Part shown: piece after piece, positions 1 through 64,000 of the stretch
How positions within the stretch are numbered: position 1 is the first letter of the stretch
Layout of the letters: each line of letters begins with the position of its first letter
Assembly: GCA_964531975.1 (NCBI GenBank)
Contig: CAZHFU010000001.1
Location: forward strand, 139,177 to 203,176
From: an uncultured Anaerolinea sp.
GTDB taxonomy: Bacteria > Chloroflexota > Anaerolineae > Anaerolineales > UBA4823
Direction: 5' to 3'
Length of the DNA: 64,000 bases
Translations under genes and position numbers: made by a program
The notes under the pieces: model-generated
Seen by the model: the letters and a program-made list of their open reading frames with translations, nothing else
The model's database searches: none
Told to the model about the DNA's origin: nothing

Positions 1-22
1 AGATGTGATGTGTTACAAAAGG

Positions 23-505
23 TTACATGCCTGCCGAAATAACTTGCCCATCATCCTGGTGAAGAATGTAACCGGCAGACACCTTTACCGAGCCCCGCAG
101 CATGAGGCTTACTGAGCAATACTTCTCTTCAGAGAGTTGAATCGCTTGATGCAGAGCGTTAGGCTCCACCTGCCCCCACACGTGATAGGTAATTTCAATT
201 TCGGTATAAACCTTGGGGTGTTCATCAGCCCGCTTGCCGCGCACGCTGATCTCAAGTTTATCCAGGTTTTGCCGTTTCTTCTCCAAGATATTGACCACAT
301 CCATGCCTGTGCATCCGGCCACAGCAGCCAGCACTAATTCCATCGGGCCAAGCGCCGGCCGATTATCAACCGTGCCCATTTGCACCACGCCGCCGGCGGC
401 ATTGCGGCCCCAAAAACCCATTTGCCCATCGCCAGCCCATTCTGCAGTAATTTCGCGCCAATCATCGCCCATAAAACGCTCCTTTGTTAACATCAAGTAT
501 AGCAT
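23..505 (-). CDS. OsmC/Ohr-family peroxiredoxin-like protein
   Basis: 160-aa ORF of typical OsmC-family length, with two cysteines in family-like context (AVAGCTGMDV, EEKYCSVS). Confidence 0.8.
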   Translation of the reverse strand: MLYLMLTKERFMGDDWREITAEWAGDGQMGFWGRNAAGGVVQMGTVDNRPALGPMELVLAAVAGCTGMDVVNILEKKRQNLDKLEISVRGKRADEHPKVYTEIEITYHVWGQVEPNALHQAIQLSEEKYCSVSLMLRGSVKVSAGYILHQDDGQVISAGM

Positions 506-525
506 GGTGGGGCTAGTTTGTCAGG

Positions 526-531
526 TATAAT
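526..531 (+). promoter_or_regulatory. Candidate -10 box (TATAAT) 9 nt upstream of the scpA ATG, with no Shine-Dalgarno (SD)
   Basis: TATAAT at 526-531 and ATG at 541. The spacer cataccccg has no purine-rich SD. No convincing -35. Confidence 0.3.
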
Positions 532-540
532 CATACCCCG

Positions 541-1323
541 ATGGCTGGCGTAGCAAATCTCAACCCGAATTACACCGTGATGACCTCCGTTTACCAGGGG
601 CCGCTAGATTTGCTTTTACAGTTAATCGAACGCTCTGAGCTGGACATTACCCACCTGGCCCTGGCCCAGGTTACCGATCAGTACTTATCTCATATCAACA
701 CCATCATGCAGACAGGCGAAGTGGCCGCTGAGGAAGTCTCGGCCTTTCTGGTGATTGCCTCCCGCCTGGTACAGATCAAATCGGAGGCGCTGCTGCCCCG
801 CCCACCTGTGCGTCAGGCGGGCGAAGAAGACCCCGGTGAAGCCCTGGCCCGCCAGTTGATCACCTATAAGCGATTTAAGGAATTGGCTCAAGTATTAGCT
901 GCCCACGAAGCCGCCGGGCTGCGCACTTACCTGCGCAGCGCGCCCCCTCCGGCCTCCGAAGCAACCTACGACTTAAGCGGCGTCACCCTCGAAGACCTGC
1001 GTGAGGCCGCCGGTCTGGCGCTCGCTGGCGCACTTTTGCCGCCTCAGCTTAGCACAGTAGTGTCTGCGCCGAGAATTACTATCCGCGAGAAGATTAGCCT
1101 CATCGCCGAATACCTGCGTGTTAATACTAATGGTCAATTTATAGACTTGCTGCCCGACCGGCGGTTTCGATTGGAAGTGGTAGTGACTTTCCTGGCGTTG
1201 TTAGAATTAGTCAAGCGTCGCTTGGTCAATATCGAGCAGACAGATCTGTTCGGGCCAATTGCATTTGAGGCCTCTACAACCTGGGATGAAAACATGTCTT
1301 TTGATATAGAATTTGGTGAGTAG
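541..1323 (+). CDS. scpA: Segregation and condensation protein A (kleisin ScpA)
   Basis: 260 aa. The N-terminal [30 protein letters not shown] block is typical of ScpA. Confidence 0.85.
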
Positions 1324-1373
1324 AACGGATTTTTATAACGGGGGCCATTATAATCGAACGTGGAGGTTACACC

Positions 1374-3473
1374 ATGGCGAATGCTTTAGCGCACGAAAAT
1401 TCCCCTTATCTGTTGCAGCACGCCAACAACCCGGTAGATTGGCGTCCTTGGGGGCCGGAGGCGCTTAATCGCGCCCAGGCTGAAGATAAACCCATCTTCC
1501 TGAGCATCGGCTACGCCGCCTGTCATTGGTGTCATGTGATGGCGCACGAATCCTTTGAAGATCCCGCCACCGCCGCGCTGATGAATAAACATTTCATCAA
1601 TATCAAAGTGGATCGCGAAGAACGCCCCGATATTGACGGGATTTATATGGATGCCGTTGTGGCAATGACCGGACAAGGCGGATGGCCGCTAAGCGTGTTT
1701 TTAACCCCGGACGGCAAACCTTTTTTCGGCGGTACATATTTTCCTCCGATGCGGCGCTACCAAATGCCCTCCTTCCGAGAAGTGCTCGAAACGGTGGCGC
1801 AGCTCTGGCAAAACGACCGCCAAGAACTGCTGCGCTCTGCTCAAGAAGCCGCCGAGCATTTAACCCACGCGGCTCCGGCTTCTGTTGGTGAACTCGACCC
1901 CGTTAAACTTGACCAGGCCGCCAAGCGGTTGAGCCAGGCGTACGATTGGCAGCATGGCGGCTGGGGCGGCGCGCCTAAGTTCCCACAGCCCATGGCGATC
2001 AACTTCTTACTCCAGCGCGCCCGCCGCGGTGATGCTTTGGCTCTGGATATCGCGGTCCATGCTCTGGAAAGCATGGGGCGCGGCGGCATGTACGATGTGG
2101 TGGGCGGTGGCTTTGCTCGCTATAGCACTGATGACGATTGGCTCATTCCGCACTTCGAGAAAATGCTTTACGATAACGCCCAACTGGCATTGGCCTACTT
2201 ACACGCTTACTTACTGACCCAGCGCAGCGATTTTAAGCGCATTTGTACCGAGACGCTCGACTTTGTGGCGCGAGAACTGCTCGATTCTTCTGGCGGCTTT
2301 TACAGCAGCCTGGACGCCGATTCGGAAGGCCACGAAGGCAAGTTTTATGTCTGGGGAGCCGACGAGCTGCGTTCGGCGCTTACCGCCGCCCAAGCCAGAG
2401 CGCCTCTCGCTTGCCCGAAGGTGGATTGGCCGGGCTTCTTTTTCGCCGCTTACGATGTGACGCCGGGCGGTAATTTCGAAGGGCGCACAGTGCTGCAGCG
2501 CGCACTGGACGATCAATCGTTGGCCGAAGCCTTTGGGTTGACCTCTGCTCAGGTGCAAGAACTACTGCGTTATATGCACGCCGCCTTGCTAGAGACGCGC
2601 TCCGCCAGGGTGCGTCCCGGCGCCGACGATAAGGTGTTGACGGCCTGGAACGGTTTGATGCTTACGGCTTTTGCCGAGGCGGCGGCCTACTTGCGTCGCC
2701 CCGATTATTTGGAGATCGCCCGCCGCAACGCCGCCTTTCTCTTACGGGCATTGTATCCTCAAGGGCGTTTGCTGCGTTCATGGCGCCACGGCTCCGCCGG
2801 GCACGACGCCTACCTGGAAGATCATGCCGCTCTGATTTTGGGCTTGTTGACCTTGTACCGGGCTGACTTTGATCTGCAATGGTTTGACGCCGCCCTGGGC
2901 CTCTCCGATGACATGCTAAGTCAGTTTCAAGATTCCGCCTATGGCTTCTTCGATACGCGCTCCGATGCCGCCCCATTATTACTGCGCCCAAAAGATGTGC
3001 AAGATAACGCCACGCCATCAGGCAACGCCCTGGCGGCCTTAGCCTTGTTGGAGTTATCGGCCTATACCGGACGGGAAGACTGGCGCGCGTATGCCGAGAA
3101 GATGCTGGCGGCCGTGCAAGATATCGCCGCACGATACCCCACTGGCTTGGGTCAGTGGCTGGTTGCCTTCGACCGGGCGGTTAATCCGGCGGCGGAAGTA
3201 GCCTTGCTCACCCCAGGCCTTGACCATCCGGGGTTCGATGCGTGGATCCAAGCCCTGTGGGCGGCGTGGCGCCCGGGGCTGGCGCTGGCGGGCGGGATTT
3301 ACCCTCCGCCGCTCAATGCGCCGGCCTTGTTAGCCAATCGCCCCCTGATCGACGATCTACCCACCGCCTACGTTTGCCGGCGCTTTATCTGCCTGCGGCC
3401 TACCACCCAGCTCGACGAGGCGATCCACCAAATCGATCAGTCATCGCCATCCGCGCCAGGACCGGCGATATAA
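1374..3473 (+). CDS. Thioredoxin-domain protein (DUF255/YyaL-like) with a GlcNAc-2-epimerase-like alpha/alpha domain
   Basis: 699 aa. N-terminal thioredoxin-like region with CHWCHVM, then a long alpha-helical toroid-like region. GGAGG SD 7 nt upstream of the ATG. Confidence 0.85.
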
Positions 3474-3510
3474 CTATCGCGAGATTATACGAGATGGAGG
3501 TCTAATTCAC

Positions 3511-4482
3511 ATGGAATACACAAATCTTGGTCGCACAGGCTTAAAAGTCAGCCGCTTATGCCTTGGCACAATGAACTTTGGTCCGCTCACTACGGAGAAA
3601 GATAGTTTTACTATTATGGATCAAGCCCTGGAGATGGGCGTTAATTTCTTTGACACTGCTAATGTTTACGGCTGGAAGGTTGGCGAAGGCGTAACGGAAA
3701 GCATCATTGGGCGATGGTTGGCTCAGGGCGGTGGAAGGCGTGAGAGCATTGTGCTAGCCACGAAAGTGTTCGGACGCATGGGTGACGGCCCCAACGACCG
3801 CCGCTTATCGGCTTATCATATTCGCAAGGCTTGTGAAGACAGCCTGCGCCGCTTGCAAACCGACCACTTGGATCTCTACCAAATGCATCACGTAGACCGT
3901 GAGACCCCTTGGGATGAAATCTGGCAAGCCATGGATTTGTTAGTGCAGCAAGGCAAGGTGTTATATGTGGGCAGTAGTAACTTTGCCGGGTGGCAAATCG
4001 CCCAAGCCCAAGCCGCTGCACAGGCCCGGCATTTCTTGGGTCTGGTGTGTGAGCAAAGCCTCTATAACCTGAACGCCCGCATGGTGGAGCTAGAAGTGAT
4101 CCCCTCGTGCCGGGCGAATGGCCTGGGTCTTATCCCTTATAGCCCGTTGGCCGGCGGGTTGCTGGGCGGGGCGCTTTCCGAGGAAGCTCAAGGACGACGT
4201 AAATCGGAACGGATTCAAGAGGCTATCGAGAAAAACCGACCGCAGATCGAACGCTATGAGGCGCTGAGCCGTGAACTGGGCGAAGCGCCCGCCGACCTGG
4301 CCCTGGCCTGGCTGTTACATAACGAGGCGGTCACTGCACCGATAATTGGCCCGCGGACTTCCGAGCAGCTGAGCGGCAGCTTGCGCGCGTTGGAGATTCA
4401 CCTGGAAGCCGATACCCTTCAGCAGTTAGATGAAATTTGGCCCGGCCCAGGCGGCGAAGCTCCCGAAGCCTACGCCTGGTAA
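3511..4482 (+). CDS. Aldo/keto reductase
   Basis: 323 aa with AKR blocks (LGTMNFG, FFDTANVYG, LDLYQMHH, GSSNF). GGAGG SD upstream. Confidence 0.9.
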   Translation: MEYTNLGRTGLKVSRLCLGTMNFGPLTTEKDSFTIMDQALEMGVNFFDTANVYGWKVGEGVTESIIGRWLAQGGGRRESIVLATKVFGRMGDGPNDRRLSAYHIRKACEDSLRRLQTDHLDLYQMHHVDRETPWDEIWQAMDLLVQQGKVLYVGSSNFAGWQIAQAQAAAQARHFLGLVCEQSLYNLNARMVELEVIPSCRANGLGLIPYSPLAGGLLGGALSEEAQGRRKSERIQEAIEKNRPQIERYEALSRELGEAPADLALAWLLHNEAVTAPIIGPRTSEQLSGSLRALEIHLEADTLQQLDEIWPGPGGEAPEAYAW

Positions 4483-4933
4483 GCCTGGTTAGTTGCGCAC
4501 TCCCCTACCGGGCGGCCCGGCGCTCTGTGCGCCGGCGGAGAAGGGCCTGGTTGGTGAGGTATGGGGTGCGCTTCGGTTAGATATATAAGACTAAGCCGTG
4601 TTTGGCGGTCTGGAAATTGTGGGTTAATAACCTCGCCTGCTGAACGAGCTGTTTAAGGCGTTATCATTTTGAATGTCTGCTTTTTAAGGGTATGATGTGT
4701 TATATTGGCTACACGCATTACCATTTTCATCAGCCCGATTCGCCCTTTAATCGCTGTGACCTGCTCATCAAGCGTTCAGGCCCGTTAATCGACCAGCGTT
4801 TCCGGCGGCTTAGGTAAGCTATGCTCACTTGATAGATTCTGATAGCCATTGCCCTTACAATAGCTGGTAAACCATTCTCGTTCGGGCAGGCGACCGCGCC
4901 AACGCACGCCTCCCCCTCAAGTTAGGAAACGCT

Positions 4934-6091
4934 ATGCGCAAAGTCGCTATCATCGGTATCGGCCAAACTCCCGTCAGTGAAAGTTGGGGACAATCGATCC
5001 GCGAAATCGCCGGAGAGGCGCTGTTCGCCGTCTTGCAAGACGCCGGACGCGCCGGAGCCGATGGTCTGTTCGTGGGAAATATGCTATCCGGCATCCTTAG
5101 CCGCCAGGAACACCTGGGCGCCATGGTTGCCGACTGGGTGGGCCTGCCCGGTTGCGAGGCCGTCAAGGTTGAAGCCGCCTGCGGTTCTGGCGCAGCCGCC
5201 ATCCGCCAGGCGATTATCGCCGTCGGCTCCGGAGAGATGGATAGCGCCATCGCCTTAGGCGTAGAAAAGATGACCGAAGCCAAGGGCGCCGAAACAACCG
5301 CCGCCCTGGCGACCGCCGCCGACGCCGATTACGAGATCATCCACGGCTTATCTTTTGTAGGCATTAACGCCCTGGTCATGCAGCGATATTTGTACGAATA
5401 CGGTTGGAACCACACCGACTTCGCCCCATTTGCCATCAACGCCCATGCCAACGCCATGCACAATCCCTTCGCGCGCCTGCACGAACCCGTCACAGAAAAA
5501 GCCTATCATAAAGCCCGCATGATTGCAGACCCGATCAACCTGCTGGACGCATCTCCAATTGGAGACGGCGCGGCGGCGGTTTACATCGTCCCCGCCGACC
5601 AGGTCCCCACCCTACCGGGCAGACCGCGGGTGGTTGTCGCCGCGTCTGCAGCCGCCACCGACACCCTGGCGGTCCACAGTCGCCGCCAGGTTACTTGGCT
5701 ACACGCAGCCGAACAATCCGCCCGCCAGGCCTACGCCCAAGCCGGCGTAACGCCGCATGATATCCAATTCTTCGAGCTTCACGATGCCTTCTCTATTATG
5801 TCGGCCTTGTCTTTAGAGGCTGCGGGTTTCGCCGAAGCCGGCCAGGGGCCGCGCCTGGCTCTGGATGGACAAATCTTCACCGGCGGACGCATCCCCATCG
5901 CCACTCTGGGTGGGTTAAAGGCGCGCGGCCATCCTGTTGGGGCAACTGGGGTCTACCAGGTGGTAGAGGCTGTGCTGCAGCTGCGCGGCGAAGCCGGCCC
6001 CACCCAGGCGCCAGAAGCACGCATCGGCATGACGCAAAATATCGGCGGCTCCGGCGCCACTATTCTGACGCATATCCTGCGCGCTGAATAG
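4934..6091 (+). CDS. Thiolase-domain protein (archaeal/SCP-x-type acetyl-CoA acetyltransferase-like)
   Basis: 385 aa. Thiolase-like active-site Cys context (VEAACGSGAAA) and C-terminal GGLKARGHPVGATG / NIGGSGAT blocks. Confidence 0.8.
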   Translation: MRKVAIIGIGQTPVSESWGQSIREIAGEALFAVLQDAGRAGADGLFVGNMLSGILSRQEHLGAMVADWVGLPGCEAVKVEAACGSGAAAIRQAIIAVGSGEMDSAIALGVEKMTEAKGAETTAALATAADADYEIIHGLSFVGINALVMQRYLYEYGWNHTDFAPFAINAHANAMHNPFARLHEPVTEKAYHKARMIADPINLLDASPIGDGAAAVYIVPADQVPTLPGRPRVVVAASAAATDTLAVHSRRQVTWLHAAEQSARQAYAQAGVTPHDIQFFELHDAFSIMSALSLEAAGFAEAGQGPRLALDGQIFTGGRIPIATLGGLKARGHPVGATGVYQVVEAVLQLRGEAGPTQAPEARIGMTQNIGGSGATILTHILRAE

Positions 6092-6261
6092 CAATACCTT
6101 CGGCCATCGCTCTAGACCCACGATACATGCCCAGGCGGGCGGTTTCCTCGCCTTAAAAACCGCCTGGCTGAGCGCCCATTCCGGCAATCTCGATGCCCTT
6201 CGTCTTTCCTCGAGGCCGGCATCCCCTGGTTCTCAATCATGGTATTCCCCCTTTCCTGAGG

Positions 6262-6273
6262 TACAATTACAAT
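6262..6273 (+). promoter_or_regulatory. Tandem TACAAT TACAAT -10-like boxes 7 nt upstream of the ATG at 6281
   Basis: TACAAT at 6262-6267 and again at 6268-6273. The spacer caacctc lacks an SD. Confidence 0.3.
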
Positions 6274-6280
6274 CAACCTC

Positions 6281-8374
6281 ATGAAGAAAACCGCCCTCCT
6301 TTCACTCGTCTTGCTGCTCATCCTCGCTCCCTACTCTGTAGGCGCGCAATCACCCCTCAAGACCCAACTAATTTTAACCGGGGGGAGTTCCAGCCCGGCG
6401 CTTGTGGCAGGCATGATTAACGCAATGCTCCCAACCGCCCGCGATGGACGGATGCACATTGTTGTCCTGCCGGTTGCCTCTTCCACCAACCCCGAACAAA
6501 TTACCGAAACCAATCGCAGCGAAAGCCTCAAAACCGCCGAAGCACGCCGCAAGCAGTTTGAAGACGCTTGCCGTCAACAAAGCGGCCCAAACTTGAGCTG
6601 CAAGGTGACCCTTGCCCCCGTTCTGGTGCGGGCCGACGCCCAAGACCCGGCCAACGTGGCGCTCTTTTCAGACAGCGTAACCGGAGCGATCATCCTGGGG
6701 GGCGACGCCGGCAACGGGATGCAGGTATTAAGTGGTTCACCGGTAGAAGCGGCTATGGAGCAGCTCTACCGCCGCGGCGGAGCAATTGTGGGCATGGGCG
6801 CAGGGGCCAATATGCTGGCTGGGCACATGCTGGCCGGCTACCGGCCCAACTTTGATATGAAAAGCGCCCTGTCATTTGGCGCAGTCGATATGTGGGATAG
6901 GTTGGAGCGCCAGGGAAGCTCCTTTGGCCCACAAGATGTGGTGATCGACAGCCAATTTAACGAGCGCGGTCGCCTGCCGCGCCTGCTGAATGCGATTTCC
7001 TTGCCGGCAGCCCCAGGTGTGGGCCTGGGCATCGATACCGGCATGGGCGTTAGCTTACAAGATAGCGCCAATTTAGGACAGGTTTTTGGCCCCTCCACGA
7101 TTACCATCTTAGATACTGAAACATATCACGCCGCCGCTGCGGTGCAATACCAACCCGGCTCAAATAATCTAAAGCTGCGCAATGTTCTCATTCACACCTT
7201 AGCGCCGGGCAGCTTCAATTACAACCTCCCTGGCCGCAGGCATTCGCTGGTTGGCCCGCCCGCCCAAATTGATCGCCATTACGATAACACCACTGCGCCC
7301 GCGCGCGCTGGGCCGCTGGTGTTATCAGCCAACTTGTTGGCCGCCCCGCAGCATGAAGATATATTGAACCGCTTTGTTAATTGGAGCGGCGGAGCGAAAG
7401 GGAACATTCTCATCATTGCCGCCGGTTTTTCGCGCCCCGATATTGCTCAGCTTATGGCCTCCCGCTTCCAAGACACCATGCGCATCCCCGCTAGAATTGT
7501 CATTTTGGAAGAGGCCTCCGATGAAATTGCGGGCCTCGACGGTGTTACCGGCGTTGTTGTCATCGGCCTCGATCAATCGCTCATCCGGCCAGCCAGCCTG
7601 GCCGCATTGACAACCGCCTGGCGCGCCGGCCTGCCGCTCTTGATGGATGGCGGAGCGGCCGCGATGGCCGGAAAATTTTATAACAACCCCACGCCTGGGC
7701 TGCCGGAGGCATCCGACCCGGCTTCCGATGCGCTGCCCGCCGGCGGCTTCAAAACCCAAACCGGGCTGGGGCTGGTCAACTTTAACCTTTCACCCCGCGT
7801 CCAGGATGATAATCGGTGGAATGATATGATTTCTCTGGCCTATAATATTCCTGCCCAACCGGCCATTGGGCTAACGGATGCCTCCTGGTTAGAGATCACC
7901 TCGGCGGGAAGCCTGGTTAAAGGCGACAGCCCCGTTTACGTTCTAGATTTCAGTTATGCCACTCTTTCGCGGGGGATCAACGGCGGCATGGTCATCGCCA
8001 ATGGATTGCTGGATGTGTTTGGCGCGGGCGAAATACTTGCCCCTGAAGCAGCCTCCGTTAATATCGCCCCGTTTCGGGTTCCTACACCAAACGCTATCAT
8101 TTCACCCCCGCCTGGGCTAGATCTACCCTGGATGGAGGCATCGCCCGCCGCCCTCCAAGCCACCCCCGAACCTACGCGGCGCTCCGCCACGCCTACCCCG
8201 CTTCGATTTACTTCGGATATAACCGATCCCATCACACCCTCATCCGAAGTGAGCGCAGCAATTACCAGTCCCACGGTGCTAAATCTGATGGTGATAGTCG
8301 GCGGGCTGCCTGTGCTGGTTGTGCTAATCGGCCTGTTAGTGCGCCGCAAAAAGCCAATGTCCAATCAAAGCTGA
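6281..8374 (+). CDS. Secreted, C-terminally membrane-anchored protein with two peptidase-S51 (PepE/cyanophycinase)-like domains that lack the nucleophile Ser
   Basis: 697 aa. Signal peptide (LLLILAPYSVGAQS). S51-like block IVGMGAGANMLAG (compare PepE GWSAGAN) and a second degenerate copy LLMDGGAAAMAG. C-terminal TM helix plus RRKK tail. Confidence 0.6.
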   Translation: MKKTALLSLVLLLILAPYSVGAQSPLKTQLILTGGSSSPALVAGMINAMLPTARDGRMHIVVLPVASSTNPEQITETNRSESLKTAEARRKQFEDACRQQSGPNLSCKVTLAPVLVRADAQDPANVALFSDSVTGAIILGGDAGNGMQVLSGSPVEAAMEQLYRRGGAIVGMGAGANMLAGHMLAGYRPNFDMKSALSFGAVDMWDRLERQGSSFGPQDVVIDSQFNERGRLPRLLNAISLPAAPGVGLGIDTGMGVSLQDSANLGQVFGPSTITILDTETYHAAAAVQYQPGSNNLKLRNVLIHTLAPGSFNYNLPGRRHSLVGPPAQIDRHYDNTTAPARAGPLVLSANLLAAPQHEDILNRFVNWSGGAKGNILIIAAGFSRPDIAQLMASRFQDTMRIPARIVILEEASDEIAGLDGVTGVVVIGLDQSLIRPASLAALTTAWRAGLPLLMDGGAAAMAGKFYNNPTPGLPEASDPASDALPAGGFKTQTGLGLVNFNLSPRVQDDNRWNDMISLAYNIPAQPAIGLTDASWLEITSAGSLVKGDSPVYVLDFSYATLSRGINGGMVIANGLLDVFGAGEILAPEAASVNIAPFRVPTPNAIISPPPGLDLPWMEASPAALQATPEPTRRSATPTPLRFTSDITDPITPSSEVSAAITSPTVLNLMVIVGGLPVLVVLIGLLVRRKKPMSNQS

Positions 8375-8427
8375 GGTAAAATACAGGCGGTATTTTACAA
8401 GAAAGTTCGAAGAAAGGTTCACCCTTC

Positions 8428-9804
8428 ATGCCGCTGCGACTTTACGACACTTACACCCGCTCTTTGCGCGAATTCGAACCCCTCCAGCCCGGCGTTGTGG
8501 GTCTTTACACCTGCGGCCCCACCGTTTATAACTACGCCCATATCGGTAATCTTCGTACCTATCTCTTTGAAGATGTGTTGGTACGGGTGTTGAGATATAA
8601 CCATTACCAGGTTAAGCATGTCATGAATATCACCGATGTGGGCCACCTCACCTCGGACGCCGATACCGGCGAAGATAAGATGGAGGCGGGTTCAAAGCGC
8701 ACCGGTAAGAGCGCCTGGGAGATTGCCGAGTTCTACACCCAAGCCTTCCAAGAGGATATGCGCCAGCTGAACATTCTGCCGCCCAGTATCTGGTGCCGCG
8801 CCACCGATCATATTTCAGAACAAGTAGAGGTGATCCGCTGCATCGAAGAGAAGGGCTTCACTTATCAAACCTCCGACGGCGTATATTTCGATACGTCTAA
8901 ACTGCCCGATTACGGTTACATGGCGCGGCTGGATGTGGAAGGCTTGCAGGCGGGGGCGCGCATCGACCTGGGCGAAAAACATCATGTGACCGACTTTGCC
9001 TTGTGGAAATTTAGCCCCCAGGATCATCAACGCCAAATGGAATGGGACAGCCCGTGGGGGGTAGGTTTTCCTGGCTGGCACATTGAATGCTCTGCGATGT
9101 CGGCCAAGTATCTTGGGCCATTATTCGATATCCACTGCGGCGGTGAAGATCATATCGCCGTGCATCACACCAATGAAATCGCCCAAACCGAAGCCTGCTA
9201 TGGTACACGCCTGGCGAACTTCTGGATGCACGGATACTTCTTGCAAATTGGCGACGAGAAAATGTCGAAATCTACGGGCGAATTCCTGCGATTGCAAGTG
9301 CTAATTGATCGGAGCTACGATCCCCTCGCCTACCGGCTGTTTTCGATGAGCGCCCATTATCGTTCAAAGCTCACGTTCAGTTGGGATGGCCTGGATGCTG
9401 CCCAAAAATCGCTCGACCGCCTGCGCATCGCGGCTTACGAGATGGGCGAGGCCGGAGAACCCAACCCTGCTTTTGTGGAGCAGTTTACACAGCACATCAA
9501 CGACGACCTTAACATGCCGCGCGCCATTGCGACGACCTGGGAATTACTCAAAGCCGACCTGCCCCGCTCCACCAAAAAAGCCACCTTACTGGTCTTCGAC
9601 CAGATCCTGGGCCTGGGCCTGGCGGAGTGGCAGCCGCAAGAAGAAGTCATCCCGCCCGAGATTTCAGCCCTGGCCGCCGCTCGCCAGGCAGCTCGTAAAG
9701 AGAAACGCTGGGCCGACGCCGACGCTCTGCGCAATCAAATCACCTCGGCCGGCTACGAAATCGAAGATACGCCTACCGGGCCGCGCGTGAAAATCAAGAA
9801 ATAA
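8428..9804 (+). CDS. cysS: Cysteine--tRNA ligase
   Basis: 458 aa with class-I signatures HIGN ([10 protein letters not shown]) and KMSKS (KMSKSTGEF). Confidence 0.95.
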
Positions 9805-9813
9805 GAGGCACAC

Positions 9814-10590
9814 ATGAAATTGGCAATCACCGGAAAAGGCGGCGTGGGCAAAACTACCCTTACCGCGCTCTTAGCACAAACCTACGCCGATATGGGCCGC
9901 CAGGTGCTGGCAGTAGACGCCGATCCCTCGCCTTGCCTGGCCGGCGGATTGGGATTTCCCCCCGAACTACGCGCCCGCTTGCACCCCATTGTTGAAATGA
10001 GCGCATTGATCGAAGAACGCACCGGAGCGAAACCCGGCGTAATGGGCGGCTTTTTCACCATTAACCCACGGGTTGATGATATTCCTGAACGCTTCAGCGT
10101 GGTGCATCGTAACGTGCGGCTGCTCGAAATGGGGGCAGTCGATTTAGGCGGATCGGGCTGTATTTGCCCGGAAAGCGCCATGCTCAAAACGCTGTTCACG
10201 CATCTGCTGTTTCGCAAAGATGACATTCTGCTTCTCGATATGTACGCCGGGGTCGAACACTTAGGCCGCGCCACGGTTGATTTTGTGGATGCGATGCTGG
10301 TGGTGGTGGAACCCACCCGCCGCAGCCTGACGACGGCCGCGCAAATCAAGAAGCTTGCCGCCGATATCGGCCTCACTCGCCTATGGCTAGTTGGAAACAA
10401 GGTGCGCAACCCCGAAGAAGCCGCCTTTCTAGAGGCCGAGACCCCTGGCCTGCCAATTTTAGGCTGCCTGGAAGCCAACCTGGCGGTGCAAGAAGCCGAC
10501 CGGTTGGGAATTGCCGTGTATGATTATGCGCCATCGCTTAAACAAACCGCTTGGGATATGGCGCAGAAGTTGGTGGAAACCACAGCATGA
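9814..10590 (+). CDS. CooC-like (MinD/ParA-class) metal-insertion ATPase, paralog 1
   Basis: 258 aa. N-terminal P-loop ITGKGGVGKTT and a CxC metal motif (GSGCICPE). Starts 9 nt after the cysS stop. Confidence 0.75.
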   Translation: MKLAITGKGGVGKTTLTALLAQTYADMGRQVLAVDADPSPCLAGGLGFPPELRARLHPIVEMSALIEERTGAKPGVMGGFFTINPRVDDIPERFSVVHRNVRLLEMGAVDLGGSGCICPESAMLKTLFTHLLFRKDDILLLDMYAGVEHLGRATVDFVDAMLVVVEPTRRSLTTAAQIKKLAADIGLTRLWLVGNKVRNPEEAAFLEAETPGLPILGCLEANLAVQEADRLGIAVYDYAPSLKQTAWDMAQKLVETTA

Positions 10591-11372
10591 GCACCACCAT
10601 TGCATTAGCCGGTAAGGGCGGCGTGGGCAAAACTACCATCGCCGGCCTTGTCATCAAGTATCTCGTCACCAACCAAAAAGGCGCGGTGTTGGGCATTGAC
10701 GCCGACCCCAGCAGCAACCTGAACCTGGCTCTGGGCCTGGATTTAGACTGGACGGTAGGGGACATTCGCGAAGGACTGCTAGACCAGGTAAAGGATTCGC
10801 TGCTGCAGGGCGGAGCGGCCATGGGCACGCTCCCTGGCGGTCAAAACAAACGCGAGTACTTAGATTACCAAATCCGCTCATCCTTAATGGAGGGCGACAA
10901 CTTCGATATGATCGCCATGGGCCGCTCGGAAGGCCAGGGCTGCTACTGCGCTGTCAATCACAATCTGCGGGAGGTCATCGATAGCATCAGCAAAAATTAC
11001 CGCTACGTGGTGATCGACAACGAAGCCGGCATGGAGCATCTTAGTCGGCGAACCACTCGAGACGTTCAGCATCTATTCATCGTTACCGACCCTTCGCAGC
11101 GCGGCATCGTTGCGGCGGAACGCATCGCCTCATTTCGCAACCAGATGGATATCAATATCGAGCGGACTTACCTGATATTGAATCGCGTCATCGGCGAAAC
11201 GCCCCCGCCTCTATTGGAGCGCATCGCCCAGCTAGACTTGCCGCTGCTGTGCGTACTGCCGGCCAACGAGGAATTAGCTCAGCTGGAGTACGCCGGCAAA
11301 CCGGTCATCCAGGCCACATTAAGTAACCCTGTCTACACCAGCTTGAGTGAAAAACTCAAAGAAATCCTCTGA
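10587..11372 (+). CDS. CooC-like (MinD/ParA-class) ATPase, paralog 2
   Basis: Start chosen at ATG 10587, which forms an ATGA overlap with the upstream stop. P-loop LAGKGGVGKTT and CxC motif (GQGCYCAVN). Confidence 0.75.
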   Translation: MSTTIALAGKGGVGKTTIAGLVIKYLVTNQKGAVLGIDADPSSNLNLALGLDLDWTVGDIREGLLDQVKDSLLQGGAAMGTLPGGQNKREYLDYQIRSSLMEGDNFDMIAMGRSEGQGCYCAVNHNLREVIDSISKNYRYVVIDNEAGMEHLSRRTTRDVQHLFIVTDPSQRGIVAAERIASFRNQMDINIERTYLILNRVIGETPPPLLERIAQLDLPLLCVLPANEELAQLEYAGKPVIQATLSNPVYTSLSEKLKEIL

Positions 11373-11387
11373 TCGTCTCTTATCAGC

Positions 11388-11417
11388 AAAAGACCGGCTG
11401 GTGGGCCGGTCTTTTGG
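11388..11417 (+). terminator. Rho-independent terminator after the cooC-like pair
   Basis: 11-bp perfect stem aaaagaccggc / gccggtctttt with loop tggtgg. The stem ends in a T-run. Confidence 0.65.
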
Positions 11418-11973
11418 TTAATCGAAAACAGGAGACCTACGCCTCGTCTACGCACCTTTCCGGCTATAACCATTGATCCCTTATTTCTTGAAAGAGATTT
11501 CCGTTATAGGGTTGTTCTTTTGGCTCCCCATCTGTTTCTTCACCGGGGATATTAAATCTCAACCGGAAGAAATATTCAGAAGGATCATTACCAAAAGGTT
11601 GCTCCGCCGTGGGCCTTCGAAATACCTTCCGCTCTTACGGGATAACCTTACGAGCCAAAAATCGTGAAGGCCGGGGCTTTTGCTTTTTAAGGTCGCATCC
11701 GATGTTTCGGACTCCTGTCTAATACAAGTATAGCAAGTTGTATAGAAAAGTCAATCGCTTTAACTGTGTAGACAAATTTTCTAATCTTATGCCAGTCAAC
11801 ATATGTTGTTGCATCCATGCGCAGATAAGTTTGAAACGACGATGCCGGAACCGAGTGAACGGAGAAAATGCTTTTAATTGATCCCGGATTCGCGATGGGT
11901 TTCATAAGCTTTTCGGTTATACTTGGCTCAAAAGCCCTGTTGGGCCTGGATGAGACCGACCGGAGAACGAAGT

Positions 11974-13059
11974 ATGACTGAATTTAGCTTAAAGCAAGAT
12001 CGTTTACGCGAACTCATGGAACACCACAAGCTCGACGCCATTCTGCTGCAGCGCGTGAGCAGCTTTGCGTGGGCCACATGTGGAGCAGCGTCTTATGTTA
12101 ATACCGCTTCGAGTTTTGGCGCGGCTTCTTTGCTCATCACCCCCACCGCCCACTACCTGATTACGACCAATATTGAAGCGCCGCGTTTGCAAGCCGAAGA
12201 AAAACTTCATTACCAGGGTTGGGAATTCAAAGTCACCCCCTGGTATGAAGCCACCCAGTTAAACAGCCTGGTGAGCGGGCTTAAACTAGGCGCCGACGGC
12301 CCATTTCCTGGGGCTATGGATCTATCCGCCGACCTGGCGCGGTTGCGCGCTCGCCTGACCATCGAAGAAGGCGTCCGCTTCCGCGTCTTGGGACGGCTGT
12401 GCGCCGAAGCCATGGACGCCACTATTCAGCGCATCCAGCCCGGCTGGACCGAACATCAAATGGCGTCGCGCCTGGCATTCGAAAGCCGCAGCCGGGGCGT
12501 GCAGGCGATGGTAAATCTAGTGGCCGCCGACGAGCGGGTATTCGCCTATCGCCATCCGCTGCCCACCTTCAAAAAAATGGATCAATACGCCATGTTGGTC
12601 ATGTGTGGGCGGCGCTGGGGGTTGGTCTGCTCGCTATCTCGCTTGATACATTTCGGCCCGATACCCGATGAAATCCGTCGTAAAGCCGATGCAGTTGCGC
12701 AAATCGACGCCACGCTTATTCATGCCACCCGCCCGGGTGTAGAGATGGGGAAAGTCTTTCAAAAGGCGCAGCGCGCCTACGCCGAAGTGGGCTTTCCCGA
12801 TGAGTGGAAGCTCCATCATCAGGGCGGCCCCACCGGCTACGAACCGCGTGAGTGGCTGGTCACGCCATCCACCACCGACCTGGTGAAAGTGAAACAGGTC
12901 TTTGCCTGGAACCCATCCATCACCGGCGCAAAGTCCGAAGATACTATCCAGGTTGGCGAAAGAGATAACGAAATCATCACCACAATGTCCGGTTGGCCCA
13001 CGATTGAGGTTGAGATTGAGGGGCAAACCTATTGGCGGCCCGATATCCTGGAATTATAA
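11974..13059 (+). CDS. M24-family metallopeptidase (Xaa-Pro aminopeptidase/creatinase-like)
   Basis: Start chosen at ATG 11974 with a GGAGA SD. N-terminal creatinase-like region and C-terminal pita-bread blocks (HHQGGPTGYEPRE, GAKSEDT). Confidence 0.8.
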   Translation: MTEFSLKQDRLRELMEHHKLDAILLQRVSSFAWATCGAASYVNTASSFGAASLLITPTAHYLITTNIEAPRLQAEEKLHYQGWEFKVTPWYEATQLNSLVSGLKLGADGPFPGAMDLSADLARLRARLTIEEGVRFRVLGRLCAEAMDATIQRIQPGWTEHQMASRLAFESRSRGVQAMVNLVAADERVFAYRHPLPTFKKMDQYAMLVMCGRRWGLVCSLSRLIHFGPIPDEIRRKADAVAQIDATLIHATRPGVEMGKVFQKAQRAYAEVGFPDEWKLHHQGGPTGYEPREWLVTPSTTDLVKVKQVFAWNPSITGAKSEDTIQVGERDNEIITTMSGWPTIEVEIEGQTYWRPDILEL

Positions 13060-13061
13060 TT

Positions 13062-13100
13062 TCGAGAGATTGCTCTATAGAGACCAGGGCAATCTCTCGA
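13062..13100. terminator. Hairpin between convergent genes (possible bidirectional terminator)
   Basis: 12-bp perfect inverted repeat tcgagagattgc / gcaatctctcga with a 15-nt loop, between the stops at 13059 and 13118. Confidence 0.45.
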
Positions 13101-13117
13101 TTGATGCAAAAGACGGC

Positions 13118-13891
13118 TTAAGTTTGGGGGTTTTGCCGTGCTCCCTCTCCCCAACGGGTCGAGCGGCTCTCCCAGGCCTTATCATCCATCAGTGTCACCA
13201 CCCGGTATGACTCGGCGTATTTCATCTCTTTGCCCTTGGCTGCTTCCGCCGCCCACGAACGCAGCTCATCCGCCGGATCCCAATCACCCATTTGGCTCTT
13301 ATGGGCGCGCAGCGCCTCTATTTTTGTCTCAATCGTCTCTTCAATATTGACAAATGTATCACCGCCTTCCCACACATTAACATAAACCTTGCGCGGCTTG
13401 TGAGCAGACAGTCCTTCCAGCTCCAACTCCTGGAACAGGTTAGGCATACCTGCCGCCGGGAATACGGCATCGAGGGCCGCTTGCGAGGCGGCGCGATGAT
13501 CGGGATGGTTGATGTAACTTGAACCAGCCCACACCACCGTAGGATCGCCGCACATCACCACCTCGGGGCGAAAGCGGCGAATCTCACGCACCAACTTCTT
13601 GCGCAAATCTAAACTTGGGAGCAACAAACCATCCGGCTCACCCAGGAAGATCACCTCGCCCGCCCCGGCCAGGCGGGCCGCCTCACGCGCTTCAGCCTGG
13701 CGGATTTCAGCCGCGCGGGCGCGCGTCATACCTTCCTGGATAATCCCCACATCACCGTTGGTGCATAGCACATAGCTTATCCGCGCCCCCAACTTCGCCC
13801 AACGGGCCAGTGTTCCGGCGCTAGAAAATTCAATATCATCTGGATGCGCGACGATAATCATCGCGCTTTCGGGTACGTAAATGTCTGGCAT
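13118..13891 (-). CDS. PIG-L/LmbE-family N-acetylglucosaminyl deacetylase
   Basis: 257 aa with AHPDDIEF and HPDH zinc-binding motifs of the PIG-L family. Confidence 0.85.
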
Positions 13892-13958
13892 ATGATCTCC
13901 TCAATAGGCAGGATGAGCGAAAATCGCCTCAAGTTTTGTAGTATACTTCATATCCAGA

Positions 13959-14954
13959 TTGGAAAATCAGGCATTTATGGCTTACACCACCACCTCCACC
14001 ACGCCACCCACTCGCATCGACAAACAAACCACAGTCTCCTGCCCTTTTCTTGGCACAAGCGAAGACAAGGCGGCGTTTTTCACCTACCCATCGGAAGGGA
14101 ATTACTGCCACCGCCCCACTCAGCCGGCGCCGGTTAGCGAAGCGTATCAGCAAAGCGCCTGCCTCACCGCCCGGCACACGGCCTGCCCGGTCTTTCAAAC
14201 TGACTGGCGCGGGGCTTTTCCCAAGGAAATGGCCGATGACATCGTTCATCCACTCAACCAGCAAAAGCGATTGTTTTTGGCTCTAATAATTAGCGCCCTT
14301 ATTCTCACCGGCGTGGCAATCGCCTACTTTGGCTTCGGGCCGGGAAAGTTCCTTATCAACAGCGGCCTGGCCCACGATCCCACCAGCCTGGCCTTAAACG
14401 CCCCCACCGACACTTATCCTATCCCATCCACCACCCCCACCGGAATCCCCACAACGCTTCCCACTAGCATTCCTATTATTATCTTACCGCCTCAGCCGGA
14501 CACGGAAACCCCCACGCTGCCGCCGCCGCCCACTGCTACGTCCACTATCCTGCCGCCCACTCCCGGCCCAGAAATGGCTACCCCCTTCGGCCCGCAGAAA
14601 CGCTATCTGCTACACACCGTTCAGGATAAAGAATCCTTAGCTAACATCGCCCACCAATACCTCACCAGCGTCGAAATGATTAAGGCGCTCAACTTCTTTA
14701 TAGAAGGGGCCAGCGTGTGGCCGGGCCGGGTTTTGGTTATCACCCCCCAAATTAAAGATGTCAACGCAGCTACATTATTATGCGTGTTTCGCCTCGATGT
14801 CGCCACCACGGTCAGTGATTTTACTGCTCAGTATGGGTTAACCCCCGACGATTTGCGGCGGTATAACGAACTGGGGCCGGACGAGGAAATTACTACCCCG
14901 CGCTGGTTGATCTTCCCTTATTCCGACATGAACACCCCTGATCTTTGCCGTTGA
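13959..14954 (+). CDS. Membrane protein with a Cys-rich N-terminal region, one TM helix, a P/T-rich linker and a C-terminal LysM-like domain
   Basis: 331 aa from a TTG start (alternative ATG at 13977). Cys pattern CPFLG..CH..CL..CPVF, TM helix LFLALIISALILTGVAIAYFGF, PT-rich tract and LysM-like YLLHTVQDKESLANIAHQY. Confidence 0.6.
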   Translation: MENQAFMAYTTTSTTPPTRIDKQTTVSCPFLGTSEDKAAFFTYPSEGNYCHRPTQPAPVSEAYQQSACLTARHTACPVFQTDWRGAFPKEMADDIVHPLNQQKRLFLALIISALILTGVAIAYFGFGPGKFLINSGLAHDPTSLALNAPTDTYPIPSTTPTGIPTTLPTSIPIIILPPQPDTETPTLPPPPTATSTILPPTPGPEMATPFGPQKRYLLHTVQDKESLANIAHQYLTSVEMIKALNFFIEGASVWPGRVLVITPQIKDVNAATLLCVFRLDVATTVSDFTAQYGLTPDDLRRYNELGPDEEITTPRWLIFPYSDMNTPDLCR

Positions 14955-15020
14955 GGCCGGCCCCTCAATTCGGCTAGAAATGATGACAACACCCTGCAAG
15001 AGAGCCAGCTGCATGCCGCG

Positions 15021-15650
15021 TTGAAAGATTGGTACGCGCCGGATAAGGCGGACCAGGAAGTCTTGATGGATGGTTATATTATCGACGCCCTGGTAGGAAA
15101 TGAATTAATCGAAATTCAGACCCGCAACTTTGGGGCGCTTAAACCTAAGCTGGCTGCATTGCTAGGCAGTCATACGCTGCGCCTGGTCTATCCGGTGGCG
15201 GTTGAAAAGTGGATTGTGCGCAGCGACGCCCCCTTTAGCCGCCGCAAGTCTCCTCAGCGGGGCCGATACGAGGATGTTTTCAGGGAATTGGTTTACCTGG
15301 CCGATTGGCCGGCGCATCCCAACCTGCGCCTCGAAGTACTGCTGGTGCGGGTGGAAGAAGAGCGCCGCAGCGATGGGCGTGGTTCATGGCGGCGCGGCGG
15401 CGTTTCAATTATCGGACGGCGCTTGCTTGAGGTGGTCGAGTCTCGCCGCTTTGACACCCCCCACGACCTGCTGGCCTTACTGCCGCCCAGCTTGCCGGCG
15501 CAGTTCACCCATACCGAGCTGGCCCAGCACGCCGGCCTACCCACTTACCTGTGCAGCCGCATGACTTATACGCTGCGCACATTGGGCCTAATTCAGGTTT
15601 GTGGGCGCGCTGGACGGAAGATCATCTTTCAACTTAGTGAGAATCTGTGA
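15021..15650 (+). CDS. Hypothetical protein with a PD-(D/E)xK/CoiA-like nuclease motif and a C-terminal winged-helix-like region
   Basis: DGYIIDALVGNELIEIQT resembles the D..E-x-Q/K core of restriction-endonuclease-fold proteins. The C-terminal FTHTELAQHAGLPTYLCSRMTYTLRTLGLIQ looks like a wHTH. The start is uncertain (see findings). Confidence 0.45.
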   Translation: MKDWYAPDKADQEVLMDGYIIDALVGNELIEIQTRNFGALKPKLAALLGSHTLRLVYPVAVEKWIVRSDAPFSRRKSPQRGRYEDVFRELVYLADWPAHPNLRLEVLLVRVEEERRSDGRGSWRRGGVSIIGRRLLEVVESRRFDTPHDLLALLPPSLPAQFTHTELAQHAGLPTYLCSRMTYTLRTLGLIQVCGRAGRKIIFQLSENL

Positions 15651-15656
15651 GGATCT

Positions 15657-16235
15657 ATGGATTTAAATAAAGCCCGTTTCTTGCCCTTCACTGCCATCAA
15701 CGAGTTTATGCGCGACGACTACCGCCGCAGCGTGATTTCTGAGACACTCATCCAGCTGGGTTCGCTGCCAAAACCGAAGCAGGCCGCCCTTGAAAGCCAA
15801 ACGCGCAAGGCTGTGAATGTACCCGGTTTTCGCAACAGCGCCAAAGCGCCGCTCATGCTGCGCATTAAGGGGTTAGAAGAAGCCTTCACGCGCAGCGCCC
15901 CCCTGGTTGCCGCGATCATAGACGCCTGGAGCGAGCTGCACAGCCCGCTGCGCCTGCAAGTTCATACCTTGCTGAGCGAACGCGGCTGGCCGGTTTACCC
16001 GCCCGAATCGGATCGAACCCATCTACCCGGCTTTCATATCACCTGGCCTAAAAGCGAAGATTTTGAGGTGATTGTCGCCGCCTTCGCCGAAAAATATCCC
16101 GACGCCCCGGCTGCCGACGACGACGTGAGCTTGATGACGGTGTGGATGAGTATGCGCTTGCCATATGCTCTCGAAGAAGAAGACCAGGATGAGCAGGCCC
16201 CTGGGCCGGCCACAGACGCGGCGCTTGCCAGTTAG
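15657..16235 (+). CDS. Hypothetical protein with an acidic C-terminus
   Basis: 192 aa. GAGGA SD overlaps the upstream stop, and the gap is 6 nt. I recognise no family. Confidence 0.55.
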   Translation: MDLNKARFLPFTAINEFMRDDYRRSVISETLIQLGSLPKPKQAALESQTRKAVNVPGFRNSAKAPLMLRIKGLEEAFTRSAPLVAAIIDAWSELHSPLRLQVHTLLSERGWPVYPPESDRTHLPGFHITWPKSEDFEVIVAAFAEKYPDAPAADDDVSLMTVWMSMRLPYALEEEDQDEQAPGPATDAALAS

Positions 16236-16245
16236 GAGCGCCAGA

Positions 16246-17067
16246 ATGAGCGGTGTTTCTTTTGATCGCGCCGCCGAGTACTACGACGCCACCCGCGGCC
16301 ACCCGCTGCACGTCTCGGAAAAGATTGCCGACAGCGTGCAAGCCAGGTTACCGAAAACAGCGCGCCTGCTCGACGTGGGCGTGGGCACAGGGCGCATCAC
16401 CCGCCCGCTTTTAGCGCGCGGCTTTCAGGCCACCGGCATCGACCTTTCCGTTGAGATGATGAAGCGCCTGCTTGCGCAGCTTCCTGCGGGCCAAACGTCG
16501 CCGGCGCTGGCCCTGGCCGATGCTACCTGGCTGCCTTTTCCCACTCACACCTTCGAAGCGGTGATTGCCGTGCATGTTTTTCACCTGATCGGCGAAGTTG
16601 ATCGTGCACTGAGCGAAATTCAGCGGGTGCTCACCCCGCATGGTGTGCTGCTTGCCGGGCACGACGAACGCGACCCCACTTCAATCCGCAGCGTTATTAA
16701 TGAGCGCTGGCGCGCCATTATGGCCGAACACGGCGTAAATAAATCATCCACCCGCCAAAGCGATCCTGGCCTGTTATGGGACGAGTTGAGTCACCGCGCC
16801 GCGATCCGGTCTGAAAGCATTGAAGCCGCCGCCTGGGAAACGGAGTTCATTCCCCGAACCTATCTCCAAAACCTGGCTGCGGGACTCTACTCTTCTGCCT
16901 GGCAAATGGCCCCCGAACGCCTGCCGGAATGTGCGGCCGAATTACACCGCTGGGCGATTGAGGAAATTGGCGACCTGGATACGCCCCGCTTGCTATCGCA
17001 TTCATTCACCTGGCGAATAATCCATTTTACCGACACGGCTTCGCCGGTGTCGGATAATTTTCGATAA
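16246..17067 (+). CDS. Class I SAM-dependent methyltransferase
   Basis: Start chosen at ATG 16246 with an AGGAG SD. Motif I LLDVGVGTGR, Methyltransf_11-like core and a C-terminal extension of about 100 aa. Confidence 0.8.
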   Translation: MSGVSFDRAAEYYDATRGHPLHVSEKIADSVQARLPKTARLLDVGVGTGRITRPLLARGFQATGIDLSVEMMKRLLAQLPAGQTSPALALADATWLPFPTHTFEAVIAVHVFHLIGEVDRALSEIQRVLTPHGVLLAGHDERDPTSIRSVINERWRAIMAEHGVNKSSTRQSDPGLLWDELSHRAAIRSESIEAAAWETEFIPRTYLQNLAAGLYSSAWQMAPERLPECAAELHRWAIEEIGDLDTPRLLSHSFTWRIIHFTDTASPVSDNFR

Positions 17068-17078
17068 GGATACCGGGT

Positions 17079-18146
17079 ATGCTTCTGGATCACTCTCTGG
17101 TTGAAATTGATGGGGCGATAGGCGAAGGCGGGGGGCAGGTTCTGCGCACCGCCTTATCACTGTCCATCATCACACAGCGCCCATTACTGCTTAGCCACAT
17201 CCGCGCCAGGCGTTCGCAGCCCGGGCTCAAACCCCAACATCTCAAATCGGTAGACGCCGCCGCGGCGATTTCTAAGGCCGAGGTGGATGGGGCGCAGCTG
17301 AATTCGCAAACCCTTACCTTTAAGCCTGCCCAAAGCCGTTCCGGGCGATACCGTTTTGATATAGGCACCGCCGGAGCTGCCAGTCTGGTGCTGCAAACCG
17401 TGCTCATTCCGCTGGCCTTTGCCGGCGCGGGGTCTTCCGTAACCATAACCGGCGGCACACATGTGCCATGGAGTCCCCCGTACCACTATCTTGAGCTGGC
17501 CTGGCTGCCGGCGCTTCGAACCATTGGCTACCAGGCCCAAATCGATCTACTCCAGGCAGGCTACTACCCGCAAGGCGGTGGGCGCATCGAAGCCGGCATC
17601 CAGCCGGCAAGCGCGCCCCTCCTGCCGCTGCAGTGGACGCAGCGCGGCGCTCTGCTCGGCATCCATGGCGCAGCGGGAGTTTCCAACCTCTCGATAGACA
17701 TCGCCCAACGCATGAAGCGCCAGGCCTTACTGCGCTTGCAGAACTTACCCTCCTGGCGCATGCAGCCCAACCTGCACATACAATCGCTCAATTTACCCGC
17801 ACCAGGTAAAGGCGCGTTTATTGTCTTGGCGGTAGAATACGAGAATGGGCGGGCGTGCTTTAGCGCCCTGGGCGAGCAAGGTAAGCCAGCGGAACGAGTA
17901 GCCGACGAGGCCATCGACCACCTGCTCAGCTTTCACGAAAGCGGCGCCGCTGTAGACCCCTGCCTGGCCGACCAACTGCTGCTTCCGTTGGCCTTCGCCG
18001 ATGGGCCTTCCATGCTCACCACCAGCGCCATCAGCCAGCATCTACTCACCCAGGTGGAAGTGCTGAAGCGGTTTTTACCGGTTGCAATCCAAATTGAAGG
18101 GGGCGGTCACGCCATCGCCCATATTAAAATCACCCCCACTGCATAA
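17079..18146 (+). CDS. rtcA: RNA 3'-terminal phosphate cyclase
   Basis: 355 aa. N-terminal IDGAIGEGGGQVLRTALSLS signature and typical RtcA length. Confidence 0.9.
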   Translation: MLLDHSLVEIDGAIGEGGGQVLRTALSLSIITQRPLLLSHIRARRSQPGLKPQHLKSVDAAAAISKAEVDGAQLNSQTLTFKPAQSRSGRYRFDIGTAGAASLVLQTVLIPLAFAGAGSSVTITGGTHVPWSPPYHYLELAWLPALRTIGYQAQIDLLQAGYYPQGGGRIEAGIQPASAPLLPLQWTQRGALLGIHGAAGVSNLSIDIAQRMKRQALLRLQNLPSWRMQPNLHIQSLNLPAPGKGAFIVLAVEYENGRACFSALGEQGKPAERVADEAIDHLLSFHESGAAVDPCLADQLLLPLAFADGPSMLTTSAISQHLLTQVEVLKRFLPVAIQIEGGGHAIAHIKITPTA

Positions 18147-18208
18147 ACAGCGGGTTAGGTTATAATTCCCACTCCATCGCAAAAGAAGTTCTAAAACCAA
18201 GGGATTAC

Positions 18209-19735
18209 ATGAACATACTTAATCACCAACTATCACTCCGCATTAGCTTGTATATCCTGGTTATCCTGGCGTTAGTTGGATGCCAGACCGAAACCACCGG
18301 CGCAGCAAAACCCGACCAGGGGCCGGAGACAGCGCAGGCTTCAGATACTGTAGGCCGGCTTACCCCAGTAGAGTGTAGCACCGATATCGTAACCGTCGCC
18401 ATGCGCGGGCAACCGGCCTGCTATATGCTAAGCGTCTGGGAAGACCGCGCCGCCGCCAGCGGGCGACAGATACAACTTCACATTGCGGTTCTGCCTGCCG
18501 TTAGCCGCAACAAAGCCCCCGACGCGCTCTTCTTTATCCCAGGTGGGCCGGGCGAAGCCGCTTCAGAGAGCTACGCCGTCTTGGCAAATGGCTTTGAAGA
18601 CATCAACCAAAAACGCGATATCGTGCTGGTAGATCAACGCGGCACGGGTCTTTCCCATGCGCTAGAATGCGCCTTTGATGAGACGGAAACCGGAGATAGC
18701 GACGAAATCGCCCCACCCTTCCGCCAATGTTTGCAGCAGCTTGAACAAAACGCCGACCTGCGTTTTTACACCACCGCCATCGCCATGGACGACCTCGACC
18801 AGGTTCGCCAGGCGCTTGGGTACGAGCGTATCAATCTTTACGGCGCGTCGTATGGCACTCGCGCCGCCCTGGCCTATATGCGCCAGTACCCGCAGCACGT
18901 ACGCACCGCCATGTTAGACGGCGTTGCTCCCATCGGGTGGCCGTTGGGGTTAGATGCGCCGCAAGACGCCCAGCGCGCCATCGATCTGCAATTCGAGCGC
19001 TGTTCAAAACAGACCGAGTGCGCCGCCGCCTTCCCGAACGTGGCACAGGAATTCGAAGAACTATTAAAACGGCTAGATCAAACCGGCACGCGGGAAGTTA
19101 AACTCAACCATCCCATTAGCGGCGAACCCACCACGGTTTCCCTCGACCGCGATAGCTTCGCCAATCTGGTGCATATGCTGAGCTACTCGCCCGAAACCAC
19201 TGCGCTGCTGCCGTTGCTCATCCACACCACTTTTACCGATGACGATTTTCAACGCTTCGCCGCTGTCACCTTATCAACAGAAGGGGTTCTAACTGAATCA
19301 ATCAGTGTGGGGATGCGCATGTCGGTGGTCTGCGCCGAAGATGAACCCTTGTTGAGCCAACAGCCGGCAACTCCCGGCTACTTGGGCGATTTTGCAATGC
19401 GCGTTTTCAAAGAAGTGTGCGCTTTTTGGCCGCGTGGGGTTATTCCGGCCGAGTTCTCTCAGCCGGTTCGGTCAGACGCCCCCACGCTGCTCATCTCCGG
19501 CGAGTATGACCCCGTGACCCCTCCTGAAAACGCTCAGCAGGCAGCTCAGACCCTTCCGAACAGCCTACAAATCACTGTTCCTGGCATGGGGCACGTCAAT
19601 GTCACCCGCGGCTGCCTTCCCAACCTGGCAACCAAGTTTATTGAAACTGCCTCCACTACTTCGCTGGATACCACCTGTGTGCAATCCATCCGCCCTATGC
19701 CGTTTTTCATCAACTTCAACGGACCCACGCCATGA
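18209..19735 (+). CDS. Alpha/beta-hydrolase lipoprotein (S33 tripeptidyl/prolyl aminopeptidase-like)
   Basis: Lipobox LALVGC, GGPGEA block and nucleophile elbow GASYGT. 508 aa. Confidence 0.8.
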   Translation: MNILNHQLSLRISLYILVILALVGCQTETTGAAKPDQGPETAQASDTVGRLTPVECSTDIVTVAMRGQPACYMLSVWEDRAAASGRQIQLHIAVLPAVSRNKAPDALFFIPGGPGEAASESYAVLANGFEDINQKRDIVLVDQRGTGLSHALECAFDETETGDSDEIAPPFRQCLQQLEQNADLRFYTTAIAMDDLDQVRQALGYERINLYGASYGTRAALAYMRQYPQHVRTAMLDGVAPIGWPLGLDAPQDAQRAIDLQFERCSKQTECAAAFPNVAQEFEELLKRLDQTGTREVKLNHPISGEPTTVSLDRDSFANLVHMLSYSPETTALLPLLIHTTFTDDDFQRFAAVTLSTEGVLTESISVGMRMSVVCAEDEPLLSQQPATPGYLGDFAMRVFKEVCAFWPRGVIPAEFSQPVRSDAPTLLISGEYDPVTPPENAQQAAQTLPNSLQITVPGMGHVNVTRGCLPNLATKFIETASTTSLDTTCVQSIRPMPFFINFNGPTP

Positions 19736-20463
19736 TTCAAGTCACAAATCTACATAAATCTTTCGGCTCAATCCAGGCGCTAAAAGGAGTTACCTTCCGC
19801 GCTGAAAACGGACAAATTACCGGTTTGCTAGGTCCAAACGGAGCAGGCAAGACCACCTGTCTGCGCATTCTTTACACGTTGCTCAAGCCAGACCAGGGCG
19901 AAGCCGCCATCGACGGGTTCAGCACCGTGGAACAGCCCCTTGAAGTGCAGCGGCGGCTAGGTGCATTGCCCGACGCGCATGGGCTGTATCCACGCCTGAC
20001 CGCGCGCGAGAACATCCGCTATTATGGGCGGCTGCACGGCCTGGCGGGCGCACAGCTTGAACAAGCCATTGACCGCCTGCTAGATAACCTGGATATGCGC
20101 GATATCGAACATCGTCGCACCGAAGGCTTTTCATCGGGGCAGCGCGTCAAGGTTGCCATCGCCCGCGCCCTGGTTCATCAGCCGCCCAATGTGATGCTGG
20201 ATGAACCTACTAATGGCCTGGATGTCATGAGTACGCGCGCCATGCGAACCTTCATCCTTAACTTGCGCGATCAAGGCAAGTGCGTGTTGTTTTCGAGCCA
20301 TGTCATGCAAGAAGTTACCGCTTTGTGCGATCACATCATTATTATTAACAAGGGTCTGGTAGTGGCCGCAGGCACACCGCAGGCCATTCTTGCCAACACC
20401 CATAAAGGCAACCTGGAAGACGCCTTCGTAGCCGCGATCGGCAGCGAGGAAGGGTTAGAATGA
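19732..20463 (+). CDS. ABC transporter ATP-binding protein (NatA-like)
   Basis: Walker A GPNGAGKTT, signature SSGQRVKV, Walker B VMLDEPT. ATGA overlap with the upstream gene. Confidence 0.85.
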   Translation: MIQVTNLHKSFGSIQALKGVTFRAENGQITGLLGPNGAGKTTCLRILYTLLKPDQGEAAIDGFSTVEQPLEVQRRLGALPDAHGLYPRLTARENIRYYGRLHGLAGAQLEQAIDRLLDNLDMRDIEHRRTEGFSSGQRVKVAIARALVHQPPNVMLDEPTNGLDVMSTRAMRTFILNLRDQGKCVLFSSHVMQEVTALCDHIIIINKGLVVAAGTPQAILANTHKGNLEDAFVAAIGSEEGLE

Positions 20464-21647
20464 ACCTGAAACGTGTAGGCATTATTGCCGCCAAAGAAAT
20501 CAAAGATAATCTACGCGATCGGCGCTCCATTCTAAGTTCGATGGGCAGCGTGGTGATTGGCCCAGCCATCACCCTCCTGTTAATTGTCGTCTTGGGCAAA
20601 ACCCTTTTCTCCGATACCACCGAGTCGCCTCTCCGCATTCCCGTAGCGGGGGCGGAAAAAGCGCCTGTATTGATGGAGTTTCTGAAACAAAATAACGCCC
20701 TGATCGTAGCTGCGCCAGCCGATCCCAAGGAGGCCGTGCGCCAGGGCGCCGAGAAACTGGTCTTGATTGTCACCGACGATTACAGCGAAGATTTCAGCGC
20801 CGGAAGGCCCGCCCAACTGCAGATGGTATTAGATACAAGCCGGCAATCGGCTATGATGGATGTTGAGCGCACCCGCAACCTGATCTCAACTTATAGTCAA
20901 CAGCTCGCCGCCATGCGCCTTATGGTGCGCGGGGTTAGTCCGGTGCTGCTCTCGCCTCTTCAGACCGAGCGTGTAGACGTAGCCACACCCCAAACCCAGG
21001 CGCTGCTGTTTCTGAACATGATGCCCTACTTCGTGGTGCTGGTGGTATTCACCGGCGGCATGTATGTAATTCTCGACTCGACTGCCGGCGAACGTGAGCG
21101 CGGCTCCTTAGAACCGCTGCTAATTAACCCCGCCACGCGCGGCGATTTTGTCCTAGGGAAGTTAGTCGCCTCGCTGCCTTTTGCCACCGCTGCGGTGGCG
21201 TTAAACTTGTTGGCGTTCGCCATGGCGTTCAACCTCTTCCCCATAGAAGATTATATCGGCTTCTCGATGCGCTTGAATGTGAAGGCGCTCTTTTCTATCT
21301 TCCTGCTGGCGTTCCCAATGATCTTGCTCGCCTCGGCCGTCCAAATGATCATAGCTTCCTTCGCCCGCAGCTTCAAAGAGGCCCAAACCTACACCTCCTT
21401 TTTACCGCTTGTGCCGGCCATCCCCGGCATGGTGTTGGCCTTTCTGCCCGTTAAAGCCAATGTGGGCCTCATGCTCATCCCTACATTTGGGCAGCAGATT
21501 ATTATCAATCAACTGATGCGGAGTGAGCCGATTGACCCTACCATGGTGATGGTTTCATCGGTTACCACCCTCGTATTGGCATTTGGCTTATTCATCTTGG
21601 CTGTGCGGCTGTATAACCGAGAACGCATCATCCTGGGAGGCAAATAG
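20460..21647 (+). CDS. ABC-2 family permease (NatB-like)
   Basis: 395 aa. N-terminal TM helix, large loop and C-terminal TM bundle. 4-nt overlap with the ATPase gene. Confidence 0.8.
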   Translation: MNLKRVGIIAAKEIKDNLRDRRSILSSMGSVVIGPAITLLLIVVLGKTLFSDTTESPLRIPVAGAEKAPVLMEFLKQNNALIVAAPADPKEAVRQGAEKLVLIVTDDYSEDFSAGRPAQLQMVLDTSRQSAMMDVERTRNLISTYSQQLAAMRLMVRGVSPVLLSPLQTERVDVATPQTQALLFLNMMPYFVVLVVFTGGMYVILDSTAGERERGSLEPLLINPATRGDFVLGKLVASLPFATAAVALNLLAFAMAFNLFPIEDYIGFSMRLNVKALFSIFLLAFPMILLASAVQMIIASFARSFKEAQTYTSFLPLVPAIPGMVLAFLPVKANVGLMLIPTFGQQIIINQLMRSEPIDPTMVMVSSVTTLVLAFGLFILAVRLYNRERIILGGK

Positions 21648-21648
21648 C

Positions 21649-21879
21649 ATGGTCGATAAAGCCCAGCTTGCCCAACACGATAACGAATCGGACAGCATGT
21701 ACATCGCCTACCACGGCGTAGTCTATGATGTCAGCGCCTGTCCCCACTGGCGGAGCGGCCTGCACCAGGACCAGCACTTTCCGGGGCAGGATCTGAGCGG
21801 CGAGCTGGGCAACGCTCCCCATGGCGAAGAAGTTTTTCGCCATCCAACGATCGTGGTTGTTGGAAAACTAGAGCCGTAA
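21649..21879 (+). CDS. Small cytochrome b5-like heme/steroid-binding domain protein
   Basis: Start at ATG 21649, 1 nt after the natB-like stop. Pattern YHGVVYDVS..W..G.H...H.PGQDLS...PH typical of short bacterial cyt-b5-like proteins. Confidence 0.6.
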   Translation: MVDKAQLAQHDNESDSMYIAYHGVVYDVSACPHWRSGLHQDQHFPGQDLSGELGNAPHGEEVFRHPTIVVVGKLEP

Positions 21880-21923
21880 CTTCACCTTGCTCGCGATCTG
21901 GTTGGGCAAATGCGCCTGTTGGC

Positions 21924-21964
21924 GTCGAGGCGTCCTGAAATACAGGACGCCTCGACACTTTTAT
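21924..21964 (+). terminator. Rho-independent terminator
   Basis: 14-bp perfect stem gtcgaggcgtcctg / caggacgcctcgac with loop aaata, followed by acTTTTatc. Confidence 0.75.
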
Positions 21965-21995
21965 CATGAAAGCCTCCAGCAACTTGTACAATTCC

Positions 21996-22024
21996 TTGAC
22001 AATTTATATACAAGGGGCTATAAT
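21996..22024 (+). promoter_or_regulatory. Consensus sigma70-type promoter
   Basis: TTGACA (21996-22001), a 17-nt spacer, then TATAAT (22019-22024). An AGGAG SD lies 9 nt before the ATG at 22049. Confidence 0.7.
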
Positions 22025-22048
22025 ACCATCTATCAGGAGTAATAATCT

Positions 22049-23206
22049 ATGGGCATTTACCTGGCATTTAAAGAAGTGTGGCGTAACCGAGGCAAGTTTT
22101 TCTTGTTCTCTCTGGTCATTACATTAATCACCACCCTGGTGTTATTCATCGCCGCTCTTTCCGAAGGGTTGGCTTTAGCCAATAAAGAATATCTAGAAAA
22201 ACTAAACGCCGAGCTTCTTGTATTTCAAAAAAATACCCAACTCTCCACCACATCAAGCCGGTTGGATTTTTCTATCCTGAACAACATCGCGCGTGTTGAA
22301 GGAGTTGAAGCCGAGGGGCCAATTGGGTTTAGCAACGGCGCGCTGGTGTTTGGCGGGGAGCAAGAGGATCTCGATGTGTCGCTGATTGGCATCGAAGCCG
22401 GCAAACCTGGCGCGCCTCCGGTGCTATCGGGCCAAAACATCATCATCGACCGAGGCTTTGATGTGGTGGTTGACCAAAACGTGATTGATCGCACCGGCGT
22501 CAAGTTAGGCGATACCATCCGGCTGAAGACCATCCAGGGAACCAAAGACGAATTCTACACCCTGCGGATCATTGGCATCACCGACCGCCGCCAATACCTG
22601 TTTCAGCCATCCATCTTCTTGCCTTACCGCACGTGGGATCAGGTGCGGCCGCAAGGCGGTCAACAAGGCGGTCAGTTGATGACTGCCACATCGAATGTAA
22701 TCGCCGTCAAGATCAAGCCCGGCTACACCATGGAAGATGTCGCTGCCCGCATCACCGCCAACGTGCGCGATGTAGAAGTGGCTGACGTGGTGACCACCTA
22801 CGAGAATTTGCCCGGCTTCTCAGCCCAACAGAGCACCCTCAACACACAGCGCGGCTTCACTTTGCTGATTGGCCTGTTGGTCATCGGGGGCTTCTTCCAA
22901 ATCCAAATGCTGCAAAAGGTACCTCAGATCGGGGTGCTCAAAGCCATTGGCGCGTCTAACCGCACTGTTGCCGTGGCCGTGGTGGCGCAAATCATCCTCG
23001 TCACCACCTTCGGCGTACTGCTAGGCAGCCTCATCAGCCTGGGTTTAGCCCTGGGCATTCCCAGCAGCGTGCCCATTGTCTTTAACGGTACGTCCGTCGC
23101 CATCGCCGTTCTTACTCTGTTAGCCATCGGCCCTATCGGAGGGCTGGTATCAGTGCGGCTGGCTGTCACTGTCGAACCGCTTATCGCCTTAGGGCTTTCT
23201 AACTAA
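22049..23206 (+). CDS. FtsX/MacB-type ABC transporter permease
   Basis: 385 aa. TM1, a large extracytoplasmic domain and three C-terminal TM helices. Confidence 0.85.
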   Translation: MGIYLAFKEVWRNRGKFFLFSLVITLITTLVLFIAALSEGLALANKEYLEKLNAELLVFQKNTQLSTTSSRLDFSILNNIARVEGVEAEGPIGFSNGALVFGGEQEDLDVSLIGIEAGKPGAPPVLSGQNIIIDRGFDVVVDQNVIDRTGVKLGDTIRLKTIQGTKDEFYTLRIIGITDRRQYLFQPSIFLPYRTWDQVRPQGGQQGGQLMTATSNVIAVKIKPGYTMEDVAARITANVRDVEVADVVTTYENLPGFSAQQSTLNTQRGFTLLIGLLVIGGFFQIQMLQKVPQIGVLKAIGASNRTVAVAVVAQIILVTTFGVLLGSLISLGLALGIPSSVPIVFNGTSVAIAVLTLLAIGPIGGLVSVRLAVTVEPLIALGLSN

Positions 23207-23216
23207 CGAGGCAAAC

Positions 23217-23936
23217 ATGAGCTATATTATCGAAACCCAGAACGTCGTCAAGGAATACCGCTCGAACAACACTAAGGTCTTAGCGGTTAACAACGTATCT
23301 TTTAACGTTGCGCCAGGTGAATTTGTAGGGTTGGTGGGACCCAGCGGGTCGGGCAAGACCACCATGTTAGCCATCCTGGCGGCGCTGCTCGAACCCACTG
23401 AAGGTAGTGTGTGCATTGACGGTGAAGACATTGGCAGAATGAAAGAGGACGACCGCGTAAAGTTCCGCCGGCAGCGCATTGGCTTCACCTTCCAATCCAA
23501 CAACCTCGTCCCCTATCTGACGGTGCTCGAGAATGTGGAGATGATGCTGCGCCTGAACCAGCGCTACGACAAAGCCGGGCGAGCACGCGCGCGCATGCTG
23601 CTTGAGCGCCTGGGTTTGGAAGAACGCTTTAACAGCCTGCCCAGCCAACTATCGGGCGGCCAACGTCAACGCGTCGCCATCGCCCGCTCGCTTATTCATG
23701 AACCCAGCGTTATCTTAGCCGACGAACCAACCGCCAGCCTGGACACCGAGCGCGCCACCCAGGTGACGAAAAACTATGCAGATTTGATCCATGAAGGCCG
23801 CAAAGCCGGCATCATGGTTACACACGACCTGCGCATGTGTAAATTCGTGGATAAAATTGTGCAAATTGAAGACGGACAGATCAGCTCTGTGTTGGATACA
23901 CCGCAAGCAATCTCAGCGTTGATTGATTGCAATTAA
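23217..23936 (+). CDS. ABC transporter ATP-binding protein (MacB/LolD-like)
   Basis: Walker A GPSGSGKTT, signature LSGGQRQRVAIAR, Walker B ILADEPT. Confidence 0.9.
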   Translation: MSYIIETQNVVKEYRSNNTKVLAVNNVSFNVAPGEFVGLVGPSGSGKTTMLAILAALLEPTEGSVCIDGEDIGRMKEDDRVKFRRQRIGFTFQSNNLVPYLTVLENVEMMLRLNQRYDKAGRARARMLLERLGLEERFNSLPSQLSGGQRQRVAIARSLIHEPSVILADEPTASLDTERATQVTKNYADLIHEGRKAGIMVTHDLRMCKFVDKIVQIEDGQISSVLDTPQAISALIDCN

Positions 23937-24069
23937 CCCCGGCAGGGTGAGAGGCAGGTAATTAAGGCAGCAGCCCGGCTCCGCTTGCCATTCGAAGTGC
24001 GACCAGGCTTAAACCCGCGCTTAATCAAAACAATGATAACCCCTAACAGAGTTGGGGGAAAAGCCGGAA

Positions 24070-24075
24070 TATAAT
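24070..24075 (+). promoter_or_regulatory. Candidate -10 box (TATAAT) 6 nt upstream of the GTG at 24082
   Basis: TATAAT at 24070-24075 and GTG at 24082 directly precede a canonical signal peptide. No SD. Confidence 0.3.
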
Positions 24076-24081
24076 AGCAGC

Positions 24082-25515
24082 GTGCCTTTCCAAAAATTAA
24101 TCCACAAATTAACCCTGGCAGCCGTGCCGGCGGTTTTGCTAAGCATGGTGACGCTAAGCGCGATATTCCCGCACCCCGCACTGGCCGCCCCGTCGCGCAG
24201 CGTATCCGCCTACGACCTGATCGCGGCGATGAACGCCCTGCGAGCCTCCTATGGGCTGCCGGCGCTGATTGAGGACGCCATCATCGACGCCGTGGCGCAA
24301 TCCACCGCCCAAACCATGGCCAATAACAGCATGTCATCCCATATTGGTAACGTGGCAGGGCGCTTACAAGCGGCCGGCTATGGTGGGGGAGCGCACGTGT
24401 ACGGCACAGAAAATTTCGCCACCGGGAACATGGGCATCGATGAGATCATGTTGGTTTGGTCGGACGAAGCGCACATGATCCCGGCAGTCAATCCGGCCTA
24501 CTGCCATGTGGGGGCCGGGGTAGCCACTGCCAATGGACGCACCTACTACATCCTCCAAGCGGCTTACACCTCATCCAACGCTTGCGGCGCTTACGGCTCG
24601 GTGGCAGGCGGCGCAGCCGCCGGCTCAGCTGCTGGCAGCGGCGGAGTGGGCGTGCCGCAGCTCATCGTACCAGTAAAGGTGGCCGACCCCGACGGAAAAG
24701 GGCAAATCATCCACGAGGTGCAAGCCGGGCAGTCGCTATGGGCGATTGCTATCGCCTACAAAGTCACCATCCAAGATATTGAAACCTGGAACAACATCAG
24801 CCGCGAATATGGGCTAAAGGTGGGGCAGAAGCTTTTTATCCCTGGAGAAAACACCGCTGGCTATGCCACCCCCACCCCCGTGGGCATGGTGGTGGTGAAT
24901 GATGCCGGCGCCGACGGGAAGATTATCCACGCGGTTCAGCCTTATCAAACCCTGATTACCATCGCCCAGGCATACCACGTGAGCGTAGACACCCTGCTGG
25001 CCCAGAACGGCTGGCAGAAGGATTGGCCGCTGCAAATCGGGCAAAAACTCTTCATTGGCAGCAGCACAGGGATAAAAGGCTCGGCGCAGGGCGAGGCTGC
25101 GCTCTCGCCCATTCAGCAGCTTACACCGGCGGATGATGGGCGCTACTATCACCGCGTGAAGAGTGGAGAGACGCTTTCGAGTATTGCCGACCAATATCAA
25201 TCGAAGGTTCAGGATTTAATGGCCTGGAACGGACTAGACGGCGCTTCCATTTTATACCCAGATCAGAAGCTGGTTCTGCAAGTCACGCCGCCGGCCACGC
25301 CAACGCTTCCTCCCACCCCCACTCACACCGCAGCACCCCCGGCCCAGGCGGCCGGGCTGGCACAGGCCCTAACAAGCGTCACGCCGCCCGACAGCGCAGT
25401 TCCACAAGCCGCCGCCAAGGCGATGAACGGCGAGGCGATCTTTAAGATCGTGGTGCTGCTAATGATCGTGGGCGGGGCGGCGCTGACCGTTATGTCTATG
25501 CGCAAGCGAGCGTAA
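24082..25515 (+). CDS. Secreted CAP/SCP-domain protein with three LysM repeats and a C-terminal TM anchor
   Basis: The ORF is open from TTG 24052. GTG 24082 gives the signal peptide VPFQKLIHKLTLAAVPAVLL..ALA-AP. It has a CAP-like N-domain, three LysM repeats (IHEVQAGQSLWAIAIAY.., IHAVQPYQTLITIAQAY.., YHRVKSGETLSSIADQY..), a P/T/A-rich linker and a TM helix plus RKRA tail. Confidence 0.8.
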   Translation: MPFQKLIHKLTLAAVPAVLLSMVTLSAIFPHPALAAPSRSVSAYDLIAAMNALRASYGLPALIEDAIIDAVAQSTAQTMANNSMSSHIGNVAGRLQAAGYGGGAHVYGTENFATGNMGIDEIMLVWSDEAHMIPAVNPAYCHVGAGVATANGRTYYILQAAYTSSNACGAYGSVAGGAAAGSAAGSGGVGVPQLIVPVKVADPDGKGQIIHEVQAGQSLWAIAIAYKVTIQDIETWNNISREYGLKVGQKLFIPGENTAGYATPTPVGMVVVNDAGADGKIIHAVQPYQTLITIAQAYHVSVDTLLAQNGWQKDWPLQIGQKLFIGSSTGIKGSAQGEAALSPIQQLTPADDGRYYHRVKSGETLSSIADQYQSKVQDLMAWNGLDGASILYPDQKLVLQVTPPATPTLPPTPTHTAAPPAQAAGLAQALTSVTPPDSAVPQAAAKAMNGEAIFKIVVLLMIVGGAALTVMSMRKRA

Positions 25516-25544
25516 ACTTCCGGTGCGCTTTAGTTTGCAAATTT

Positions 25545-25579
25545 AAATTGCCGCAGCCGACAATTGGCCGCGGCAATTT
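25545..25579. terminator. Hairpin between convergent genes (possible bidirectional terminator)
   Basis: 10-bp stem aaattgccgc / gcggcaattt with a partly paired loop, flanked by A/T runs on both sides. Confidence 0.45.
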
Positions 25580-25595
25580 CTGTCATCAATCCAAA

Positions 25596-26762
25596 TTATT
25601 TCTTGTCGAGATATTTCAAACCCGTACCGGTATTGAACAGCACCACCGTCTCATCTGGTTCGATCCAACCCTCATGTAACAGACGCTGTGTCGCCGCCAG
25701 CGTGGCGGCCCCTTCCGGTGCGGCGAAAATACCTTCCTGAGCCGCCAGGAGCGCCTGGGCGTAGATGATCTCGCTGTCCGAAACAGCCACCGCAGTGCCA
25801 CAACTTTCACGAATATCGTGCAAGATGATCTGATCGGCGAAACTTTTTGGCACACGTAACCCCGAAGCGATGGTCTGCGCTCCCACCCAATAATCGCAGA
25901 ACAAGGCGTTATTATCAAAGGCCCGAATGACCGGCGCGCAGCCTTCGGCTTGCACCGCAACCATGCGCGGGCGGGCGGTTGTCTCTAGCCAGCCCATTTC
26001 AGCCATTTCTTTGAACGCTTTCCACATACCTACCAGACCAGTGCCGCCGCCGGTGGGATAGACAATAACGTCCGGCAGTTTCCAGTGGAAATCTTCCGCC
26101 AGCTCGTAGCCCATCACCTTCTTGCCTTCACAGCGATATGGCTCTTTGAACGTCGAGACATCAAACCAACCCTCCAGGCGCGCACGCTCGCCTGCCATAC
26201 CGGCGGCCTCGCTAATTAGCCCGTCGATCAAAATGACCTGCGCCCCGGCAATCCGGCTCTCTTCTATGTTGGCGTAGGGGGTATCTTTAGGCATGTAAAT
26301 GCACGCCTCCAAGCCCGAGCGAGCGGCATAGGCCGCCATCGCGCCGCCGGCATTGCCGGCTGTAGGGATAATGACCCGCTTTACACCCAGCTCTTTGCCC
26401 TTAGACACCGCCGCAGATAGCCCGCGGGCTTTAAACGAACCAGTAGGATTCAGACTTTCGTCTTTCACCATCAGGTTAGTCATGCCTAAAGATTCGCCCA
26501 CGCGCGGCAGCCGCAGCAGCGGGGTATCTCCCTCGCCCAGGCTAATCATATTTTCGGGATCATGTACAGGTAACAGCTCATGCCACCGCCACATACTGCG
26601 TGGACGGCGGATAAACTCATCACGGTCGAGATGGCTGCGCGCCGTTTGCAAATCGTACACGGCCATCAGAGGCGCCTGGCAATCGGTGCAGTAGGTCTGA
26701 ATCACACCCGGGTTGTATGACTGACCGCACGCTGAACATTTCAGATCGATTAAGTATGACAT
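25596..26762 (-). CDS. Threonine-synthase-family PLP enzyme with an N-terminal zinc ribbon
   Basis: 388 aa. N-terminal CSAC..x..CTDC ribbon, PLP-lysine block GSFKARG and fold-type-II PLP blocks (TAGNAGGA, GGGTGL). Confidence 0.85.
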   Translation of the reverse strand: MSYLIDLKCSACGQSYNPGVIQTYCTDCQAPLMAVYDLQTARSHLDRDEFIRRPRSMWRWHELLPVHDPENMISLGEGDTPLLRLPRVGESLGMTNLMVKDESLNPTGSFKARGLSAAVSKGKELGVKRVIIPTAGNAGGAMAAYAARSGLEACIYMPKDTPYANIEESRIAGAQVILIDGLISEAAGMAGERARLEGWFDVSTFKEPYRCEGKKVMGYELAEDFHWKLPDVIVYPTGGGTGLVGMWKAFKEMAEMGWLETTARPRMVAVQAEGCAPVIRAFDNNALFCDYWVGAQTIASGLRVPKSFADQIILHDIRESCGTAVAVSDSEIIYAQALLAAQEGIFAAPEGAATLAATQRLLHEGWIEPDETVVLFNTGTGLKYLDKK

Positions 26763-26765
26763 GGG

Positions 26766-27146
26766 CTAACCGGCTTCCGCCAGGAAACCTTCGACCCTGG
26801 CCCACAACTCCCGGATATTGATGGGCTTAGACATATACACATCGCACCCGGCAGCTAACGCCTTCTCTGCATCGCCACGCAGCGCGTTGGCCGTCACCGC
26901 AATGATTGGCACATATACCAAACGGCGCTTCCCGCTGTTGCGCAGCCGACGAGCCACTTCATAGCCGTCGATATCGGGCAGGTTAATGTCCAAAAGGATT
27001 ACATCTGGGGCCATAGATTCCGCAATTTCAACGCCGCTCAATCCATCTTGCGCCCAGAGGAATTCATAACCGCGCGCTTCTAAGGCGCGCTTTACGAGGG
27101 TCATGTTATCCGAATTATCTTCTACATATAATATTTTATACGGCAT
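26766..27146 (-). CDS. Single-domain response regulator (CheY-like receiver)
   Basis: Start chosen at ATG 27146 (GGAGGA SD 8 nt upstream). Receiver residues are present: VEDN, LLDINLPDIDG, AVTAN, MSKP. Confidence 0.85.
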   Translation of the reverse strand: MPYKILYVEDNSDNMTLVKRALEARGYEFLWAQDGLSGVEIAESMAPDVILLDINLPDIDGYEVARRLRNSGKRRLVYVPIIAVTANALRGDAEKALAAGCDVYMSKPINIRELWARVEGFLAEAG

Positions 27147-28830
27147 GCGAGGCATCCTCCGGTTTTCTCGCCGCGTCTTCGTCGTTGCTTTGCGCGGCTC
27201 TTTGCTCCAACACCTCCACCACCTGGTCAACAAACACCTTAGGCGGCAAGGAACCTTTTTGGTAGATCGCTTCGATATTACCTTTCAAACGGGCGCGGTC
27301 GATAGCCGTCAGATCCTTGGCGCTCACCACTATGACCGGGATATCGCGCGTGTGACTATCATTCTTCAACGCCTGTAAAAAACCAAATCCATCCAGGTTG
27401 GGCATCATTAAATCGGTAATAATCAAATCCGGCCGTCGTTCACGGGCCAGGTTTAGCCCCTCCACCCCATCCGCAGCCTGAAAAACGCGGTAATTCTTGC
27501 GCGCTTCCAAAAACCGGCGCACAAGCAGGGCGTCATCGGGGTTATCATCCATAATAAGCACAGTCGTCGTCTTTTCGTCCAACCGTTCGAGGGCGGCTTG
27601 CAAACCATCGGTGCGCGCGGGCAACTTCCCCTCGGCAAGATTTATATCCACGCTCCATTGATCGCCCAACACGTGCTTCTCAACCGGGAAGGTGTGTCCG
27701 GTGCAGTTAACCACCACCAGTTCTTCCGGCGAAATCACGCCCGCGCTAATCATCTTGCTCAGCCCGGCGAAGGCCACCGCCGTAGCAGGTTCTACAGCTA
27801 AGCCCTCAATTTTTGCCAGATGACGCATGGCTTTGAAAGCGTCCGAATCTGAGACGCTTTCCATTGTACCACCATGCTTCTGCGCCAGCTTCCACAAGTA
27901 GGTATATATTTTACCTGGGTCGCCGGTGGAGAGGATGGCAATTAGGGTTTGTGGGTTCACCGGCGTGGCTGCACTCTCGCCCCGATGAAAAGCTTCCACC
28001 ATCGGGGCGCAACCTTCCACCTGCACAACGCCCATTTTAGGAATATGGTCAATCAACCCCATTTCCAGCAGCTCTTCAAAGCCATGATACACCCCAAGTG
28101 GGCCTAAGCCGCCGCTCACCGATTGGATATACCAATCGGGGCTGCGCCAACCCAATTGCTCCACAATTTCGTAGGCGATAGTTTTCATGGCTTCGCGCGC
28201 CGCCAGGCTGCCCGCCCCACGATCAAGCCATAGGCCACGACGATGGGCAAATTCAGAGGCGATGATCTTCGTCTCATCATACGTCCCGCTAACTTTGATG
28301 ACCTCCGCCCCATACAGAGCCACTTCACGCAGCTTCTCTTGCGGAACCATGCTGGTCATAAAGACCCACAACTTAATCCCCGCCCGAGCGCAGGCCGCGG
28401 CATATGCGACTGCAGCATTGCCCGTGCTTGCGATGACGGTTTCACCAATGCCGGCTTCTACCATCGCCGCTACCGAAACCGCAGCCTGGCGATCTTTAAA
28501 CGAACTCGTGGGGCCAAAACGCTCATCTTTGACATACACGTTTTCATGGCCCAGCTCGCCCGCAAAGCGGCGCGAACGATACATAGGTGTGCCGCCCACC
28601 GTCTCTAGATCGAGGCTGTGCGGGTCTATAATCGGCAAAATATCATGATAGCGCCAAATGTTAAAGGCGCGCCCCGGCAAACCCCGCAGCACTTCGCGTT
28701 TAAAGCCGGCATAATCGTAATGAGCATCTACCCAAGACGATCCGCAGGCTTCGCAAATCACAGGTGTTTGCGGCTGATAGCTTTGTTCGCGCCCGCATTC
28801 AACACAACGCAGAAAAATTGGTAGTGTAAT
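27136..28830 (-). CDS. Threonine-synthase-like PLP enzyme fused to a C-terminal receiver (REC) domain
   Basis: PLP-lysine block SSFKDRQA (Lys codon at 28495-28497) and TGNAAVA. The REC domain is at nt 27139-27570 (IMDDNPDD, IITDLMMPNLDG, VVSAK). The first canonical start is GTG 28761. A start at ATT 28830 is proposed because half of the zinc ribbon lies upstream (see findings). Confidence 0.75.
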   Translation of the reverse strand: MTLPIFLRCVECGREQSYQPQTPVICEACGSSWVDAHYDYAGFKREVLRGLPGRAFNIWRYHDILPIIDPHSLDLETVGGTPMYRSRRFAGELGHENVYVKDERFGPTSSFKDRQAAVSVAAMVEAGIGETVIASTGNAAVAYAAACARAGIKLWVFMTSMVPQEKLREVALYGAEVIKVSGTYDETKIIASEFAHRRGLWLDRGAGSLAAREAMKTIAYEIVEQLGWRSPDWYIQSVSGGLGPLGVYHGFEELLEMGLIDHIPKMGVVQVEGCAPMVEAFHRGESAATPVNPQTLIAILSTGDPGKIYTYLWKLAQKHGGTMESVSDSDAFKAMRHLAKIEGLAVEPATAVAFAGLSKMISAGVISPEELVVVNCTGHTFPVEKHVLGDQWSVDINLAEGKLPARTDGLQAALERLDEKTTTVLIMDDNPDDALLVRRFLEARKNYRVFQAADGVEGLNLARERRPDLIITDLMMPNLDGFGFLQALKNDSHTRDIPVIVVSAKDLTAIDRARLKGNIEAIYQKGSLPPKVFVDQVVEVLEQRAAQSNDEDAARKPEDASHAV

Positions 28831-28845
28831 AAAAGCCTCCCAGAA

Positions 28846-31800
28846 TTAAACGTGGCTGTTCACCGGCAGCTCCAAAATGAGCGTGGAGCCGCAGCCGGCG
28901 CCTTCGCTTTCAGCCCACAGCCGACCGCCATGCAATTCCACTAATCGACGGCTGATAGGCAGGCCCAAGCCTGTGCCCCCGGCCTTGCGCGTGGTGGTGT
29001 TATCCACCTGGCTAAACGCCTCGAATATATCGTCCAGTTTCTCTTTAGGAATGCCAATCCCGGTATCACGGATGCGCACCTGAATACGATCTTCCAGCAC
29101 TTCCACACCGGTAACGCAGTGTTCCAATTCTATCGTGATTCCGCCCGTTTCGGTAAATTTGATGGCATTGCCCATCAGGTTAATTAGAATCTGGCGGATA
29201 CGTACATGGTCGGCGGCGACTACCCATTCACCGGCGGCATCGGCGTTCAGATGGACATACAAATTTTTATCTCTCGCCAAGGCCGCGCCGCTTTGAATAA
29301 CGTCATCGCACAAATCATACAGGTTAATCGGTTCGGGGCTAAGCGTCAGCCGGCCAGCTTCGATCTTTGCCATGTCTAACACATCATTGATGAGATTGAG
29401 CAGGTGCTTGCCGTTCTTCTCAATCAGGCCTAAATCTCCTTCCATCACATTGGTCAGCGGTCCATCCAGCCCTTCAACGATCACCTGGGTAAAGCCCAAA
29501 ATAGAGTTGAGCGGAGTGCGCAGCTCATGGCTCATGTTCGCCAGGAAGGCAGACTTCATGTTGTCCAATTCTCGCAGCCGCTCTACAGTGGCTAACTGCT
29601 CGGCATATAACTTGGCGTTTTGCAAGGCCACCGCCACTTGCGAGGCCAGCGTGGCGTAAGTACGAATGTCATCTTCCGTAAACCAGTTGACGACTTCGGA
29701 CTGGACATCGAAGACGCCCAACAGCACATTGCCAATCACCATCGGCACGGCCAGTTCCGAGCGTGTCATGGGTAAGAGTTCGTTTTCTAAGAACCCTTCC
29801 GCCTGGCGCACATCTCCAATCAGCTTGCCTTGACGGCTGCGGGCGGCTTGCGCCACAATACTATTGGGCTGGTCGGTGGGGATGGACCAACCTTCGGCCG
29901 TTTCCAACCGCCCCAATTCGCCAGCGCCTACGCTCAGGTTAAGAACAGTGGCGTCTTCGTTCATCAGATAAATGTGGGCGTGGTACAAACCAAAACGAAT
30001 TTGGGTGAGGTCTACCACCTGCTGCAGCAGTTCTTGTGGGTCGAGGATGGTAGCTGTGGCGGTCGAGACCTCCGCCACGGCCTGCAGCTCGACTGCGCTC
30101 TTCTGGGTTTGTTCCATCAGGCGGGCGCGCTCCAGGGCTTGCGCCACCTGTTCAGACACCGCCTGCAAGAAAGCTTCTTCCTCAGAGGTCATCCCCCGAG
30201 AACCATCGGGGCGCACCCCCAACACGCCAATCGTCTCGCCGCGCACCAACAAAGGCGCATCTACCGATGCCACCTGGGCCGACTGCCCGAACAACTCGGC
30301 GTAATCTTCCATGATGGGCGCAACCTGCACCCGGTTATACATGTAACCTTGCACACCGCCCAACTGTGTTTCGTAACTGGCCCATGCTTTGCGGCTCATC
30401 TGGCGCTCTAAGGAAGTAAGTTCCGCCACGCGTTCACGCAGGCTGCCTTGTAGACGTAAACCCTGAACCACAACCGCCGCCTGGCCGATTAGCGCAGTGA
30501 TGCGATTTAGCTCGCCTTCACTGATCCGTATCATATTGGCGGATTGGGCGGCAATTGCGCCGAACCACTCCCCTCCTGCCACCAACGGGAAGAATACAAA
30601 ACTACCCATGCTCAGGGTTTGATTAAATCTCGCGCCCACTTCCGCAGGGATGCGCGCATCGTTCAGCATATCTTGCACCACTAAGGGCGCATCCGGCCGC
30701 GCCGCCGACATCAAAGGAAATTGATTAAGTTGAGAGACCGAACCCGGCCGACTTAGCGGGGGTTTCCCCCCCGGCGTCCAAACCTCCGCGTTTAGCATAT
30801 AGGCCGGCGGTTTGCTCACCCAGGGTTGATCGAATAGCTCCAACGCCACCTGATCCATCTCCTGCAAACGACTGGCGTCTACCACCGCGATCAACACGTC
30901 TCGCAGCGAGTTTGAGCTGACCAGGCGCGCTGAGGCAGTGTATAAGGATTGCGTTTCGGAAAGCGCATCTTGGGTCTGCCTGAATAACCGGGCGCTTTCC
31001 AGAGCTTGTGATAGCTGATCGGAGACCAGGTGGATCATCTGCTTCTGTGCAAATGGAACCGGTTTACCATCTTCCGCTTCAAAGCGCAGCGTGCCAATCG
31101 GTTGGCCGCGCGCCTGCAGCGTTGTAACCACCGCATCTCCTACTCGCGTCGGTTTTGAAGGCCCGTGTTGATGCGATTTAACCCGAATTTCGCCCACTTC
31201 AACGGCAATGCGCCCTCGCATCATCTTGTTCAAATCTTTAACCACCACTTGCACAATCGCTTCTTCATCAAACGTGGCGCGCATGTTGGCGCTCATTTCG
31301 CGGAACGCCTGTTCCTGTGCAGCCCGCTCTTGCGCCAGGCTCAACAATCGGCGCGATTGCAGCGAGGCCGAAACCAGCGAGGCGACCTGTTGGAGCAGCG
31401 CCTGACGGCTTGGGTCAAACTGCGCCAGGCTGGCGCTAACTATATTCAGCACCCCGAAGGCGTCATTGCCCAGGAAAAGGGGCGCGCTCATTAAAGCGTG
31501 CATGCCCAATTTGCTCATCTGAACGCCTTCGACAACACTTTCCAGTTCGCCATCGCCCGGCCAGGTCATCAACCGGCGAGCATTAATCACCGCGCCGGCC
31601 GCGCTGCCCTTCGCTGGAACCGGATCGCCCACAGGAACAAGATTCTTGGCCGCCTCATCCAGCGCCAGCATGTCAAACTGCTGGTTTTTTACATCCAAAA
31701 CACCCAGCGAAGCCATCTCAAATTCAGCCACGCGGGCAGCAAAGCTCACCGCAATGGTCAGCAGCGCCTGCTCGCTGGCGGCCTGGCTCATTTCTGCCGC

Positions 31801-34800
31801 CACCTGGTTCAACGCCGCCAGGTTATCCGCCTGCTGTCGAGTTTGCGCCAGGATCTGCTCGCGCAGGGTCACATCGCGGGCAAAGACCAGCACCCCCCAC
31901 ACCTGCCCGGTTTCGTCTTGCAACGGCGCTCTCAGAACGTTGAAAACGCGCGGCTCATGATCTAATATCACGGGCGCATTGGGGTAGAGCCGCGCTTCCG
32001 CGCCCTCGAACAAGGCTTTGTCGTCGGCGGCGAAACCAGGAATGCCTTTTTCCGCGTCGCCGGTCATCATCGTCTCAGGCAGGCCCAGTTCCAGGTCGTC
32101 TTTGCCAAGGAAGGCCTCCGCCGGCAGGTGCAGCGCATCGGCGTAGCCGCTGTTGACAAGGCTGTAGCGGCCCTGTTGATCTTTAATGTAAATCCAGTCG
32201 GGTGTAGAATTGATGATCGTGCGCAGCAGCCCTTCCTGGGTGGCAAGGGTGGTAGCAGTTTCCCGTAAACGTTCCACTTGCTCAATCAACGCCAGGGCGC
32301 TAGAGGCCTGTCCGGCAATTGCCACCAACAGATCGCGCTCGCGCTCGGTATACATGCCGGGCCGAGAAGTGCTTTGCACCGAGATAACGCCCAAGACCCG
32401 GTCGCCAAAGATGAGCGGCACACCCAGCCATGAGAGCGCCGGTTTAGAATCGCCGAACACCACCGATTCAAGGCCGATGCTGCGCATTCCGGCGGTGACA
32501 TCGTCGCTAAAAAGCAGTGGCTTTTTGGTGCGGATAATGTAATCGGACATACTGGCGCGCAAGCTGCGCGTGGGAAGGTTGAGCGCGCTTTGTCCCCGGT
32601 ATGCAATGGGGAAGGAAACCTGCTGTGTCTCTTCGTTATAGAGCGCAATGAAGAAGCTCTCCGTTTCCATAAACTTTTGGGTGTTCTCATAAATCAGCCG
32701 AAGCGCCTTGTCTACATCTAGCGACGAGGAAATATCAAGGGCCATCTGATTTAATATTTCCACATTGCGCGATTCGGTCTGTATTGTTTGCAACAATTTA
32801 ACCCGCTCGGTCACATCCCGCACATAACCATAAACACCGATAATCTCACCGTTAGGATCACGCAACGGCAGCTTATAAGTATCCAAGAAATGCGTTTCGC
32901 CGTCTATTTCGTGCTCTTCACCATAGAGATACTGCGGTTCGCCGGTCTCCAACACGTGCTGGTCCACCTTCCACGAGCCTTCGATGCCCTTAGTTGGATT
33001 ACCGATCCTTAAACCTTCCGGGAAGCCTAATTGCAAGTCGTTTTTGCCCAGTAAAGCGTCAAGCGGCATACCCATAAACTTCGCAAACGCGTCATTTGCC
33101 AGGGTAAGAACATGATCCCGGTTCTTGACAAAGATCCAGTCGGGGGTCACATCAATGATCGTCCGAATAAAGACCTCAGACTGGCGCATCTCTTCATATT
33201 GACGGGCGTTCTGCAGCGTCACCGCCGCTTGGGCTGCCAAAGTCGTCATGATGTCCACATCTTCTTGCGAGAAATAGGCCAACTGGTCCGACTGAACATC
33301 CATTACGCCGATCAGATGATCGCCCGCTACCAGCGGCGCGGCCAACTCGGAACGTGTTTCCGGCAGCAATTCGTTGGGCAAGAACCCGGCTTCAGCGCGC
33401 ACATCGCTTACCACCTGACCCTGGCGTGTACGGGCTGCCCGCGCCACAATCGAAGTTTCCTTATCCAGGTCAATTTCCCAGCCGGTGGCTGTCATCGCGC
33501 GCCCCACATCTCCGGCCCCGGCCATCAACTTCAGGCGAAGGCCATCGTCCGATAGCAAGTAAATTTGGGCATGGTAAAGGTTTAGCTGCTCTTTGGTTAA
33601 ATCCACCGCGGCTTGCATCAGGTCTTGCACACCCATTGAATTGGCAATCGTGGTGCTAATGCGCGCCACAGCGGCCAACTGAACCGCCTGGCGCGTCATC
33701 GATTCGTACTGCTTAGAATAGGCCACCGCACGCGCGGTTTGTTGTGCAATCGAATACAGCACTTCCAGCTCGGCTTGACCATAGATATTAGCCGCTTTGA
33801 CGCTTTGCAGAGAAATGACCCCCAACACCCGATTGTTATAGGAAATCGGTACACCCACCCAAGAAAGGGGAACTTCGTCATCGCCCAGTGGGACGAAATC
33901 GATTCCCAGCTCTTTCATATGATCGACAACATTCTCACCAAATACCAGTTGGCGACCTGTGCGCAATATGTATTCAGTTAGCCCATTCAACGGAGAGCGA
34001 GTAGGCAAGAAGAACGGGGCGCCATCCACATACACCACGGGATAAGCAATCATATCGGATACTTCGTCGTACATTGCCACGAAGAAATTCTCCGTATCCA
34101 TCAAGCGCCCGGTGAAATGGTATACATGCTCGAGGATCTTGGTTAGATCTAACTCTGAAGAAATAGCGCGTCCCAGCTCATTAAGCGTCGCCAGTTCATG
34201 CAAGTGCCGCTCGGAACGCTCCCCAGCTTTGATCGTATCAATATACCCGCACACGCGAGAGATAATACTGCCCAGCAGCGCGCTTTCCGCATCCACAAAA
34301 TCGCGTGGCTCAGTATAAGCCACGTGGAGCCAACCAACCAGGTTATGCCCCACCCGCAGCCCGCCCACCACCTTCGCAGTTTGTTGCAGCGTGCGCGGAT
34401 CGCCATATATGGCGCCTTCGTATTCAATCGCCGAAATACATACTTCTGAATACTGAAAACCGGAGGGAATGCGTTTGCAAATCCAGCTTAAGAACTCGGG
34501 CAAGGGCGGCTTTTCGTCAATCTGATGGCCGATATCATTGAGGCAGTTGAGTTCACGCACCCGTTTCTCTAGCATATACGCCGTGCGATGCTGATGAGAA
34601 ATATCCTGCGCGATGGTTACAAAACGCAGCGGTTTCTGGTCTGCGTCCATCAGCAGAATAACATTGAGTTCCACCCACACCGCACGACCATCTTTATGTA
34701 CGTAGCGCTTCTCAATGCGGGCCGTCTGGGTCTTCCCTTCCACCATGGCCTTTAACGCTTCCGCGCCGACAGTTTTATCATCCGGATAAGTTAAATCTTG

Positions 34801-35076
34801 AAAATTTTTGCCAACCAACTCATCCTGTGTATACCCCAATAAGCGGGCGAATGCAGCGTTGATATGTAGTAAACGTCCATCTATCCCGGTCAATACCATC
34901 CCAAGCGCGATGGACTCGAAGACGGTCTTGTAGAGGGACTCTGCATCTTGGGAGGTATATGATCGAACCGCCGCGCCTATCGGGTCAAGCAAAGGCGCTG
35001 GCGATTCGCCCTCTTGCTTGGGCGCACCAGAAAAGATTTCATCAAGACGGTTTTTCAGATCGTCATTTTTTGGCAT
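28846..35076 (-). CDS. Giant soluble sensor histidine kinase (PAS, multiple GAF, PAS, GAF, PAS, GAF, half-GAF modules, GAF, HisKA, HATPase_c)
   Basis: 2076 aa with no TM segment seen. H-box MSHELRTPLN, N-box LINLMGNAIKFT, G-boxes DTGIGI and GGTGLGL. There are many GAF and PAS repeats. GGGAG SD upstream of ATG 35076. Confidence 0.9.
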   Translation of the reverse strand: MPKNDDLKNRLDEIFSGAPKQEGESPAPLLDPIGAAVRSYTSQDAESLYKTVFESIALGMVLTGIDGRLLHINAAFARLLGYTQDELVGKNFQDLTYPDDKTVGAEALKAMVEGKTQTARIEKRYVHKDGRAVWVELNVILLMDADQKPLRFVTIAQDISHQHRTAYMLEKRVRELNCLNDIGHQIDEKPPLPEFLSWICKRIPSGFQYSEVCISAIEYEGAIYGDPRTLQQTAKVVGGLRVGHNLVGWLHVAYTEPRDFVDAESALLGSIISRVCGYIDTIKAGERSERHLHELATLNELGRAISSELDLTKILEHVYHFTGRLMDTENFFVAMYDEVSDMIAYPVVYVDGAPFFLPTRSPLNGLTEYILRTGRQLVFGENVVDHMKELGIDFVPLGDDEVPLSWVGVPISYNNRVLGVISLQSVKAANIYGQAELEVLYSIAQQTARAVAYSKQYESMTRQAVQLAAVARISTTIANSMGVQDLMQAAVDLTKEQLNLYHAQIYLLSDDGLRLKLMAGAGDVGRAMTATGWEIDLDKETSIVARAARTRQGQVVSDVRAEAGFLPNELLPETRSELAAPLVAGDHLIGVMDVQSDQLAYFSQEDVDIMTTLAAQAAVTLQNARQYEEMRQSEVFIRTIIDVTPDWIFVKNRDHVLTLANDAFAKFMGMPLDALLGKNDLQLGFPEGLRIGNPTKGIEGSWKVDQHVLETGEPQYLYGEEHEIDGETHFLDTYKLPLRDPNGEIIGVYGYVRDVTERVKLLQTIQTESRNVEILNQMALDISSSLDVDKALRLIYENTQKFMETESFFIALYNEETQQVSFPIAYRGQSALNLPTRSLRASMSDYIIRTKKPLLFSDDVTAGMRSIGLESVVFGDSKPALSWLGVPLIFGDRVLGVISVQSTSRPGMYTERERDLLVAIAGQASSALALIEQVERLRETATTLATQEGLLRTIINSTPDWIYIKDQQGRYSLVNSGYADALHLPAEAFLGKDDLELGLPETMMTGDAEKGIPGFAADDKALFEGAEARLYPNAPVILDHEPRVFNVLRAPLQDETGQVWGVLVFARDVTLREQILAQTRQQADNLAALNQVAAEMSQAASEQALLTIAVSFAARVAEFEMASLGVLDVKNQQFDMLALDEAAKNLVPVGDPVPAKGSAAGAVINARRLMTWPGDGELESVVEGVQMSKLGMHALMSAPLFLGNDAFGVLNIVSASLAQFDPSRQALLQQVASLVSASLQSRRLLSLAQERAAQEQAFREMSANMRATFDEEAIVQVVVKDLNKMMRGRIAVEVGEIRVKSHQHGPSKPTRVGDAVVTTLQARGQPIGTLRFEAEDGKPVPFAQKQMIHLVSDQLSQALESARLFRQTQDALSETQSLYTASARLVSSNSLRDVLIAVVDASRLQEMDQVALELFDQPWVSKPPAYMLNAEVWTPGGKPPLSRPGSVSQLNQFPLMSAARPDAPLVVQDMLNDARIPAEVGARFNQTLSMGSFVFFPLVAGGEWFGAIAAQSANMIRISEGELNRITALIGQAAVVVQGLRLQGSLRERVAELTSLERQMSRKAWASYETQLGGVQGYMYNRVQVAPIMEDYAELFGQSAQVASVDAPLLVRGETIGVLGVRPDGSRGMTSEEEAFLQAVSEQVAQALERARLMEQTQKSAVELQAVAEVSTATATILDPQELLQQVVDLTQIRFGLYHAHIYLMNEDATVLNLSVGAGELGRLETAEGWSIPTDQPNSIVAQAARSRQGKLIGDVRQAEGFLENELLPMTRSELAVPMVIGNVLLGVFDVQSEVVNWFTEDDIRTYATLASQVAVALQNAKLYAEQLATVERLRELDNMKSAFLANMSHELRTPLNSILGFTQVIVEGLDGPLTNVMEGDLGLIEKNGKHLLNLINDVLDMAKIEAGRLTLSPEPINLYDLCDDVIQSGAALARDKNLYVHLNADAAGEWVVAADHVRIRQILINLMGNAIKFTETGGITIELEHCVTGVEVLEDRIQVRIRDTGIGIPKEKLDDIFEAFSQVDNTTTRKAGGTGLGLPISRRLVELHGGRLWAESEGAGCGSTLILELPVNSHV

Positions 35077-35885
35077 AGCATCAGCTCCCGCGCCAGGGCG
35101 CGATATTCGTTCGCGCTTCGGCTTTTGGCGGCGTACAGGTTAATGGGCTTGGCAAACAAAGCGCTCTCTCGCAAACGGGCGTCGAGGGGTATTTGCGTTT
35201 CGAACAGGCAGCCGCTAAATTTCTGTCGATATTGGTCGGCAAACAGGCGGCTCAATCTTGTGCGGCCATCGAACATCGTAATCACCAAACGATGTTCGAT
35301 AGACGGGTTGATATTTTTGCGCAAAATTCCTAACAGGCGCAAATAAGTGTTCAGCGACTGCATTGAAAAATAATCGCAGCCCACCGGAATCAGCGCCAGC
35401 GAACAAGCCGCCAGAGCGTTAATTGTTAGTGGAGCAAAACTAGGCGGACAATCGCACAACACCACATCATAATAAGCAAATTCGCCCACCGCTGCGCCAG
35501 GGGCTTCTAAGGCGCGTTTTAGGCGATATTCATACGCGCTGGCGGTATGGAGCATCTTCTCCACCAGGATGAGACCGCGGTTGGCGGGGGCCACTTCCAG
35601 GTTGTTGATGGGCGTTTCTCGGCTTACATCGGTTAGAGCAGCTTGCATCAACAAAGCGTCGCCAATTGACAGGCGTAAGGTTTCCGGGTTAATGCCTAAA
35701 GCCTGGGTGAGATGCGCCTGGGGGTCAAGATCGATCAGCAGAACCTTGAAACCAAGCTCAGCCAGCGCCGCGCCTAATGAAAGGCAGGTGGTGGTTTTGC
35801 CAACCCCACCCTTTTGACTGCTGACGGCAATCCAGGGCCTGATCCCAGCCGAAGGGGCCGGGTTTATTTCTACCGGCAGGTTCAT
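35055..35885 (-). CDS. Orphan ParA/Soj-family ATPase
   Basis: 276 aa. Deviant Walker A SSQKGGVGKTTT, LLIDLDPQ, Walker B-like VVLCDCPP. No parB nearby. Confidence 0.85.
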   Translation of the reverse strand: MNLPVEINPAPSAGIRPWIAVSSQKGGVGKTTTCLSLGAALAELGFKVLLIDLDPQAHLTQALGINPETLRLSIGDALLMQAALTDVSRETPINNLEVAPANRGLILVEKMLHTASAYEYRLKRALEAPGAAVGEFAYYDVVLCDCPPSFAPLTINALAACSLALIPVGCDYFSMQSLNTYLRLLGILRKNINPSIEHRLVITMFDGRTRLSRLFADQYRQKFSGCLFETQIPLDARLRESALFAKPINLYAAKSRSANEYRALARELMLCQKMTI

Positions 35886-38800
35886 TCGGATTCCCTGTCC
35901 TTCTGGCTGCCCAAGTAAATATATGCGGGCAGACCCATCGCTTTGCCCACCTCTTCTACAGCACGGCGCATAATCGTATTGACATCCGGAGCGTTCACCA
36001 CCTCCGCCGTCACCTGGCGAATGCGCTGTTCGCGCTGCGCTCTGGATTGGGCTTGCTCAAGCAGCAAGCGGCTTTGAACAGCAATCGCCGCCTGGCCTGC
36101 CACAGCTGAAAGGCGGGTTTGTTCGTCCACAGGGAAGTCTACCGGCTTATCGTAAAAACCCTGGATGAACCCAATCATTTGTTTGCCCAACATCAATGGA
36201 AAAACCACCGAGCTGCACCCCATAAACACATCCTGGAACAAAGTGCGGGTCAACCGATCCAGACGTGCATCATTGGCAATGTCCGACATGATGACTGGTT
36301 GTTCGGTAAACAACCCCCCTGGGCGGGCTTCAAAAGCGCTCAGCGGGTAACGTTCGGCCACGTTGAGACCGGGCGCCGCCCGGAAGGCCACCGGGAAAAT
36401 CCATTCGGGGCGATGCTCGGCAGTCAATGGGCGATCAAAAACCGCCATCATCAGCAGCGGCGATGCGCTCCCCAACAAGGTGCGCTCGGCAAGGGTGTGT
36501 AAAATATCCTGGTAACCGCCGGCGGCGTTCATCTCCGCGATCATGCTGTAAAGCGTCTCAGTATCGGCCAGGGCCGCTTGAGTCTGGCTGAATAAGCGAG
36601 CGCTTTCTAACGCCAGCGCCACCTGATCCGACATACCTTGCAGCAAATCCAACTCATCCGGAGATAATGGGTGCTGCCTATCAGCCTGCACCGCCAACGC
36701 GCCAATCACATCCCCACGCAGGGTCAACGGCACGGCCGCCACACCCTGGCCGGGCAGGTTTACAAAGGCGTTGGCTTGCATGGCTTGCCGGCTTTCCTCC
36801 AGCCAACGCCCGTCATCTGGCGCTACCTCGAGCCGGTCATAATAATAGCCGGTTTGCGCTCCCTGGCGCTGGCGCAGCGCCTGCCATCCCTGGCGGCTCA
36901 CGGTGCGATACAAATTATCGATTTCGGCCAGGCGTTCTGCTGTCTCTTGCTGCAAACGCTCGCGGTCGCTAATATCGCGAACAAAGCTCAGTACGCCGGT
37001 CGCCTTACCATCCTCCCCCACCAAAGGAAGCTTTAGCGTGGAAAGGAAGCGCATTTCGCCGCCCACCATAGAGGCCTTCGAATCCATCGATTTTATTGTC
37101 AGAGTACGGGCCACTTCATCGTCTTCTTGCCAGGCGCCCACCAGGCCTTGCTCGGCATCGCCTTTGACCGCCCTTTCATCAAAGCCAAGTTCTAATTCAT
37201 CCTTGTCGATTAAATCCTCTTTATTCAACCCCAAACTTTCGGCAAAACTACGGTTAACCAGTTGGAAGCGGTGGTTCAAATCCTTGATATATATCCAATC
37301 GGGGCTGGCATCAATGATGGTGCGCACCAGTGCTTCGGACTGTTGGGTCTGCTGATACTGCCTGGCGTTCTGATATGCCACGGCAATTTGCGCGGCCAGG
37401 GTGGTCTGGATCGCCACATCCGCTGGGGTGAAACGCCCCGCAGTATCCGATTGAATATCTAACGCGCCCAAGATGGTATCGCCCGCAATGAGCGGTACGA
37501 CCATTTCCGCGGCGGTTTTTTGCAGCAGTTCGTTAGCCATATAATAAGGGTCTTGATCGATCCGATTAGAAATCACGCCCTGACGCAGCCGGATAGCCCG
37601 TGCAGCCAGTGATCTCTCGCTATCGGTATTAATCCGCCAGCCCTGGCTAGATAGGCGCTCACCCACCTGGCCCGCTCCTGCCTTCAATTCCAAAATTCCA
37701 CGGTCGGCATCGAGCAAGTATACCTGCACATAGTAAAAGCCAAACGAGGTTTGAATGCGGTTTACTGCTCGCTGCAGCAAACTGGCCGGGTTGGAGATGG
37801 CATTGATCTCGGCGCTGATTTGGGCTACCTTCGCCAATTCATCCACTTGCTGGGCCAAGGCTTGCTCCGTTTTCTTGGCGCTTTCCATATCAGTAATCAC
37901 ATCGGCAATATAGAGAGGATGCTCCTGAGCGTCTTTAATCAAAAACATGTTTTCAAGGGTTGGGCGAATGCTTCCATCCGGCCTTTGCAGGGCCATTTCC
38001 CCCACCCATTGCCCATCCCGGTATATCGTCGATATAATATCATCGAGCTGCTGACGAAATTGCGGTGGATAATAGGCGCTCGCTTGCGTTTGCTGTTCAG
38101 GATCGAGCGATTCTTTTCCTAACAGGCGAAGCAGAGCGGGGTTGGCGTAGAATAATTCTCCGTCCAAATGCGCCAGGCTCATGCCCTGTCCGGAGCTATC
38201 GGCGAAGCGGCGGAAAACGGATACATCTTGTAATGCTGCTTGTGTATCGGCGTACTGTCGGGCGTTTTCGAAGGCGACGCCAAGCTGGTTAGCCAACGCG
38301 CTCAGCAGGTCCACATCGGTCTGGCTAAGCCCATTAGCCATATCCGACTGAACATCCAACACTCCCACCACGCGCTCGCCCACCATTACCGGCACCGCCG
38401 CCTCGCTGCGTGTTTCAGGCAGAAGCGGATTGGGCAGCCAGCCTCTTTCAGAGCGGGCATCCGCCGCCAAGATGGGTTTTCCGCTATCTGCGGCGCGCCC
38501 CACCAGGCCGCGCCCGCGGGGCACTTTATGCTCAGATTGCAACAGGCTTTGACCCGCCTTGCCCGTGGCCGCCTTAAGCTCCAGGGTCTCCTTGGGGTCA
38601 TCCCACAAGTAAACCTGGGTATGGTAATAACCATACGCCTGCTGCACATCCTCCACCACCGCCGTCGCCAAGTCAATCGGGTTCAAGATGGTGGTCAAGC
38701 GCCGGCTAATTTCTGCGTTGGTTTGTAGGGCGCGGGTGCGCTCTGCCACCCGAACCTCCAAGGACTGGCGCATCTCTTCGAGCTGCTTATTTATCGCCCG

Positions 38801-39436
38801 GCCTTCAGCCAGGCGAGCGCGCTCCACGCGCGCCCGTAGACCCACCCCCACCGCCAGCACCACACCAATAGTCATACTGGTTCCAGCAGCAGTATAGGTT
38901 TCAACTGCGGGCAGCTGCGGGTTTAGGGATGGCAGGGTCAACAAAACGATAGAATTAATTACTACCGCAAGAGAAATAGCCTCCGCCGGCGCAAAAACGC
39001 CGGCAAAAACATAGCCTAAGACGATATATGTGTAAACTACTACCGCCACGCCTGCGTCCGGAATAGGGTTAGACAATAATAGGTTAAAAGTCAGCAAAGA
39101 AAGAGCCGCCATGGAAAGGTAAGCGCCCCACCTGAAATATCTTGTCCGAGAAAGACCGTACAATACCGCTAAGAGGAGAGCCAATAAGACTAATCGTACC
39201 AGGCTGCCCAAAGACCCAAATCCACGGTTTATGATCCCCGAAGCTAACATCCCCACCAAGTCGGCCATCAGCAAGGTCACACTTAAAACGGATAAAGCAA
39301 CGGCCTGGTTGCGCTCCCCTACCTCTACAATATCGGGATGGGGGCGCGTTAATCGGCTAAAGATGGTTTGTATACGCTTGAATACGCCGACGGTTCCGCG
39401 AGATTGAGGATCCATTTCCGGGGTCTTAGGCTGCAT
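35882..39436 (-). CDS. Multi-TM sensor protein (TM bundle, GAF, PAS, GAF, PAS, half-GAF, GAF, truncated-GAF cap) with no output domain seen
   Basis: Start chosen at ATG 39436 (AAGGAG SD 6 nt upstream). The track start GTG 39451 would overlap the upstream gene. The N-terminus has about 6 hydrophobic helices. GAF motif YYHTQVYLWD..NPLLPETRSEAAVP. Confidence 0.85.
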   Translation of the reverse strand: MQPKTPEMDPQSRGTVGVFKRIQTIFSRLTRPHPDIVEVGERNQAVALSVLSVTLLMADLVGMLASGIINRGFGSLGSLVRLVLLALLLAVLYGLSRTRYFRWGAYLSMAALSLLTFNLLLSNPIPDAGVAVVVYTYIVLGYVFAGVFAPAEAISLAVVINSIVLLTLPSLNPQLPAVETYTAAGTSMTIGVVLAVGVGLRARVERARLAEGRAINKQLEEMRQSLEVRVAERTRALQTNAEISRRLTTILNPIDLATAVVEDVQQAYGYYHTQVYLWDDPKETLELKAATGKAGQSLLQSEHKVPRGRGLVGRAADSGKPILAADARSERGWLPNPLLPETRSEAAVPVMVGERVVGVLDVQSDMANGLSQTDVDLLSALANQLGVAFENARQYADTQAALQDVSVFRRFADSSGQGMSLAHLDGELFYANPALLRLLGKESLDPEQQTQASAYYPPQFRQQLDDIISTIYRDGQWVGEMALQRPDGSIRPTLENMFLIKDAQEHPLYIADVITDMESAKKTEQALAQQVDELAKVAQISAEINAISNPASLLQRAVNRIQTSFGFYYVQVYLLDADRGILELKAGAGQVGERLSSQGWRINTDSERSLAARAIRLRQGVISNRIDQDPYYMANELLQKTAAEMVVPLIAGDTILGALDIQSDTAGRFTPADVAIQTTLAAQIAVAYQNARQYQQTQQSEALVRTIIDASPDWIYIKDLNHRFQLVNRSFAESLGLNKEDLIDKDELELGFDERAVKGDAEQGLVGAWQEDDEVARTLTIKSMDSKASMVGGEMRFLSTLKLPLVGEDGKATGVLSFVRDISDRERLQQETAERLAEIDNLYRTVSRQGWQALRQRQGAQTGYYYDRLEVAPDDGRWLEESRQAMQANAFVNLPGQGVAAVPLTLRGDVIGALAVQADRQHPLSPDELDLLQGMSDQVALALESARLFSQTQAALADTETLYSMIAEMNAAGGYQDILHTLAERTLLGSASPLLMMAVFDRPLTAEHRPEWIFPVAFRAAPGLNVAERYPLSAFEARPGGLFTEQPVIMSDIANDARLDRLTRTLFQDVFMGCSSVVFPLMLGKQMIGFIQGFYDKPVDFPVDEQTRLSAVAGQAAIAVQSRLLLEQAQSRAQREQRIRQVTAEVVNAPDVNTIMRRAVEEVGKAMGLPAYIYLGSQKDRESE

Positions 39437-39437
39437 G

Positions 39438-42400
39438 TTATGCTCCTTCACTCACGACATCCGCGGCAGGATGGCTTGAACCATTGTCATCAGGCCGGGG
39501 CTGTAAATCTTCTTCCGAATCTTCGCTTCTCATGCGAACCACCACATTCCGTCCTAAGGCCATTCCCACTTCGCGCGCGGCCAGGCGCAGCACCTGTTCG
39601 GGGTCGGCGGCGCTGCGCACTCGCTCGGCGACCTGGCGCAGCACTTGCTCGTGACGCGCCCGGCGGCGGCTTTCTTCCAGCAAGCTCAAGCCCTGGATGA
39701 CTGCCGCCCCCTGACCAATCAGCGATTCTGCCTGGCGTATCTGGGCCTCGTTTAGCTTACGGGGTTCGGAAGAGCCAAAGGTCATTAAACCAATCCACTG
39801 ATCCGCCACCACTAACGGGAAAGCCACGAGAGAGCGCCCCAGGTTGGCTAACTGGCCGCGCATTGCCGGGTCTAGCCCTTCAAAAACCATGATGTCTTCA
39901 ATAATATGCGGAGCGTCCCGATTAAACAAATTCAAAATAGGCATCGCCCGGATGGGAAGACTTATACCCAACGGAGGCAAGGACGGGTTTTCCGCGTCTT
40001 GCTTGCCGGCAATCACGGTTACAAAATCAGGAGGTTGCTCAGCCCATGGGGCGCTGAACAACATAATCGCGCCCCGTTCAAACTGGCGCAGCGCCGTCGC
40101 TTTCATAACAGCATCCAAGACGCCGTTGGGGGTGTTGGCGCGGACTACATCTTCAGAGCTAGCATATAGGGCATCGGTGACTGCCAAAGCCGAGCGGGTT
40201 TGCTCCGCCAGCCGCAGCGTTTCGATATGTTCGCTCAAACGCTCGGCCACAGCAGCTAACAACGCCCGCTGATCGGAATCCAGATCGTCTCCACCTTCCA
40301 AGCCAATCTCGCCAATCGTTTCGCCGCGCACACTGAGCGGCTGCACGAAAGGAAGGGCTGTCGCAACTTCCTGGGCAGTCACCTGCGTTTGATCGTAGAC
40401 AAAGGCCGGCGTTTCGGGCTGCTCACGCATATAACTCTGCCAACCTTCGCGGATTAAGCGGCGGGCCGCATCTTCAGCCTCCTGGCGATAGCGCTCTGCT
40501 TGCTCCAACAAGCGCAGATTATCGATTTGCCTGGCAACCTGGGCGGTGATATTCTTTACCCACTCCACTTCATCGGGCTGCCAGGGCGCACCCTTACGGA
40601 TCACTTCCAACTCGCCCACCGCTTCTCCTGTAACGATAATGGGCACATTGAGTATCTGCCCGGGGGCGGCTACATCCAAGGGCCTGGAAGCATCCAGGGG
40701 CTGAACGGCGTTATCTTGGAAAATATAACCCTGCGTTTCAGGTCGATTAATGGCATCCAAAAAAGTGTCATAGCTCGCCGCGGTTCGGCGGCGGGCCTGG
40801 CGTTCAACATCTGCGCGGGCTTGCTGAACCTGCGTGAACAAGGCAGCATTCTCCACGGCCACAGCCAACTGCGCCGCCAATGTTTGGAATGCGGGGAGAA
40901 TTTCTCGATTAAATGCTTGTGGGGTCTGACTCTGCAAATCCAACACGCCCACCACGCGGTCGCCCATCATCAACGGAACCGCAGCTTCGGAACGCGTGTC
41001 TGGCAGCAAGACATTCGCCTTAAAATCCGGCGCGCTTAACGTGTCTTCAACCACTCTGGACTGTTTCGAAACGACTGCCGCGCCGTTCAAAGAATCTAGC
41101 CCCACCGGCAAACGATGGCCGCGGCGCAGCAGCTCGCCACCCGTCTCGCCCGATCCCGCCCGCAAAACGAGCGATTTAGAGCGTTCATCCATCAGGTAAA
41201 TTTGCACATAATACAAATCAAAACTCGATTGGATCATCTCCACGGCGGTCTTCAACAGTTCATCCAGGTCGCGCTGTTCCACCAACGAGCGCCCCACATC
41301 GCCCGCCAGCGTCAATTCACGTGTCCGGGCAGCAACGCGCTGCTCCAGGTCTGTCACGTTCCGGCGCAGCTGCTCAGTCATATCGTTAAAGGCTAACCCC
41401 AAGCGACCCACCTCGTCGCGGGAAGCTACATCAGCGCGGGCCGATAAATTCCCGGCGCGCACCTGCTCGGCCGTCTCTGTTAGCCGCTTAATAGGCCGAG
41501 AAATTGCCTGCGCCAGAATTACCGACAAGAAAGACACCACGCCCGATACCACGCCAATCAGGCCAATTTGGCTTTCGGCTTGCGCGGCCACCGGCGCTAA
41601 CGCCTCCTCCGATCGCTGACGCAGAACCAGGAACCAGCCCAGGCGAACAATCTCTGGGTCGTTCCGCAGCGTTGTTACCGGAGAGCGCGCAATAATTGAC
41701 GAGTAACCACCATATTCGGCCTGCGTAAAAGAGGTAGATGGCAGATCGGCTAATACCTGCATCGCCTCAGGATTTGGAAGACTAAACTGACCGTCTATGA
41801 TAGCCCGCGGCGCATCATTCGAGAAATATAGATCGGCATAGGTTTGTTGACCTGGTAAATCGCCGGAAATAACATCGATAATGCCTTGCAAATCGTAGGT
41901 GCTGCGTATCACCCCAAGCACCTCTTGCCCATCATTATCAAACACCGGTACGGCGATAACCATAACGTTCTTGCCCACGCTTGTATCATACGCGGGCTGG
42001 CTGAAATAAATCGACCCTCGGCCTTCCTGATAGGCGTTCCGCCACCAATCTTCGTCCGCCTGGTAATAATCGGTGGTAATGTGGCTGGCGGCAATCAGCG
42101 CCCCATGTTTATCGGTTAATATGGTTTCGGTGTTATAAGGGAAAATATTATCGTACTCTTGGAGATCCAAAGAGATTTGGTTTTGCAAGAACGACGCCAG
42201 CAGCGGGTTATCATCCTCTTGGTTTTGCGCAGCTTGCCGCCATAAAATGTCTGTCTGCTGAATTTGATATGCCACCCCTAGCTTATCCGCATCGTAAGCG
42301 CTGTTCGAGGCGATCAGCGCCTTTTGAATGGATTCACTGATATAAAAGGTTTTTAGCGCGTCCACCTGGGCAGATAGCAGATCGGCCACGGCCTGGGCAC

Positions 42401-43097
42401 GGTTGGCGGCGATGGCCTGGAGACTGTCACCAATGCTGTTGGTCAGGATTTCAGAAGTGCGACGGCCATTGATCCCGCCCAAAAAAACCGAAATTATCAA
42501 CGAAAAGAAGATAAACCCAACCAGCAGCTTACCGGTTAGCTGCATTTCGCGCGTCATCCACACCAGGCTCAGCAAAATTAACGTTAAAATCACCAGGGCG
42601 CCTGCTTGGGTGACGTTATACATGAACGGCGACTGAGCGCGTCCAAAGGGTTGGAAAAAGTTAATCAGACTGCCAATGACCACCACTCCCAAGGCAATGG
42701 AGATCGCGTAGACCAGATAACGATCCGGCAAGGTGAACAGCGCCAGGGTCAAAATAAGCATAAAACCTGCCAGCAAAAAGATGACGCTAACGCGATCAAA
42801 CGCTAAATGTAAACTCACGCCGGCTAACAACAGGCTGCTCAGCACCATAAACATGCTGGCCAAGGCTCGCTCCGGCCTTGCCAGGCGTACGGCCGCCAGG
42901 TTCATGCCAGACGCCACAACCGTTATTGCCACGGCCACCCAAATAACAGGCTGATAGGTGCTGACCAGTGCGTACCCTTGCAGGGCGAGCAATAAAACGC
43001 ATAACGCAATGCTGATAGAAGCCGAGATCCTAACCCGCCTTGGGTTGATCAATCCACTTACCGGCTGGAGATTACTGCTCGAAAGGCTTTGATTCAT
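39438..43097 (-). CDS. Membrane sensor (6 TM, Cache-like, TM, HAMP, GAF, two half-GAF modules, GAF, truncated-GAF cap) with no output domain seen
   Basis: 1219 aa. Cache-like block YYQADEDWWRNAY..VMVIAVPVFDNDGQEVLGVIRSTY and HAMP block SRPIKRLTETAEQVRAGNLSARA..DEVGRLGLAFNDM. Confidence 0.85.
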   Translation of the reverse strand: MNQSLSSSNLQPVSGLINPRRVRISASISIALCVLLLALQGYALVSTYQPVIWVAVAITVVASGMNLAAVRLARPERALASMFMVLSSLLLAGVSLHLAFDRVSVIFLLAGFMLILTLALFTLPDRYLVYAISIALGVVVIGSLINFFQPFGRAQSPFMYNVTQAGALVILTLILLSLVWMTREMQLTGKLLVGFIFFSLIISVFLGGINGRRTSEILTNSIGDSLQAIAANRAQAVADLLSAQVDALKTFYISESIQKALIASNSAYDADKLGVAYQIQQTDILWRQAAQNQEDDNPLLASFLQNQISLDLQEYDNIFPYNTETILTDKHGALIAASHITTDYYQADEDWWRNAYQEGRGSIYFSQPAYDTSVGKNVMVIAVPVFDNDGQEVLGVIRSTYDLQGIIDVISGDLPGQQTYADLYFSNDAPRAIIDGQFSLPNPEAMQVLADLPSTSFTQAEYGGYSSIIARSPVTTLRNDPEIVRLGWFLVLRQRSEEALAPVAAQAESQIGLIGVVSGVVSFLSVILAQAISRPIKRLTETAEQVRAGNLSARADVASRDEVGRLGLAFNDMTEQLRRNVTDLEQRVAARTRELTLAGDVGRSLVEQRDLDELLKTAVEMIQSSFDLYYVQIYLMDERSKSLVLRAGSGETGGELLRRGHRLPVGLDSLNGAAVVSKQSRVVEDTLSAPDFKANVLLPDTRSEAAVPLMMGDRVVGVLDLQSQTPQAFNREILPAFQTLAAQLAVAVENAALFTQVQQARADVERQARRRTAASYDTFLDAINRPETQGYIFQDNAVQPLDASRPLDVAAPGQILNVPIIVTGEAVGELEVIRKGAPWQPDEVEWVKNITAQVARQIDNLRLLEQAERYRQEAEDAARRLIREGWQSYMREQPETPAFVYDQTQVTAQEVATALPFVQPLSVRGETIGEIGLEGGDDLDSDQRALLAAVAERLSEHIETLRLAEQTRSALAVTDALYASSEDVVRANTPNGVLDAVMKATALRQFERGAIMLFSAPWAEQPPDFVTVIAGKQDAENPSLPPLGISLPIRAMPILNLFNRDAPHIIEDIMVFEGLDPAMRGQLANLGRSLVAFPLVVADQWIGLMTFGSSEPRKLNEAQIRQAESLIGQGAAVIQGLSLLEESRRRARHEQVLRQVAERVRSAADPEQVLRLAAREVGMALGRNVVVRMRSEDSEEDLQPRPDDNGSSHPAADVVSEGA

Positions 43098-45532
43098 GAT
43101 TGGCGCTCCTGATCCGGCAGAGAAACCTTATCCCCGCCGTTTTCGCCCACGTGTAGGCGAGCCTGGATGCGGGCCACATTGAGGCCCCGTCCCAATTCGC
43201 GCGCCGCCACCTGTAGAGCTTCCGGCACGCTTTGTGTACGTTCCACCTGTTCGATAATCTCTCGCAAGCGCACATCCCGTTGGGCGCGCTGCTGCGCTTG
43301 TTCCACCTGCTGGGCGTTGCGCAAAGCAATCGCCAACTGGTTGGCAATGCCACGCAGCAAATCTGCATCCTGCTCGGTAACGCCGTTGGTTACATTTTGC
43401 TGCACGTCAATGGCGCCCAAAACATCATCCCCTAGTAGAATAGGCACAGCAATTTCCGAGCGTGTGTCGGGCAACAGCGGATTGGGCAGCCAACTTGAAT
43501 CGGCGGCGGTGTTTTGCACCACCACCTCTGTCCCGGTCTCACACGCCTGGCCCACCAGGCCACGCCCCCGTCCAATGCGATGATGATTTTCCAACATGGC
43601 TTTACCAGCTTCGCCTGTGCCGCCCACCATGTTCAAGTATTCGCCACTCTTATCCCACAAGTAAATATGAACATGGTAGTAATTGAAGGCAAATTGGAGC
43701 AGTTCTACCACTTCGCTCACTAATTGCTGCGTATCCAAGATTCTGGAAAGTCGCCGGCTGACATCACCACTAAGCTCCAGGGCGCGGGTGCGATCTTTAA
43801 CGCGCTGCTCCAACCCGCCGAGAGTTTCTTTCAACTGGCCGGTCATTTGATTAAATGTGCGCCCCAAAAGCCCAATTTCATCTCGCGACTGTTCAGGAGC
43901 CTGCACATCCAGGTTTCCATCTGCCACCTGGCGGGCCACCTGGGTTAATTGCCCAATGGGTCGGGTCAAATATCCCACAATTAGCGTGGCAAATGCAATC
44001 ACCAACACCGTAATTAGTATCGAAAGCAAAATTGACGAACGGGTCTGTTCCGAAATAGCTGTTTCAACAAGTCTCACCGGCGTACGGGTCAACACGACCC
44101 ACGGCGCTAACCGCACAGGGACGGCCGTTGAAAGGGTGTCCTCATCTACGGCTACCCCATACGAAGTGAAGTAGGGCGAATTGCTCAGGTTGCGCAGTCC
44201 TTCGATAACATCATTTTGCCCAAGTGAGATATCCGCCGCCCGACCTGTGGGCAGGCGATGTTGTTTTTGCAAATTAGCAGCTTGCTCATCGGTGAGGCTG
44301 GTATATGTTTTATAGATTAAGTTTGGCCTGGAACTGTGCGCAACGCGCATGTAATTATCGTTATCTAATAAGACCACATAGCCGCCGCTTTGATCGCTTT
44401 CATAAGCGCTCATCACCAGCCATTGCAGCACGGCAGCGTTATACTCTACCCGCAGCACACCCACCACATCGCCCACCGCGTTACGTATCGGAGCCGTAAA
44501 ATAGATACGCGGGAGATCATCGTAAAACATCACCGTCGAAACAAATGGCCGTCCGCTTTGCAAAGACAATCGGAAATATTGTCGTTCCGCTTCGCTGAGA
44601 CCTTCTTTGGAAGGATTCGTATCTAATATATCCCTTCCCTTAACATCCAATAAAGCGTAGGAGGAAATAAAAACCGGGTCCTTAAGCGCCAGCGAACGAA
44701 GCACCTGCTCGGCCAAACCCGTCTCCTGAGCTGCGCCTTGCACAACGCCTACCAACTCCGGTAAACGCGCCTCCGTGCGCACGGCGTCCAGCGTTTGCTG
44801 CACAAAAGTATCGACCACGCCCTGAACGGCATTAGCCGCGGTAGACAACCGCGTGCGCGCTTCCGTACGCTTGTCGTTAGAAAGACGTTGGGTGTTCAAA
44901 GCCGACAAGACAACTAAAGGCACAAGGGCCACAAAGAGAAAGGCCATAGTAAAACGCACCCGCAGCGTAGACCGGCTCAGCAAACGCCGATTGGCAAAAA
45001 CATAACCCAGCGCAAAAAGACTAACGATAATTGCGGTAACAATGTAATTTCTTTCGATGTAGGTATGGGGGGCGTAATTATCATATACCAGGAATACCGC
45101 CGCCTGAATTACGCCCAACACAAAGGCCAGCAGCGCCCCCCTCGTGCTTAAAGCGCCTACCGTCAGCCCCACAATCTGAACAATAGAAATTAAAGCCAGG
45201 GTGACCCCTTGCCCAGGGACAATATCCGCCATATAGATGACCGGCAGAATGATCTGTCCTAGAACCAACAGCCACACGCCTTGCCGCACCCGCCCGCGGC
45301 TAGACAACCAGGCAGAAACGCCGGCAACCAGGGCTAACCCAACCAACACCTCCATACCGGAAGGCGGAGTGTCGGTAATCTGGTAGAAAATAAATGTACC
45401 AACCGCGGTAACGCCCATCAACAAGGCAATCACCACACTTACTAACACGGCATGGGCGCGGCGCTCTGCTTCGGATGGGTTAATGTAACCCTGTAAGGAA
45501 CTTTTTTCAAAAGCTCGTTTTAGCATTGTCAT
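43094..45532 (-). CDS. Membrane sensor (6 TM, Cache-like, TM, HAMP, GAF, truncated-GAF cap) with no output domain seen
   Basis: 812 aa. HAMP block TRPIGQLTQVARQVADGNLDVQA..DEIGLLGRTFNQM and GAF motif YYHVHIYLWD..NPLLPDTRSEIAVP. Confidence 0.85.
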   Translation of the reverse strand: MTMLKRAFEKSSLQGYINPSEAERRAHAVLVSVVIALLMGVTAVGTFIFYQITDTPPSGMEVLVGLALVAGVSAWLSSRGRVRQGVWLLVLGQIILPVIYMADIVPGQGVTLALISIVQIVGLTVGALSTRGALLAFVLGVIQAAVFLVYDNYAPHTYIERNYIVTAIIVSLFALGYVFANRRLLSRSTLRVRFTMAFLFVALVPLVVLSALNTQRLSNDKRTEARTRLSTAANAVQGVVDTFVQQTLDAVRTEARLPELVGVVQGAAQETGLAEQVLRSLALKDPVFISSYALLDVKGRDILDTNPSKEGLSEAERQYFRLSLQSGRPFVSTVMFYDDLPRIYFTAPIRNAVGDVVGVLRVEYNAAVLQWLVMSAYESDQSGGYVVLLDNDNYMRVAHSSRPNLIYKTYTSLTDEQAANLQKQHRLPTGRAADISLGQNDVIEGLRNLSNSPYFTSYGVAVDEDTLSTAVPVRLAPWVVLTRTPVRLVETAISEQTRSSILLSILITVLVIAFATLIVGYLTRPIGQLTQVARQVADGNLDVQAPEQSRDEIGLLGRTFNQMTGQLKETLGGLEQRVKDRTRALELSGDVSRRLSRILDTQQLVSEVVELLQFAFNYYHVHIYLWDKSGEYLNMVGGTGEAGKAMLENHHRIGRGRGLVGQACETGTEVVVQNTAADSSWLPNPLLPDTRSEIAVPILLGDDVLGAIDVQQNVTNGVTEQDADLLRGIANQLAIALRNAQQVEQAQQRAQRDVRLREIIEQVERTQSVPEALQVAARELGRGLNVARIQARLHVGENGGDKVSLPDQERQS

Positions 45533-46599
45533 GGCAGATAGACCTTCCCCGCCAGACCAGCAGAGGCTGACGAATTGGGGACCAACCCGGCCAAGGACGG
45601 GGCCGGAAGATATATAGGATCAAATATCTTGCGTAAATCCATTAAGTACGTCAGGCTGCCGGTCGAGATAAGAAAATCCATATTCAACCGGCCCACATCG
45701 AGCAGAGATAGGCCTTGATCCGAAGGAGTTTGTCCAAATAAGATCTGGTTGTCTTCCAGGTTGTAAATATCTACATCACCAAAAGTAACCGCGCTCTGGG
45801 CAATTCCAGCTCTCGCGGCAACCACGCCGCGCGTAAATTGCTGATGCGTTTGGCGATATTCAACCGCTTCAAACCAGGCCCGCAGAAAAGCCTGGATTTT
45901 CTCTGGGTTTCGCTTAGCTACGCTGGAACGAAAGACGATCACATCTGGCAGCAAAGCCGAAACCTCGGTAGCCTGTAGAAGCGCGGCGCCTTTGTCAATC
46001 GCCTGTTTGGTAAATGGCTCATACACGATGCCAGCCTGGATTTGATCGGGTAGCAAGGCAGGAACCTGTTCTACAGGCACATTGACCAAGACGACATCGC
46101 GGGTGGTTAATCCGGCGCGCTGCAAAATGTCACGGATAACCATCTCTCCCGATGAGCCTAGCGCCACACCAATGCGTTTGCCTTTCAAGTCTTGGGCGGT
46201 GGTAATGTCTGGCGCGGTCGCCAGGCTAACCAGGCCGCCCGAATCGTATGCTGCTACGCAATTCATTTCTGTACGACTGGCGGCGTTCATCAAATCGATC
46301 ATGCCTAGCAGGCTGCCATCTAGCTTACCGGAAACCAGGTCGGGGACCACTTCCGAGAAATTTTCATAATAAATTGGCTGCACCTTAACGCCATACTTAT
46401 CGAACAACCCCAGAGCTTGCGCCACCACCAGCGTATAATCGCCCTCCCACAATGTCCACTCTACCCGCAGCGCGTCATCATCGCCGGGTTTACCAGGCGC
46501 AGGGTTTGAAACGGGCGTACAACCAACTGCGCCGACCAACACAGCCGCCGCCAACCCCAGGCGCACCCACTTCACAATCATTACTTGGAAAGCGTTCAT
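45529..46599 (-). CDS. Lipoprotein substrate-binding protein (NMT1/SsuA/NitT-TauT-like) with no cognate permease or ATPase
   Basis: 356 aa. Lipobox VGAVGC and a periplasmic-binding-protein type-2 pattern (KGKRIGVALGSSGE). ATGA overlaps on both sides. Confidence 0.7.
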   Translation of the reverse strand: MNAFQVMIVKWVRLGLAAAVLVGAVGCTPVSNPAPGKPGDDDALRVEWTLWEGDYTLVVAQALGLFDKYGVKVQPIYYENFSEVVPDLVSGKLDGSLLGMIDLMNAASRTEMNCVAAYDSGGLVSLATAPDITTAQDLKGKRIGVALGSSGEMVIRDILQRAGLTTRDVVLVNVPVEQVPALLPDQIQAGIVYEPFTKQAIDKGAALLQATEVSALLPDVIVFRSSVAKRNPEKIQAFLRAWFEAVEYRQTHQQFTRGVVAARAGIAQSAVTFGDVDIYNLEDNQILFGQTPSDQGLSLLDVGRLNMDFLISTGSLTYLMDLRKIFDPIYLPAPSLAGLVPNSSASAGLAGKVYLP

Positions 46600-47903
46600 C
46601 CCTTTACCTCCGTGCGGCGCATGCCAATCTGCACCCGGGCGCTGTCGGCGCTTAAGGCCGTACCCAACTCTTGCGCAGCAATCTGAAGCACTTCCTCCAC
46701 GCCGGCGGCGGTTTGCAGCTTTTGGTAAACCAGGTTAGCCTGGGCCTCTCGTTCTGCCTGGCGCTGGGTTTGCACATACCGGCGGGCGTTCTCCAGCGTT
46801 ACCCCAACCTGGTTAGAAAGCGCCTGGATCAGCAGGACATCTTGCTGATTTAAGCCCTCCAGTTTATTGGATTGTACATCCAGCACCCCCAGCACCTCAC
46901 CGCCCGATAGGATGGGAACAGCCACCTCCGCACGGGTATCCGGCAGTAGGGGGTTAGGTATCCAATCAATGGAAGAGGCTGTGTCGGAGGCAAGCATCGC
47001 CTTTTTCTGCTCTGCCGCTCGCCCCACCAGACCGCGCCCTTTAATAACACGGTGCTTCCGGGTTACCAGCGTCCGCCCGGCCGATCCGGTTCCGCCGCGC
47101 ATCTCCAGGTATTCACGCCGGGCGTCCCATAAATAGATTTGCGTATGGTAATAACCGAACGCCTCGCCCACTTCATCGACCACTGTGGTAATTAACAAGT
47201 CGGGGTCAAGGATGGTGGTCAGGCGTTGAGAAACCTGGAAGCTGGATTGCAGGGCACGGGTGCGCTCTTCGATGCGCCGCTCTAAATCCACCTGGCCCTT
47301 TACCAGGCGCTCACGAGCAAGCCCTTCGCGGATCTGCGCCAAACGGATATATCTCTCCAACAAAACAACCCCAGCGACAACCACGCCGGTTAAAACAATC
47401 AAAATTACGCTGCCAGTCACCCACCCGGTATTGCTGATATTCATTTCAGAATTAAGGAGGCTGATCGCGCCGGATTGCACCAGGAGCCCCGTGATCGCTA
47501 AGGTGGCAATCATCAATCCAAACGCCGCCCAGCCGACCTGCGCGCCAAATAGCGTGACCGTCATAACTACAAAGGTTAGCAAAAACAAACGAGAATCGCC
47601 GCGCAAGCCCCCTTCATATATATCCATTACGGATATGAAATACAACAAAAGCAAGAAAAAGCCGGCCCGCAGCCAATAGGGCAATTTGACATAGGTGATA
47701 ATCAGTAATACCGCATAGACCCCGATATAGATGTATGCCAGGTATCCAAGCCCGCGGTTGATCACATCATAACTTGCGCCTGCCACGGCAAAAAGACCCA
47801 GCACCGAGGCGGCGCGGAGAATCACCTGCATCACCTCTGCCCGCCATTCGGTAATAATTTGCTCGGCGCTCTGTACAGAAGACGTATCGGTTGAATTGAT
47901 CAT
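46596..47903 (-). CDS. Membrane sensor (about 6 TM, coiled coil, GAF, truncated-GAF cap) with no output domain seen
   Basis: 435 aa. GAF motif YYHTQIYLWD..NPLLPDTRAEVAVP. GAGGA SD upstream. Confidence 0.85.
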   Translation of the reverse strand: MINSTDTSSVQSAEQIITEWRAEVMQVILRAASVLGLFAVAGASYDVINRGLGYLAYIYIGVYAVLLIITYVKLPYWLRAGFFLLLLYFISVMDIYEGGLRGDSRLFLLTFVVMTVTLFGAQVGWAAFGLMIATLAITGLLVQSGAISLLNSEMNISNTGWVTGSVILIVLTGVVVAGVVLLERYIRLAQIREGLARERLVKGQVDLERRIEERTRALQSSFQVSQRLTTILDPDLLITTVVDEVGEAFGYYHTQIYLWDARREYLEMRGGTGSAGRTLVTRKHRVIKGRGLVGRAAEQKKAMLASDTASSIDWIPNPLLPDTRAEVAVPILSGGEVLGVLDVQSNKLEGLNQQDVLLIQALSNQVGVTLENARRYVQTQRQAEREAQANLVYQKLQTAAGVEEVLQIAAQELGTALSADSARVQIGMRRTEVKG

Positions 47904-47991
47904 CGCGAATCCTCAGTTTGCACTTTTAGCCAAACCCACCCATTTATTTTCTATCACCAACAACAGCTTGCCTGTAAAGCAGCCATTAATT

Positions 47992-50781
47992 CTAACCCTC
48001 GCTTTGGATAGTTGGCAAGTGCACTCTAAATGTAGTTCCTAACCCTTTTTGACTGGCGACTTCAATTTGCCCCTGGTGGCTTTCGACAATCGACTTCACA
48101 ATCGCCAGGCCCAAGCCCGTGCCCTCAATTTCAATAGTTTCCTCATTTCGCACCCGGTAGAATTTATTAAATATAAAGGGTAAATCTTCCGGTGCAATGC
48201 CTATTCCTTGATCTTCGAAAGAGATCACCACCTGGTCGCCTTCCAGGCTGGTGCTTAGACAAATTTCCTGTTGCGGTGGGGTGTATTTAACCGCGTTTCC
48301 AAGTAAGTTGCTAACCAGCTGCTGCAACAGCTGCCGGTCGCCGCAAATATGCGGCTGAGCCGGGCAGAAGTTGACCCGCAAGGTCTGCCCCCTTAATAAA
48401 GCCTGTTCCCGAATGGTTTGGACGCTTTCTTTCAGAAGAGCGTGCAAGTCTAAGACCTCGGTTTTCATCTGAATTCCCGATTCGAGGCGCGAAATCTCCA
48501 GCAGGTTTAACACCAGGTCGCGCATCAGCATGGCTGAATTTTGAATGCGCTTGCTAAATTCCACTTGCATATCAGTGAGTGGGCCGGCTTTAGCCATCAA
48601 TTCATTGTAGCCTAAAACCGCCATTAACGGGTTCTTGAGATCGTGAGTGGCCGAGGCGATAAATTCGTTTTTCAAGGCGGCCAATGCAATAAACTGGCTG
48701 ATATCATGCAGCACCACTACTTGCCCGCCTTCTTCGATGGGTGTAACCAGCGCAGAAAAGGTGCGCCCATCCGGCCAGCCGATCTCACCCTGGCAATGCT
48801 CCCCCGTAGTGTGAGCCTGTTCCAACAGGCGCAGCAAGTCGTTATACCCGCCGGCCTGCGGCAGCGATTTACCTCCATGTTCGTCGAGGTCTGGAAAAAG
48901 ACATTCGCCGGCCGGGTTCGCCAGGGTCAGGCGGTTGTGCGCATCCATCACCAAAATTGCATCGGCGGCGGAACGCAGCACAGCCAGTAAACGGCGCTGC
49001 TCTTTTTCTACGCTCTCGAATAAAGCCATGCGGTCAAGAGCAGATAGCGCCTGGGTGGCCACCGCCTGCAGCAGCGCGCAGTCGCTTTCCTGGAAAGCAT
49101 TGGGATGCTCGCTGTATACCGATAACGCTCCGCGCACACGTTGATCGGAAATTATCGGTACAGCCGCCGATGAAATAACCGGCGTTCCTTCACAAAGTAG
49201 TACGGGTTTACGCGCGGCTGCCGCCTGACGAGGGGCTTCCGAGAGGGCGTCTGCTTCCACGCTGCCGGCGCTGCCGGCCGCGCCAACCAGCTGCAGCGCG
49301 CCATCTCCGTTAGCGGGGCATTCCCACAGCGCCACCGCAGGGTAATTAAGCCGGCTTTGAACGAGGCGCGGCAGGTGTTCGATTAATTGCTGCGATTGCG
49401 TGAGGTGATTAATGTGTTGGCTAATTTCATTCAAAGCCATCAATTCTTCTAAACGCCGGTGCTCAACATCAAACAACTGGGCATTTTCTAAAGCAATGGC
49501 GGCCTGGCTGGCAATGGCCTGTAGAATGGTTTGATGTTCCTGGGTGAAATATTCCGGCTGCTCATGCACCAATGTAAGCACACCAATAACCTTATATCGG
49601 CCCAACAGCGGCACAGCCACCGCCGAACCGCACTGCCCGTGTTCAGATCGCCAACGGCTATCGGCGGAGAGATCTCCAATCACCACGCCCTGGCTGGAGG
49701 CTATCACGGCCGCCGAAGCGCCCCAATTTACGGCTTGCTCTCGCCCCACCTCATCTAGTAGACGGGTCGTGTGATCGCCAATGGCGCGCTCGCGACAAAC
49801 CGCCAACCCATTTGGCTGGTAAATATCCAGCCGCGCCAACGAAGCCTTGAGCCAGGCCACGGTGCGGCTCAACACAATATCGCTCAATGCATCCACATCC
49901 AGTTGGGCGCTTAACTCCTGGCCCAGTTCTGGCAAAATGCCCAGCTCTTTTGTCCGCCGGCGCAAAATATCTTCAGCCTGCTTCACGCGCAATTTCGATT
50001 GAATCCGCGCCGCCAATTCGCGCCAATCAAAGGGCTTAATCACATAGTCATCCGCCCCTAAAGCCAGGCCGTCGCGCACATCGCGCGGGCCAATGCGCGC
50101 TGCGGTGATCATAATCACCGGAATGTGAGCAATAGCCGGGTCGGCGCGCAGCTCAGCCAACACCTGGAAACCATCTTTTTTGGGCATATTGACATCGAGC
50201 AGCACCAGGTCCACATCTTCTTCGCGCACCTTACGCAGCGCCTCTTCACCATCCCATGCGGAAATAAAATTATAGCCTTCGCTTTGCAAACGGGCGGAAA
50301 GCAAACGCAAATTATCGGGGTAGTCATCAGCAATCAGAATTTTGAAAGAACGCCGCGCGACTGCAGCGGGCATGGATGGGGAAATATGATTTAAATCTTC
50401 CAGAACCTTTGCCACAATGCTGCGTATTTTTTCCGGCTGCACCGGCTTAACCAGGTAATCTTGCACACCCAAGCGTCTGGCGGTGATAACCAGGCCCGGC
50501 GTATCGTAAGCCGTGATGAGGATAATATGCGCCGGTTTTTGATTGCCCCGCAACTGCTCAATCAGCTGCAAGCCATTCATCCCCGGCATCATAAAATCGG
50601 TAATTAGCACATCCACTACGCCCTGGTCGATCCGACGAATAGCGTCCTCGCCGCTAGAAGCCGTGATAATCTCAACGGGCTGCTCGAATTTAGACAACAC
50701 TCGCGCTAACATATTGGCTGTATTGGGATGATCGTCTACGATGACGATGCGCAGCGGGTGAAGGGTTTGGCTATCGGTCAT
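47992..50781 (-). CDS. Hybrid sensor histidine kinase (REC, REC, GAF, GAF, PAS, HisKA, HATPase_c)
   Basis: 929 aa. Two N-terminal receivers (VLITDFMMPGMNG, LVLLDVNMPKKDG), H-box ATHDLKNPL, LLGNAVKYT, DQGIGI and GTGLGLAIV. Confidence 0.9.
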   Translation of the reverse strand: MTDSQTLHPLRIVIVDDHPNTANMLARVLSKFEQPVEIITASSGEDAIRRIDQGVVDVLITDFMMPGMNGLQLIEQLRGNQKPAHIILITAYDTPGLVITARRLGVQDYLVKPVQPEKIRSIVAKVLEDLNHISPSMPAAVARRSFKILIADDYPDNLRLLSARLQSEGYNFISAWDGEEALRKVREEDVDLVLLDVNMPKKDGFQVLAELRADPAIAHIPVIMITAARIGPRDVRDGLALGADDYVIKPFDWRELAARIQSKLRVKQAEDILRRRTKELGILPELGQELSAQLDVDALSDIVLSRTVAWLKASLARLDIYQPNGLAVCRERAIGDHTTRLLDEVGREQAVNWGASAAVIASSQGVVIGDLSADSRWRSEHGQCGSAVAVPLLGRYKVIGVLTLVHEQPEYFTQEHQTILQAIASQAAIALENAQLFDVEHRRLEELMALNEISQHINHLTQSQQLIEHLPRLVQSRLNYPAVALWECPANGDGALQLVGAAGSAGSVEADALSEAPRQAAAARKPVLLCEGTPVISSAAVPIISDQRVRGALSVYSEHPNAFQESDCALLQAVATQALSALDRMALFESVEKEQRRLLAVLRSAADAILVMDAHNRLTLANPAGECLFPDLDEHGGKSLPQAGGYNDLLRLLEQAHTTGEHCQGEIGWPDGRTFSALVTPIEEGGQVVVLHDISQFIALAALKNEFIASATHDLKNPLMAVLGYNELMAKAGPLTDMQVEFSKRIQNSAMLMRDLVLNLLEISRLESGIQMKTEVLDLHALLKESVQTIREQALLRGQTLRVNFCPAQPHICGDRQLLQQLVSNLLGNAVKYTPPQQEICLSTSLEGDQVVISFEDQGIGIAPEDLPFIFNKFYRVRNEETIEIEGTGLGLAIVKSIVESHQGQIEVASQKGLGTTFRVHLPTIQSEG

Positions 50782-50884
50782 ACCTTGCTACCTTCCGACA
50801 TTAACGGATGGAAGCATTATGCCATAGGCCGAGGGCCAAAGCGTTGGGGTTGCGGAGAATTAGTTTGGAAATGTTAGTGTAAGA

Positions 50885-51703
50885 TTAATCAACCAGCAGT
50901 TTATAGCCGATACCACGGACATTCAATAATAAACGCGGATTTTGGGGGTCTTCTTCTAGCGCCTGGCGCAATATATAGACATAGTATTTTGCCAACGCAC
51001 GCGCTTCAAGGGCATCGACCTGGTAATTTTGGGCCGCACTTACCAACTGAGCATAACGCACCACATTCGGAGAATAGCGCGCCAGGATCGCCAGGTAATC
51101 GAACGCCGCCGGGGGCAAGTTCAACACTTGCGCCCCCAATGTCGCCCGGCGCGCTTGTAAATCTAACACCAGGCCTCGCAGTTTGACAAACCGCTGCTGT
51201 GGGTCGGCCGGGATGGGACGACCCCCAAGCGCATCAGTGGGCGATTGAGTCTCTAACTCAGCCAGTTCAGCCTGCAAAGCGCCAATCTGCCGGCGCAGAG
51301 CGTCCTTTTTGCGTTCGGTATGCTGTTCCGCCAGCATCACATGGGTGCGAGCAGTGAGAACTTGCGGATCGAAAGGTTTCAACAGGTAATCGGCGGCTCC
51401 CAAACGCAAGGCCTCTACCGCCGATTGCATTGTTCCATAGCCAGTTAGCACCACAACCGGCAGCTTTGGATGCAATTTGCGCACCTGAGTTAGAATTTGA
51501 ATGCCATCCATACCCGGCAGGTGTAAATCCAGGAACACCAGGTCGAAGTGCTGTTCGGCTAACCGGGCTAAAGCCTGCTCGCCGCCGCCGGCGGCTTCCG
51601 CCTGGATGCCCGAAGTTTGCAGCACCCGCTGCAAAGTGCTGCGCAGCGCGGCCTCATCATCAATAATGAGCACTCTACCAGGTGAGTAAACTTTCGCATC
51701 CAA
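50885..51703 (-). CDS. OmpR-type response regulator (REC, long coiled-coil linker, winged-helix DNA-binding domain)
   Basis: 272 aa from TTG 51703 (alternative GTG 51673). REC block LVFLDLHLPGMDG, C-terminal Trans_reg_C-like block LNVRGIGYKL, and a linker of about 45 aa QIGALQAELAELETQ. Confidence 0.8.
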   Translation of the reverse strand: MDAKVYSPGRVLIIDDEAALRSTLQRVLQTSGIQAEAAGGGEQALARLAEQHFDLVFLDLHLPGMDGIQILTQVRKLHPKLPVVVLTGYGTMQSAVEALRLGAADYLLKPFDPQVLTARTHVMLAEQHTERKKDALRRQIGALQAELAELETQSPTDALGGRPIPADPQQRFVKLRGLVLDLQARRATLGAQVLNLPPAAFDYLAILARYSPNVVRYAQLVSAAQNYQVDALEARALAKYYVYILRQALEEDPQNPRLLLNVRGIGYKLLVD

Positions 51704-53044
51704 CTAGCGAATTTCTCCCTTCACGGGTGTGGGGATGCGCGGCTCGTATGGCAGCCAAACCAGGAATACCGTTCCTTCCCCCGGGGCGCTCTCCACTTCA
51801 ATTCGCCCCAGGTGGCGCTGCACAATATCATAGGTGATAGATAAGCCCAGCCCGGTTCCACCTTCTTGCGCCTTGGTGGTCACAAAAGGGTCGAAAATAT
51901 TTGGCAGAAATTCTGGGTCGATACTCGGCCCATCATCCGATATGCGCATCAAAACGCTCTGCCGGGCGTCATCGCGCATGGTTTCAACAATAATGCGCCC
52001 ACCGGCAGACATTGCCTCCACCGCATTCAGGCAGATGTTCAAAATTACCTGTTTTATCTGATCGCGAATGAGCGGGATAAATGGTATGTCTTGTCCCACG
52101 TTGAACTGAAAGGCAATCTGGCTGTGGCGCAAATGAGTTGCCAAAAGTTTGTGCACTTCTTCGATCAGAACATTCACCGATTCGAGGGTAAATTCTTCCG
52201 AAGCAGCCGGGCGATAGGTCTCGCGCAAGCGGGCGATTAGCCCCGCCATGCGTTCGGTCTCTTTAAGCACTGTTTGTAAATCTTCAGTGGCTTGTTGAGA
52301 TAATCCGGCTTCCATTTGAATCAGATAAAGCGCATTTTGAATAGCCTGGAGGGGGTTATTCATTTCGTGGGCCACCGAAGCCACAATACGGCCCAAAGCA
52401 GCCAGTTTTTCAGCCTGCACCAACTGACTGCGAGCGGCTTTCTCGTGTTCCAGAGAGGCCTGCAGATCAGCCACCAGGCGCGCCTTTTCAATCGCCACCG
52501 CAGCCTGCGCTCCCAAGGTGGTGAGGAAACGCACGTCGTCATCGTTAAATGCGCCCACCTGGCGGCTTTGCACCGACAGCGTGCCTAACAAACGGTCGCT
52601 GGTGCGCACCGGCGCAACCAGCAATGCTCGCACTTCCGCTCTATCGCCGCCCAGCGTATTATCGCCTTCATCTTTGCCCACAATGTACCGTGGGTCGTTA
52701 GAAACATCGCGCACATTAATCGCTTCGCCGGTCAATAACACCTGCCCCGCCACCCCCACCCCAGAGCGAAACACGACAGGCTGGGCGGAAAAAGCCGGGC
52801 CTTCGCCAGCCACAGATACCGGCTGTAAATATCGGCGGTTATCATCCAGCAAATGCAGAATGGTGCGATCTGATGCGCTCACCAACAAATTAACCGCTTC
52901 CACAATTTGCTGGAGCGTACGCTGTAAATCTACCGTGCCCGCCAGAGTCTGGCTAATTTCAAACAACGCCTGGCTTTTTTGCAATTCCTTCGCCAGGTCG
53001 TCAATGCTTAAGCGCGTCTCAGGGGCTTGCGGCAGATCGGACAT
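51704..53044 (-). CDS. GAF-domain sensor histidine kinase
   Basis: 446 aa. GAF domain, then H-box VAHEMNNPL, CLNAVEAM, DDGPSI and GTGLGLSITY. Confidence 0.9.
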   Translation of the reverse strand: MSDLPQAPETRLSIDDLAKELQKSQALFEISQTLAGTVDLQRTLQQIVEAVNLLVSASDRTILHLLDDNRRYLQPVSVAGEGPAFSAQPVVFRSGVGVAGQVLLTGEAINVRDVSNDPRYIVGKDEGDNTLGGDRAEVRALLVAPVRTSDRLLGTLSVQSRQVGAFNDDDVRFLTTLGAQAAVAIEKARLVADLQASLEHEKAARSQLVQAEKLAALGRIVASVAHEMNNPLQAIQNALYLIQMEAGLSQQATEDLQTVLKETERMAGLIARLRETYRPAASEEFTLESVNVLIEEVHKLLATHLRHSQIAFQFNVGQDIPFIPLIRDQIKQVILNICLNAVEAMSAGGRIIVETMRDDARQSVLMRISDDGPSIDPEFLPNIFDPFVTTKAQEGGTGLGLSITYDIVQRHLGRIEVESAPGEGTVFLVWLPYEPRIPTPVKGEIR

Positions 53045-53051
53045 TTTTCGT

Positions 53052-53252
53052 TTACAAAGCCCAGGCCAGCATCACGCCAATGATGGCGATTATCACGCCC
53101 AGGTGCAAGGCTAAGTTCGTCTCCGCCGGCCAACCCACCCCCGGTATAAATTGCAGCGCCAGGTTTACCAAAATTAGCAGCAAACCAATGAGCGGCAGCA
53201 AGCCCTTGCGGTGCGAAAGGTATTCAGATAATACATCAAGCAGACGATTCAC
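53052..53252 (-). CDS. Small two-TM membrane protein
   Basis: 66 aa with two hydrophobic helices. The GTG start overlaps the hflX stop (GTGA). Confidence 0.5.
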   Translation of the reverse strand: MNRLLDVLSEYLSHRKGLLPLIGLLLILVNLALQFIPGVGWPAETNLALHLGVIIAIIGVMLAWAL

Positions 53253-54622
53253 GCCTCATCCTCCTTCAAATCGTCCACCGAGGCATCCTCGGATACAGCG
53301 CCTGCGTCTACGAAGAAAGGCTGATAGCGTGCAATCAGCCGGCCCGGCAGGCGCCCATCAATTAATACGCCGCCGCGCTGATTCTCCACTCTTTCCACCT
53401 GGCCTAGCTCATGGAACATCGAAATAAGCTGGCCTTGAGCATAGGGCAAACGCACAGATACCGGCGTGTAACGTTCGAACAGCATTTCGTTGGTTGCCTG
53501 GAGCAGTTCGGGAATGCCCAAGCCGGTGCGAGCGGAAATCGCCACCGAATTTTGAAACTCCGCCAGTTCCTGCATCGCCGCTTTGGGGTCGCTAAGACGG
53601 TCGATCTTATTCAGCACTGTAAGTATCGGCACATGACCAGCCCCAATCTCATTCAGCGTCTCATGCACCGCCGCCGCCTGGGCCTGGGCGTTTACGTGGG
53701 TGACATCCACAACGTGCAGCAGCAAATCGGATTCGTTGATCTCTTCCAGGGTGGCGCGAAATGCCGCCACCAGGGTGGTAGGAAGCTTCTGAATAAACCC
53801 CACCGTATCAGTGATTAATATGGCATGCCCGCCTTCCAGCTCCACCCGCCGGGTTGTGGGGTCGAGCGTAGCAAACAATTCGTTCGCCACATACACATCC
53901 GACTGGGTAAGCCGATTAAGTAAGGTCGATTTTCCAGCGTTGGTATATCCCACCAGGGTCACTAATGGGATGCGCGAGCGTTGACGCCGCTTGCGATACT
54001 GCAAGCGGTGTGTGCGCACATCATCTAGTTCGGTTTTTAAATGGTCAATCCGGCGGCGCACATCGCGGCGGTCTACTTCAAGTTGGGTTTCACCGGGGCC
54101 GCGCAAGCCAACCTGGCCCACGCTGCCTGAACGCCCCCCCCCACCCCCGGCCTGGCGCGCCAGGTGCGTCCAAGCGCGCGTCAAACGTGGCAGCCGATAC
54201 TCGTATTGGGCCAGCTCCACCTGCAGCGCTCCCTCACGCGTACCGGCATGTTGTGCAAAGATATCTAAGATTAAAGCCGTGCGATCGATCACGCGGATAT
54301 GTTCGCCAAACACCTTCTCTAGTTCACGTTGGTGGCGGGGGGAAAGTTCTTCATCAAATAGAATAACATCGGCTTCAAATTCCGTCGCCAATGCCCGCAC
54401 CTCTTCCACCTTCCCCTGGCCGATAAAAGTTTGGGAATTGCGCCTGCTTAGCTTTTGGGTGGTCTCACCCACCACTTCTAAACCGGCGGTATCGGCTAAC
54501 AGAGCCAGTTCTTCCAGCGAATCTCCCAGAGATAGTAGATTTTCATCTCCGTACACTTCAACACCCACCATGAAGGCTTTTTCACGCGGCGGGCGGGTTG
54601 CTTCAGTTTGCTTCTTCGTCAT
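53249..54622 (-). CDS. hflX: GTPase HflX
   Basis: 457 aa. HflX N-domain, G1 GYTNAGKST, G3 DTVGF and G4 NKID. Confidence 0.92.
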   Translation of the reverse strand: MTKKQTEATRPPREKAFMVGVEVYGDENLLSLGDSLEELALLADTAGLEVVGETTQKLSRRNSQTFIGQGKVEEVRALATEFEADVILFDEELSPRHQRELEKVFGEHIRVIDRTALILDIFAQHAGTREGALQVELAQYEYRLPRLTRAWTHLARQAGGGGGRSGSVGQVGLRGPGETQLEVDRRDVRRRIDHLKTELDDVRTHRLQYRKRRQRSRIPLVTLVGYTNAGKSTLLNRLTQSDVYVANELFATLDPTTRRVELEGGHAILITDTVGFIQKLPTTLVAAFRATLEEINESDLLLHVVDVTHVNAQAQAAAVHETLNEIGAGHVPILTVLNKIDRLSDPKAAMQELAEFQNSVAISARTGLGIPELLQATNEMLFERYTPVSVRLPYAQGQLISMFHELGQVERVENQRGGVLIDGRLPGRLIARYQPFFVDAGAVSEDASVDDLKEDEA

Positions 54623-55866
54623 CCATCACTCTTTTCTTCTAAGCCCATTTCAATCAGGGGCGAAAATAATTTGGCGGTGTGGTCGTCTGGGGGGAGCGCT
54701 CGTAAAGGCAGCAGGACATGGAAAGTGGCCCCAGGAAAGCTCGTTTCGTCGCAGCCAGGGGATTCTACCCAAATCGAGCCGCCATGCGCTTCGATAATGC
54801 CTTTACAGATTGATAAACCTAACCCCGGGCCACCACCTTTGAATTTCGTCTTACCGCTTGAGTGCAGCGACACACTGCCCAGACGGCCAAATTTCTCAAA
54901 AATTCGGCCCGAATCTTCGGGTTCAATGCCAATGCCGGTATCTGTAAATGTAACTTCGATAAACCCGGGCAGCTTACGACCATCCAGCGTAATCCGACCG
55001 CCGTCAGGCGTATATTTCAGAGCATTGGAGAACAGGTTACGAAAAGCCTGGTAAAGCCGCTCAGCGTCTCCAAAGGTCATCTCATCTGCTCCGGGAAAAG
55101 GACGAACATCCACAGCCAGTTTGCGCTCCTTGATAATGGGAGCGAATTCAGTGGTGAGGGTGAGCAGTAAGCGATTCACCCATAACGGCTGAAAATGCAG
55201 CGACAACAAGTTATTGTCGATCAACGAGACGTCAATCATGTCATCCACAATCTCGCGCAGGCGGCGTGTGCCATTGTCCACGCCCTTTAGCAGCACACGC
55301 TGCGATTCAAAAGCTTCCACCCGGGGTAGTTGATCGCGCAGCATGGCCGTGTAGCCCTCGATCAGGGTCAGCGGCGTTTTGAGTTCATGGGCGGCGATGG
55401 CAATAAAGTCCGACTTGCTGCGGTCGAGCCGCTGCAGCATAGTGTTGGCTGAAGCCAGATCGCGCCGCAGCGCTTCAACGCTGCTCTGCGTTTCCAACCT
55501 GGCGGTAAACTCGTACGCATGCAGAAAAACGGGCAGCAGCGCCCCAGCCAAATCCAGGGCTTCCGCCTCGCTAAGGATCTCTCGGCCAATCTCAAACGTG
55601 CGGGTGTGAATTTGGTTAATGATTTCCGGCAGGCGCACTTCCTTAGCCTCCAGGTCGGTTTCGGTGCGCGAAGCTACCCAATCTGCCAAAATTGCATCCA
55701 TCCAGGTGGCGTTACCGGTCTCAACCGACTGCATCATACGGTTGAAAAAGTCTTCCAACAGGATTTCGGCGTTAGCGCGCGTTTCCTCCCCACGGGCGAA
55801 CAGCCGTGAAAGCCGGAGCAGCCAAGGCCGGTGTATAAACTGCAGCGATTCAACCACCGTCATCAT
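54619..55866 (-). CDS. Soluble sensor histidine kinase
   Basis: 415 aa. Helical N-domain, H-box AAHELKTPL, FSNALKYT, DTGIGI and GPGLGLSICK. Confidence 0.88.
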   Translation of the reverse strand: MMTVVESLQFIHRPWLLRLSRLFARGEETRANAEILLEDFFNRMMQSVETGNATWMDAILADWVASRTETDLEAKEVRLPEIINQIHTRTFEIGREILSEAEALDLAGALLPVFLHAYEFTARLETQSSVEALRRDLASANTMLQRLDRSKSDFIAIAAHELKTPLTLIEGYTAMLRDQLPRVEAFESQRVLLKGVDNGTRRLREIVDDMIDVSLIDNNLLSLHFQPLWVNRLLLTLTTEFAPIIKERKLAVDVRPFPGADEMTFGDAERLYQAFRNLFSNALKYTPDGGRITLDGRKLPGFIEVTFTDTGIGIEPEDSGRIFEKFGRLGSVSLHSSGKTKFKGGGPGLGLSICKGIIEAHGGSIWVESPGCDETSFPGATFHVLLPLRALPPDDHTAKLFSPLIEMGLEEKSDG

Positions 55867-55903
55867 CTAATTCACACCACTTTTTTAGTTGGCGCTCCGC
55901 CTG

Positions 55904-56863
55904 CTACGGTAAAGGCGCAGTCATCCAGCTTAATAATGTCTTACCCACTACTTCCAGGCTGTTCGCCGAAACTTTATCTAACGTATCGGCGGTGGTATGC
56001 CAGGGCGGATAGTCAAAATCAATGATGTCTACCGCCGGTATGCCCGCCTGTAAAAAGGGCAAATGGTCATCTAAAATTTGATATTTTGCCTGGTTGGGCA
56101 TATACTTGCCATAACCCAGGCGCTCTGCTGCGCCCCAGATTTCCTGTGCTAAGGCCTGATCGGAATTCTTCTCGATAAAAATCTTTAGTTTTTTATCACC
56201 AATCATATCCACTATCACGGCCGCGTCCGGCTTATCGGTTAACGAAGCCACAAATGCTTGCGACCCCAAAATCCAATCCCAGCCCGGCAAATTTCCATTA
56301 TCTTCGGCGTCAAAAAACACCAGCCACACCTGACGATAGCGCAGTTCTGCCGCATGGGAAGGCAAGACCCGTCCAAGCTCCATAAGCGCCGCCACACCTG
56401 AAGCCCCATCGTTTGCCCCCGGCACAGGCGTCTTGCGAAGGGTTTCATCAGGGTCATGGTCTGCTTCCAGGCGAGAATCATAGTGCGCGCCTAGCACCAA
56501 CCAGGGCCGCCCTTCTCCCCATTTGGCGATAATGTTGCGCACCGGGCGCTTTACCCCGGCGCCATTGTCGAAGATGGTTTCTTGCGCCGCTACCTGCCAG
56601 CCGGCGATCCTCAACTGCTGCATAATCCAATCGCCGGTTTGTCGGTGGGCCTGGCTGCCGGCAGTTCGCGGGCCAAGCTGCATTTGGTATTCTACATCAC
56701 TCAACGCAGATGCGCCATTAAATTCTTGTGGATTCGGCGCGCTTTCGGGCAAGCCATCCTGAAGGGCGGGGGCGCAGGCCGTTAACACCCCGGCTACGAT
56801 TATCACCGCTCCTAGAACCACCAGCCGGAGGGTGGAGGTAAACAAACCTCGGCCTCGGGTCAT
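55904..56863 (-). CDS. M28-family peptidase (glutaminyl-cyclase-like), secreted
   Basis: 319 aa. N-terminal TM/lipobox (LTAC) and M28 blocks GAHYDS, GANDGASGVA and FFDAED. Confidence 0.8.
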   Translation of the reverse strand: MTRGRGLFTSTLRLVVLGAVIIVAGVLTACAPALQDGLPESAPNPQEFNGASALSDVEYQMQLGPRTAGSQAHRQTGDWIMQQLRIAGWQVAAQETIFDNGAGVKRPVRNIIAKWGEGRPWLVLGAHYDSRLEADHDPDETLRKTPVPGANDGASGVAALMELGRVLPSHAAELRYRQVWLVFFDAEDNGNLPGWDWILGSQAFVASLTDKPDAAVIVDMIGDKKLKIFIEKNSDQALAQEIWGAAERLGYGKYMPNQAKYQILDDHLPFLQAGIPAVDIIDFDYPPWHTTADTLDKVSANSLEVVGKTLLSWMTAPLP

Positions 56864-58200
56864 TTCGTCGCCTCATCCCAGGCCTGCAGCGCCCGCGCTA
56901 CAAGCGCCACATGCCGAAATTTCTTGCTCTTTGGCGCATCTTCCAACGGCGGCAGCAAACCGAAATTCGCCTTTGTAGGCTGAAAATCCGCCGGCGCGGC
57001 GTGTGTAATATAGTGGCACAGCGCCCCCAGCATCGTTTCTAATGGTAGGGTGAGGGGGGTTTGCCCGTTAAGGAAGCGGGCTGCGTTCCAGCCGGACAGC
57101 AAACCGGTGGCAATATTGCCGGCATAGCCTTCGACCCCGGTTATCTGTCCGGCGAAGAATATCTCTTGGCGCCGCACATGCTGCAACGTAGGCAGCAGCT
57201 GCGAAGGCGAGAAGATGAAGGTGTTGCGGTGCATTTGCCCATAGCGTGCAAATTCCGCCCGTTCCAGCCCAGGGATCATGCGCAAAACCCGTTTCTGCTC
57301 TGAGAATGTGAGGTTGGTTTGAAAGCCCACAATATTATAAAGCGTTCCGGCTAAATTATCTTGCCGCAGCTGCGCCACGGCATAAGGGCGAAAGCCGGTG
57401 AGGGGGTCATGCAGGCCAATCGGTCGCAGAGGGCCGTAAGCCAGGGCGTCGCGCCCGCGTCGGGCCAAAATCTCCACCGGCAAGCAGCCTTCAAAGAAAT
57501 GCTGCGGCCCAGCTCTCACCCCCATCTCAATTTCCAGCTCAAAATCCCGCAGGGCAATGCGTTCCGCCCCCAGCAAGGCGTCAATAAACGCATGATATTC
57601 TTCACGGTTCAAGGGGCAGTTAATGTAGTCGCCATCGGCTTGCTGGGCCTGCGCATATTCAAAGCGGGTGGCGCGAAAGGCGCGCTCAAAATTAATCGAT
57701 TCGATGGCGACCACCGGGGCGATGGCATCGAAAAAATAGAGATGCTCCTGCCCGGTAAGTTGGGCAATCGCCGCCGACAGGGCCGGAGAGGTGAGCGGCC
57801 CGCTGGCGATAATGCATGGCTGATCTGGAAGCGCCCGCACTTCCTGGCGCACCAGGCGAATATTGGGGTGGGCGGTTATGGCCTCGGTCACCCGGCGAGC
57901 AAACTCATCCCGATCTACCGCCAGGGCCTGCCCCGCGGGAAGGGCGGTCTCTTGCGCCAGGCGCATTAACAACGAACCGCCGCGGGTTAGCTCCTCCTTT
58001 AATAACCCAGGGGCGCGATCCATCATCGATGTGCCAAACGAATTGGAGCACACCAACTCCGCCAGGTAATCGCCGGTATGCGCGCCGGTTCCAAGCGTGG
58101 GACGCATCTCATACAACGTCACTTGCACCCCGCGCTCTGCCGCCTGCCAGGCCGCTTCGCTGCCAGCCAGGCCTCCGCCAATTACGGTTAATTCTGCCAT
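56860..58200 (-). CDS. trmFO: Methylenetetrahydrofolate--tRNA-(uracil54-C5)-methyltransferase
   Basis: Start chosen at ATG 58200 (MAELTVIGGGLAGSEAAW FAD fold). Length and blocks are typical of TrmFO. Confidence 0.9.
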   Translation of the reverse strand: MAELTVIGGGLAGSEAAWQAAERGVQVTLYEMRPTLGTGAHTGDYLAELVCSNSFGTSMMDRAPGLLKEELTRGGSLLMRLAQETALPAGQALAVDRDEFARRVTEAITAHPNIRLVRQEVRALPDQPCIIASGPLTSPALSAAIAQLTGQEHLYFFDAIAPVVAIESINFERAFRATRFEYAQAQQADGDYINCPLNREEYHAFIDALLGAERIALRDFELEIEMGVRAGPQHFFEGCLPVEILARRGRDALAYGPLRPIGLHDPLTGFRPYAVAQLRQDNLAGTLYNIVGFQTNLTFSEQKRVLRMIPGLERAEFARYGQMHRNTFIFSPSQLLPTLQHVRRQEIFFAGQITGVEGYAGNIATGLLSGWNAARFLNGQTPLTLPLETMLGALCHYITHAAPADFQPTKANFGLLPPLEDAPKSKKFRHVALVARALQAWDEATK

Positions 58201-58208
58201 AAGAGATA

Positions 58209-58214
58209 ATTGTA
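58209..58214 (-). promoter_or_regulatory. Candidate extended -10 (TGgTACAAT on the minus strand) 8 nt upstream of the trmFO ATG
   Basis: The minus strand reads cctggTACAATtatctcttATG. No SD. Confidence 0.3.
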
Positions 58215-58290
58215 CCAGGAAAGGGTGTATAATCGGCATGTCCACGCTCTAGGACCATCTTTACAACATAAAAAGAACGGAGATTCTGTC

Positions 58291-58479
58291 ATGCCACAAT
58301 TAGGTGCAACGGAACTGATAATCATCTTAGTGATTGTGATCCTTGTTTTTGGCGTCGGTCGGATCGGTAAGATTGCCGGCGAAATGGGAAGCGGGATTAA
58401 AGCATTCAAAGACGGCCTGCAAGGCGATGATGATGATAAGGCCAAATCTGACGAAAAGAAGACGGAAAAGTTCGAATGA
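58291..58479 (+). CDS. tatA: Twin-arginine translocase subunit TatA/E
   Basis: Start chosen at ATG 58291 (GGAGA SD). 62 aa with TM helix LIIILVIVILVFG, an amphipathic helix and an acidic/basic tail. Confidence 0.85.
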   Translation: MPQLGATELIIILVIVILVFGVGRIGKIAGEMGSGIKAFKDGLQGDDDDKAKSDEKKTEKFE

Positions 58480-59561
58480 GGCGCTTCTTTTGTGCTCTGT
58501 TACTTTTAACGCTATTGCTAAACGGCCACAAGAGCATTGCAGCGGCACAAGAGCCAGTCGTTCATGCGGTCTTATTCTACGCCACCGATTGTCCCCACTG
58601 CCGCAAAGTGATGAAGGAAAGTTTGCCGCCTATTAAAAAGGAGTTTGGGGCCCAGCTCGACATTATCGGTATCGACGTGATGCACCCACTGGGACAAAGC
58701 ATCTATCAAGCCATGTTAGTGGCATACGAAGTTCCCACACCCCGCATCGGCGTACCGACGATGATTGTGGGAGATAAAATTTTAATCGGTGAACAAGATA
58801 TTCCTCTCATGCTGCCCGACATTGTGCGGGCTGGGATAAACGCCGGCGGGGTGGACTGGCCGGATCTCCCCGGCTTGGATGCTGTGGTGGGCGCCCAAGC
58901 TACCCTGCCTCCCGAAAACTCCGCCGAAACAAACCTCACTCCCCCGGCCGCATCGGATGGGTCGCCCGCCCCCGAGGGCGTTCCGACTGCCAACGCTTCG
59001 GTGATCCAGACAATCCAAAAAGACCCGCTCGCCAACAGCATCGCCATCCTGGTGCTGCTGCTGATGATTTTTTTGATTCTCTACGTGCTGGCGCGCTTCA
59101 TGGTAAACCGCACCGACCGCATTATGCACTGGCCCGCCTGGAGCATCCCGGTCATCTCTATATTCGGCTTAGGGGTGGCGGCTTATCTCTCTTTTGTTGA
59201 AGTTACCCAAACCGAAGCCATTTGCGGCCCGGTGGGAAATTGCAACACTGTCCAATCCTCCCCCTATGCCATCCTGTTTGGGGTGCTGCCCGTGGGCGTG
59301 TTAGGGATAATGGGCTACCTGGCAATCTTGGGCGGATGGCTGCTAAAACAATTTGGCCCACGCAGTACGCGCAACCTGGCAATTATCGCGCTGTGGGCGT
59401 TCGCCTGGATTGGCATCCTGTTTTCTATTTACCTGACGTTTTTGGAACCTTTTGTGATCGGAGCCACCTGCGCCTGGTGCATCACCTCAGCCATATTGAT
59501 GTCGATGATTTTCCTGGCAACCTCCGGCCCGGCGATCCAGGTATTTGATTACAACGAGTGA
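58476..59561 (+). CDS. DsbA/thioredoxin-like domain fused to a vitamin K epoxide reductase (VKOR) domain
   Basis: 361 aa. CPHC at nt 58590-58601. VKOR loop cysteines CGPVGNC and the TM CxxC (CAWC). ATGA overlap with tatA. Confidence 0.8.
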   Translation: MRRFFCALLLLTLLLNGHKSIAAAQEPVVHAVLFYATDCPHCRKVMKESLPPIKKEFGAQLDIIGIDVMHPLGQSIYQAMLVAYEVPTPRIGVPTMIVGDKILIGEQDIPLMLPDIVRAGINAGGVDWPDLPGLDAVVGAQATLPPENSAETNLTPPAASDGSPAPEGVPTANASVIQTIQKDPLANSIAILVLLLMIFLILYVLARFMVNRTDRIMHWPAWSIPVISIFGLGVAAYLSFVEVTQTEAICGPVGNCNTVQSSPYAILFGVLPVGVLGIMGYLAILGGWLLKQFGPRSTRNLAIIALWAFAWIGILFSIYLTFLEPFVIGATCAWCITSAILMSMIFLATSGPAIQVFDYNE

Positions 59562-59567
59562 GGCCGG

Positions 59568-60149
59568 CTAGGCCGAAACGGGTTTATCCACAATCACCCA
59601 GGCGTTGAAATTATCACGCTCAATGCGCGACGAGGCCGAAAAGAGTTGTTGAATTTGCGGCGGGGTTAAAAAGTGGCTGCGCATCAGAAGAAGTTTCTCG
59701 CCTAACGCTAACAACTTGACCGAAAAGCTCCGGTAGTCTGGTTCCTCGATCACAATGCGCCCTCCGGGGCGACACACCCGCCACAGTTCCTGCGCTGTGG
59801 CGGCTTGATTCGCAACGTGATGCAGCGCATCGACCATCAACACGTAATCGAAGGTGTTTTCGGCAAAAGGGAGCTGTTCGGAGAACGATCGCGCCGGCCA
59901 TATGCCCGGCTTATGGCGCGCTTGGGCTAACATAGACGCCGACTCATCGATCACCACGCTCCTTTCGAAGTAGGCCAACAGCCCCTGCGAGACCCGGCCT
60001 GTGCCGCCGCCGGCATCGAGCAGCAGTCCGGCGGGGCGGGAAGGCACGGATGTGAAGCCAAACCGCGCCGCCAACTGCGCCCCGTCGCGAGCGCTCATCA
60101 TGCGCTCGTAGAGAGGGGCAATCAATCCAAAATGGTCTAAAATTGGCAT
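59568..60149 (-). CDS. Class I SAM-dependent methyltransferase
   Basis: 193 aa. Motif I LLDAGGGTGR and a Methyltransf_11-like core. Confidence 0.8.
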   Translation of the reverse strand: MPILDHFGLIAPLYERMMSARDGAQLAARFGFTSVPSRPAGLLLDAGGGTGRVSQGLLAYFERSVVIDESASMLAQARHKPGIWPARSFSEQLPFAENTFDYVLMVDALHHVANQAATAQELWRVCRPGGRIVIEEPDYRSFSVKLLALGEKLLLMRSHFLTPPQIQQLFSASSRIERDNFNAWVIVDKPVSA

Positions 60150-60153
60150 GGAT

Positions 60154-60720
60154 CTATTTTCTCACCAGGGGTAAAAACAGCGCCCTGCTTAAATCAACTT
60201 GCCGGAAATTGATGACCACCAAATTGGCGGAACATAAGTTAGAGGTAAGGATCATTACCGGCTGCGATTGGGCTGCGCCACTTATATCTATAAGCTGCAC
60301 ACTTAATGTATTGGCAACCATCGGAGAATCCGAAAGGTATAGATCGAACCCCCCTTCGCCAAATTGCTGCGAACTTCCACTCACCGCGTAGCGTAAAATG
60401 CTTTGATTTCCAAATGCGCCGCTCAACTTAACCACAAGCCCGTTCACCGGCGCGCCATTTACATCAAACACCTGGCCGCCTACCCCTGTCCAGGCGCAGC
60501 CGGCTTCTGGTTGAACAAAATTACCTATATTTACCGGTGTTCCAGCTTGTGGAAAATAGAATAAATCGGCGGCCGCCCGAGCGCGGTCAGGAGCACACGT
60601 ACTTAACCCCCATAACAGCATTACCACCAGCCCCAGGCGCGCCAGGGCCTGTGCAGGCGCCGCCCCTCCCCCCCGTTCCGCAGACCCCTGGACGGCCAGG
60701 CGGCGATTTTTCGGGGACAC
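60154..60720 (-). CDS. Secreted hypothetical protein with a CarboxypepD_reg-like beta-sandwich segment
   Basis: 188 aa. Signal/lipobox-like LWGLSTC and GGQVFDVNGAPVNGLVVKLSG. 4-nt gaps to both neighbours. Confidence 0.5.
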   Translation of the reverse strand: MSPKNRRLAVQGSAERGGGAAPAQALARLGLVVMLLWGLSTCAPDRARAAADLFYFPQAGTPVNIGNFVQPEAGCAWTGVGGQVFDVNGAPVNGLVVKLSGAFGNQSILRYAVSGSSQQFGEGGFDLYLSDSPMVANTLSVQLIDISGAAQSQPVMILTSNLCSANLVVINFRQVDLSRALFLPLVRK

Positions 60721-60724
60721 TTAG

Positions 60725-60958
60725 CTAGTACTCCTCATCATCATCCAGCCAACCTTCATCGCTTTCCTCGTCAGCGTCCATCTCGTCCCATTCGTCTAAT
60801 TCTTCTTCTTCGTCTTCCCACTCCTCGGCGGCATCCGGCTCACCGGCATGTTTGAAAGTCATACAACCCTGGTCGGGGTCAATTTCCACTGCGGCGGCGC
60901 CACAGTAGCCATCATCAAGAAAAATACAATCTATGTAATGACAGCGGATACGGGGCAT
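60725..60958 (-). CDS. Small DUF1540-like Cys-motif protein with a poly-acidic tail
   Basis: 77 aa. Cys pattern C-x4-C-x8-C..C (IRCHYIDCIFLDDGYCGAAAVEIDPDQGCMTF), then a tail of about 40 aa dominated by D/E. Confidence 0.55.
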   Translation of the reverse strand: MPRIRCHYIDCIFLDDGYCGAAAVEIDPDQGCMTFKHAGEPDAAEEWEDEEEELDEWDEMDADEESDEGWLDDDEEY

Positions 60959-61047
60959 AAACTCCTCCAGTTAATGGTTTTTTTGATTCTTAGATCTTAT
61001 GACCGGGTAAAGCGATGTTGAGATTTCCCAAAAAAGAACCTGCATGG

Positions 61048-62307
61048 TTATGAAAATGAATCCAAAAGCCAAACGGTTGCTTCGGCCCCGGACGGCAAAG
61101 ATTTTACCTCAGAAGGCACAAAAAGCAAAGCGTTTGCCTGGACAAGAGAGCGCAAGTTGCCCGATCCTTGATGTCCGGTAAGATAGGCCACATAGCGACC
61201 CGCCTGTTGTTCCACCACCGCCCGCAGGTAACTTTCTCGCCCATCCGATTCAACCGGTTCGCCCAGCATCACTGTCACCGGCGGACGCAAGATGTGCGCA
61301 GCGCCTTGCATATACAAAAGCGCAGGCCGCACAAACACCTCAAAACCCACAAAGGCCGATACCGGGTTGCCGGGCAAACCCACAAACGGAGTGCCCCCAT
61401 ATTCCCCAAAGGCCACCGGCTTACCCGGGCGCATATTCACCCGCCAAAAGGACAGCCTGCCATGCGCTTCCACCACACTACGCACAAAATCGAATGCGCC
61501 CACGCTTACCCCCGCCGAGGATAAGATCATATCGGCCTGGGTTTGTAAAGCCTGGCGCAGAATTTGCTCAATCGCCTGGGCCGAATCTTCCGCCACGCCC
61601 AGGTTGATCGTCTCCGCTCCGGCAGCCTCAGCTAGAGCGGTGAGAGTATAGGTATTGGAGTCGTAAATTTTTCCGGCTGTTAAAACCGCCCCGGCCGGCA
61701 GCAGCTCGTCGCCCGATGAAAAGATCGCCAGGCGCGGCTTACGGCGCACATGCACCCGGTCGTAGCCAAGCGTAGCAAGAAAGCCCACATCTTGAGGGCG
61801 TAAGCGCAGCCCCGCCTCCAATGCCGCCTGACCCTTGCGCAGGTCTTGACCGGCAGGGCGCACATTGCTACCGGGCGCTTCTGGGTGAAAAATGCGCACC
61901 GAGCGAGAATCGCCCGGCGAACTATGACGAAAAGCCGCCCAACTTGTATTTTCCACCGGCGAAACGGCGTCGGCCCCCGGCGGTAAGGGCGCGCCGGTCA
62001 TGATGCGCATCGCCTGGCCGGGCTGCAAAGGCGTTTGCGCTGCGTCTCCAGCGCGAATATCGCCCACCACGGGCAAATCTACCCCGGCCTCGGCAGAGGC
62101 GGCGGCGATATCAGCGGAGCGCACCGCAAAACCATCCATCGAAGAGTTGGTGAAAGGAGGTTGGTCAAACGCGGCGACGACATCCTCCGCTAACACACGC
62201 CCCACGCTATCCACCAGAGCGGTTTGCTCAATCGGAAGAGGCGTAAACGCCGCCAAAAGCCGCTCTCTCGCCACACTTACCGGTAACAAACTGGTTTCTT
62301 GGCCCAT
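61048..62307 (-). CDS. moeA: Molybdopterin molybdenumtransferase
   Basis: 419 aa. MoeA domain order and blocks (SSMDGFAV, IFSSGDELL, SAGVSVGAFD, PGNPVSA). Confidence 0.9.
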   Translation of the reverse strand: MGQETSLLPVSVARERLLAAFTPLPIEQTALVDSVGRVLAEDVVAAFDQPPFTNSSMDGFAVRSADIAAASAEAGVDLPVVGDIRAGDAAQTPLQPGQAMRIMTGAPLPPGADAVSPVENTSWAAFRHSSPGDSRSVRIFHPEAPGSNVRPAGQDLRKGQAALEAGLRLRPQDVGFLATLGYDRVHVRRKPRLAIFSSGDELLPAGAVLTAGKIYDSNTYTLTALAEAAGAETINLGVAEDSAQAIEQILRQALQTQADMILSSAGVSVGAFDFVRSVVEAHGRLSFWRVNMRPGKPVAFGEYGGTPFVGLPGNPVSAFVGFEVFVRPALLYMQGAAHILRPPVTVMLGEPVESDGRESYLRAVVEQQAGRYVAYLTGHQGSGNLRSLVQANALLFVPSEVKSLPSGAEATVWLLDSFS

Positions 62308-62436
62308 TCGGGGCGCATTATACCATAACGATTTGCCGGAAAAACCCTGATCATACCCAATTAGGCCAAATTCCCCCGCAGCCAGGCCCCTAAAACAACT
62401 TACACCGGGCGTCCGACGCGCCGGCGAATTGCCTCC

Positions 62437-64000
62437 CTATCCGGGGCGCACCCGGCGCGCTTCCAACACATTCGGTAGATTTTCCAACCGGTCTAAAATA
62501 CGGCTGAGCTGCATGATATCGCGCACCTCCAGCACCAGATCAAACGTCGCCACATTACGATGCGTTTCCCCTTTCACCTTGGGCATATTAATACCTTCAG
62601 CGTCAATCATCGTCGAAACATCTTTCATTAAGCCGTCACGATCAAATGCCTTGATACGCACCGGAACCGGATAGGTGGTGTTCGCCTCGCCCCAACTAAC
62701 CTGAATTAGGCGCTCGCGGTCTTGCACCCGCAGCACATTGGGGCAATCTTGGCGATGGATGGTCGCACCGCGCCCTCGGGTAACATACCCCACGATTTCG
62801 TCGCCCGGGGCTGGGTTACAGCAGCGGGCATACATCGTCAGCAGCCCCTTCAGCCCCTTCACCGTCACAGCCTCGGTAGACGGCGCGGGAACAGGGTGCG
62901 AAAGGATGGGGACAGCCTCCTCCTCTTGCGGTGGGGTTTTTTCTTCGGCGAAGGTCAGATGGCGCACAATTCTGGCAATTGCCAGGTCGCCTATGCCTAT
63001 GCTCTCGTAAAGCTCATCAATCGACTTGATCTCAAATTCGCGCGCCAGGCGTTCCAGATTGATATCGGTCATGCCCAAGCGGCGCAGCTCTTTTTCCAGC
63101 AGCATTTTGCCGGTGTTAATATTCTTATCGCGCGCCTGGCGTTTAAACCAGGTGCGAATTTTACTGCGTGTGCGTTGAGAGTTTATCAGCCCCAGGTGCG
63201 GGTTTAACCAATCCAGGCTTGGCCCGCCGCGCTTAGCGGTAAGAATTTCCACCTTGTCACCAGTACGAAGATGGTAATCGAGCGATACCAGCTTGCCGTT
63301 GATTTTCGCCCCCCGGCAGCGATGCCCAATATCGGTATGCACCTGGTAAGCAAAATCAATTGGCGTGGAACCGGCTGCCAGGTCGATAATATCGCCGCGC
63401 GGGGTAAAGACGTATACCCGGTCTTGAAAGACCTCCGACTTCATATTATCCACGAACTCGCGGGCGTCTTCCACATCCTGGCGCCAGTCCATCAACGAGC
63501 GCAACCACATAATGCGTCGTTCATATTCATCGTCGCGCGCAACGCCTTCTTTATAGCGCCAATGGGCGGCAATGCCATATTCGGCGCTTTGATGCATTTC
63601 AGTGGTGCGAATTTGTATCTCTAGATTATTTCCATCTTCGTACAGCACCGCCGTATGCAGCGATTTGTAGAAGTTATCCTTGGGGGCGGCAATATAATCG
63701 TCAAACTCTCCGGGGATAGGCCGCCAATGGGTATGAATAATACCCAGGGCCATATAACAGGTGGGATTATCTTGCACGATGATACGCACCCCGCGCACAT
63801 CATGCACCATATCAAACGGAACACCCTTACGCACCATTTTCCTATAAATAGAGTATATGTGCTTGGGGCGAGCCGAGATCTCGGCCTGAATGTTGGCCTG
63901 GGCCAACGCTTTCGAAAGGCGCGCCCCAATTTCGTTCATTTCTTGTTCGCGCTCAGATCTTCGCTTTGCCAAATGGTCGGCAATCTCGCGATACTTTTCA
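62437..64000 (-). CDS. relA: Bifunctional (p)ppGpp synthetase/hydrolase RelA/SpoT, with the N-terminus outside the window
   Basis: Synthetase block (KHIYSIYRKM, YKSLHTAV), TGS domain (VYVFTPRGDIIDLAAGSTPIDFAY) and C-terminal ACT. The reading frame stays open to nt 64000, so the HD domain lies beyond the edge. Confidence 0.92.
   Translation of the reverse strand, partial: EKYREIADHLAKRRSEREQEMNEIGARLSKALAQANIQAEISARPKHIYSIYRKMVRKGVPFDMVHDVRGVRIIVQDNPTCYMALGIIHTHWRPIPGEFDDYIAAPKDNFYKSLHTAVLYEDGNNLEIQIRTTEMHQSAEYGIAAHWRYKEGVARDDEYERRIMWLRSLMDWRQDVEDAREFVDNMKSEVFQDRVYVFTPRGDIIDLAAGSTPIDFAYQVHTDIGHRCRGAKINGKLVSLDYHLRTGDKVEILTAKRGGPSLDWLNPHLGLINSQRTRSKIRTWFKRQARDKNINTGKMLLEKELRRLGMTDINLERLAREFEIKSIDELYESIGIGDLAIARIVRHLTFAEEKTPPQEEEAVPILSHPVPAPSTEAVTVKGLKGLLTMYARCCNPAPGDEIVGYVTRGRGATIHRQDCPNVLRVQDRERLIQVSWGEANTTYPVPVRIKAFDRDGLMKDVSTMIDAEGINMPKVKGETHRNVATFDLVLEVRDIMQLSRILDRLENLPNVLEARRVRPG

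What the first reader, a model, noticed from the sequence alone, without database searches (positions are those of the whole stretch)
25596..47903. 22-kb translationally coupled sensory super-operon with many inputs, one kinase and an enzymatic (PLP) output
Ten consecutive minus-strand genes have almost no intergenic DNA. There are ATGA start/stop overlaps at 46596-46599, 45529-45532, 43094-43097 and 35882-35885. Other junctions are TAA-c-ATG at 39434-39440, a 22-nt overlap at 35055-35076, an 11-nt overlap at 27136-27146 and a 3-nt gap at 26763-26765. The gene order is: 6TM-GAF; lipoprotein SBP; 6TM-Cache-HAMP-GAF (812 aa); 6TM-Cache-HAMP-multiGAF (1219 aa); multiTM-GAF-PAS-GAF-PAS-GAF (1184 aa); orphan ParA; 2076-aa soluble PAS/GAF histidine kinase; ThrC-like-REC fusion; stand-alone REC; ThrC-like. 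Four of the five large sensors show no transmitter, cyclase, phosphodiesterase or DNA-binding output that I can recognise. The block has only one kinase and no DNA-binding regulator. The only phospho-acceptor domains sit on a PLP enzyme and on a single-domain receiver. I infer a multi-input signalosome that feeds one kinase and controls an amino-acid-metabolising enzyme post-translationally. The kinase + REC-effector + lone REC (phosphate sink or buffer) layout matches the logic of chemotaxis sinks and Detocs-type systems, but with different parts. I know of no described system with this composition.
Basis: partly seen in the sequence, partly recalled or inferred. Interest (0 to 1): 0.85.

Follow-up and report, generated by a model that had tools for sequence, protein, structure and literature searches.

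The report
Kinase-less receptors feeding a kinase–enzyme relay
This is a real gene cluster, apparently undescribed and conserved in several hundred Anaerolineales (Chloroflexota) genomes, in which membrane sensors with no recognisable output all end in the same novel ~47-residue tail and sit next to one soluble histidine kinase, a threonine-synthase-like enzyme fused to a phospho-receiver, and a lone receiver.

Summary

The core gene order is conserved in relatives: capped sensors, then kinase, then ThrC-paralogue-REC, then REC. In 80 species-level Anaerolineales genomes:
- a kinase lies directly upstream of the fusion in 59/61 evaluable loci
- at least one output-less sensor lies within 10 kb upstream in 53/54
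- a lone REC is the next gene in 47/58

New findings:
- The output-less sensors all end in a conserved ~47-aa "cap". It is a truncated GAF N-terminus with a RELGxxLG motif, modelled as a helical hairpin, and has no Pfam match.
- The partner kinases carry a conserved N-terminal peptide (xxR[ILVM]xx[LMI][FLY]).
- When kinases are split, the N-terminal piece ends in a cap.

- The last gene is a bona fide threonine synthase, linked in only about half of relatives.
- ParA is an optional part (about 5 of 85 loci).
- The left border cuts a conserved larger locus that adds a GAF-kinase, an OmpR-type DNA-binding regulator and a REC-REC-GAF-kinase. "One kinase, no DNA-binding regulator" therefore holds only inside the chosen borders.

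Physical coupling of sensors to the kinase, phosphotransfer and the enzyme's reaction are all inferred.

The parts
51704..53044 (-). u3: soluble GAF-HisKA-HATPase kinase (446 aa).
   Evidence: Pfam. An equivalent gene is in the same position in L092, L094, L096 and L100.
50885..51703 (-). u2: OmpR-family response regulator (REC + Trans_reg_C, 272 aa). Abuts u3 with 0 nt between them.
   Evidence: Pfam, gap. A regulator gene sits in the same slot in L092, L094, L096 and L100; Trans_reg_C is detected in L092, L094 and L100, REC only in L096.
47992..50781 (-). u1: REC-REC-GAF-GAF-HisKA-HATPase (929 aa), a kinase with N-terminal receivers. Ends 88 nt before g10.
   Evidence: Pfam. H-box THDLKNP at about residue 713. 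Equivalents are present in L038, L050, L065, L074, L092 and L094, and as REC-GAF in L096. Its second REC is the closest window paralogue of the g2 receiver (35.5% identity).
47989..48018 (-). Promoter-like site (TTGCCA-18-TAGAAT, 10/12) in the u1/g10 junction.
   Evidence: This is a consensus match only, and the number of sites in the region does not exceed shuffles.
46596..47903 (-). g10: MASE11 (6-7 TM)-GAF-cap sensor, 435 aa. Cap at residues 381-432 (nt 46608-46763).
   Evidence: Pfam MASE11 59.1 bits, GAF_2 59.3 bits. Cap HMM 76.9 bits. AF2 model pLDDT 88: the last GAF helix runs on as one helix 353-397, then a turn, then helix 402-416. 119/120 homologues end in the cap.
45529..46599 (-). 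g9: NMT1/SsuA-family substrate-binding lipoprotein (356 aa). One N-terminal hydrophobic segment and a Cys at a lipobox-like AVGC.
   Evidence: Pfam NMT1 80.1 bits; NCBIfam SsuA_fam 116 bits, below the cutoff of 163.5. NMT1 SBP genes are also inside the sensor block in L028, L068, L092 and L094.
43094..45532 (-). g8: multi-TM-dCache-TM-HAMP-GAF-cap sensor, 812 aa. Cap at residues 748-798 (nt 43139-43291).
   Evidence: Pfam, TM scan, cap HMM 75.0 bits. No Pfam hit to the tail at E<=5.
39438..43097 (-). g7: multi-TM-dCache-TM-HAMP-GAF-2 half-GAF modules-GAF-like-cap sensor, 1219 aa. Cap at residues 1145-1196 (nt 39510-39665).
   Evidence: Pfam. Half-GAF HMM hits at 767-877 and 877-976, 125 and 117 bits. 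Cap HMM 78.6 bits.
35882..39436 (-). g6: multi-TM-GAF-PAS-GAF-PAS-half-GAF-GAF-like-cap sensor, 1184 aa from ATG 39436. Cap at residues 1131-1182 (nt 35891-36046).
   Evidence: Pfam, TM scan, half-GAF hit at 843-961, 106 bits, cap HMM 87.8 bits.
35055..35885 (-). g5: ParA/Soj-type P-loop ATPase (276 aa, KGGVGKTT). An optional accessory part.
   Evidence: Pfam AAA_31 143 bits. Found in the same slot, directly before the kinase, in L006/L010, L031, L044, L077 and L096/L097; absent from most other loci. A 60%-identical homologue lies in an unrelated polysaccharide locus.
28846..35076 (-). g4: soluble 2076-aa histidine kinase. N-terminal peptide DLKNRLDEIF (residues 6-15, nt 35032-35061), then PAS/GAF/half-GAF arrays, H-box His1850 (MSHELRTPL) and HATPase_c.
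   Evidence: Pfam. No TM segment and H-box position. N-terminal motif found in 47/74 kinases of related loci against 2/108 capped sensors. A kinase lies immediately upstream of the fusion in 59/61 loci.
27136..28761 (-). g3: ThrC-paralogue (PALP) fused to a C-terminal receiver, 541 aa. PLP lysine in SSFKDRQ; receiver residues D405/D406, D450, S480 and K502 are invariant.
   Evidence: Pfam PALP 238 bits plus REC 68.8 bits. NF006050 232.8 bits, below the cutoff of 303. Best solved relatives are threonine synthases 2ZSJ and 1UIM. Invariant columns. The family is found in Anaerolineales genomes.
26766..27146 (-). g2: stand-alone receiver (126 aa from ATG 27146), most like the receivers of hybrid kinases.
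   Evidence: Pfam REC 89.5 bits. Best NCBIfam stretches are the receiver ends of HrmK, BarA, RcsC, TorS and ArcB. It is the next gene after the fusion in 47/58 loci, sometimes duplicated, and fused onto the enzyme in P0362/P0363.
25596..26762 (-). g1: bona fide threonine synthase with an N-terminal zinc ribbon, 388 aa.
   Evidence: NF006050 equivalog 562.8 bits against a cutoff of 303, covering residues 1-386. Only 33% identical to the g3 PALP domain. Within three genes downstream in 30/58 loci.

Best explanation
The block is the core of a lineage-specific multi-component phospho-signalling locus of Anaerolineales.

Its receptors are modular proteins. Each has a variable input (MASE11, multi-TM, dCache, PAS, probably working with the NMT1-type binding protein), then HAMP and/or GAF, then a constant ~47-residue C-terminal cap. 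None of them has a kinase domain. The cap is a truncated GAF N-terminus that models as a helical hairpin continuing the last GAF helix.

I propose that the cap is the receptors' output. It would dock the receptors onto the soluble kinase g4, either on its conserved N-terminal peptide plus coiled coil or on its half-GAF modules. Several receptors would thereby set the activity of one kinase. This is the logic of chemoreceptors and CheA, built from unrelated parts.

The kinase would then phosphorylate two receivers: the one fused to a threonine-synthase paralogue (g3), switching that PLP enzyme, and the stand-alone receiver g2. The latter acts either as a sink or as a relay towards the receiver-bearing kinase u1 and the OmpR-type regulator u2 encoded just upstream. 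ParA is an optional accessory.

Shown: the anatomy, the conservation of order, the cap and the N-terminal motif, and intact catalytic and phospho-acceptor residues.

Inferred: receptor-kinase contact, phosphotransfer routes, the enzyme's reaction and the direction of control.
For: Gene order:
- Sensors-kinase-PALP-REC-REC recurs in all inspected relatives.
- It is quantified in 80 species genomes: kinase adjacent 59/61; at least one capped sensor 53/54; at least two capped sensors 45/54; lone REC next 47/58.
- It persists at 52% (L100) and 38-40% (L092, L094) identity of marker proteins.

The cap:
- It is a defined module, with 145 unique copies and consensus .qAerE...n.I.QkIQsat.vE..LQ.AaRELG.aLGa.
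- It ends a median of 9 residues from the C-terminus; only 2/155 copies are internal.
- 119/120 g10 homologues carry it, with many different input domains.
- It has no Pfam match.
- The AF2 model shows a helix-turn-helix continuing the last GAF helix.
- It aligns with the start of a full GAF domain in g4.

The kinase:
- The N-terminal motif is specific to these kinases: 47/74 kinases against 2/108 capped sensors, 2/487 unannotated ORFs and 1/209 other annotated ORFs.

Fusion and fission evidence:
- In L031, L058, L074, L082 and L088 the kinase itself carries HAMP-GAF, and in L092 dCache-HAMP-GAF.
- In L010 and L023 a split kinase's N-terminal fragment ends in a cap.
- PALP-REC-REC fusions exist.

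Catalytic residues:
- H-box His, the receiver Asp/Ser/Lys residues and the PLP Lys are all present, and in g3 they are invariant across 32 orthologues.

Operon structure:
- Start/stop overlaps.
Against: - There is no experimental or structural evidence of receptor-kinase contact.
- The g3 model has a low-confidence linker (pLDDT below 50 for residues 356-387), so nothing can be said about how the receiver would control the enzyme.
- The big kinases have their own PAS/GAF inputs and could work without the neighbouring sensors.
- A variant locus (L096/L097) keeps sensors-ParA-kinase-REC-ThrC but lacks the PALP-REC fusion, so the enzyme fusion is not indispensable to the system.
- The upstream OmpR regulator offers a conventional transcriptional output.
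- The loci in the statistics were selected through the fusion protein, which biases those counts.
Confidence: 0.5

Rival explanations
1. The real output is transcriptional. The sensors and g4 feed a relay: g4 passes phosphate to the lone receiver g2 and/or to the receivers of u1, u1's kinase then acts, and the OmpR-type regulator u2 follows. The ThrC-paralogue-REC is a side branch, sink or metabolic brake rather than the main effector.
For: u3-u2-u1 lie on the same strand, 88 nt upstream, and are syntenic in L092, L094, L096, L100, L038, L050, L065 and L074. g2 resembles hybrid-kinase receivers, and its closest paralogue in the window is u1's second receiver (35.5% identity). The L096/L097 variant lacks the enzyme fusion but keeps the rest.
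Against: No Hpt domain was detected in the window genes scanned, and none is listed among the (sometimes truncated) domain lists for related loci. u3/u2 abut with no intergenic gap, like an ordinary self-contained pair. A promoter-like site separates u1 from g10. The PALP-REC fusion is about 70% identical across the order, which indicates strong selection on it.
Confidence: 0.3
2. The adjacent sensors are independent proteins that do not signal through g4. They would act through other partners, or by binding and buffering ligands, and cluster only because of tandem duplication and shared regulation. The cap would be just a dimerisation or stability element.
For: The sensors are paralogous and vary in number from 1 to 4. 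Long kinases have their own PAS/GAF sensors. No interaction was tested.
Against: Capped sensors lie upstream of the kinase in 53/54 loci. The cap sequence is very strongly conserved, with 97-99% conservation at several positions across different input architectures. Split kinases end their N-terminal half in a cap, and sensor-kinase fusions exist. Start/stop overlaps tie the sensors to the kinase gene.
Confidence: 0.15
3. The PALP domain of g3 is an input rather than an output. It would bind an amino-acid or phospho-ester metabolite and gate its own receiver's access to the kinase, reporting metabolic state into the pathway. The lone receiver would be the effector.
For: The lone receiver is kept even where the fusion is missing. 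Active-site positions differ from canonical ThrC: T. thermophilus N154/S155 correspond to an invariant D-R-G in the g3 family. The score is below the ThrC equivalog cutoff.
Against: The PLP lysine and the glycine-rich phosphate loop are invariant, as expected of an active enzyme. From general knowledge, known receiver-enzyme fusions (CheB, PleD, RpfG) use the receiver as the input.
Confidence: 0.1
4. It is a Detocs-like or other anti-phage defence system.
Against: No PADLOC model matches beyond generic receiver-domain and P-loop ATPase similarity. The neighbourhood is chromosomal and housekeeping. The locus is order-wide and vertically conserved at about 70% identity, not patchy. The periplasmic ligand sensors and binding protein point to environmental sensing.
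Confidence: 0.02

Closest known systems
Chemosensory arrays (MCP receptors + CheA kinase + CheY/CheB receivers, sometimes with ParA-like ParC/PpfA positioning ATPases)
   Same: Many kinase-less receptors share variable inputs, HAMP and a constant C-terminal signalling module. They are encoded beside one soluble kinase, an enzyme-fused receiver (compare CheB) and a single-domain receiver (compare CheY). A ParA-type ATPase is occasionally present.
   Different: There is no MCPsignal domain, no CheW, and no CheA-type Hpt/P5 kinase. The kinase is a HisKA-type kinase, the constant module is GAF plus a 47-aa cap, and the enzyme is a PLP threonine-synthase paralogue. The resemblance is in logic only.
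Multikinase networks and accessory-sensor ('three-component') systems, e.g. GacS/RetS/LadS or LuxP-LuxQ (from general knowledge)
   Same: Several sensor proteins converge on one kinase, and a periplasmic binding protein is encoded with a membrane sensor.
   Different: The accessory sensors here have no HisKA/DHp domain through which to heterodimerise. They carry a distinct, conserved C-terminal cap.
Receiver-enzyme response regulators (CheB, PleD, RpfG, RssB)
   Same: A canonical receiver with all phospho-acceptor residues is fused to a catalytic domain and encoded next to its presumptive kinase.
   Different: The output is a fold-type II PLP enzyme (PALP/ThrC family) placed N-terminal to the receiver. 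I found no description of this combination.
Threonine synthase family (ThrC; cysteate synthase as a diverged member)
   Same: The g3 PALP domain aligns end to end with solved threonine synthases (2ZSJ, 1UIM, 2D1F) and keeps the PLP lysine.
   Different: It is only 33% identical to the neighbouring true ThrC and scores below the equivalog cutoff. Substrate-phosphate-site positions are altered, with an invariant D-R-G. Its reaction is unknown.
Sda-type helical-hairpin regulators of sporulation kinases (from general knowledge)
   Same: A short helical hairpin is the candidate element that contacts and modulates a histidine kinase.
   Different: There is no sequence relationship. The cap is tethered to a receptor and derives from a GAF N-terminus. 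The analogy is untested.

Membership tests
Two-component phosphotransfer system | Kinase with a HisKA H-box histidine and a HATPase_c catalytic domain | tested here: met
   g4: HisKA 63.5 bits, HATPase_c 103.8 bits. His1850 lies in MSHELRTPL.
Two-component phosphotransfer system | Receiver domains with the acidic pair, phospho-acceptor Asp, Ser/Thr and Lys | tested here: met
   g3: D405/D406, D450, S480 and K502 are invariant in 32 orthologues. g2: REC 89.5 bits, with ED...D...T...K read from the sequence.
Two-component phosphotransfer system | Actual phosphotransfer from g4 to the g3 and g2 receivers | not testable with these tools
   This needs in-vitro phosphotransfer profiling. Only adjacency is available (59/61 and 47/58 loci).
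Threonine synthase (NCBIfam NF006050 equivalog) | Whole-protein score at or above the curated cutoff of 303 bits | tested here: met
   g1 (25596-26762): 562.8 bits over residues 1-386.
Threonine synthase (NCBIfam NF006050 equivalog) | The same cutoff applied to the fused paralogue g3 | tested here: not met
   g3 scores 232.8 bits, below 303. TIGR00260 is only marginal (172.9 against 167.1). g3 is therefore ThrC-like, but is not filed as threonine synthase.
Chemotaxis-type signalling array | Receptors carry the MCPsignal domain; a CheA (Hpt, CheW-like P5) and CheW are present | tested here: not met
   No such Pfam or NCBIfam hits in any of the 13 genes of the locus or in the rescanned segments.
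Detocs / known anti-phage defence systems | Match to PADLOC defence-system models | tested here: not met
   Only weak hits to receiver-domain-containing or P-loop ATPase models at 18-28 bits.
GAF domain (for the cap) | A complete GAF fold or profile match | tested here: not met
   The cap has no Pfam hit at E<=5. It aligns only with the first ~45 residues of a GAF in g4 and models as two helices without a sheet. It is a GAF-derived stub, not a GAF domain.
ParA-positioned signalling clusters (ParC/PpfA type) | The ParA-like ATPase is a conserved member of the signalling operon | tested here: inconclusive
   It is present in the same slot in L006/L010, L031, L044, L077 and L096/L097, but absent from most loci. 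Among fusion-called loci with more than 5 kb of upstream sequence it was found in 1 of 54.

The most novel reading that the evidence does not exclude
Anaerolineales would possess a previously unrecognised receptor class. In it, modular transmembrane or soluble sensors have a kinase domain replaced by a 47-residue GAF-derived helical-hairpin 'cap'. The cap plugs non-covalently into a soluble histidine kinase, either on its conserved N-terminal peptide or on its half-GAF modules. This would build a multi-receptor signalling array that is analogous to, but evolutionarily independent of, chemoreceptor-CheA arrays. The array would directly switch a PLP-dependent threonine-synthase paralogue by phosphorylation, which would be a new kind of response-regulator output.
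Probability: 0.35. Interest if true: 0.85.

Novelty: new variant of a known kind. Interest (0 to 1): 0.72.

Why it matters
If the model holds, it adds three things to bacterial signal transduction.

First, a new transmitter module: the cap. It would let kinase-less receptors share one kinase, a second and independent solution to the design problem that chemoreceptor arrays solve.

Second, a new response-regulator output: a fold-type II PLP enzyme of the threonine-synthase family. That implies direct phospho-control of an amino-acid or phospho-ester reaction by environmental sensors.

Third, a conserved marker system for Anaerolineales, which are abundant filamentous bacteria of digesters, sediments and activated sludge whose signalling is essentially unstudied.

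The cap and the kinase N-terminal motif are short, sharply conserved and easy to test for interaction, so the hypothesis is directly testable.

Tried and rejected
- Standard outputs hidden in the sensors: Pfam and NCBIfam on whole proteins, and Pfam at E<=5 on all unassigned segments, found only partial GAF matches.
- Defence-system reading: the PADLOC scan was negative.
- RNA elements: an Rfam gathering scan of the whole window gave no hits.
- Promoter and terminator scans: counts do not exceed shuffles. Only one 10/12 promoter-like site, at the u1/g10 junction, is worth noting.
- Foldseek of the g10 model against the PDB returned only GAF domains (fRMsr, PtsP), nothing informative for the cap.
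- The AF2 model of g3 was meant to show receiver/enzyme packing, but the linker confidence is too low to use.
- Searching for an internal cap in sensor-kinase fusions found none. In fusions the GAF leads straight into half-GAF modules.
- Matching the number of half-GAF modules in the kinase to the number of sensors: short ~620-aa kinases have three modules and usually three sensors, but flank truncation and modules inside the sensors make this only suggestive.
- Context of unfused ThrC-paralogue relatives, to infer the reaction: the contigs were too short.
- Literature: seven full-text searches found no description of a ThrC-REC fusion or of capped GAF sensors. The library lacks most subscription journals, and one census paper could not be opened.

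Full report
**1. Observation**

The ten minus-strand ORFs exist at the stated coordinates.
- four ATGA overlaps
- TAAcATG at 39434-39440
- a 22-nt overlap of ParA and kinase
- an 11-nt overlap of the fusion gene and the receiver gene (receiver started at ATG 27146, as gene callers also do)
- a 3-nt gap before the last gene

The one real gap inside the block is 84 nt, between the kinase and the fusion gene.

| Gene | Architecture |
|---|---|
| g10 | MASE11-GAF |
| g9 | NMT1/SsuA-type binding protein |
| g8 | multiTM-dCache-HAMP-GAF |
| g7 | multiTM-dCache-HAMP-GAFx2 |
| g6 | multiTM-GAF-PAS-GAF-PAS-GAF |
| g5 | ParA |
| g4 | 2076-aa soluble PAS/GAF HisKA-HATPase kinase |
| g3 | PALP+REC |
| g2 | REC |
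| g1 | PALP |

A hydropathy scan agrees with multi-TM N-termini for g6, g7, g8 and g10 and with a soluble kinase.

**2. Are the sensors really output-less?**

No transmitter, cyclase, phosphodiesterase, MCP-signal or DNA-binding family appears in g6, g7, g8 or g10. I rescanned all unassigned segments at E<=5. The only hits were to the last third of GAF profiles (positions ~80-136), and there were none at all to the C-terminal tails.

The tails are nonetheless not random. The four proteins end in one shared motif. An HMM built from it hits only these four ORFs in the six-frame translation of the window. It also hits the C-terminus of every output-less sensor in relatives.

Across 145 unique copies the consensus is .qAerE...n.I.QkIQsat.vE..LQ.AaRELG.aLGa, with several positions 90-99% conserved. 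The motif ends a median of 9 residues before the stop, and only 2 of 155 copies are internal.

Of 120 homologues of g10, 119 carry the motif. They sit behind very different input domains: dCache, sCache, 4HB_MCP, PilJ, ABC_sub_bind, MASE11 and PAS.

The AlphaFold2 model of g10 (pLDDT 88) shows the last GAF helix continuing unbroken through the first half of the cap (353-397), then a turn, a second helix (402-416) and a disordered end. Foldseek finds only GAF domains for the rest of the model.

In the closest relative the kinase is split, and its N-terminal fragment (PAS-cap) aligns with g4 residues 618-833. The cap lies over the first ~45 residues of a complete GAF domain of g4. The cap is therefore a GAF-derived stub that has become a conserved terminal module.

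**3. Conservation**

The exact fusion protein occurs in several metagenome assemblies. Its 120 best database relatives are all PALP+REC at 69-82% identity, and those that carry a source name are named Anaerolineales, Anaerolineae or Chloroflexota.

A scan of one genome per species found at least 466 genomes encoding a relative. The best 80 are 67-82% identical and nearly all are Anaerolineales MAGs. They include Brevefilum fermentans, Ca. Villigracilis and Ca. Aquidulcis.

At 50% clustering the full-length fusion collapses into about six clusters, so it is a tight, lineage-specific family.

I annotated the 80 loci with my own ORF caller and with profiles derived from the window proteins:

| Feature | Loci |
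|---|---|
| Kinase is the gene immediately upstream | 59/61 |
| At least one capped sensor within 10 kb upstream | 53/54 |
| At least two capped sensors (mode 2-3) | 45/54 |
| Stand-alone receiver is the next gene downstream, sometimes doubled | 47/58 |
| True ThrC within three genes downstream | 30/58 |
| ParA upstream | 1/54 |

These loci were chosen through the fusion protein, which biases the counts towards its neighbours.

**4. The borders are too narrow**

Only 88 nt upstream of g10, on the same strand, lie three more genes:
- a REC-REC-GAF-GAF-kinase (u1)
- an OmpR-type regulator (u2)
- a GAF-kinase (u3), which abuts u2 with no gap

Loci centred on g10 orthologues at 38-40% identity (L092, L094) keep the upstream unit. 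So do a ParA orthologue locus (L096/L097) and a 52%-identical fusion locus (L100). In each, a kinase, a regulator and a (REC-)GAF(-kinase) stand in front of the sensors. Several of the 80 loci that reach far enough show the same.

The argument 'only one kinase and no DNA-binding regulator' therefore depends on where the border was drawn. A 10/12 promoter-like site sits in the u1/g10 gap. That is compatible with a separate transcript, but it is only a consensus match.

**5. The enzyme genes**

g1 is a bona fide threonine synthase (NF006050, 562.8 bits against a cutoff of 303, full length including the zinc ribbon).

The PALP domain of g3 is an old paralogue, 33% identical to g1. It scores below the equivalog cutoff (232.8 bits). 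It aligns end to end with solved threonine synthases and keeps the PLP lysine. At the positions of T. thermophilus N154/S155 the family has an invariant D-R-G. Which residues of ThrC bind the substrate phosphate is from my memory of the literature, not tested here.

Its receiver keeps all five signature residues, invariant in 32 orthologues.

Unfused relatives at 40-54% identity exist and are also mostly sub-threshold ThrC-like proteins. Their contigs were too short to give context, so the reaction is unknown.

The AF2 model of g3 is only moderate, with an unreliable linker.

PALP-REC-REC proteins exist, which links g3 and g2 functionally. Conversely, L096/L097 has sensors-ParA-kinase-REC-ThrC with no fusion.

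**6. The kinase**

Short versions in relatives (~620 aa) consist of four parts:
- an N-terminal peptide
- a coiled coil
- three ~100-aa 'half-GAF' modules, which match only the C-terminal third of GAF profiles
- HisKA-HATPase

The N-terminal peptide follows xxR[ILVM]xx[LMI][FLY], for example DLKNRLDEIF in g4. It occurs in 47/74 kinases of the loci, against 2/108 capped sensors, 2/487 unannotated ORFs and 1/209 other annotated ORFs. The two capped exceptions (L010, L023) are N-terminal fragments of split kinases that end in a cap.

In L031, L058, L074, L082 and L088 the kinase itself carries HAMP-GAF in front of the half-GAF modules. In L092 it carries dCache-HAMP-GAF. These are natural sensor-kinase fusions.

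**7. Mechanism**

These fusion and fission events show that the sensor modules and the kinase are interchangeable as one or two polypeptides. They also show that a free N-terminal piece ends in a cap.

This is the basis for proposing that the cap is the docking and transmitter element, and that the kinase's N-terminal peptide or half-GAF modules are its receptor. Phosphotransfer to the g3 and g2 receivers follows from adjacency and intact residues.

All of this is inference. No interaction or phosphotransfer could be computed here.

**8. ParA**

ParA recurs in exactly the same slot, between the last sensor and the kinase, in L006/L010, L031, L044, L077 and L096/L097. It is absent from most loci, and a 60%-identical homologue sits in a polysaccharide locus. 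It is an optional accessory. A role in positioning is possible but unsupported.

**9. Comparison with known systems, and novelty**

In logic, the system works most like a chemosensory array: many kinase-less receptors, one kinase, an enzyme-fused receiver and a lone receiver. It fails every membership feature of that family, having no MCPsignal, CheA or CheW.

It is a HisKA-type two-component or phosphorelay system with accessory sensors, and so a new variant of a known kind. It has two apparently new parts, the cap and the ThrC-like receiver output. No PADLOC defence model matches.

Full-text searches found no description of it. The library is incomplete, so prior description in a subscription journal cannot be excluded.

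**10. Verdict**

- The multi-input-to-one-kinase idea and the enzyme-receiver idea are plausible and backed by conservation.
- ParA, the terminal ThrC and 'no DNA-binding regulator' need correction.
- The biochemical claims are untested.

Interest 0.72.

Noticed in passing
window 47992-53044 (-): A REC-REC-GAF-GAF-kinase, an OmpR-type regulator and a GAF-kinase lie directly upstream of the finding on the same strand. They are syntenic in distant relatives, so the conserved locus has about 13 genes, not 10.
   Followed up: yes
window 9814-10590 and 10551-11372 (+): Two further overlapping ParA/MinD/CbiA-type P-loop ATPase genes lie 25 kb away. The ParA inside the cluster is therefore not the only such gene in the window.
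   Followed up: no
L096/L097 (GCA_027494035.1, 3.65-Mb contig), locus coordinates 1-14129: A variant of the system has GAF-kinase, regulator, REC-GAF, three HAMP-GAF sensors, ParA, GAF-kinase, REC and ThrC, but no PALP-REC fusion. The lone receiver and true ThrC stay adjacent.
   Followed up: partly
P0362/P0363; L100 10001-12127: PALP-REC-REC triple-domain proteins (708-715 aa, 52-53% identity) are followed by two more single receivers and a GNAT acetyltransferase. A GNAT of ~290 aa also follows the receivers in L094/L095.
   Followed up: partly
short kinases in L011-L013, L017, L019, L020, L022, L026, L035, L039, L051, L063, L087: The ~620-aa kinases have three half-GAF modules and are usually preceded by three capped sensors. 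Kinases that carry their own PAS/GAF arrays are usually preceded by two. This is suggestive of one-to-one pairing or of a sensor absorbed by fusion, but it is not established.
   Followed up: partly
window 45529-46599 (-) together with 27136-28761 (-): The binding protein is SsuA/NMT1-like, a family that binds sulfonates, nitrate and bicarbonate. The g3 PALP domain scores higher on the cysteate-synthase model (122 bits) than true ThrC g1 does (70 bits). Both scores are far below the cutoff, so a sulfonate link is only a lead.
   Followed up: no
window 6281-8374 (+): A 697-aa ORF with no Pfam match at E<=1e-5.
   Followed up: no
window 53249-55866 (-): A soluble HisKA-HATPase kinase (415 aa) overlaps the start of an HflX GTPase gene by 4 nt. 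This is an unusual pairing, and it is kept in the identical metagenome contigs L089/L091.
   Followed up: no
window 24052-25515 (+): A CAP/SCP-domain protein with three LysM repeats converges on the end of the cluster. It marks the right-hand border, and relatives have different genes there.
   Followed up: no

Follow-up and report, generated by a model that had tools for sequence, protein, structure and literature searches.

Is the protein encoded at the center of this locus, in which a threonine-synthase-like (ThrC-like) PLP enzyme is followed by a response-regulator receiver, a genuine fusion, and does phosphorylation of the receiver set the activity of the enzyme? Knowledge of response-regulator outputs is almost confined to DNA binding, c-di-GMP turnover, and chemotaxis, and most response regulators have the receiver at the N terminus; the order is reversed here. 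In the window (the whole 64,000-nucleotide stretch of DNA that was analyzed), we delineated the following features, given from the kinase gene downstream.

28846..35076, minus strand: sensor histidine kinase, cytoplasmic and 2076 aa long, in which Pfam finds several PAS and GAF domains plus HisKA and HATPase_c but no receiver
28836..28841, minus strand: GGGAGG, a Shine-Dalgarno sequence that precedes the ATT codon of the fusion gene by 5 nt (direct sequence reading)
27136..28830, minus strand: fusion gene for a protein of 564 aa in which a ThrC-like PLP enzyme is joined to a receiver, with an ATT start and the stop codon at 27136-27138
28744..28806, minus strand: N-terminal zinc ribbon of the fusion, CxxC-13-CxxC (Cys9, Cys12, Cys26, and Cys29; alignment of homologs)
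27697..28602, minus strand: fold-type-II PLP catalytic domain, residues 77-378 (PALP, 1.9e-70)
27571..27693, minus strand: interdomain linker, residues 380-420, with the conserved motifs HTFPVEKHVLGDQW and EGLQAALExLDEK in the alignment
27196..27570, minus strand: fused receiver, residues 421-545 (Response_reg, 5.4e-19), with Asp428/Asp429, Asp473, Ser503, and Lys525
26766..27146, minus strand: lone single-domain receiver of 126 aa (Response_reg, 1e-25), which begins before the fusion gene ends
25596..26762, minus strand: ThrC paralog with a zinc ribbon but no fused receiver, 388 aa (PALP, 1.5e-75; NF006050, 562.8 bits against a cutoff of 303)

The fusion gene and its domains

The frame of the fusion gene is open from the TAA stop codon of the kinase gene (28846-28848) to its own stop codon. 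The first canonical start in this frame is a GTG at 28761, which we rejected because it would remove half of the invariant zinc ribbon and because homologs begin 23 codons earlier. The N terminus of one homolog (P0012), MTLPLYLQC, aligns exactly with ITLPIFLRC in the window, and the codon at the start position is ATG in 73 and GTG in 2 of 80 related loci; the closest relative (L002) has an ATC start, preceded by AGGAGG at the corresponding place. An assembly or frameshift artifact joining two genes, for which nothing was found in support, is refuted by the continuous ORF with its conserved junction and linker in the best 120 protein-cluster matches and in 80 species genomes. PF00291 and PF00072 are both present in all of the best 120 database relatives (67-100% identity), the fusion is encoded at full length in at least 80 GTDB species genomes, almost all of them labeled Anaerolineales or Chloroflexota, and the fusion and its linker motifs are kept down to ~50% identity. 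The fusion is a real, conserved gene of Anaerolineales bacteria, and its family is common in this group.

The two Pfam matches within the fusion are strong enough to exclude chance. The original prediction had described a complete PLP core, and this was borne out: the PLP lysine is Lys112 in SFKDRQAA (codon 28495-28497), the Asn loop reads ASTGNAA, the PLP-phosphate loop reads SGGLGP, and Lys112, Asn138, and Gly240/241/243 are invariant in an alignment of 40 homologs. A sequence search of the PDB with the PLP domain recovered Aquifex ThrC (2zsj; 1.6e-41) as the top match, and the top Foldseek matches are all threonine synthases with a target-normalized TM of ~0.8 (the plant enzyme, PDB 2c2b, is among the matches). 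The four Cys residues of the zinc ribbon are invariant in the fused proteins, their unfused relatives, and the neighboring paralog family, so that the ribbon is, as had been proposed, common to both ThrC-like genes.

In the AlphaFold2 model, a ThrC-like core and a complete (beta-alpha)5 receiver are separated by a low-confidence linker. Five strands alternate with five helices over residues 422-553 (block pLDDT of ~77-89 up to residue 540), which agrees with the earlier claim of a full receiver and removes the concern that the C terminus might lack the fold. The linker has a pLDDT of <50, and this stretch of ~40 residues is predicted to be flexible. All of the phospho-chemistry residues that the claim had named are in place, with the acceptor Asp473 encoded by codon 27412-27414; Asp428, Asp429, Asp473, Ser503, and Lys525 are invariant in the 40 aligned homologs, and the Asp residues and the Lys are invariant also among relatives at 50% identity. 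The match to PF00072 (68.8 bits, gathering score of 30.2) covers only profile positions 1-82 of 111, which points to a divergent alpha4-beta5-alpha5 face, and the best PDB sequence matches of the receiver are PleD and DivK. One distant lineage (P0128) has a degenerate receiver without the acidic pair and without the Lys; thus, phosphorylation is not universally required.

Gene neighborhood

A histidine kinase catalytic core is encoded directly upstream of the fusion in 73 of the 74 assessable loci and is present in relatives at 50% identity too; we presume that this kinase is the cognate kinase of the fusion. The lone receiver lies directly downstream in every one of 76 loci, as a tandem duplicate in 5 of them, and the overlap of its start with the end of the fusion gene suggests translational coupling. 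In 42 of 67 loci, the next gene after the lone receiver is the unfused ThrC paralog. The lone CheY-like receiver and the ThrC-like gene had both been recognized in the original prediction, and their profile matches confirm these assignments. The pair formed by the lone receiver and the ThrC paralog is conserved and is found without the fusion as well, and a ThrC-family gene is never missing from the cassette variants examined: it is fused, or it stands unfused behind the lone receiver, or both forms are present. Relatives at ~50% identity still have the order of kinase, fusion, and receiver, and some of these relatives carry an additional fused receiver.

The four genes of the window's cassette are tightly packed and are flanked by a gene for a CAP/LysM protein and by ABC transporter genes. 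A Pfam scan found no DNA-binding regulator in the cassette, and an Rfam scan of the whole window gave no matches. A ParA-like ATPase, considered as a core member of the cassette, was ruled out: it occurs in the window and in two other loci (L082 and L083), yet lies within 10 kb in only 4 of 61 GTDB loci.

Reaction of the fused enzyme

The databases label the fusion family solely as "threonine synthase." NF006050 is the best NCBIfam model for both the fusion and the paralog, and the fused domain falls below its cutoff (240.6 against 303); it narrowly passes TIGR00260 (thrC; 172.7 against a cutoff of 167.1) and is below the cutoffs of the other ThrC equivalog models. With the bacterial ThrC enzymes (TIGR00260; PDB 2zsj, 1uim, 6cgq, and 2d1f), it shares the fold-type-II PLP fold, the Schiff-base lysine of SFKDR, the S-T-G-N loop, and the TGH motif; unlike them, the fusion begins with a zinc ribbon and ends with a receiver, has Gln for Gly after KDR, and has SGGLG as its PLP-phosphate loop in place of GNAGN. 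The zinc ribbon and the architecture of the catalytic part are shared also with the NF006050 (PRK08197) family of zinc-ribbon ThrC proteins, which includes the paralog, but the canonical P-Y-R-x-E-G motif of ThrC is kept in the paralog and absent from the fusion. The paralog matches Aquifex ThrC at 8.6e-53. That the two ThrC genes arose by a recent tandem duplication was ruled out, given their identity of 33% and their position in different halves of an NJ tree; in this tree, which is without bootstrap and hence indicative, the fused domain belongs to a divergent ThrC-like subclade and its clade is separate from the crystallized ThrC enzymes. The gene contexts of the closest unfused relatives (P0127, P0133, P0138, and P0151) were uninformative.

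In Thermus thermophilus ThrC, the phosphate of O-phosphohomoserine is reportedly bound by T88, N154, S155, R160, and N188 (Omi et al. 2003). In the alignment, the fused clade shows T88A, N154R, S155G, and N188G at these positions, along with R160A and an Arg one position later; within the clade, the residue after the canonical Arg varies among Arg, Lys, and Val. Since these positions are changed in the fused clade and kept in the paralog, the substrate of the fused enzyme need not be O-phosphohomoserine, in keeping with what had been suggested from the sequence at the outset. Cysteate synthase (TIGR03844; CapA2, PDB 9k3c) and MetM (the MetO-thiocarboxylate-dependent homocysteine synthase) are likewise ThrC homologs; their substrates are O-phospho-amino acids, and threonine synthase is the annotation that they commonly receive. 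However, the fused domain is far below the cutoff of the cysteate synthase model (130.1 bits against 324.9; the paralog scores 70 bits) and matches 9k3c at 2.4e-17, well behind its match to ThrC, and, unlike in the case of MetM, no MetO-like sulfur-carrier gene was found in the window's cassette or in the gene tables of five related fusion-cassette loci. The fused domain more likely than not catalyzes another ThrC-family reaction, with genuine threonine synthesis retaining a substantial chance.

The best-surviving alternative to the regulatory reading developed below, which we regard as conceivable though rather doubtful, is ordinary regulated threonine synthesis, in which both genes would use O-phosphohomoserine and the fusion would be an isozyme that follows the kinase signal and matches threonine supply to growth conditions. 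Plant threonine synthase is allosterically controlled via an appended domain, and the narrow pass of TIGR00260, the crystallized threonine synthases that are the best sequence and structure matches of the fused domain, and the closest unfused relative (P0127), which passes NF006050 and sits among housekeeping-type genes, would all accord with such an isozyme. It is countered by the altered phosphate-site residues, the NF006050 score below the cutoff, and the gene contexts: neither hom nor thrB was found in the window's cassette or beside the paralog-family genes in 10 metagenome loci with mapped flanking ORFs. In the six of these loci that were scanned with Pfam, the flanking genes encode a racemase, LysR regulators, a binding protein, a methyltransferase, the HflX GTPase, or kinases. 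ThrC homologs are, moreover, often misannotated, as in the case of MetM (bioRxiv 10.1101/2024.10.14.618325).

Control of the enzyme by phosphorylation

We favor, with moderate confidence, the interpretation that the fusion is an enzymatic response regulator in which phosphorylation determines the ThrC-family activity, and the signaling pathway probably controls an amino acid enzyme directly. The original prediction that phosphorylation gates the enzyme fits both the near-constant kinase upstream and the invariant phospho-site and PLP site, from which we infer the gating itself. The upstream PAS/GAF histidine kinase would phosphorylate Asp473 of the C-terminal receiver, and the linker-tethered receiver would then alter the activity of the N-terminal PLP domain, which may catalyze beta/gamma-elimination or replacement with a hydroxy- or phospho-amino acid as its substrate. 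Control would most likely operate by the release of an inhibitory contact or by a change of dimer state; as AlphaFold2 predicts no fixed contact between the PLP domain and the receiver, the mechanism of the coupling proposed here is a guess. The co-transcribed lone receiver might either compete for phosphoryl groups or act in trans, passing the same signal on to the unfused paralog. With the receiver acting on the PLP enzyme in cis, alongside the lone receiver, the output of this two-component system would be metabolic and not transcriptional.

Such an arrangement is comparable to that of the enzymatic response regulators CheB, PleD, RpfG, and PorX, in which a receiver is covalently joined to a catalytic domain and encoded beside a histidine kinase, with control presumably being posttranslational. 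The fusion differs from them in that its output is a PLP-dependent amino acid enzyme, for which we found no description, the receiver is C-terminal, and a lone receiver is invariably encoded with it. Elsewhere among fold-type-II PLP enzymes, the regulators are small molecules, namely, SAM in plant threonine synthase, Ile/Val in IlvA, and AdoMet in CBS. In these enzymes, as proposed for the fusion, an extra domain allosterically controls the core (it is C-terminal in CBS and in IlvA, where it is ACT-like), but the effector there is a bound metabolite, in contrast to phosphorylation by a sensor kinase. Galperin has reportedly cataloged receiver fusions to standard metabolic enzymes. In the literature searched for the ThrC-receiver fusion, PLP output domains, and cysteate synthase structures, we found no characterization of this family, common as it is in Anaerolineales. 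Fusions of this general type, with a standard metabolic enzyme joined to a receiver, form a recognized class and a route to environmental control of enzyme activity (PMC5847659); the ThrC-receiver fusion is a new, uncharacterized variant within it.

The PLP domain might alternatively be a ligand sensor, comparable to the aminotransferase-like domain of GabR/MocR, in which an aldimine with an amino acid signal would alter the rate of receiver phosphorylation or dephosphorylation and so tune the flow of phosphate to the lone receiver. The position of the receiver C-terminal to the PLP domain, as in hybrid kinases and CheV, the lone receiver as the most constant partner, the phosphate-site drift in the fused clade, which might be expected if turnover is not selected, and the pseudo-receiver variant (P0128) all speak for a sensor. 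We nevertheless consider it unlikely, given that no PLP-binding or general catalytic position varies and that the only effector encoded for the lone receiver is another ThrC-family enzyme; moreover, no fold-type-II PLP domain is known to us as a pure sensor.

Weaker still is the proposal of a phosphate sink, in which the fused receiver would drain phosphoryl groups from the kinase and set a threshold for the lone receiver while the enzyme, constitutively active, remained unaffected. Two or three receivers do compete for one kinase, and the model is without contact between the domains, but a sink has no need of an attached enzyme, relatives down to ~50% identity retain both the fusion and the linker motifs, and lineages that gain a further receiver retain the enzyme; we therefore regard this proposal as very improbable.

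Returning to the enzymatic response regulator, a broader version of this interpretation, which we offer tentatively and hold to be possible but less than probable, is that these cassettes constitute a two-component family, widespread in Anaerolineales, without transcriptional output, in which phosphorylation would control two ThrC-family PLP enzymes, one in cis via the fused receiver and one in trans via a dedicated lone receiver, and the product of the fused enzyme would not be threonine but, for example, a nonproteinogenic or signaling amino acid. Such a pair of enzymes would amount to a direct metabolic switch from kinase to PLP enzyme. A receiver that switches a PLP amino acid enzyme would, if confirmed, already provide a clean case of posttranslational metabolic control by a sensor kinase and an allosteric mode not seen before among fold-type-II PLP enzymes. 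Anaerolineales are abundant yet poorly studied in sludge, sediment, and groundwater, and the uniform mislabeling of the module as "threonine synthase" may lead metabolic reconstructions astray. Together, the cis-fused and trans-paired forms would serve as a natural experiment on the evolution of receiver-enzyme coupling. Among database architectures, ThrC-family cores are also found with other regulatory modules, such as PALP combined with the LeuA allosteric domain.

Architecture and authenticity of the fusion

The fusion of a ThrC-like PLP enzyme to a C-terminal receiver lies in a cassette of four closely packed genes, all on the minus strand, and no DNA-binding regulator forms part of it.

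Genes of the cassette
28846..35076 (-), histidine kinase, 2,076 aa, cytoplasmic, with PAS and GAF arrays, HisKA, and HATPase_c (Pfam)
27136..28830 (-), ThrC-like enzyme fused to a receiver
26766..27146 (-), lone single-domain receiver, 126 aa
25596..26762 (-), unfused ThrC-like paralog, 388 aa

The lone receiver gene begins before the fusion gene ends, and the paralog starts 4 nt past the end of the lone receiver gene. A Pfam scan found no receiver domain within the kinase itself. The coordinates originally predicted for the fusion all hold: no stop interrupts the frame between the kinase stop codon and 27136, its other end lies at 28830, and the PLP lysine (Lys112, codon 28495-28497) and phosphoacceptor (Asp473, codon 27412-27414) are intact. 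Both domains were recovered by Pfam (PALP, 1.9e-70; Response_reg, 5.4e-19). The prediction of a full receiver with its phosphochemistry residues was likewise borne out, since Asp428, Asp429, Asp473, Ser503, and Lys525 are invariant across 40 homologs, and AlphaFold2, given the alignment of these 40 (mean pLDDT, 75.5; pTM, 0.65), modeled the core as ThrC-like and residues 422 to 553 as a complete (beta-alpha)5 receiver, with a linker (residues 380 to 420) of pLDDT below 50. Crystallized threonine synthases occupied the top Foldseek ranks (target-normalized TM, about 0.8).

The fusion is a real gene. The best 120 matches among 5.8 billion protein clusters all combine PF00291 with PF00072 (120/120; 67 to 100% identity; 516 to 589 aa), and a GTDB scan with one genome per species recovered at least 550 relatives, the best 80 of which are full-length fusions (64 to 81% identity); an artefactual junction, initially raised as a caveat, is thus practically out of the question. 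The few organism-named entries among the best 120 matches carry Chloroflexota, Chloroflexi, or Anaerolineales MAG labels, and function is named there only as "threonine synthase," "pyridoxal-phosphate dependent enzyme," and "hypothetical protein." Similarly, the best 80 of the at least 550 GTDB relatives are nearly all labeled Chloroflexota, mostly Anaerolineales, and include Candidatus Villigracilis and Brevefilum, two Thermoflexales-labeled entries, and a single 1.6-kb contig from a Pseudomonadota bin. When 1.84 billion cluster representatives (50% identity level) were searched exhaustively, only about six full-length fusion clusters emerged; therefore, the family is, by this clustering, abundant yet phylogenetically compact.

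At 28830, an ATT codon stands 5 nt past GGGAGG (window 28828-28841, minus strand), and the sequence ITLPIFLRC that it opens aligns with the N terminus of the homologous protein P0012 (MTLPLYLQC). Across 80 related loci, the same codon is ATG in 73 and GTG in 2; in the nearest relative (locus L002; 81% identical), it is ATC after AGGAGG (L002:5679). Therefore, given ATT in the window and ATC in L002 versus mostly ATG elsewhere, this sub-lineage very probably uses AUU or AUC initiation. Initiation at GTG 28761 instead, the nearest canonical start codon, would cost the protein the first CxxC of the zinc ribbon, which is invariant in all relatives. A noncanonical start right after the kinase stop codon may represent deliberately weak or regulated translation initiation.

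ThrC subfamily and substrate site

By its score, the unfused paralog clearly belongs to NF006050, a zinc-ribbon ThrC family (562.8 bits versus a cutoff of 303). The fused domain, 33% identical to the paralog, scores 240.6 on NF006050, under that cutoff; 172.7 on TIGR00260, barely over the cutoff of 167.1; and 130 on the cysteate-synthase model, far under the cutoff of 324.9. The original prediction had proposed placing both paralogs in a ThrC/cysteate-synthase/TrpB-like phylogeny; in a quick neighbor-joining tree without bootstrap, they fall in different halves, the fused proteins forming one group with the unfused P0127 within the SFKDRQ/VSGGxG-loop subfamily, and the paralog clade lying in the opposite half with crystallized ThrCs.

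We compared positions, numbered after Thermus thermophilus ThrC from a HMMER alignment, that reportedly bind the phosphate of O-phosphohomoserine (Omi et al., 2003). Canonical ThrCs show K61, S84-T-G-N-T88, N154-S155, N-P-[YH]-R160-x-E-G, and G-N188-A-G-N, and the paralog retains P-Y-R-C-E-G. The fused clade shows S-T-G-N-A, R-G, and P-[AS]-R-E, its Arg being one position late relative to the canonical R160 (Lys or Val in more distant fusions), and a PLP-phosphate loop of S-G-G-L-G. Thus, the fused domain very probably works as an active ThrC-family PLP enzyme; a GabR-like PLP sensor domain appears unlikely. Neither hom nor thrB was found in the 10 paralog-family loci mapped, nor a MetO-like gene in the window cassette, and plain regulated threonine synthesis, a special case of the receiver control proposed below, is a possibility that we hold to be somewhat on the unlikely side. 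ThrC homologs are prone to misannotation, e.g., MetM (bioRxiv 10.1101/2024.10.14.618325).

A literature search turned up no account of a PLP enzyme, of the ThrC family or otherwise, under receiver control, and the concern that the fusion might be an already characterized family was not substantiated. Receivers on standard metabolic enzymes are an acknowledged class, mostly unstudied and with narrow phyletic ranges (PMC5847659); therefore, the fusion, which is real, conserved, and experimentally tractable, is an uncharacterized variant within that class.

Two further homologs, P0210 and P0219 (about 615 aa), join a zinc-ribbon ThrC-like enzyme to a C-terminal LeuA allosteric/dimerization domain (PF08502), and P0220 and P0256 are, judged by length, of the same type. 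Allosteric domains are common on fold-type-II PLP enzymes, and this architecture is apparently another uncharacterized regulated ThrC form.

Conserved kinase-fusion-receiver gene order

Gene neighborhoods were compared by tblastn searches of 80 genome loci with 10-kb flanks, using the window proteins as queries. The fusion gene begins just after a kinase catalytic core in 73 of the 74 loci that could be assessed, and the lone receiver follows the fusion in 76/76, with a tandem duplicate between the two in 5 of these (L004, L009, L012, L015, and L067). The paralog comes after the lone receiver in 42 of 67 loci; in the other 25, it was not found within the 10-kb flanks, where the downstream genes are unrelated. 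From the paralog side, a lone receiver lies ahead in 12 of 13 assessable close orthologs, and three contigs carry the receiver-paralog pair without the fusion: one has a kinase directly before the pair (L082:7607-9173), one has genes for a kinase and an HflX-type GTPase upstream (L092:5600-7158), and in the third the upstream gene is without a Pfam match (L096:3761-5112). Together, these orthologs and fusion-free pairs suggest that the lone receiver and the paralog are partners in trans. Comparison of the cassette variants therefore places a ThrC-family gene in every one, and its receiver wiring can be in cis, in trans, or both.

Among the roughly six full-length fusion clusters, P0122 (L165:7001-9127) and P0123 (L166:448-2574), at about 50% identity, are PALP-REC-REC tri-domain proteins. 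Relatives at this identity retain kinase, fusion, receiver, and receiver in that order, followed by a GNAT acetyltransferase (conserved in L165, L166, and L167; about 290 aa). Another of these clusters, the 42% identical P0128 (L168:329-2017), has a degenerate pseudo-receiver without the acidic pair and conserved lysine; an ornithine carbamoyltransferase gene adjoins it.

Proposed mechanism and wider surroundings

We propose that the upstream kinase would phosphorylate Asp473 and that the receiver would then alter the ThrC domain via the flexible, sequence-conserved linker, either by releasing an inhibitory contact, by analogy with CheB, or by changing dimerization, as in PleD. The lone receiver could be a competing sink or a trans-acting equivalent for the unfused paralog. 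That the fusion is itself a phosphate sink strikes us as quite improbable.

Upstream of the kinase, a long stretch of overlapping signaling genes runs on the same strand. A Pfam scan of its sensor proteins after the first kinase found no output domain, and an Rfam scan of window 1-64000 found no family at gathering score. Comparable sensor sets lie ahead of the cassette in L001, L082, and L083; a ParA-like gene lies within 10 kb in only 4/61 GTDB loci.

Genes flanking the cassette
50885-53044 (-), separate conventional two-component pair further upstream, GAF histidine kinase and OmpR-type response regulator
35055-50781 (-), REC-REC-GAF kinase; MASE11-GAF protein; NMT1-like binding protein; two dCache-HAMP-GAF proteins; 1,189-aa GAF/PAS protein; ParA-like AAA_31 ATPase
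24052-25515 (+), 487-aa protein, CAP domain (cysteine-rich secretory protein family), three LysM domains, hydrophobic C-terminal segment

The CAP/LysM gene is convergent with the ThrC paralog.

Follow-up and report, generated by a model that had tools for sequence, protein, structure and literature searches.

A ParA/Soj-type ATPase encoded among output-less sensors of an uncultured Anaerolinea, and a giant histidine kinase as its candidate partner

The protein cargos of ParA/MinD ATPases, as listed in one review, include carboxysomes and other microcompartments, flagella, chemotaxis clusters, the divisome and the conjugation machinery (PMC10241942). Partner proteins that use N-terminal peptides are a general principle of such systems (PMC7993993, PMC10241942). 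The Myxococcus xanthus ParA of the chromosomal partition system provides the residues against which a new family member can be read: Y81 and E117, the readers of ParB R13 (its central Arg), are reported to be invariant among ParA homologues, and the R238E substitution abolishes non-specific DNA binding (PMC12462528). Two described systems serve signalling proteins, namely PpfA-TlpT of Rhodobacter sphaeroides, in which a ParA-like ATPase positions a cytoplasmic chemoreceptor cluster, and ParC-ParP of Vibrio and Pseudomonas, in which chemotaxis arrays are tethered at the pole. Our literature search turned up neither a ParA described as serving a two-component sensor kinase nor an account of the system presented here.

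The window (the whole stretch of DNA analysed, 64,000 nucleotides from a contig of an uncultured Anaerolinea sp.) carries a ParA gene in the middle of a sensory operon. An earlier note on this DNA had described it as encoding a complete Soj/ParA ATPase with a deviant Walker A motif at about 35787-35822, and both the 276-aa reading frame and the motif, read at 35787-35822, confirm this description. The features of the gene are as follows.

35055..35885, minus strand: ParA/Soj-type deviant Walker A ATPase, 276 aa (ORF, Pfam, PDB matches, tree)
35787..35822, minus strand: deviant Walker A motif SSQKGGVGKTTT, residues 22-33 (read from the sequence)
35724..35732, minus strand: Walker A'/Motif 2, D52-L-D54 (invariant in the sensor-linked clade and Soj)
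35451-35453, minus strand: Walker B Asp145 (invariant in the sensor-linked clade and Soj)

The reading frame (35055..35885, minus strand) is complete, starts with ATG and has no alternative in-frame start upstream of the Walker A motif. This motif reads K25-GGVG-K30-TT, with Lys25 as the signature lysine and Lys30 as that of the P-loop, and K25, G26, G27, V28, K30, T31 and T32 are invariant among 31 clade members and 19 Soj proteins. Pfam assigns AAA_31 to residues 19-197 (9e-42, above cut-off) and CbiA at 2e-19. Full-length phmmer matches to solved ParA/Soj proteins in the PDB range from 6e-47 to 1e-34; among these, 8RAY, 1WCV and 6IUB match residues 17-270 at 6e-47 to 4e-37, the best (6e-47) being M. 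xanthus ParA (8RAY). With its KGGxGK[ST] motif, its Motif 2 and Walker B aspartates and its full-length homology, the protein belongs to the ParA/MinD (deviant Walker A, SIMIBI) family, and sequence identity to solved ParAs settles its predicted fold. Assignments to other branches of the family were not obtained: the TIGR minD models score far under their cut-offs, the MipZ model PF09140 covers residues 19-56 only and MipZ is not in the top 60 PDB matches, and McdA (6NOO/6NON) matches just at 2e-10 over residues 18-188, with no carboxysome genes in the operon.

The genes around parA, all on the same strand, and their junctions are given below from upstream to downstream.

51704-53044, minus strand: upstream 446-aa gene (ORF; orthologues in L040 and L042 are GAF histidine kinases)
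50885-51703, minus strand: upstream 272-aa gene (ORF; orthologues in L040 and L042 are receivers)
47992-50781, minus strand: upstream 929-aa gene (ORF; orthologues in L040 and L042 are receiver-GAF-kinases)
46596..47903, minus strand: MASE11-GAF membrane sensor, 435 aa, output-less, with a truncated-GAF cap (Pfam, TM segments, cap)
45529..46599, minus strand: NMT1-like substrate-binding protein gene, 356 aa, within the operon (ORF; related operon)
43094..45532, minus strand: TM dCache-HAMP-GAF sensor, 812 aa, output-less, with a truncated-GAF cap (Pfam, TM segments, cap)
39438..43097, minus strand: TM dCache-HAMP-GAF sensor, 1219 aa, output-less, with a truncated-GAF cap (Pfam, TM segments, cap)
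35882..39451, minus strand: multi-TM GAF/PAS sensor, 1189 aa, without output domain, with a truncated-GAF cap at its end (Pfam, TM segments, cap)
35882..35885, minus strand: ATGA overlap of sensor stop codon and ParA start codon, 4 nt, translational coupling (sequence)
35055..35076, minus strand: 22-nt overlap of the ParA 3' end and the kinase start (sequence)
28846..35076, minus strand: soluble kinase, 2076 aa, with PAS x3, GAF x6, HisKA and HATPase_c (Pfam)
35026..35076, minus strand: kinase N-terminal peptide MPKNDDLKNRLDEIFSG, residues 1-17, candidate ParA-binding/ATPase-activating tag (conservation)
34936..35025, minus strand: Pro/Ala/Glu-rich linker, kinase residues 18-47, from the tag to the first PAS domain (sequence)
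27136-28761, minus strand: downstream ThrC-like PLP enzyme fused to a receiver (ORF; order conserved)
26766-27233, minus strand: downstream lone receiver (ORF; order conserved)
25596-26762, minus strand: downstream ThrC-like enzyme (ORF; order conserved)

Both overlaps had been claimed before and stand as read from the sequence. The ParA stop codon lies at 35055-35057 and the kinase frame starts at 35076, with a GGGAG Shine-Dalgarno sequence at 35085-35089, 8 nt upstream of its ATG. The 22-nt overlap recurs in 5 of 6 orthologous loci, and tight junctions like that at the ParA start occur in the orthologous loci too. Fusion of ParA to the kinase by a programmed -1 frameshift at the A-run CCAAAAAAT of the overlap was considered and rejected, the A-run being missing from orthologues L035, L037, L042 and L043. 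The order of the operon (capped sensors, ParA, PAS/GAF protein or kinase, receiver, PLP enzymes) is kept at 56-70% ParA identity. Downstream, the gene order from 25596 to 28761 is identical in L035, L040, L042 and L043; upstream, the two-component genes (47992..53044, minus strand) recur with the operon. A related operon has an annotated NMT1/NMT1_2 gene at the place of the substrate-binding protein gene, of which L035 also has an orthologue.

The product encoded immediately downstream of ParA is the candidate partner. No TM-like segments were found in the 2076-aa kinase, and its first PAS domain begins at residue 48-49 (Pfam), beyond the tag and linker; comparable linkers occur in relatives, whose tagged partner proteins are mostly soluble. 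The tag carries the hydrophobic residues L7, L11, I14 and F15 and the basic residues K3, K8 and R10. Its hydrophobic spacing (i, i+4, i+7, i+8) equals that of the genome's own ParB, MTRKGGLGRGLDALIPG, and its distance from Met1 is the same as in that protein, with the basic residue of the tag offset by one position from the central Arg of ParB. The same spacing is that of L11/L15/L18/I19 in M. xanthus ParB (residues from PMC12462528). As a charged N-terminal extension of the downstream protein, the tag would match the ParA-activating extensions of the PpfA/ParC class, a concept taken from PMC7993993.

The tag is conserved in orthologues and found in variant forms throughout the clade to which the ParA belongs: of 35 clade members, 31 have it at the start of the gene that follows ParA, as do 18 of another 19 class-level loci. 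Within the window genome the loose N-terminal motif occurs in only 5 of 2077 long ORFs, two of which are ParA's own neighbours. The gene overlap was rejected as the cause of this conservation: the conserved motif reaches past the 22 nt, and overlaps in other subclades vary from 4 to 77 nt. The earlier note had proposed the kinase N-terminus as a ParA contact, and this idea is strengthened by a ParB-spaced peptide at residues 1-17 that recurs in 49 of the 54 clade members examined. Its label of an "orphan" ParA, on the other hand, misleads, as the neighbouring gene encodes a candidate partner. Kinase domains are missing from the tagged protein of several genomes, and what is conserved as cargo is therefore not the kinase itself. 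Another N-terminal motif, VFKRIQTIF (residues 23-31) on the upstream sensor, is unconserved in orthologues and was therefore left out of the evidence.

The origin of this ParA was examined with a context-labelled tree. A contig search with the single protein mainly retrieved generic Soj-like ParAs of other phyla through the word IDLDPQAH, and these were used as outgroups only; across the phylum, scores from that one query did not split the clade from Soj, and a clade profile did. Phylum-wide matches beyond the order are ParB-linked by gene context. In the resulting tree, 35 Chloroflexota ParAs form one clade on a long stem (SH-aLRT 100), with the window ParA in subclade A of this sensor-linked Anaerolineae clade. 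The Soj clade is separate (19 rows, with parB adjacent in 18), and an AU test rejects the window ParA and Soj as one clade (delta lnL 226, p = 9e-9). GAF/PAS sensor genes flank 29 of the 35 clade ParAs, a count to be read with caution: simple adjacency statistics are inflated by the clustering of GAF/PAS genes in these genomes, and loci of related genomes are not independent. Clade members lie nearly always downstream of output-less membrane GAF sensors and upstream of a tagged PAS/GAF protein, and this synteny is conserved together with the tag in at least 12 families of the class. The clade appears to have been derived from Soj within the Anaerolineae. A second, paralogous ParA system with a different peptide and different pocket residues is found elsewhere in the window genome, on contig C2, and both clade members of this genome are sensor-flanked, with sensor-like ORFs amounting to 1.65% of the genome.

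A canonical Soj-ParB pair is encoded elsewhere in the genome, on contig C14. ParB_N domains were matched only on C14 and, weakly, on C11, with none on the window's contig, and the parS consensus gave a single match with 3 mismatches against 0.88 expected by chance, which is chance level. The contig is at least 438 kb long and carries housekeeping genes (e.g. cysS at 8428-9804), so the context is not that of a plasmid. The earlier note was thus right that parB, parS-like repeats and plasmid context are absent, and both outcomes that it named as refuting its reading were checked and did not occur: no parB or parS lies beside the locus, and the protein does not cluster with Soj. The linkage to sensor and kinase genes is conserved in relatives. 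On the whole the interpretation in the note is supported, with positioning or partitioning as a putative function. Placement of the protein in the PpfA/ParC chemoreceptor class by cargo is excluded. CheW and MCPsignal domains are lacking from the operon and from the whole genome (96.9% complete); the cargo is therefore not a chemoreceptor array, and no ParP-type adaptor is available.

The residues that would contact DNA and partner can be compared column by column with those of Soj.

35262..35264, minus strand: Arg208 (alignment to T. thermophilus Soj, motif TMYDGRT)
35175..35177, minus strand: Arg237, counterpart of R238 in M. xanthus ParA and of K230 in H. pylori Soj (aligned with 8RAY and 8JMJ)
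35553..35663, minus strand: remodelled partner-binding surface with G75 (Soj Tyr), K110-M111 (Soj Val-Glu) and Y118 (Soj Arg) (clade-vs-Soj columns)
35430-35432, minus strand: P152 in place of Soj Leu, part of the partner-binding surface (clade-vs-Soj columns)

The Arg208 position, which we take to be that of the non-specific DNA-binding Arg189 of B. subtilis Soj, is Arg in 30 of 31 clade members, and position 237 is Lys or Arg in all 31. At position 234 the Arg of Soj is replaced by Leu in the window ParA and by Val or Leu in the clade; with this residue lost, nucleoid binding by ParA is not assured. Beside the DNA-binding positions, R239 and R256 are clade-invariant additions (column comparison). 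The pocket positions were mapped to Y81, V116, E117 and L152 of M. xanthus ParA through the 8RAY alignment (PMC12462528). In the clade the ParB-reading Tyr has become Gly, Ala or Thr, the Glu has become Phe, Val or Met and the Val preceding it Lys or Arg; Soj of the same order retains the Tyr and the Glu. Such replacements would fit a changed partner and insulation from ParB.

These comparisons bear on two other views of the protein. That it is an ordinary second ParA for chromosome or plasmid partition, set in a sensor-rich neighbourhood by chance, has in its favour the chromosomal ParA/Soj proteins as nearest solved relatives and the local abundance of GAF genes. This view is already contradicted, and we give it a negligible chance: ParB and parS are absent nearby, C14 holds the true Soj-ParB pair, the clade is separate and its union with Soj is rejected by the AU test, the ParB-reading residues are gone, the synteny and tag are conserved across at least 12 families, and sensors flank both clade members despite their scarcity in the genome. 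Secondly, the protein could be a tether of the MinD/FlhG/ParC type, anchoring the kinase at membrane sensors, poles or septa rather than at the nucleoid, as the multi-TM nature of the upstream sensors and the missing arginine at position 234 might suggest. We regard this as improbable. The C-terminal amphipathic membrane-targeting helix of MinD is absent, ParA ending ...YRALARELMLCQKMTI directly past the last core helix; R208 and K/R237 are kept, with R239 and R256 added nearby; MinD and FleN rank weakly in the PDB (2e-9 and 2e-6) against 6e-47 for ParA/Soj; and an adaptor of the ParP type would call for CheW or MCP domains that the genome lacks.

The best explanation, which we consider somewhat probable, is that a Soj-derived ParA has the kinase/sensor assembly as its partner and cargo, with positioning on the nucleoid as the probable outcome. 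The gene of the giant kinase begins with a ParB-like docking tag, and for this reason ParA probably handles a signalling complex rather than DNA. Sequence and comparison establish that the genes are paired, that the peptide is conserved, that the ATPase motifs are intact, that two DNA-binding arginines are retained and that the pocket is remodelled. The ParA would be a paralogue of Soj that has lost its partnership with ParB and parS, and its new partner would be the immediately downstream product, here the 2076-aa soluble PAS/GAF histidine kinase. ATP-bound ParA would dimerize and bind the nucleoid non-specifically; binding of the peptide would stimulate its ATPase, and the resulting ParA gradient would space the kinase assembly or partition it among the cells of the filament (the host being a filamentous Anaerolineae). 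The assembly may carry the operon's output-less membrane sensors along with it. The membrane location of the sensors sits awkwardly with a purely nucleoid-based carrier. More tentatively, Anaerolineae may build a non-chemotactic, multi-receptor supercomplex of many capped output-less sensors and one giant kinase that is positioned and inherited by means of ParA through a ParB-mimicking tag, with two mutually insulated copies per cell. Such a supercomplex would represent a new way of wiring many receptors into one kinase.

ParA-family proteins can also act as regulators, as Soj does on DnaA and MipZ on FtsZ. A regulatory switch is accordingly conceivable, in which the ATP-ParA dimer binds the tag and tunes output through nucleoid sequestration of the kinase or gated access to the sensors, with no spacing or partitioning. 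The evidence for ParA-kinase pairing applies to it equally, and since the sensors are membrane-bound and output-less and the kinase is soluble, kinase availability is a plausible control point. We nevertheless hold a switch to be rather unlikely. Sequence features do not distinguish it from positioning; a tag followed by a flexible linker is the reported architecture of cargo adaptors in positioning systems (PMC7993993, PMC10241942), and tagged partners without a kinase exist. The position of the gene, exactly between the last capped sensor and the tagged soluble protein and translationally coupled on both sides, might suggest an assembly or maturation factor, that is, an NTPase that helps to build the sensor/kinase complex without a spatial role, like other SIMIBI NTPases with clients. 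This is very improbable, given that ParA is closely related over its full length to DNA-binding ParA/Soj rather than to assembly NTPases, and that the tag of the partner copies a ParB-type activation peptide.

If the preferred reading of a ParA that positions a kinase/sensor assembly is true, two-component signalling assemblies would be a new class of cargo for ParA/MinD ATPases. The system would also be a natural case of the re-targeting of a Soj duplicate, with a remodelled pocket and a ParB-like tag grafted onto a new client, and the two co-resident paralogous systems would offer a test case for ParA insulation. The reading suggests that the many output-less GAF sensors of Anaerolineae act as a spatially organised assembly, and for direct tests it supplies a short peptide that can be synthesised and a set of defined point mutations.

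Among described systems, PpfA-TlpT resembles the present one in having an extra ParA paralogue inside a signalling operon and, as proposed partner, a soluble sensory protein whose N-terminus bears a charged extension, in a nucleoid-carrier model (PMC7993993). The cargo of the window system is, however, non-chemotactic, its candidate partner being a PAS/GAF protein or the histidine kinase of a two-component pathway. ParC-ParP likewise relies on a ParA-family ATPase that serves a signalling assembly and has its gene in the operon of that assembly, whereas the window genome has no CheW-like ParP adaptor or chemotaxis genes. With McdA-McdB of carboxysomes and PomZ-PomX/PomY of the division site, the window system would share a nucleoid-bound ParA and an activating peptide carried N-terminally by the cargo on a flexible region; the cargos and partner folds differ, and the similarity of the ParA to McdA is just 2e-10. 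The closest likeness in sequence is to ParABS (Soj and ParB/Spo0J), extending to fold, full-length sequence, deviant Walker A, Motif 2, Walker B, R208 and R237, and to the hydrophobic spacing of the ParB N-peptide in the window tag. In contrast to Soj, the window ParA is without parB and parS and falls in a separate clade, the equivalents of Tyr81, Glu117, V116 and L152 are replaced, and its proposed partner is a signalling protein rather than a DNA clamp.

The gene for the window ParA is intact, and every position that the earlier note had assigned to it, to its deviant Walker A motif and to its overlaps with both neighbours proved correct:

35055-35885, minus strand: intact ParA ORF of 276 aa with an ATG start
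35787-35822, minus strand: deviant Walker A motif SSQKGGVGKTTT, residues 22-33, read from the sequence

The sequence ATGA (35882-35885) joins the stop codon of the 1189-aa gene upstream to the start codon of ParA. At its other end the ParA gene overlaps the 2076-aa kinase ORF by 22 nt; this ORF starts at 35076, and GGGAG (35085-35089) lies 8 nt 5' of its ATG. [quoted passage not shown] It is Soj-like in sequence, since its full length matches the solved structures of chromosomal ParA/Soj proteins (M. xanthus ParA 8RAY, 6e-47; T. thermophilus Soj, 5e-39; H. pylori Soj, 4e-37) and the other groups match far more weakly (McdA, 2e-10; plasmid delta, 9e-10; MinD, 2e-9; FleN, 2e-6; and, weakest of those named, ParF, 1.5e-5, and P1 ParA, 1e-4), MipZ being absent among the best 60 solved-structure matches.

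The window ParA is nevertheless distinct from chromosomal Soj. The window genome (4.29 Mb in 95 contigs, 96.9% complete) carries a canonical pair on another contig (C14), in which a Soj of 264 aa precedes a ParB of 282 aa beginning MTRKGGLGRGLDALIPG. A domain search of the genome placed no ParB_N domain on the window's own contig, and parS consensus matches occur at chance level, in agreement with the earlier note, which had seen neither parB nor parS-like repeats. Seventy-eight ParAs, taken from relatives and other phyla and labelled by their gene neighbours, were placed in a maximum-likelihood tree, in which 35 Chloroflexota ParAs including that of the window form one clade (SH-aLRT 100, stem of 1.22 substitutions per site), 29 of them flanked by GAF/PAS sensor genes. 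A separate Soj clade holds 19 sequences from the same genomes (SH-aLRT 99), with parB adjoining 18. A tree constrained to place the window ParA within the Soj clade is worse by 226 log-likelihood units (AU p = 9e-9, the group having been named after the tree was seen). Clustering with Soj and the lack of a sensor link in relatives, which the note had named as grounds for abandoning its reading, were thus looked for, and what was found is a separate clade with conserved sensors. That this is a partition ParA lying among sensor genes by coincidence is accordingly very improbable.

The sensor-linked clade comprises three subclades: A, which includes the window ParA (at least 56% identity to it), B (about 45-51%) and C (38-46%), the last including the second copy of the window genome (contig C2, 35168-35959). 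When a profile built from 29 clade members was run against 301 genomes sampled across the class, scores were bimodal, with 51 matches of at least 313 bits, a gap, and then Soj-type proteins at 275 bits or less. The high matches come from 41 genomes (ten with two) in at least 12 families; outside the order, the best single-protein matches are ParB-linked Soj proteins. Elsewhere in the window, at 9814-10590 and 10551-11372 (plus strand), two small P-loop NTPases, encoded in tandem by overlapping genes, give weak AAA_31 matches; they carry GKGGVGKTT together with the motifs CICPE and CYCAVN, have no relation to the ParA clade, and look like maturation factors of metal centres of the CooC/AcsF type.

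Orthologues of the window ParA are carried by three congeneric genomes and by metagenomic contigs, one of which is part of a complete 3.65-Mb Anaerolineae assembly. The gene order is the same in all these loci, which are related and not independent samples: two-component genes come first, then several (dCache-)HAMP-GAF membrane proteins that have no output domain, then ParA, next a PAS/GAF protein or kinase, and finally (ThrC-like-REC), REC and a ThrC-like PLP enzyme. The 22-nt overlap between ParA and its partner recurs in five of the six orthologous loci. GAF/PAS/kinase-like ORFs make up only 57 of about 3445 (1.65%) in the window genome, and both of its clade ParAs are flanked by such ORFs. 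At the operon end (25596-28761) lie genes for a ThrC-like PLP enzyme with a fused receiver, for a receiver by itself and for another ThrC-like enzyme; these are the best conserved genes of the cluster (75-86% identity to their counterparts in relatives) and are likely to be its output.

The four output-less sensors of the window end in the same cap:

35885-36058, minus strand: capped C-terminus of an output-less sensor
39438-39620, minus strand: the same cap
43094-43250, minus strand: the same cap
46596-46750, minus strand: the same cap

This stretch of about 60 aa (QxQxRAxRE..[LI]R[EQ][IV]...D.d.[IV][LM]r.[AT]V.E[LV]G..LG....[FY]I.L) resembles a GAF domain cut down to its first helix and first strand, and it also ends tagged partners lacking a kinase domain, such as those at L035 10306-11169 and L042 10789-12822.

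The tag in question is a conserved peptide at the start of the protein whose gene immediately follows ParA. It is found for 31 of the 35 clade members, and the tagged gene was present downstream in 18 of the 19 assessable loci among 20 high-scoring ones fetched. It reads M[PS][KR]xDDLKNRL[DE]ELFS in subclade A (MPKNDDLKNRLDEIFSG in the window kinase), ..NLRxQL[ED]GLFSD in subclade B, and a Lys/Arg-rich stretch followed by [KR]RL[ED]xLF in subclade C. Its hydrophobic residues fall at i, i+4, i+7 and i+8 (L7, L11, I14, F15), a spacing shared with L11/L15/L18/I19 of M. xanthus ParB (PMC12462528) and with the ParB of the window genome; a Pro/Ala/Glu-rich linker and the first PAS or GAF domain follow. 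In each operon this version of the tag is found only on the gene directly after ParA, and genome-wide a loose tag motif occurs within the first 40 residues of only 5 of 2077 ORFs of at least 300 aa, two of the five being the neighbours of the window ParA. The tag aligns from Met1 with ParBs of the same order (M[ST]R[KR]xGLG[RK]GL[DE]ALIP). Partners of ParA/MinD proteins act via a short charged N-terminal peptide grafted to a cargo-binding part (PMC7993993; PMC10241942). The tagged PAS/GAF kinase is, judging from these sequences, quite probably the partner of the window ParA. Tagged partners are mostly soluble and the upstream sensors multi-TM. Some genomes have a tagged protein with no kinase domain, the kinase being the next gene; the conserved client is therefore the soluble PAS/GAF protein, fused to a kinase in the window.

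Some loci have separate genes for tagged protein and kinase, and there the kinase (L035:11166-15149, L042:12819-16790, L037:5243-9496) has a second tag-like peptide, NP[LV]RQR[LI]EE[IL]A, at its N-terminus; the sensor encoded upstream of ParA in the related genome G005 begins similarly, with NPVRERMDELV. As the spacing of this second peptide is that of the main tag, ParA may have several clients. VFKRIQTIF (39382-39408), residues 23-31 in the cytoplasmic N-terminal tail of the 1189-aa sensor, fits the loose motif and may be incidental, since it is not conserved in orthologous sensors. In other Chloroflexota families, ParB homologues following a Soj (L152:2090-3106, L163:3830-4795) begin ...KRPAFRENIHRLFDEA, not GLGRGLxALI, an N-terminal peptide similar to the sensor-kinase tag.

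On the ParA side, with positions transferred via the 8RAY and 8JMJ alignments, K25, K30, D52, D54 and D145 are invariant in the clade. R208 aligns with the arginine of the T. thermophilus Soj motif TMYDGRT, which we take to correspond to Arg189, a residue of B. subtilis Soj that binds nsDNA. K/R237, kept in the clade like R208, is equivalent to H. pylori K230 and to M. xanthus R238, whose R238E variant shows no DNA binding (PMC12462528). Position 234, Arg in Soj, is Val/Leu in the clade, and two arginines close by, R239 and R256, are new and invariant in the clade. M. xanthus Y81 and E117 are reported to be invariant in ParA homologues (PMC12462528); local Soj proteins have Tyr (19/19) and Glu (18/19) at these sites, where the clade has G/A/T and F/V/M, along with K/R for V116 and A/P/T for L152. 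The clade has lost the site reading ParB's central arginine, a pattern to be expected of a paralogue with a changed partner, insulated from ParB. A small offshoot of subclade A (L036:9490-10368, L038:4907-5782, L124:10001-10870), with 60-62% identity to the window ParA, is encoded outside sensor operons, in the annotated case (L124) within a locus for polysaccharide synthesis. All three loci lack the tagged gene downstream, and at pocket positions 111 and 118 the residues are relaxed, with conservation lost. This evidence is weak, because tag loss with pocket relaxation is a single event.

The second system of the window genome (contig C2; L145:131-19130) has the same layout of capped membrane sensors, ParA and then a hybrid kinase. 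Its ParA (L145:10037-10972) has 311 aa and is 45% identical to the window ParA. The partner is a hybrid kinase of 2721 aa that contains eight GAF domains, and its Lys/Arg-rich tag (...KGRASPRIQGLFNG) is a different one from that of the window kinase. The two systems differ from each other both at the partner-site positions and in their tags.

We lean, by a modest degree, towards a full positioning model in which the tagged kinase would be both partner and cargo of a Soj-derived ParA. The ParA, dimerised by ATP, would attach to the nucleoid, hydrolysis would be triggered when the kinase tag docks at the dimer edge, and the gradient that follows would serve to space the kinase assembly and to partition it, possibly along with the capped membrane sensors. 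We infer this functional account as a whole from sequence and comparison. The same ParA and tagged kinase could instead form a regulatory sequestration switch, which is unlikely though the least so of the alternatives. That ParA serves as a tether to the membrane or pole is improbable, and that it serves as an assembly factor slightly more so. The literature yielded no report of a ParA tied to a two-component sensor kinase. The analogy to PpfA/ParC drawn in the earlier note breaks down as to cargo, no CheW or MCP signalling domain being present in the window genome. Among known systems, PpfA-TlpT is functionally the closest to the window ParA, whereas by sequence the closest is chromosomal Soj.
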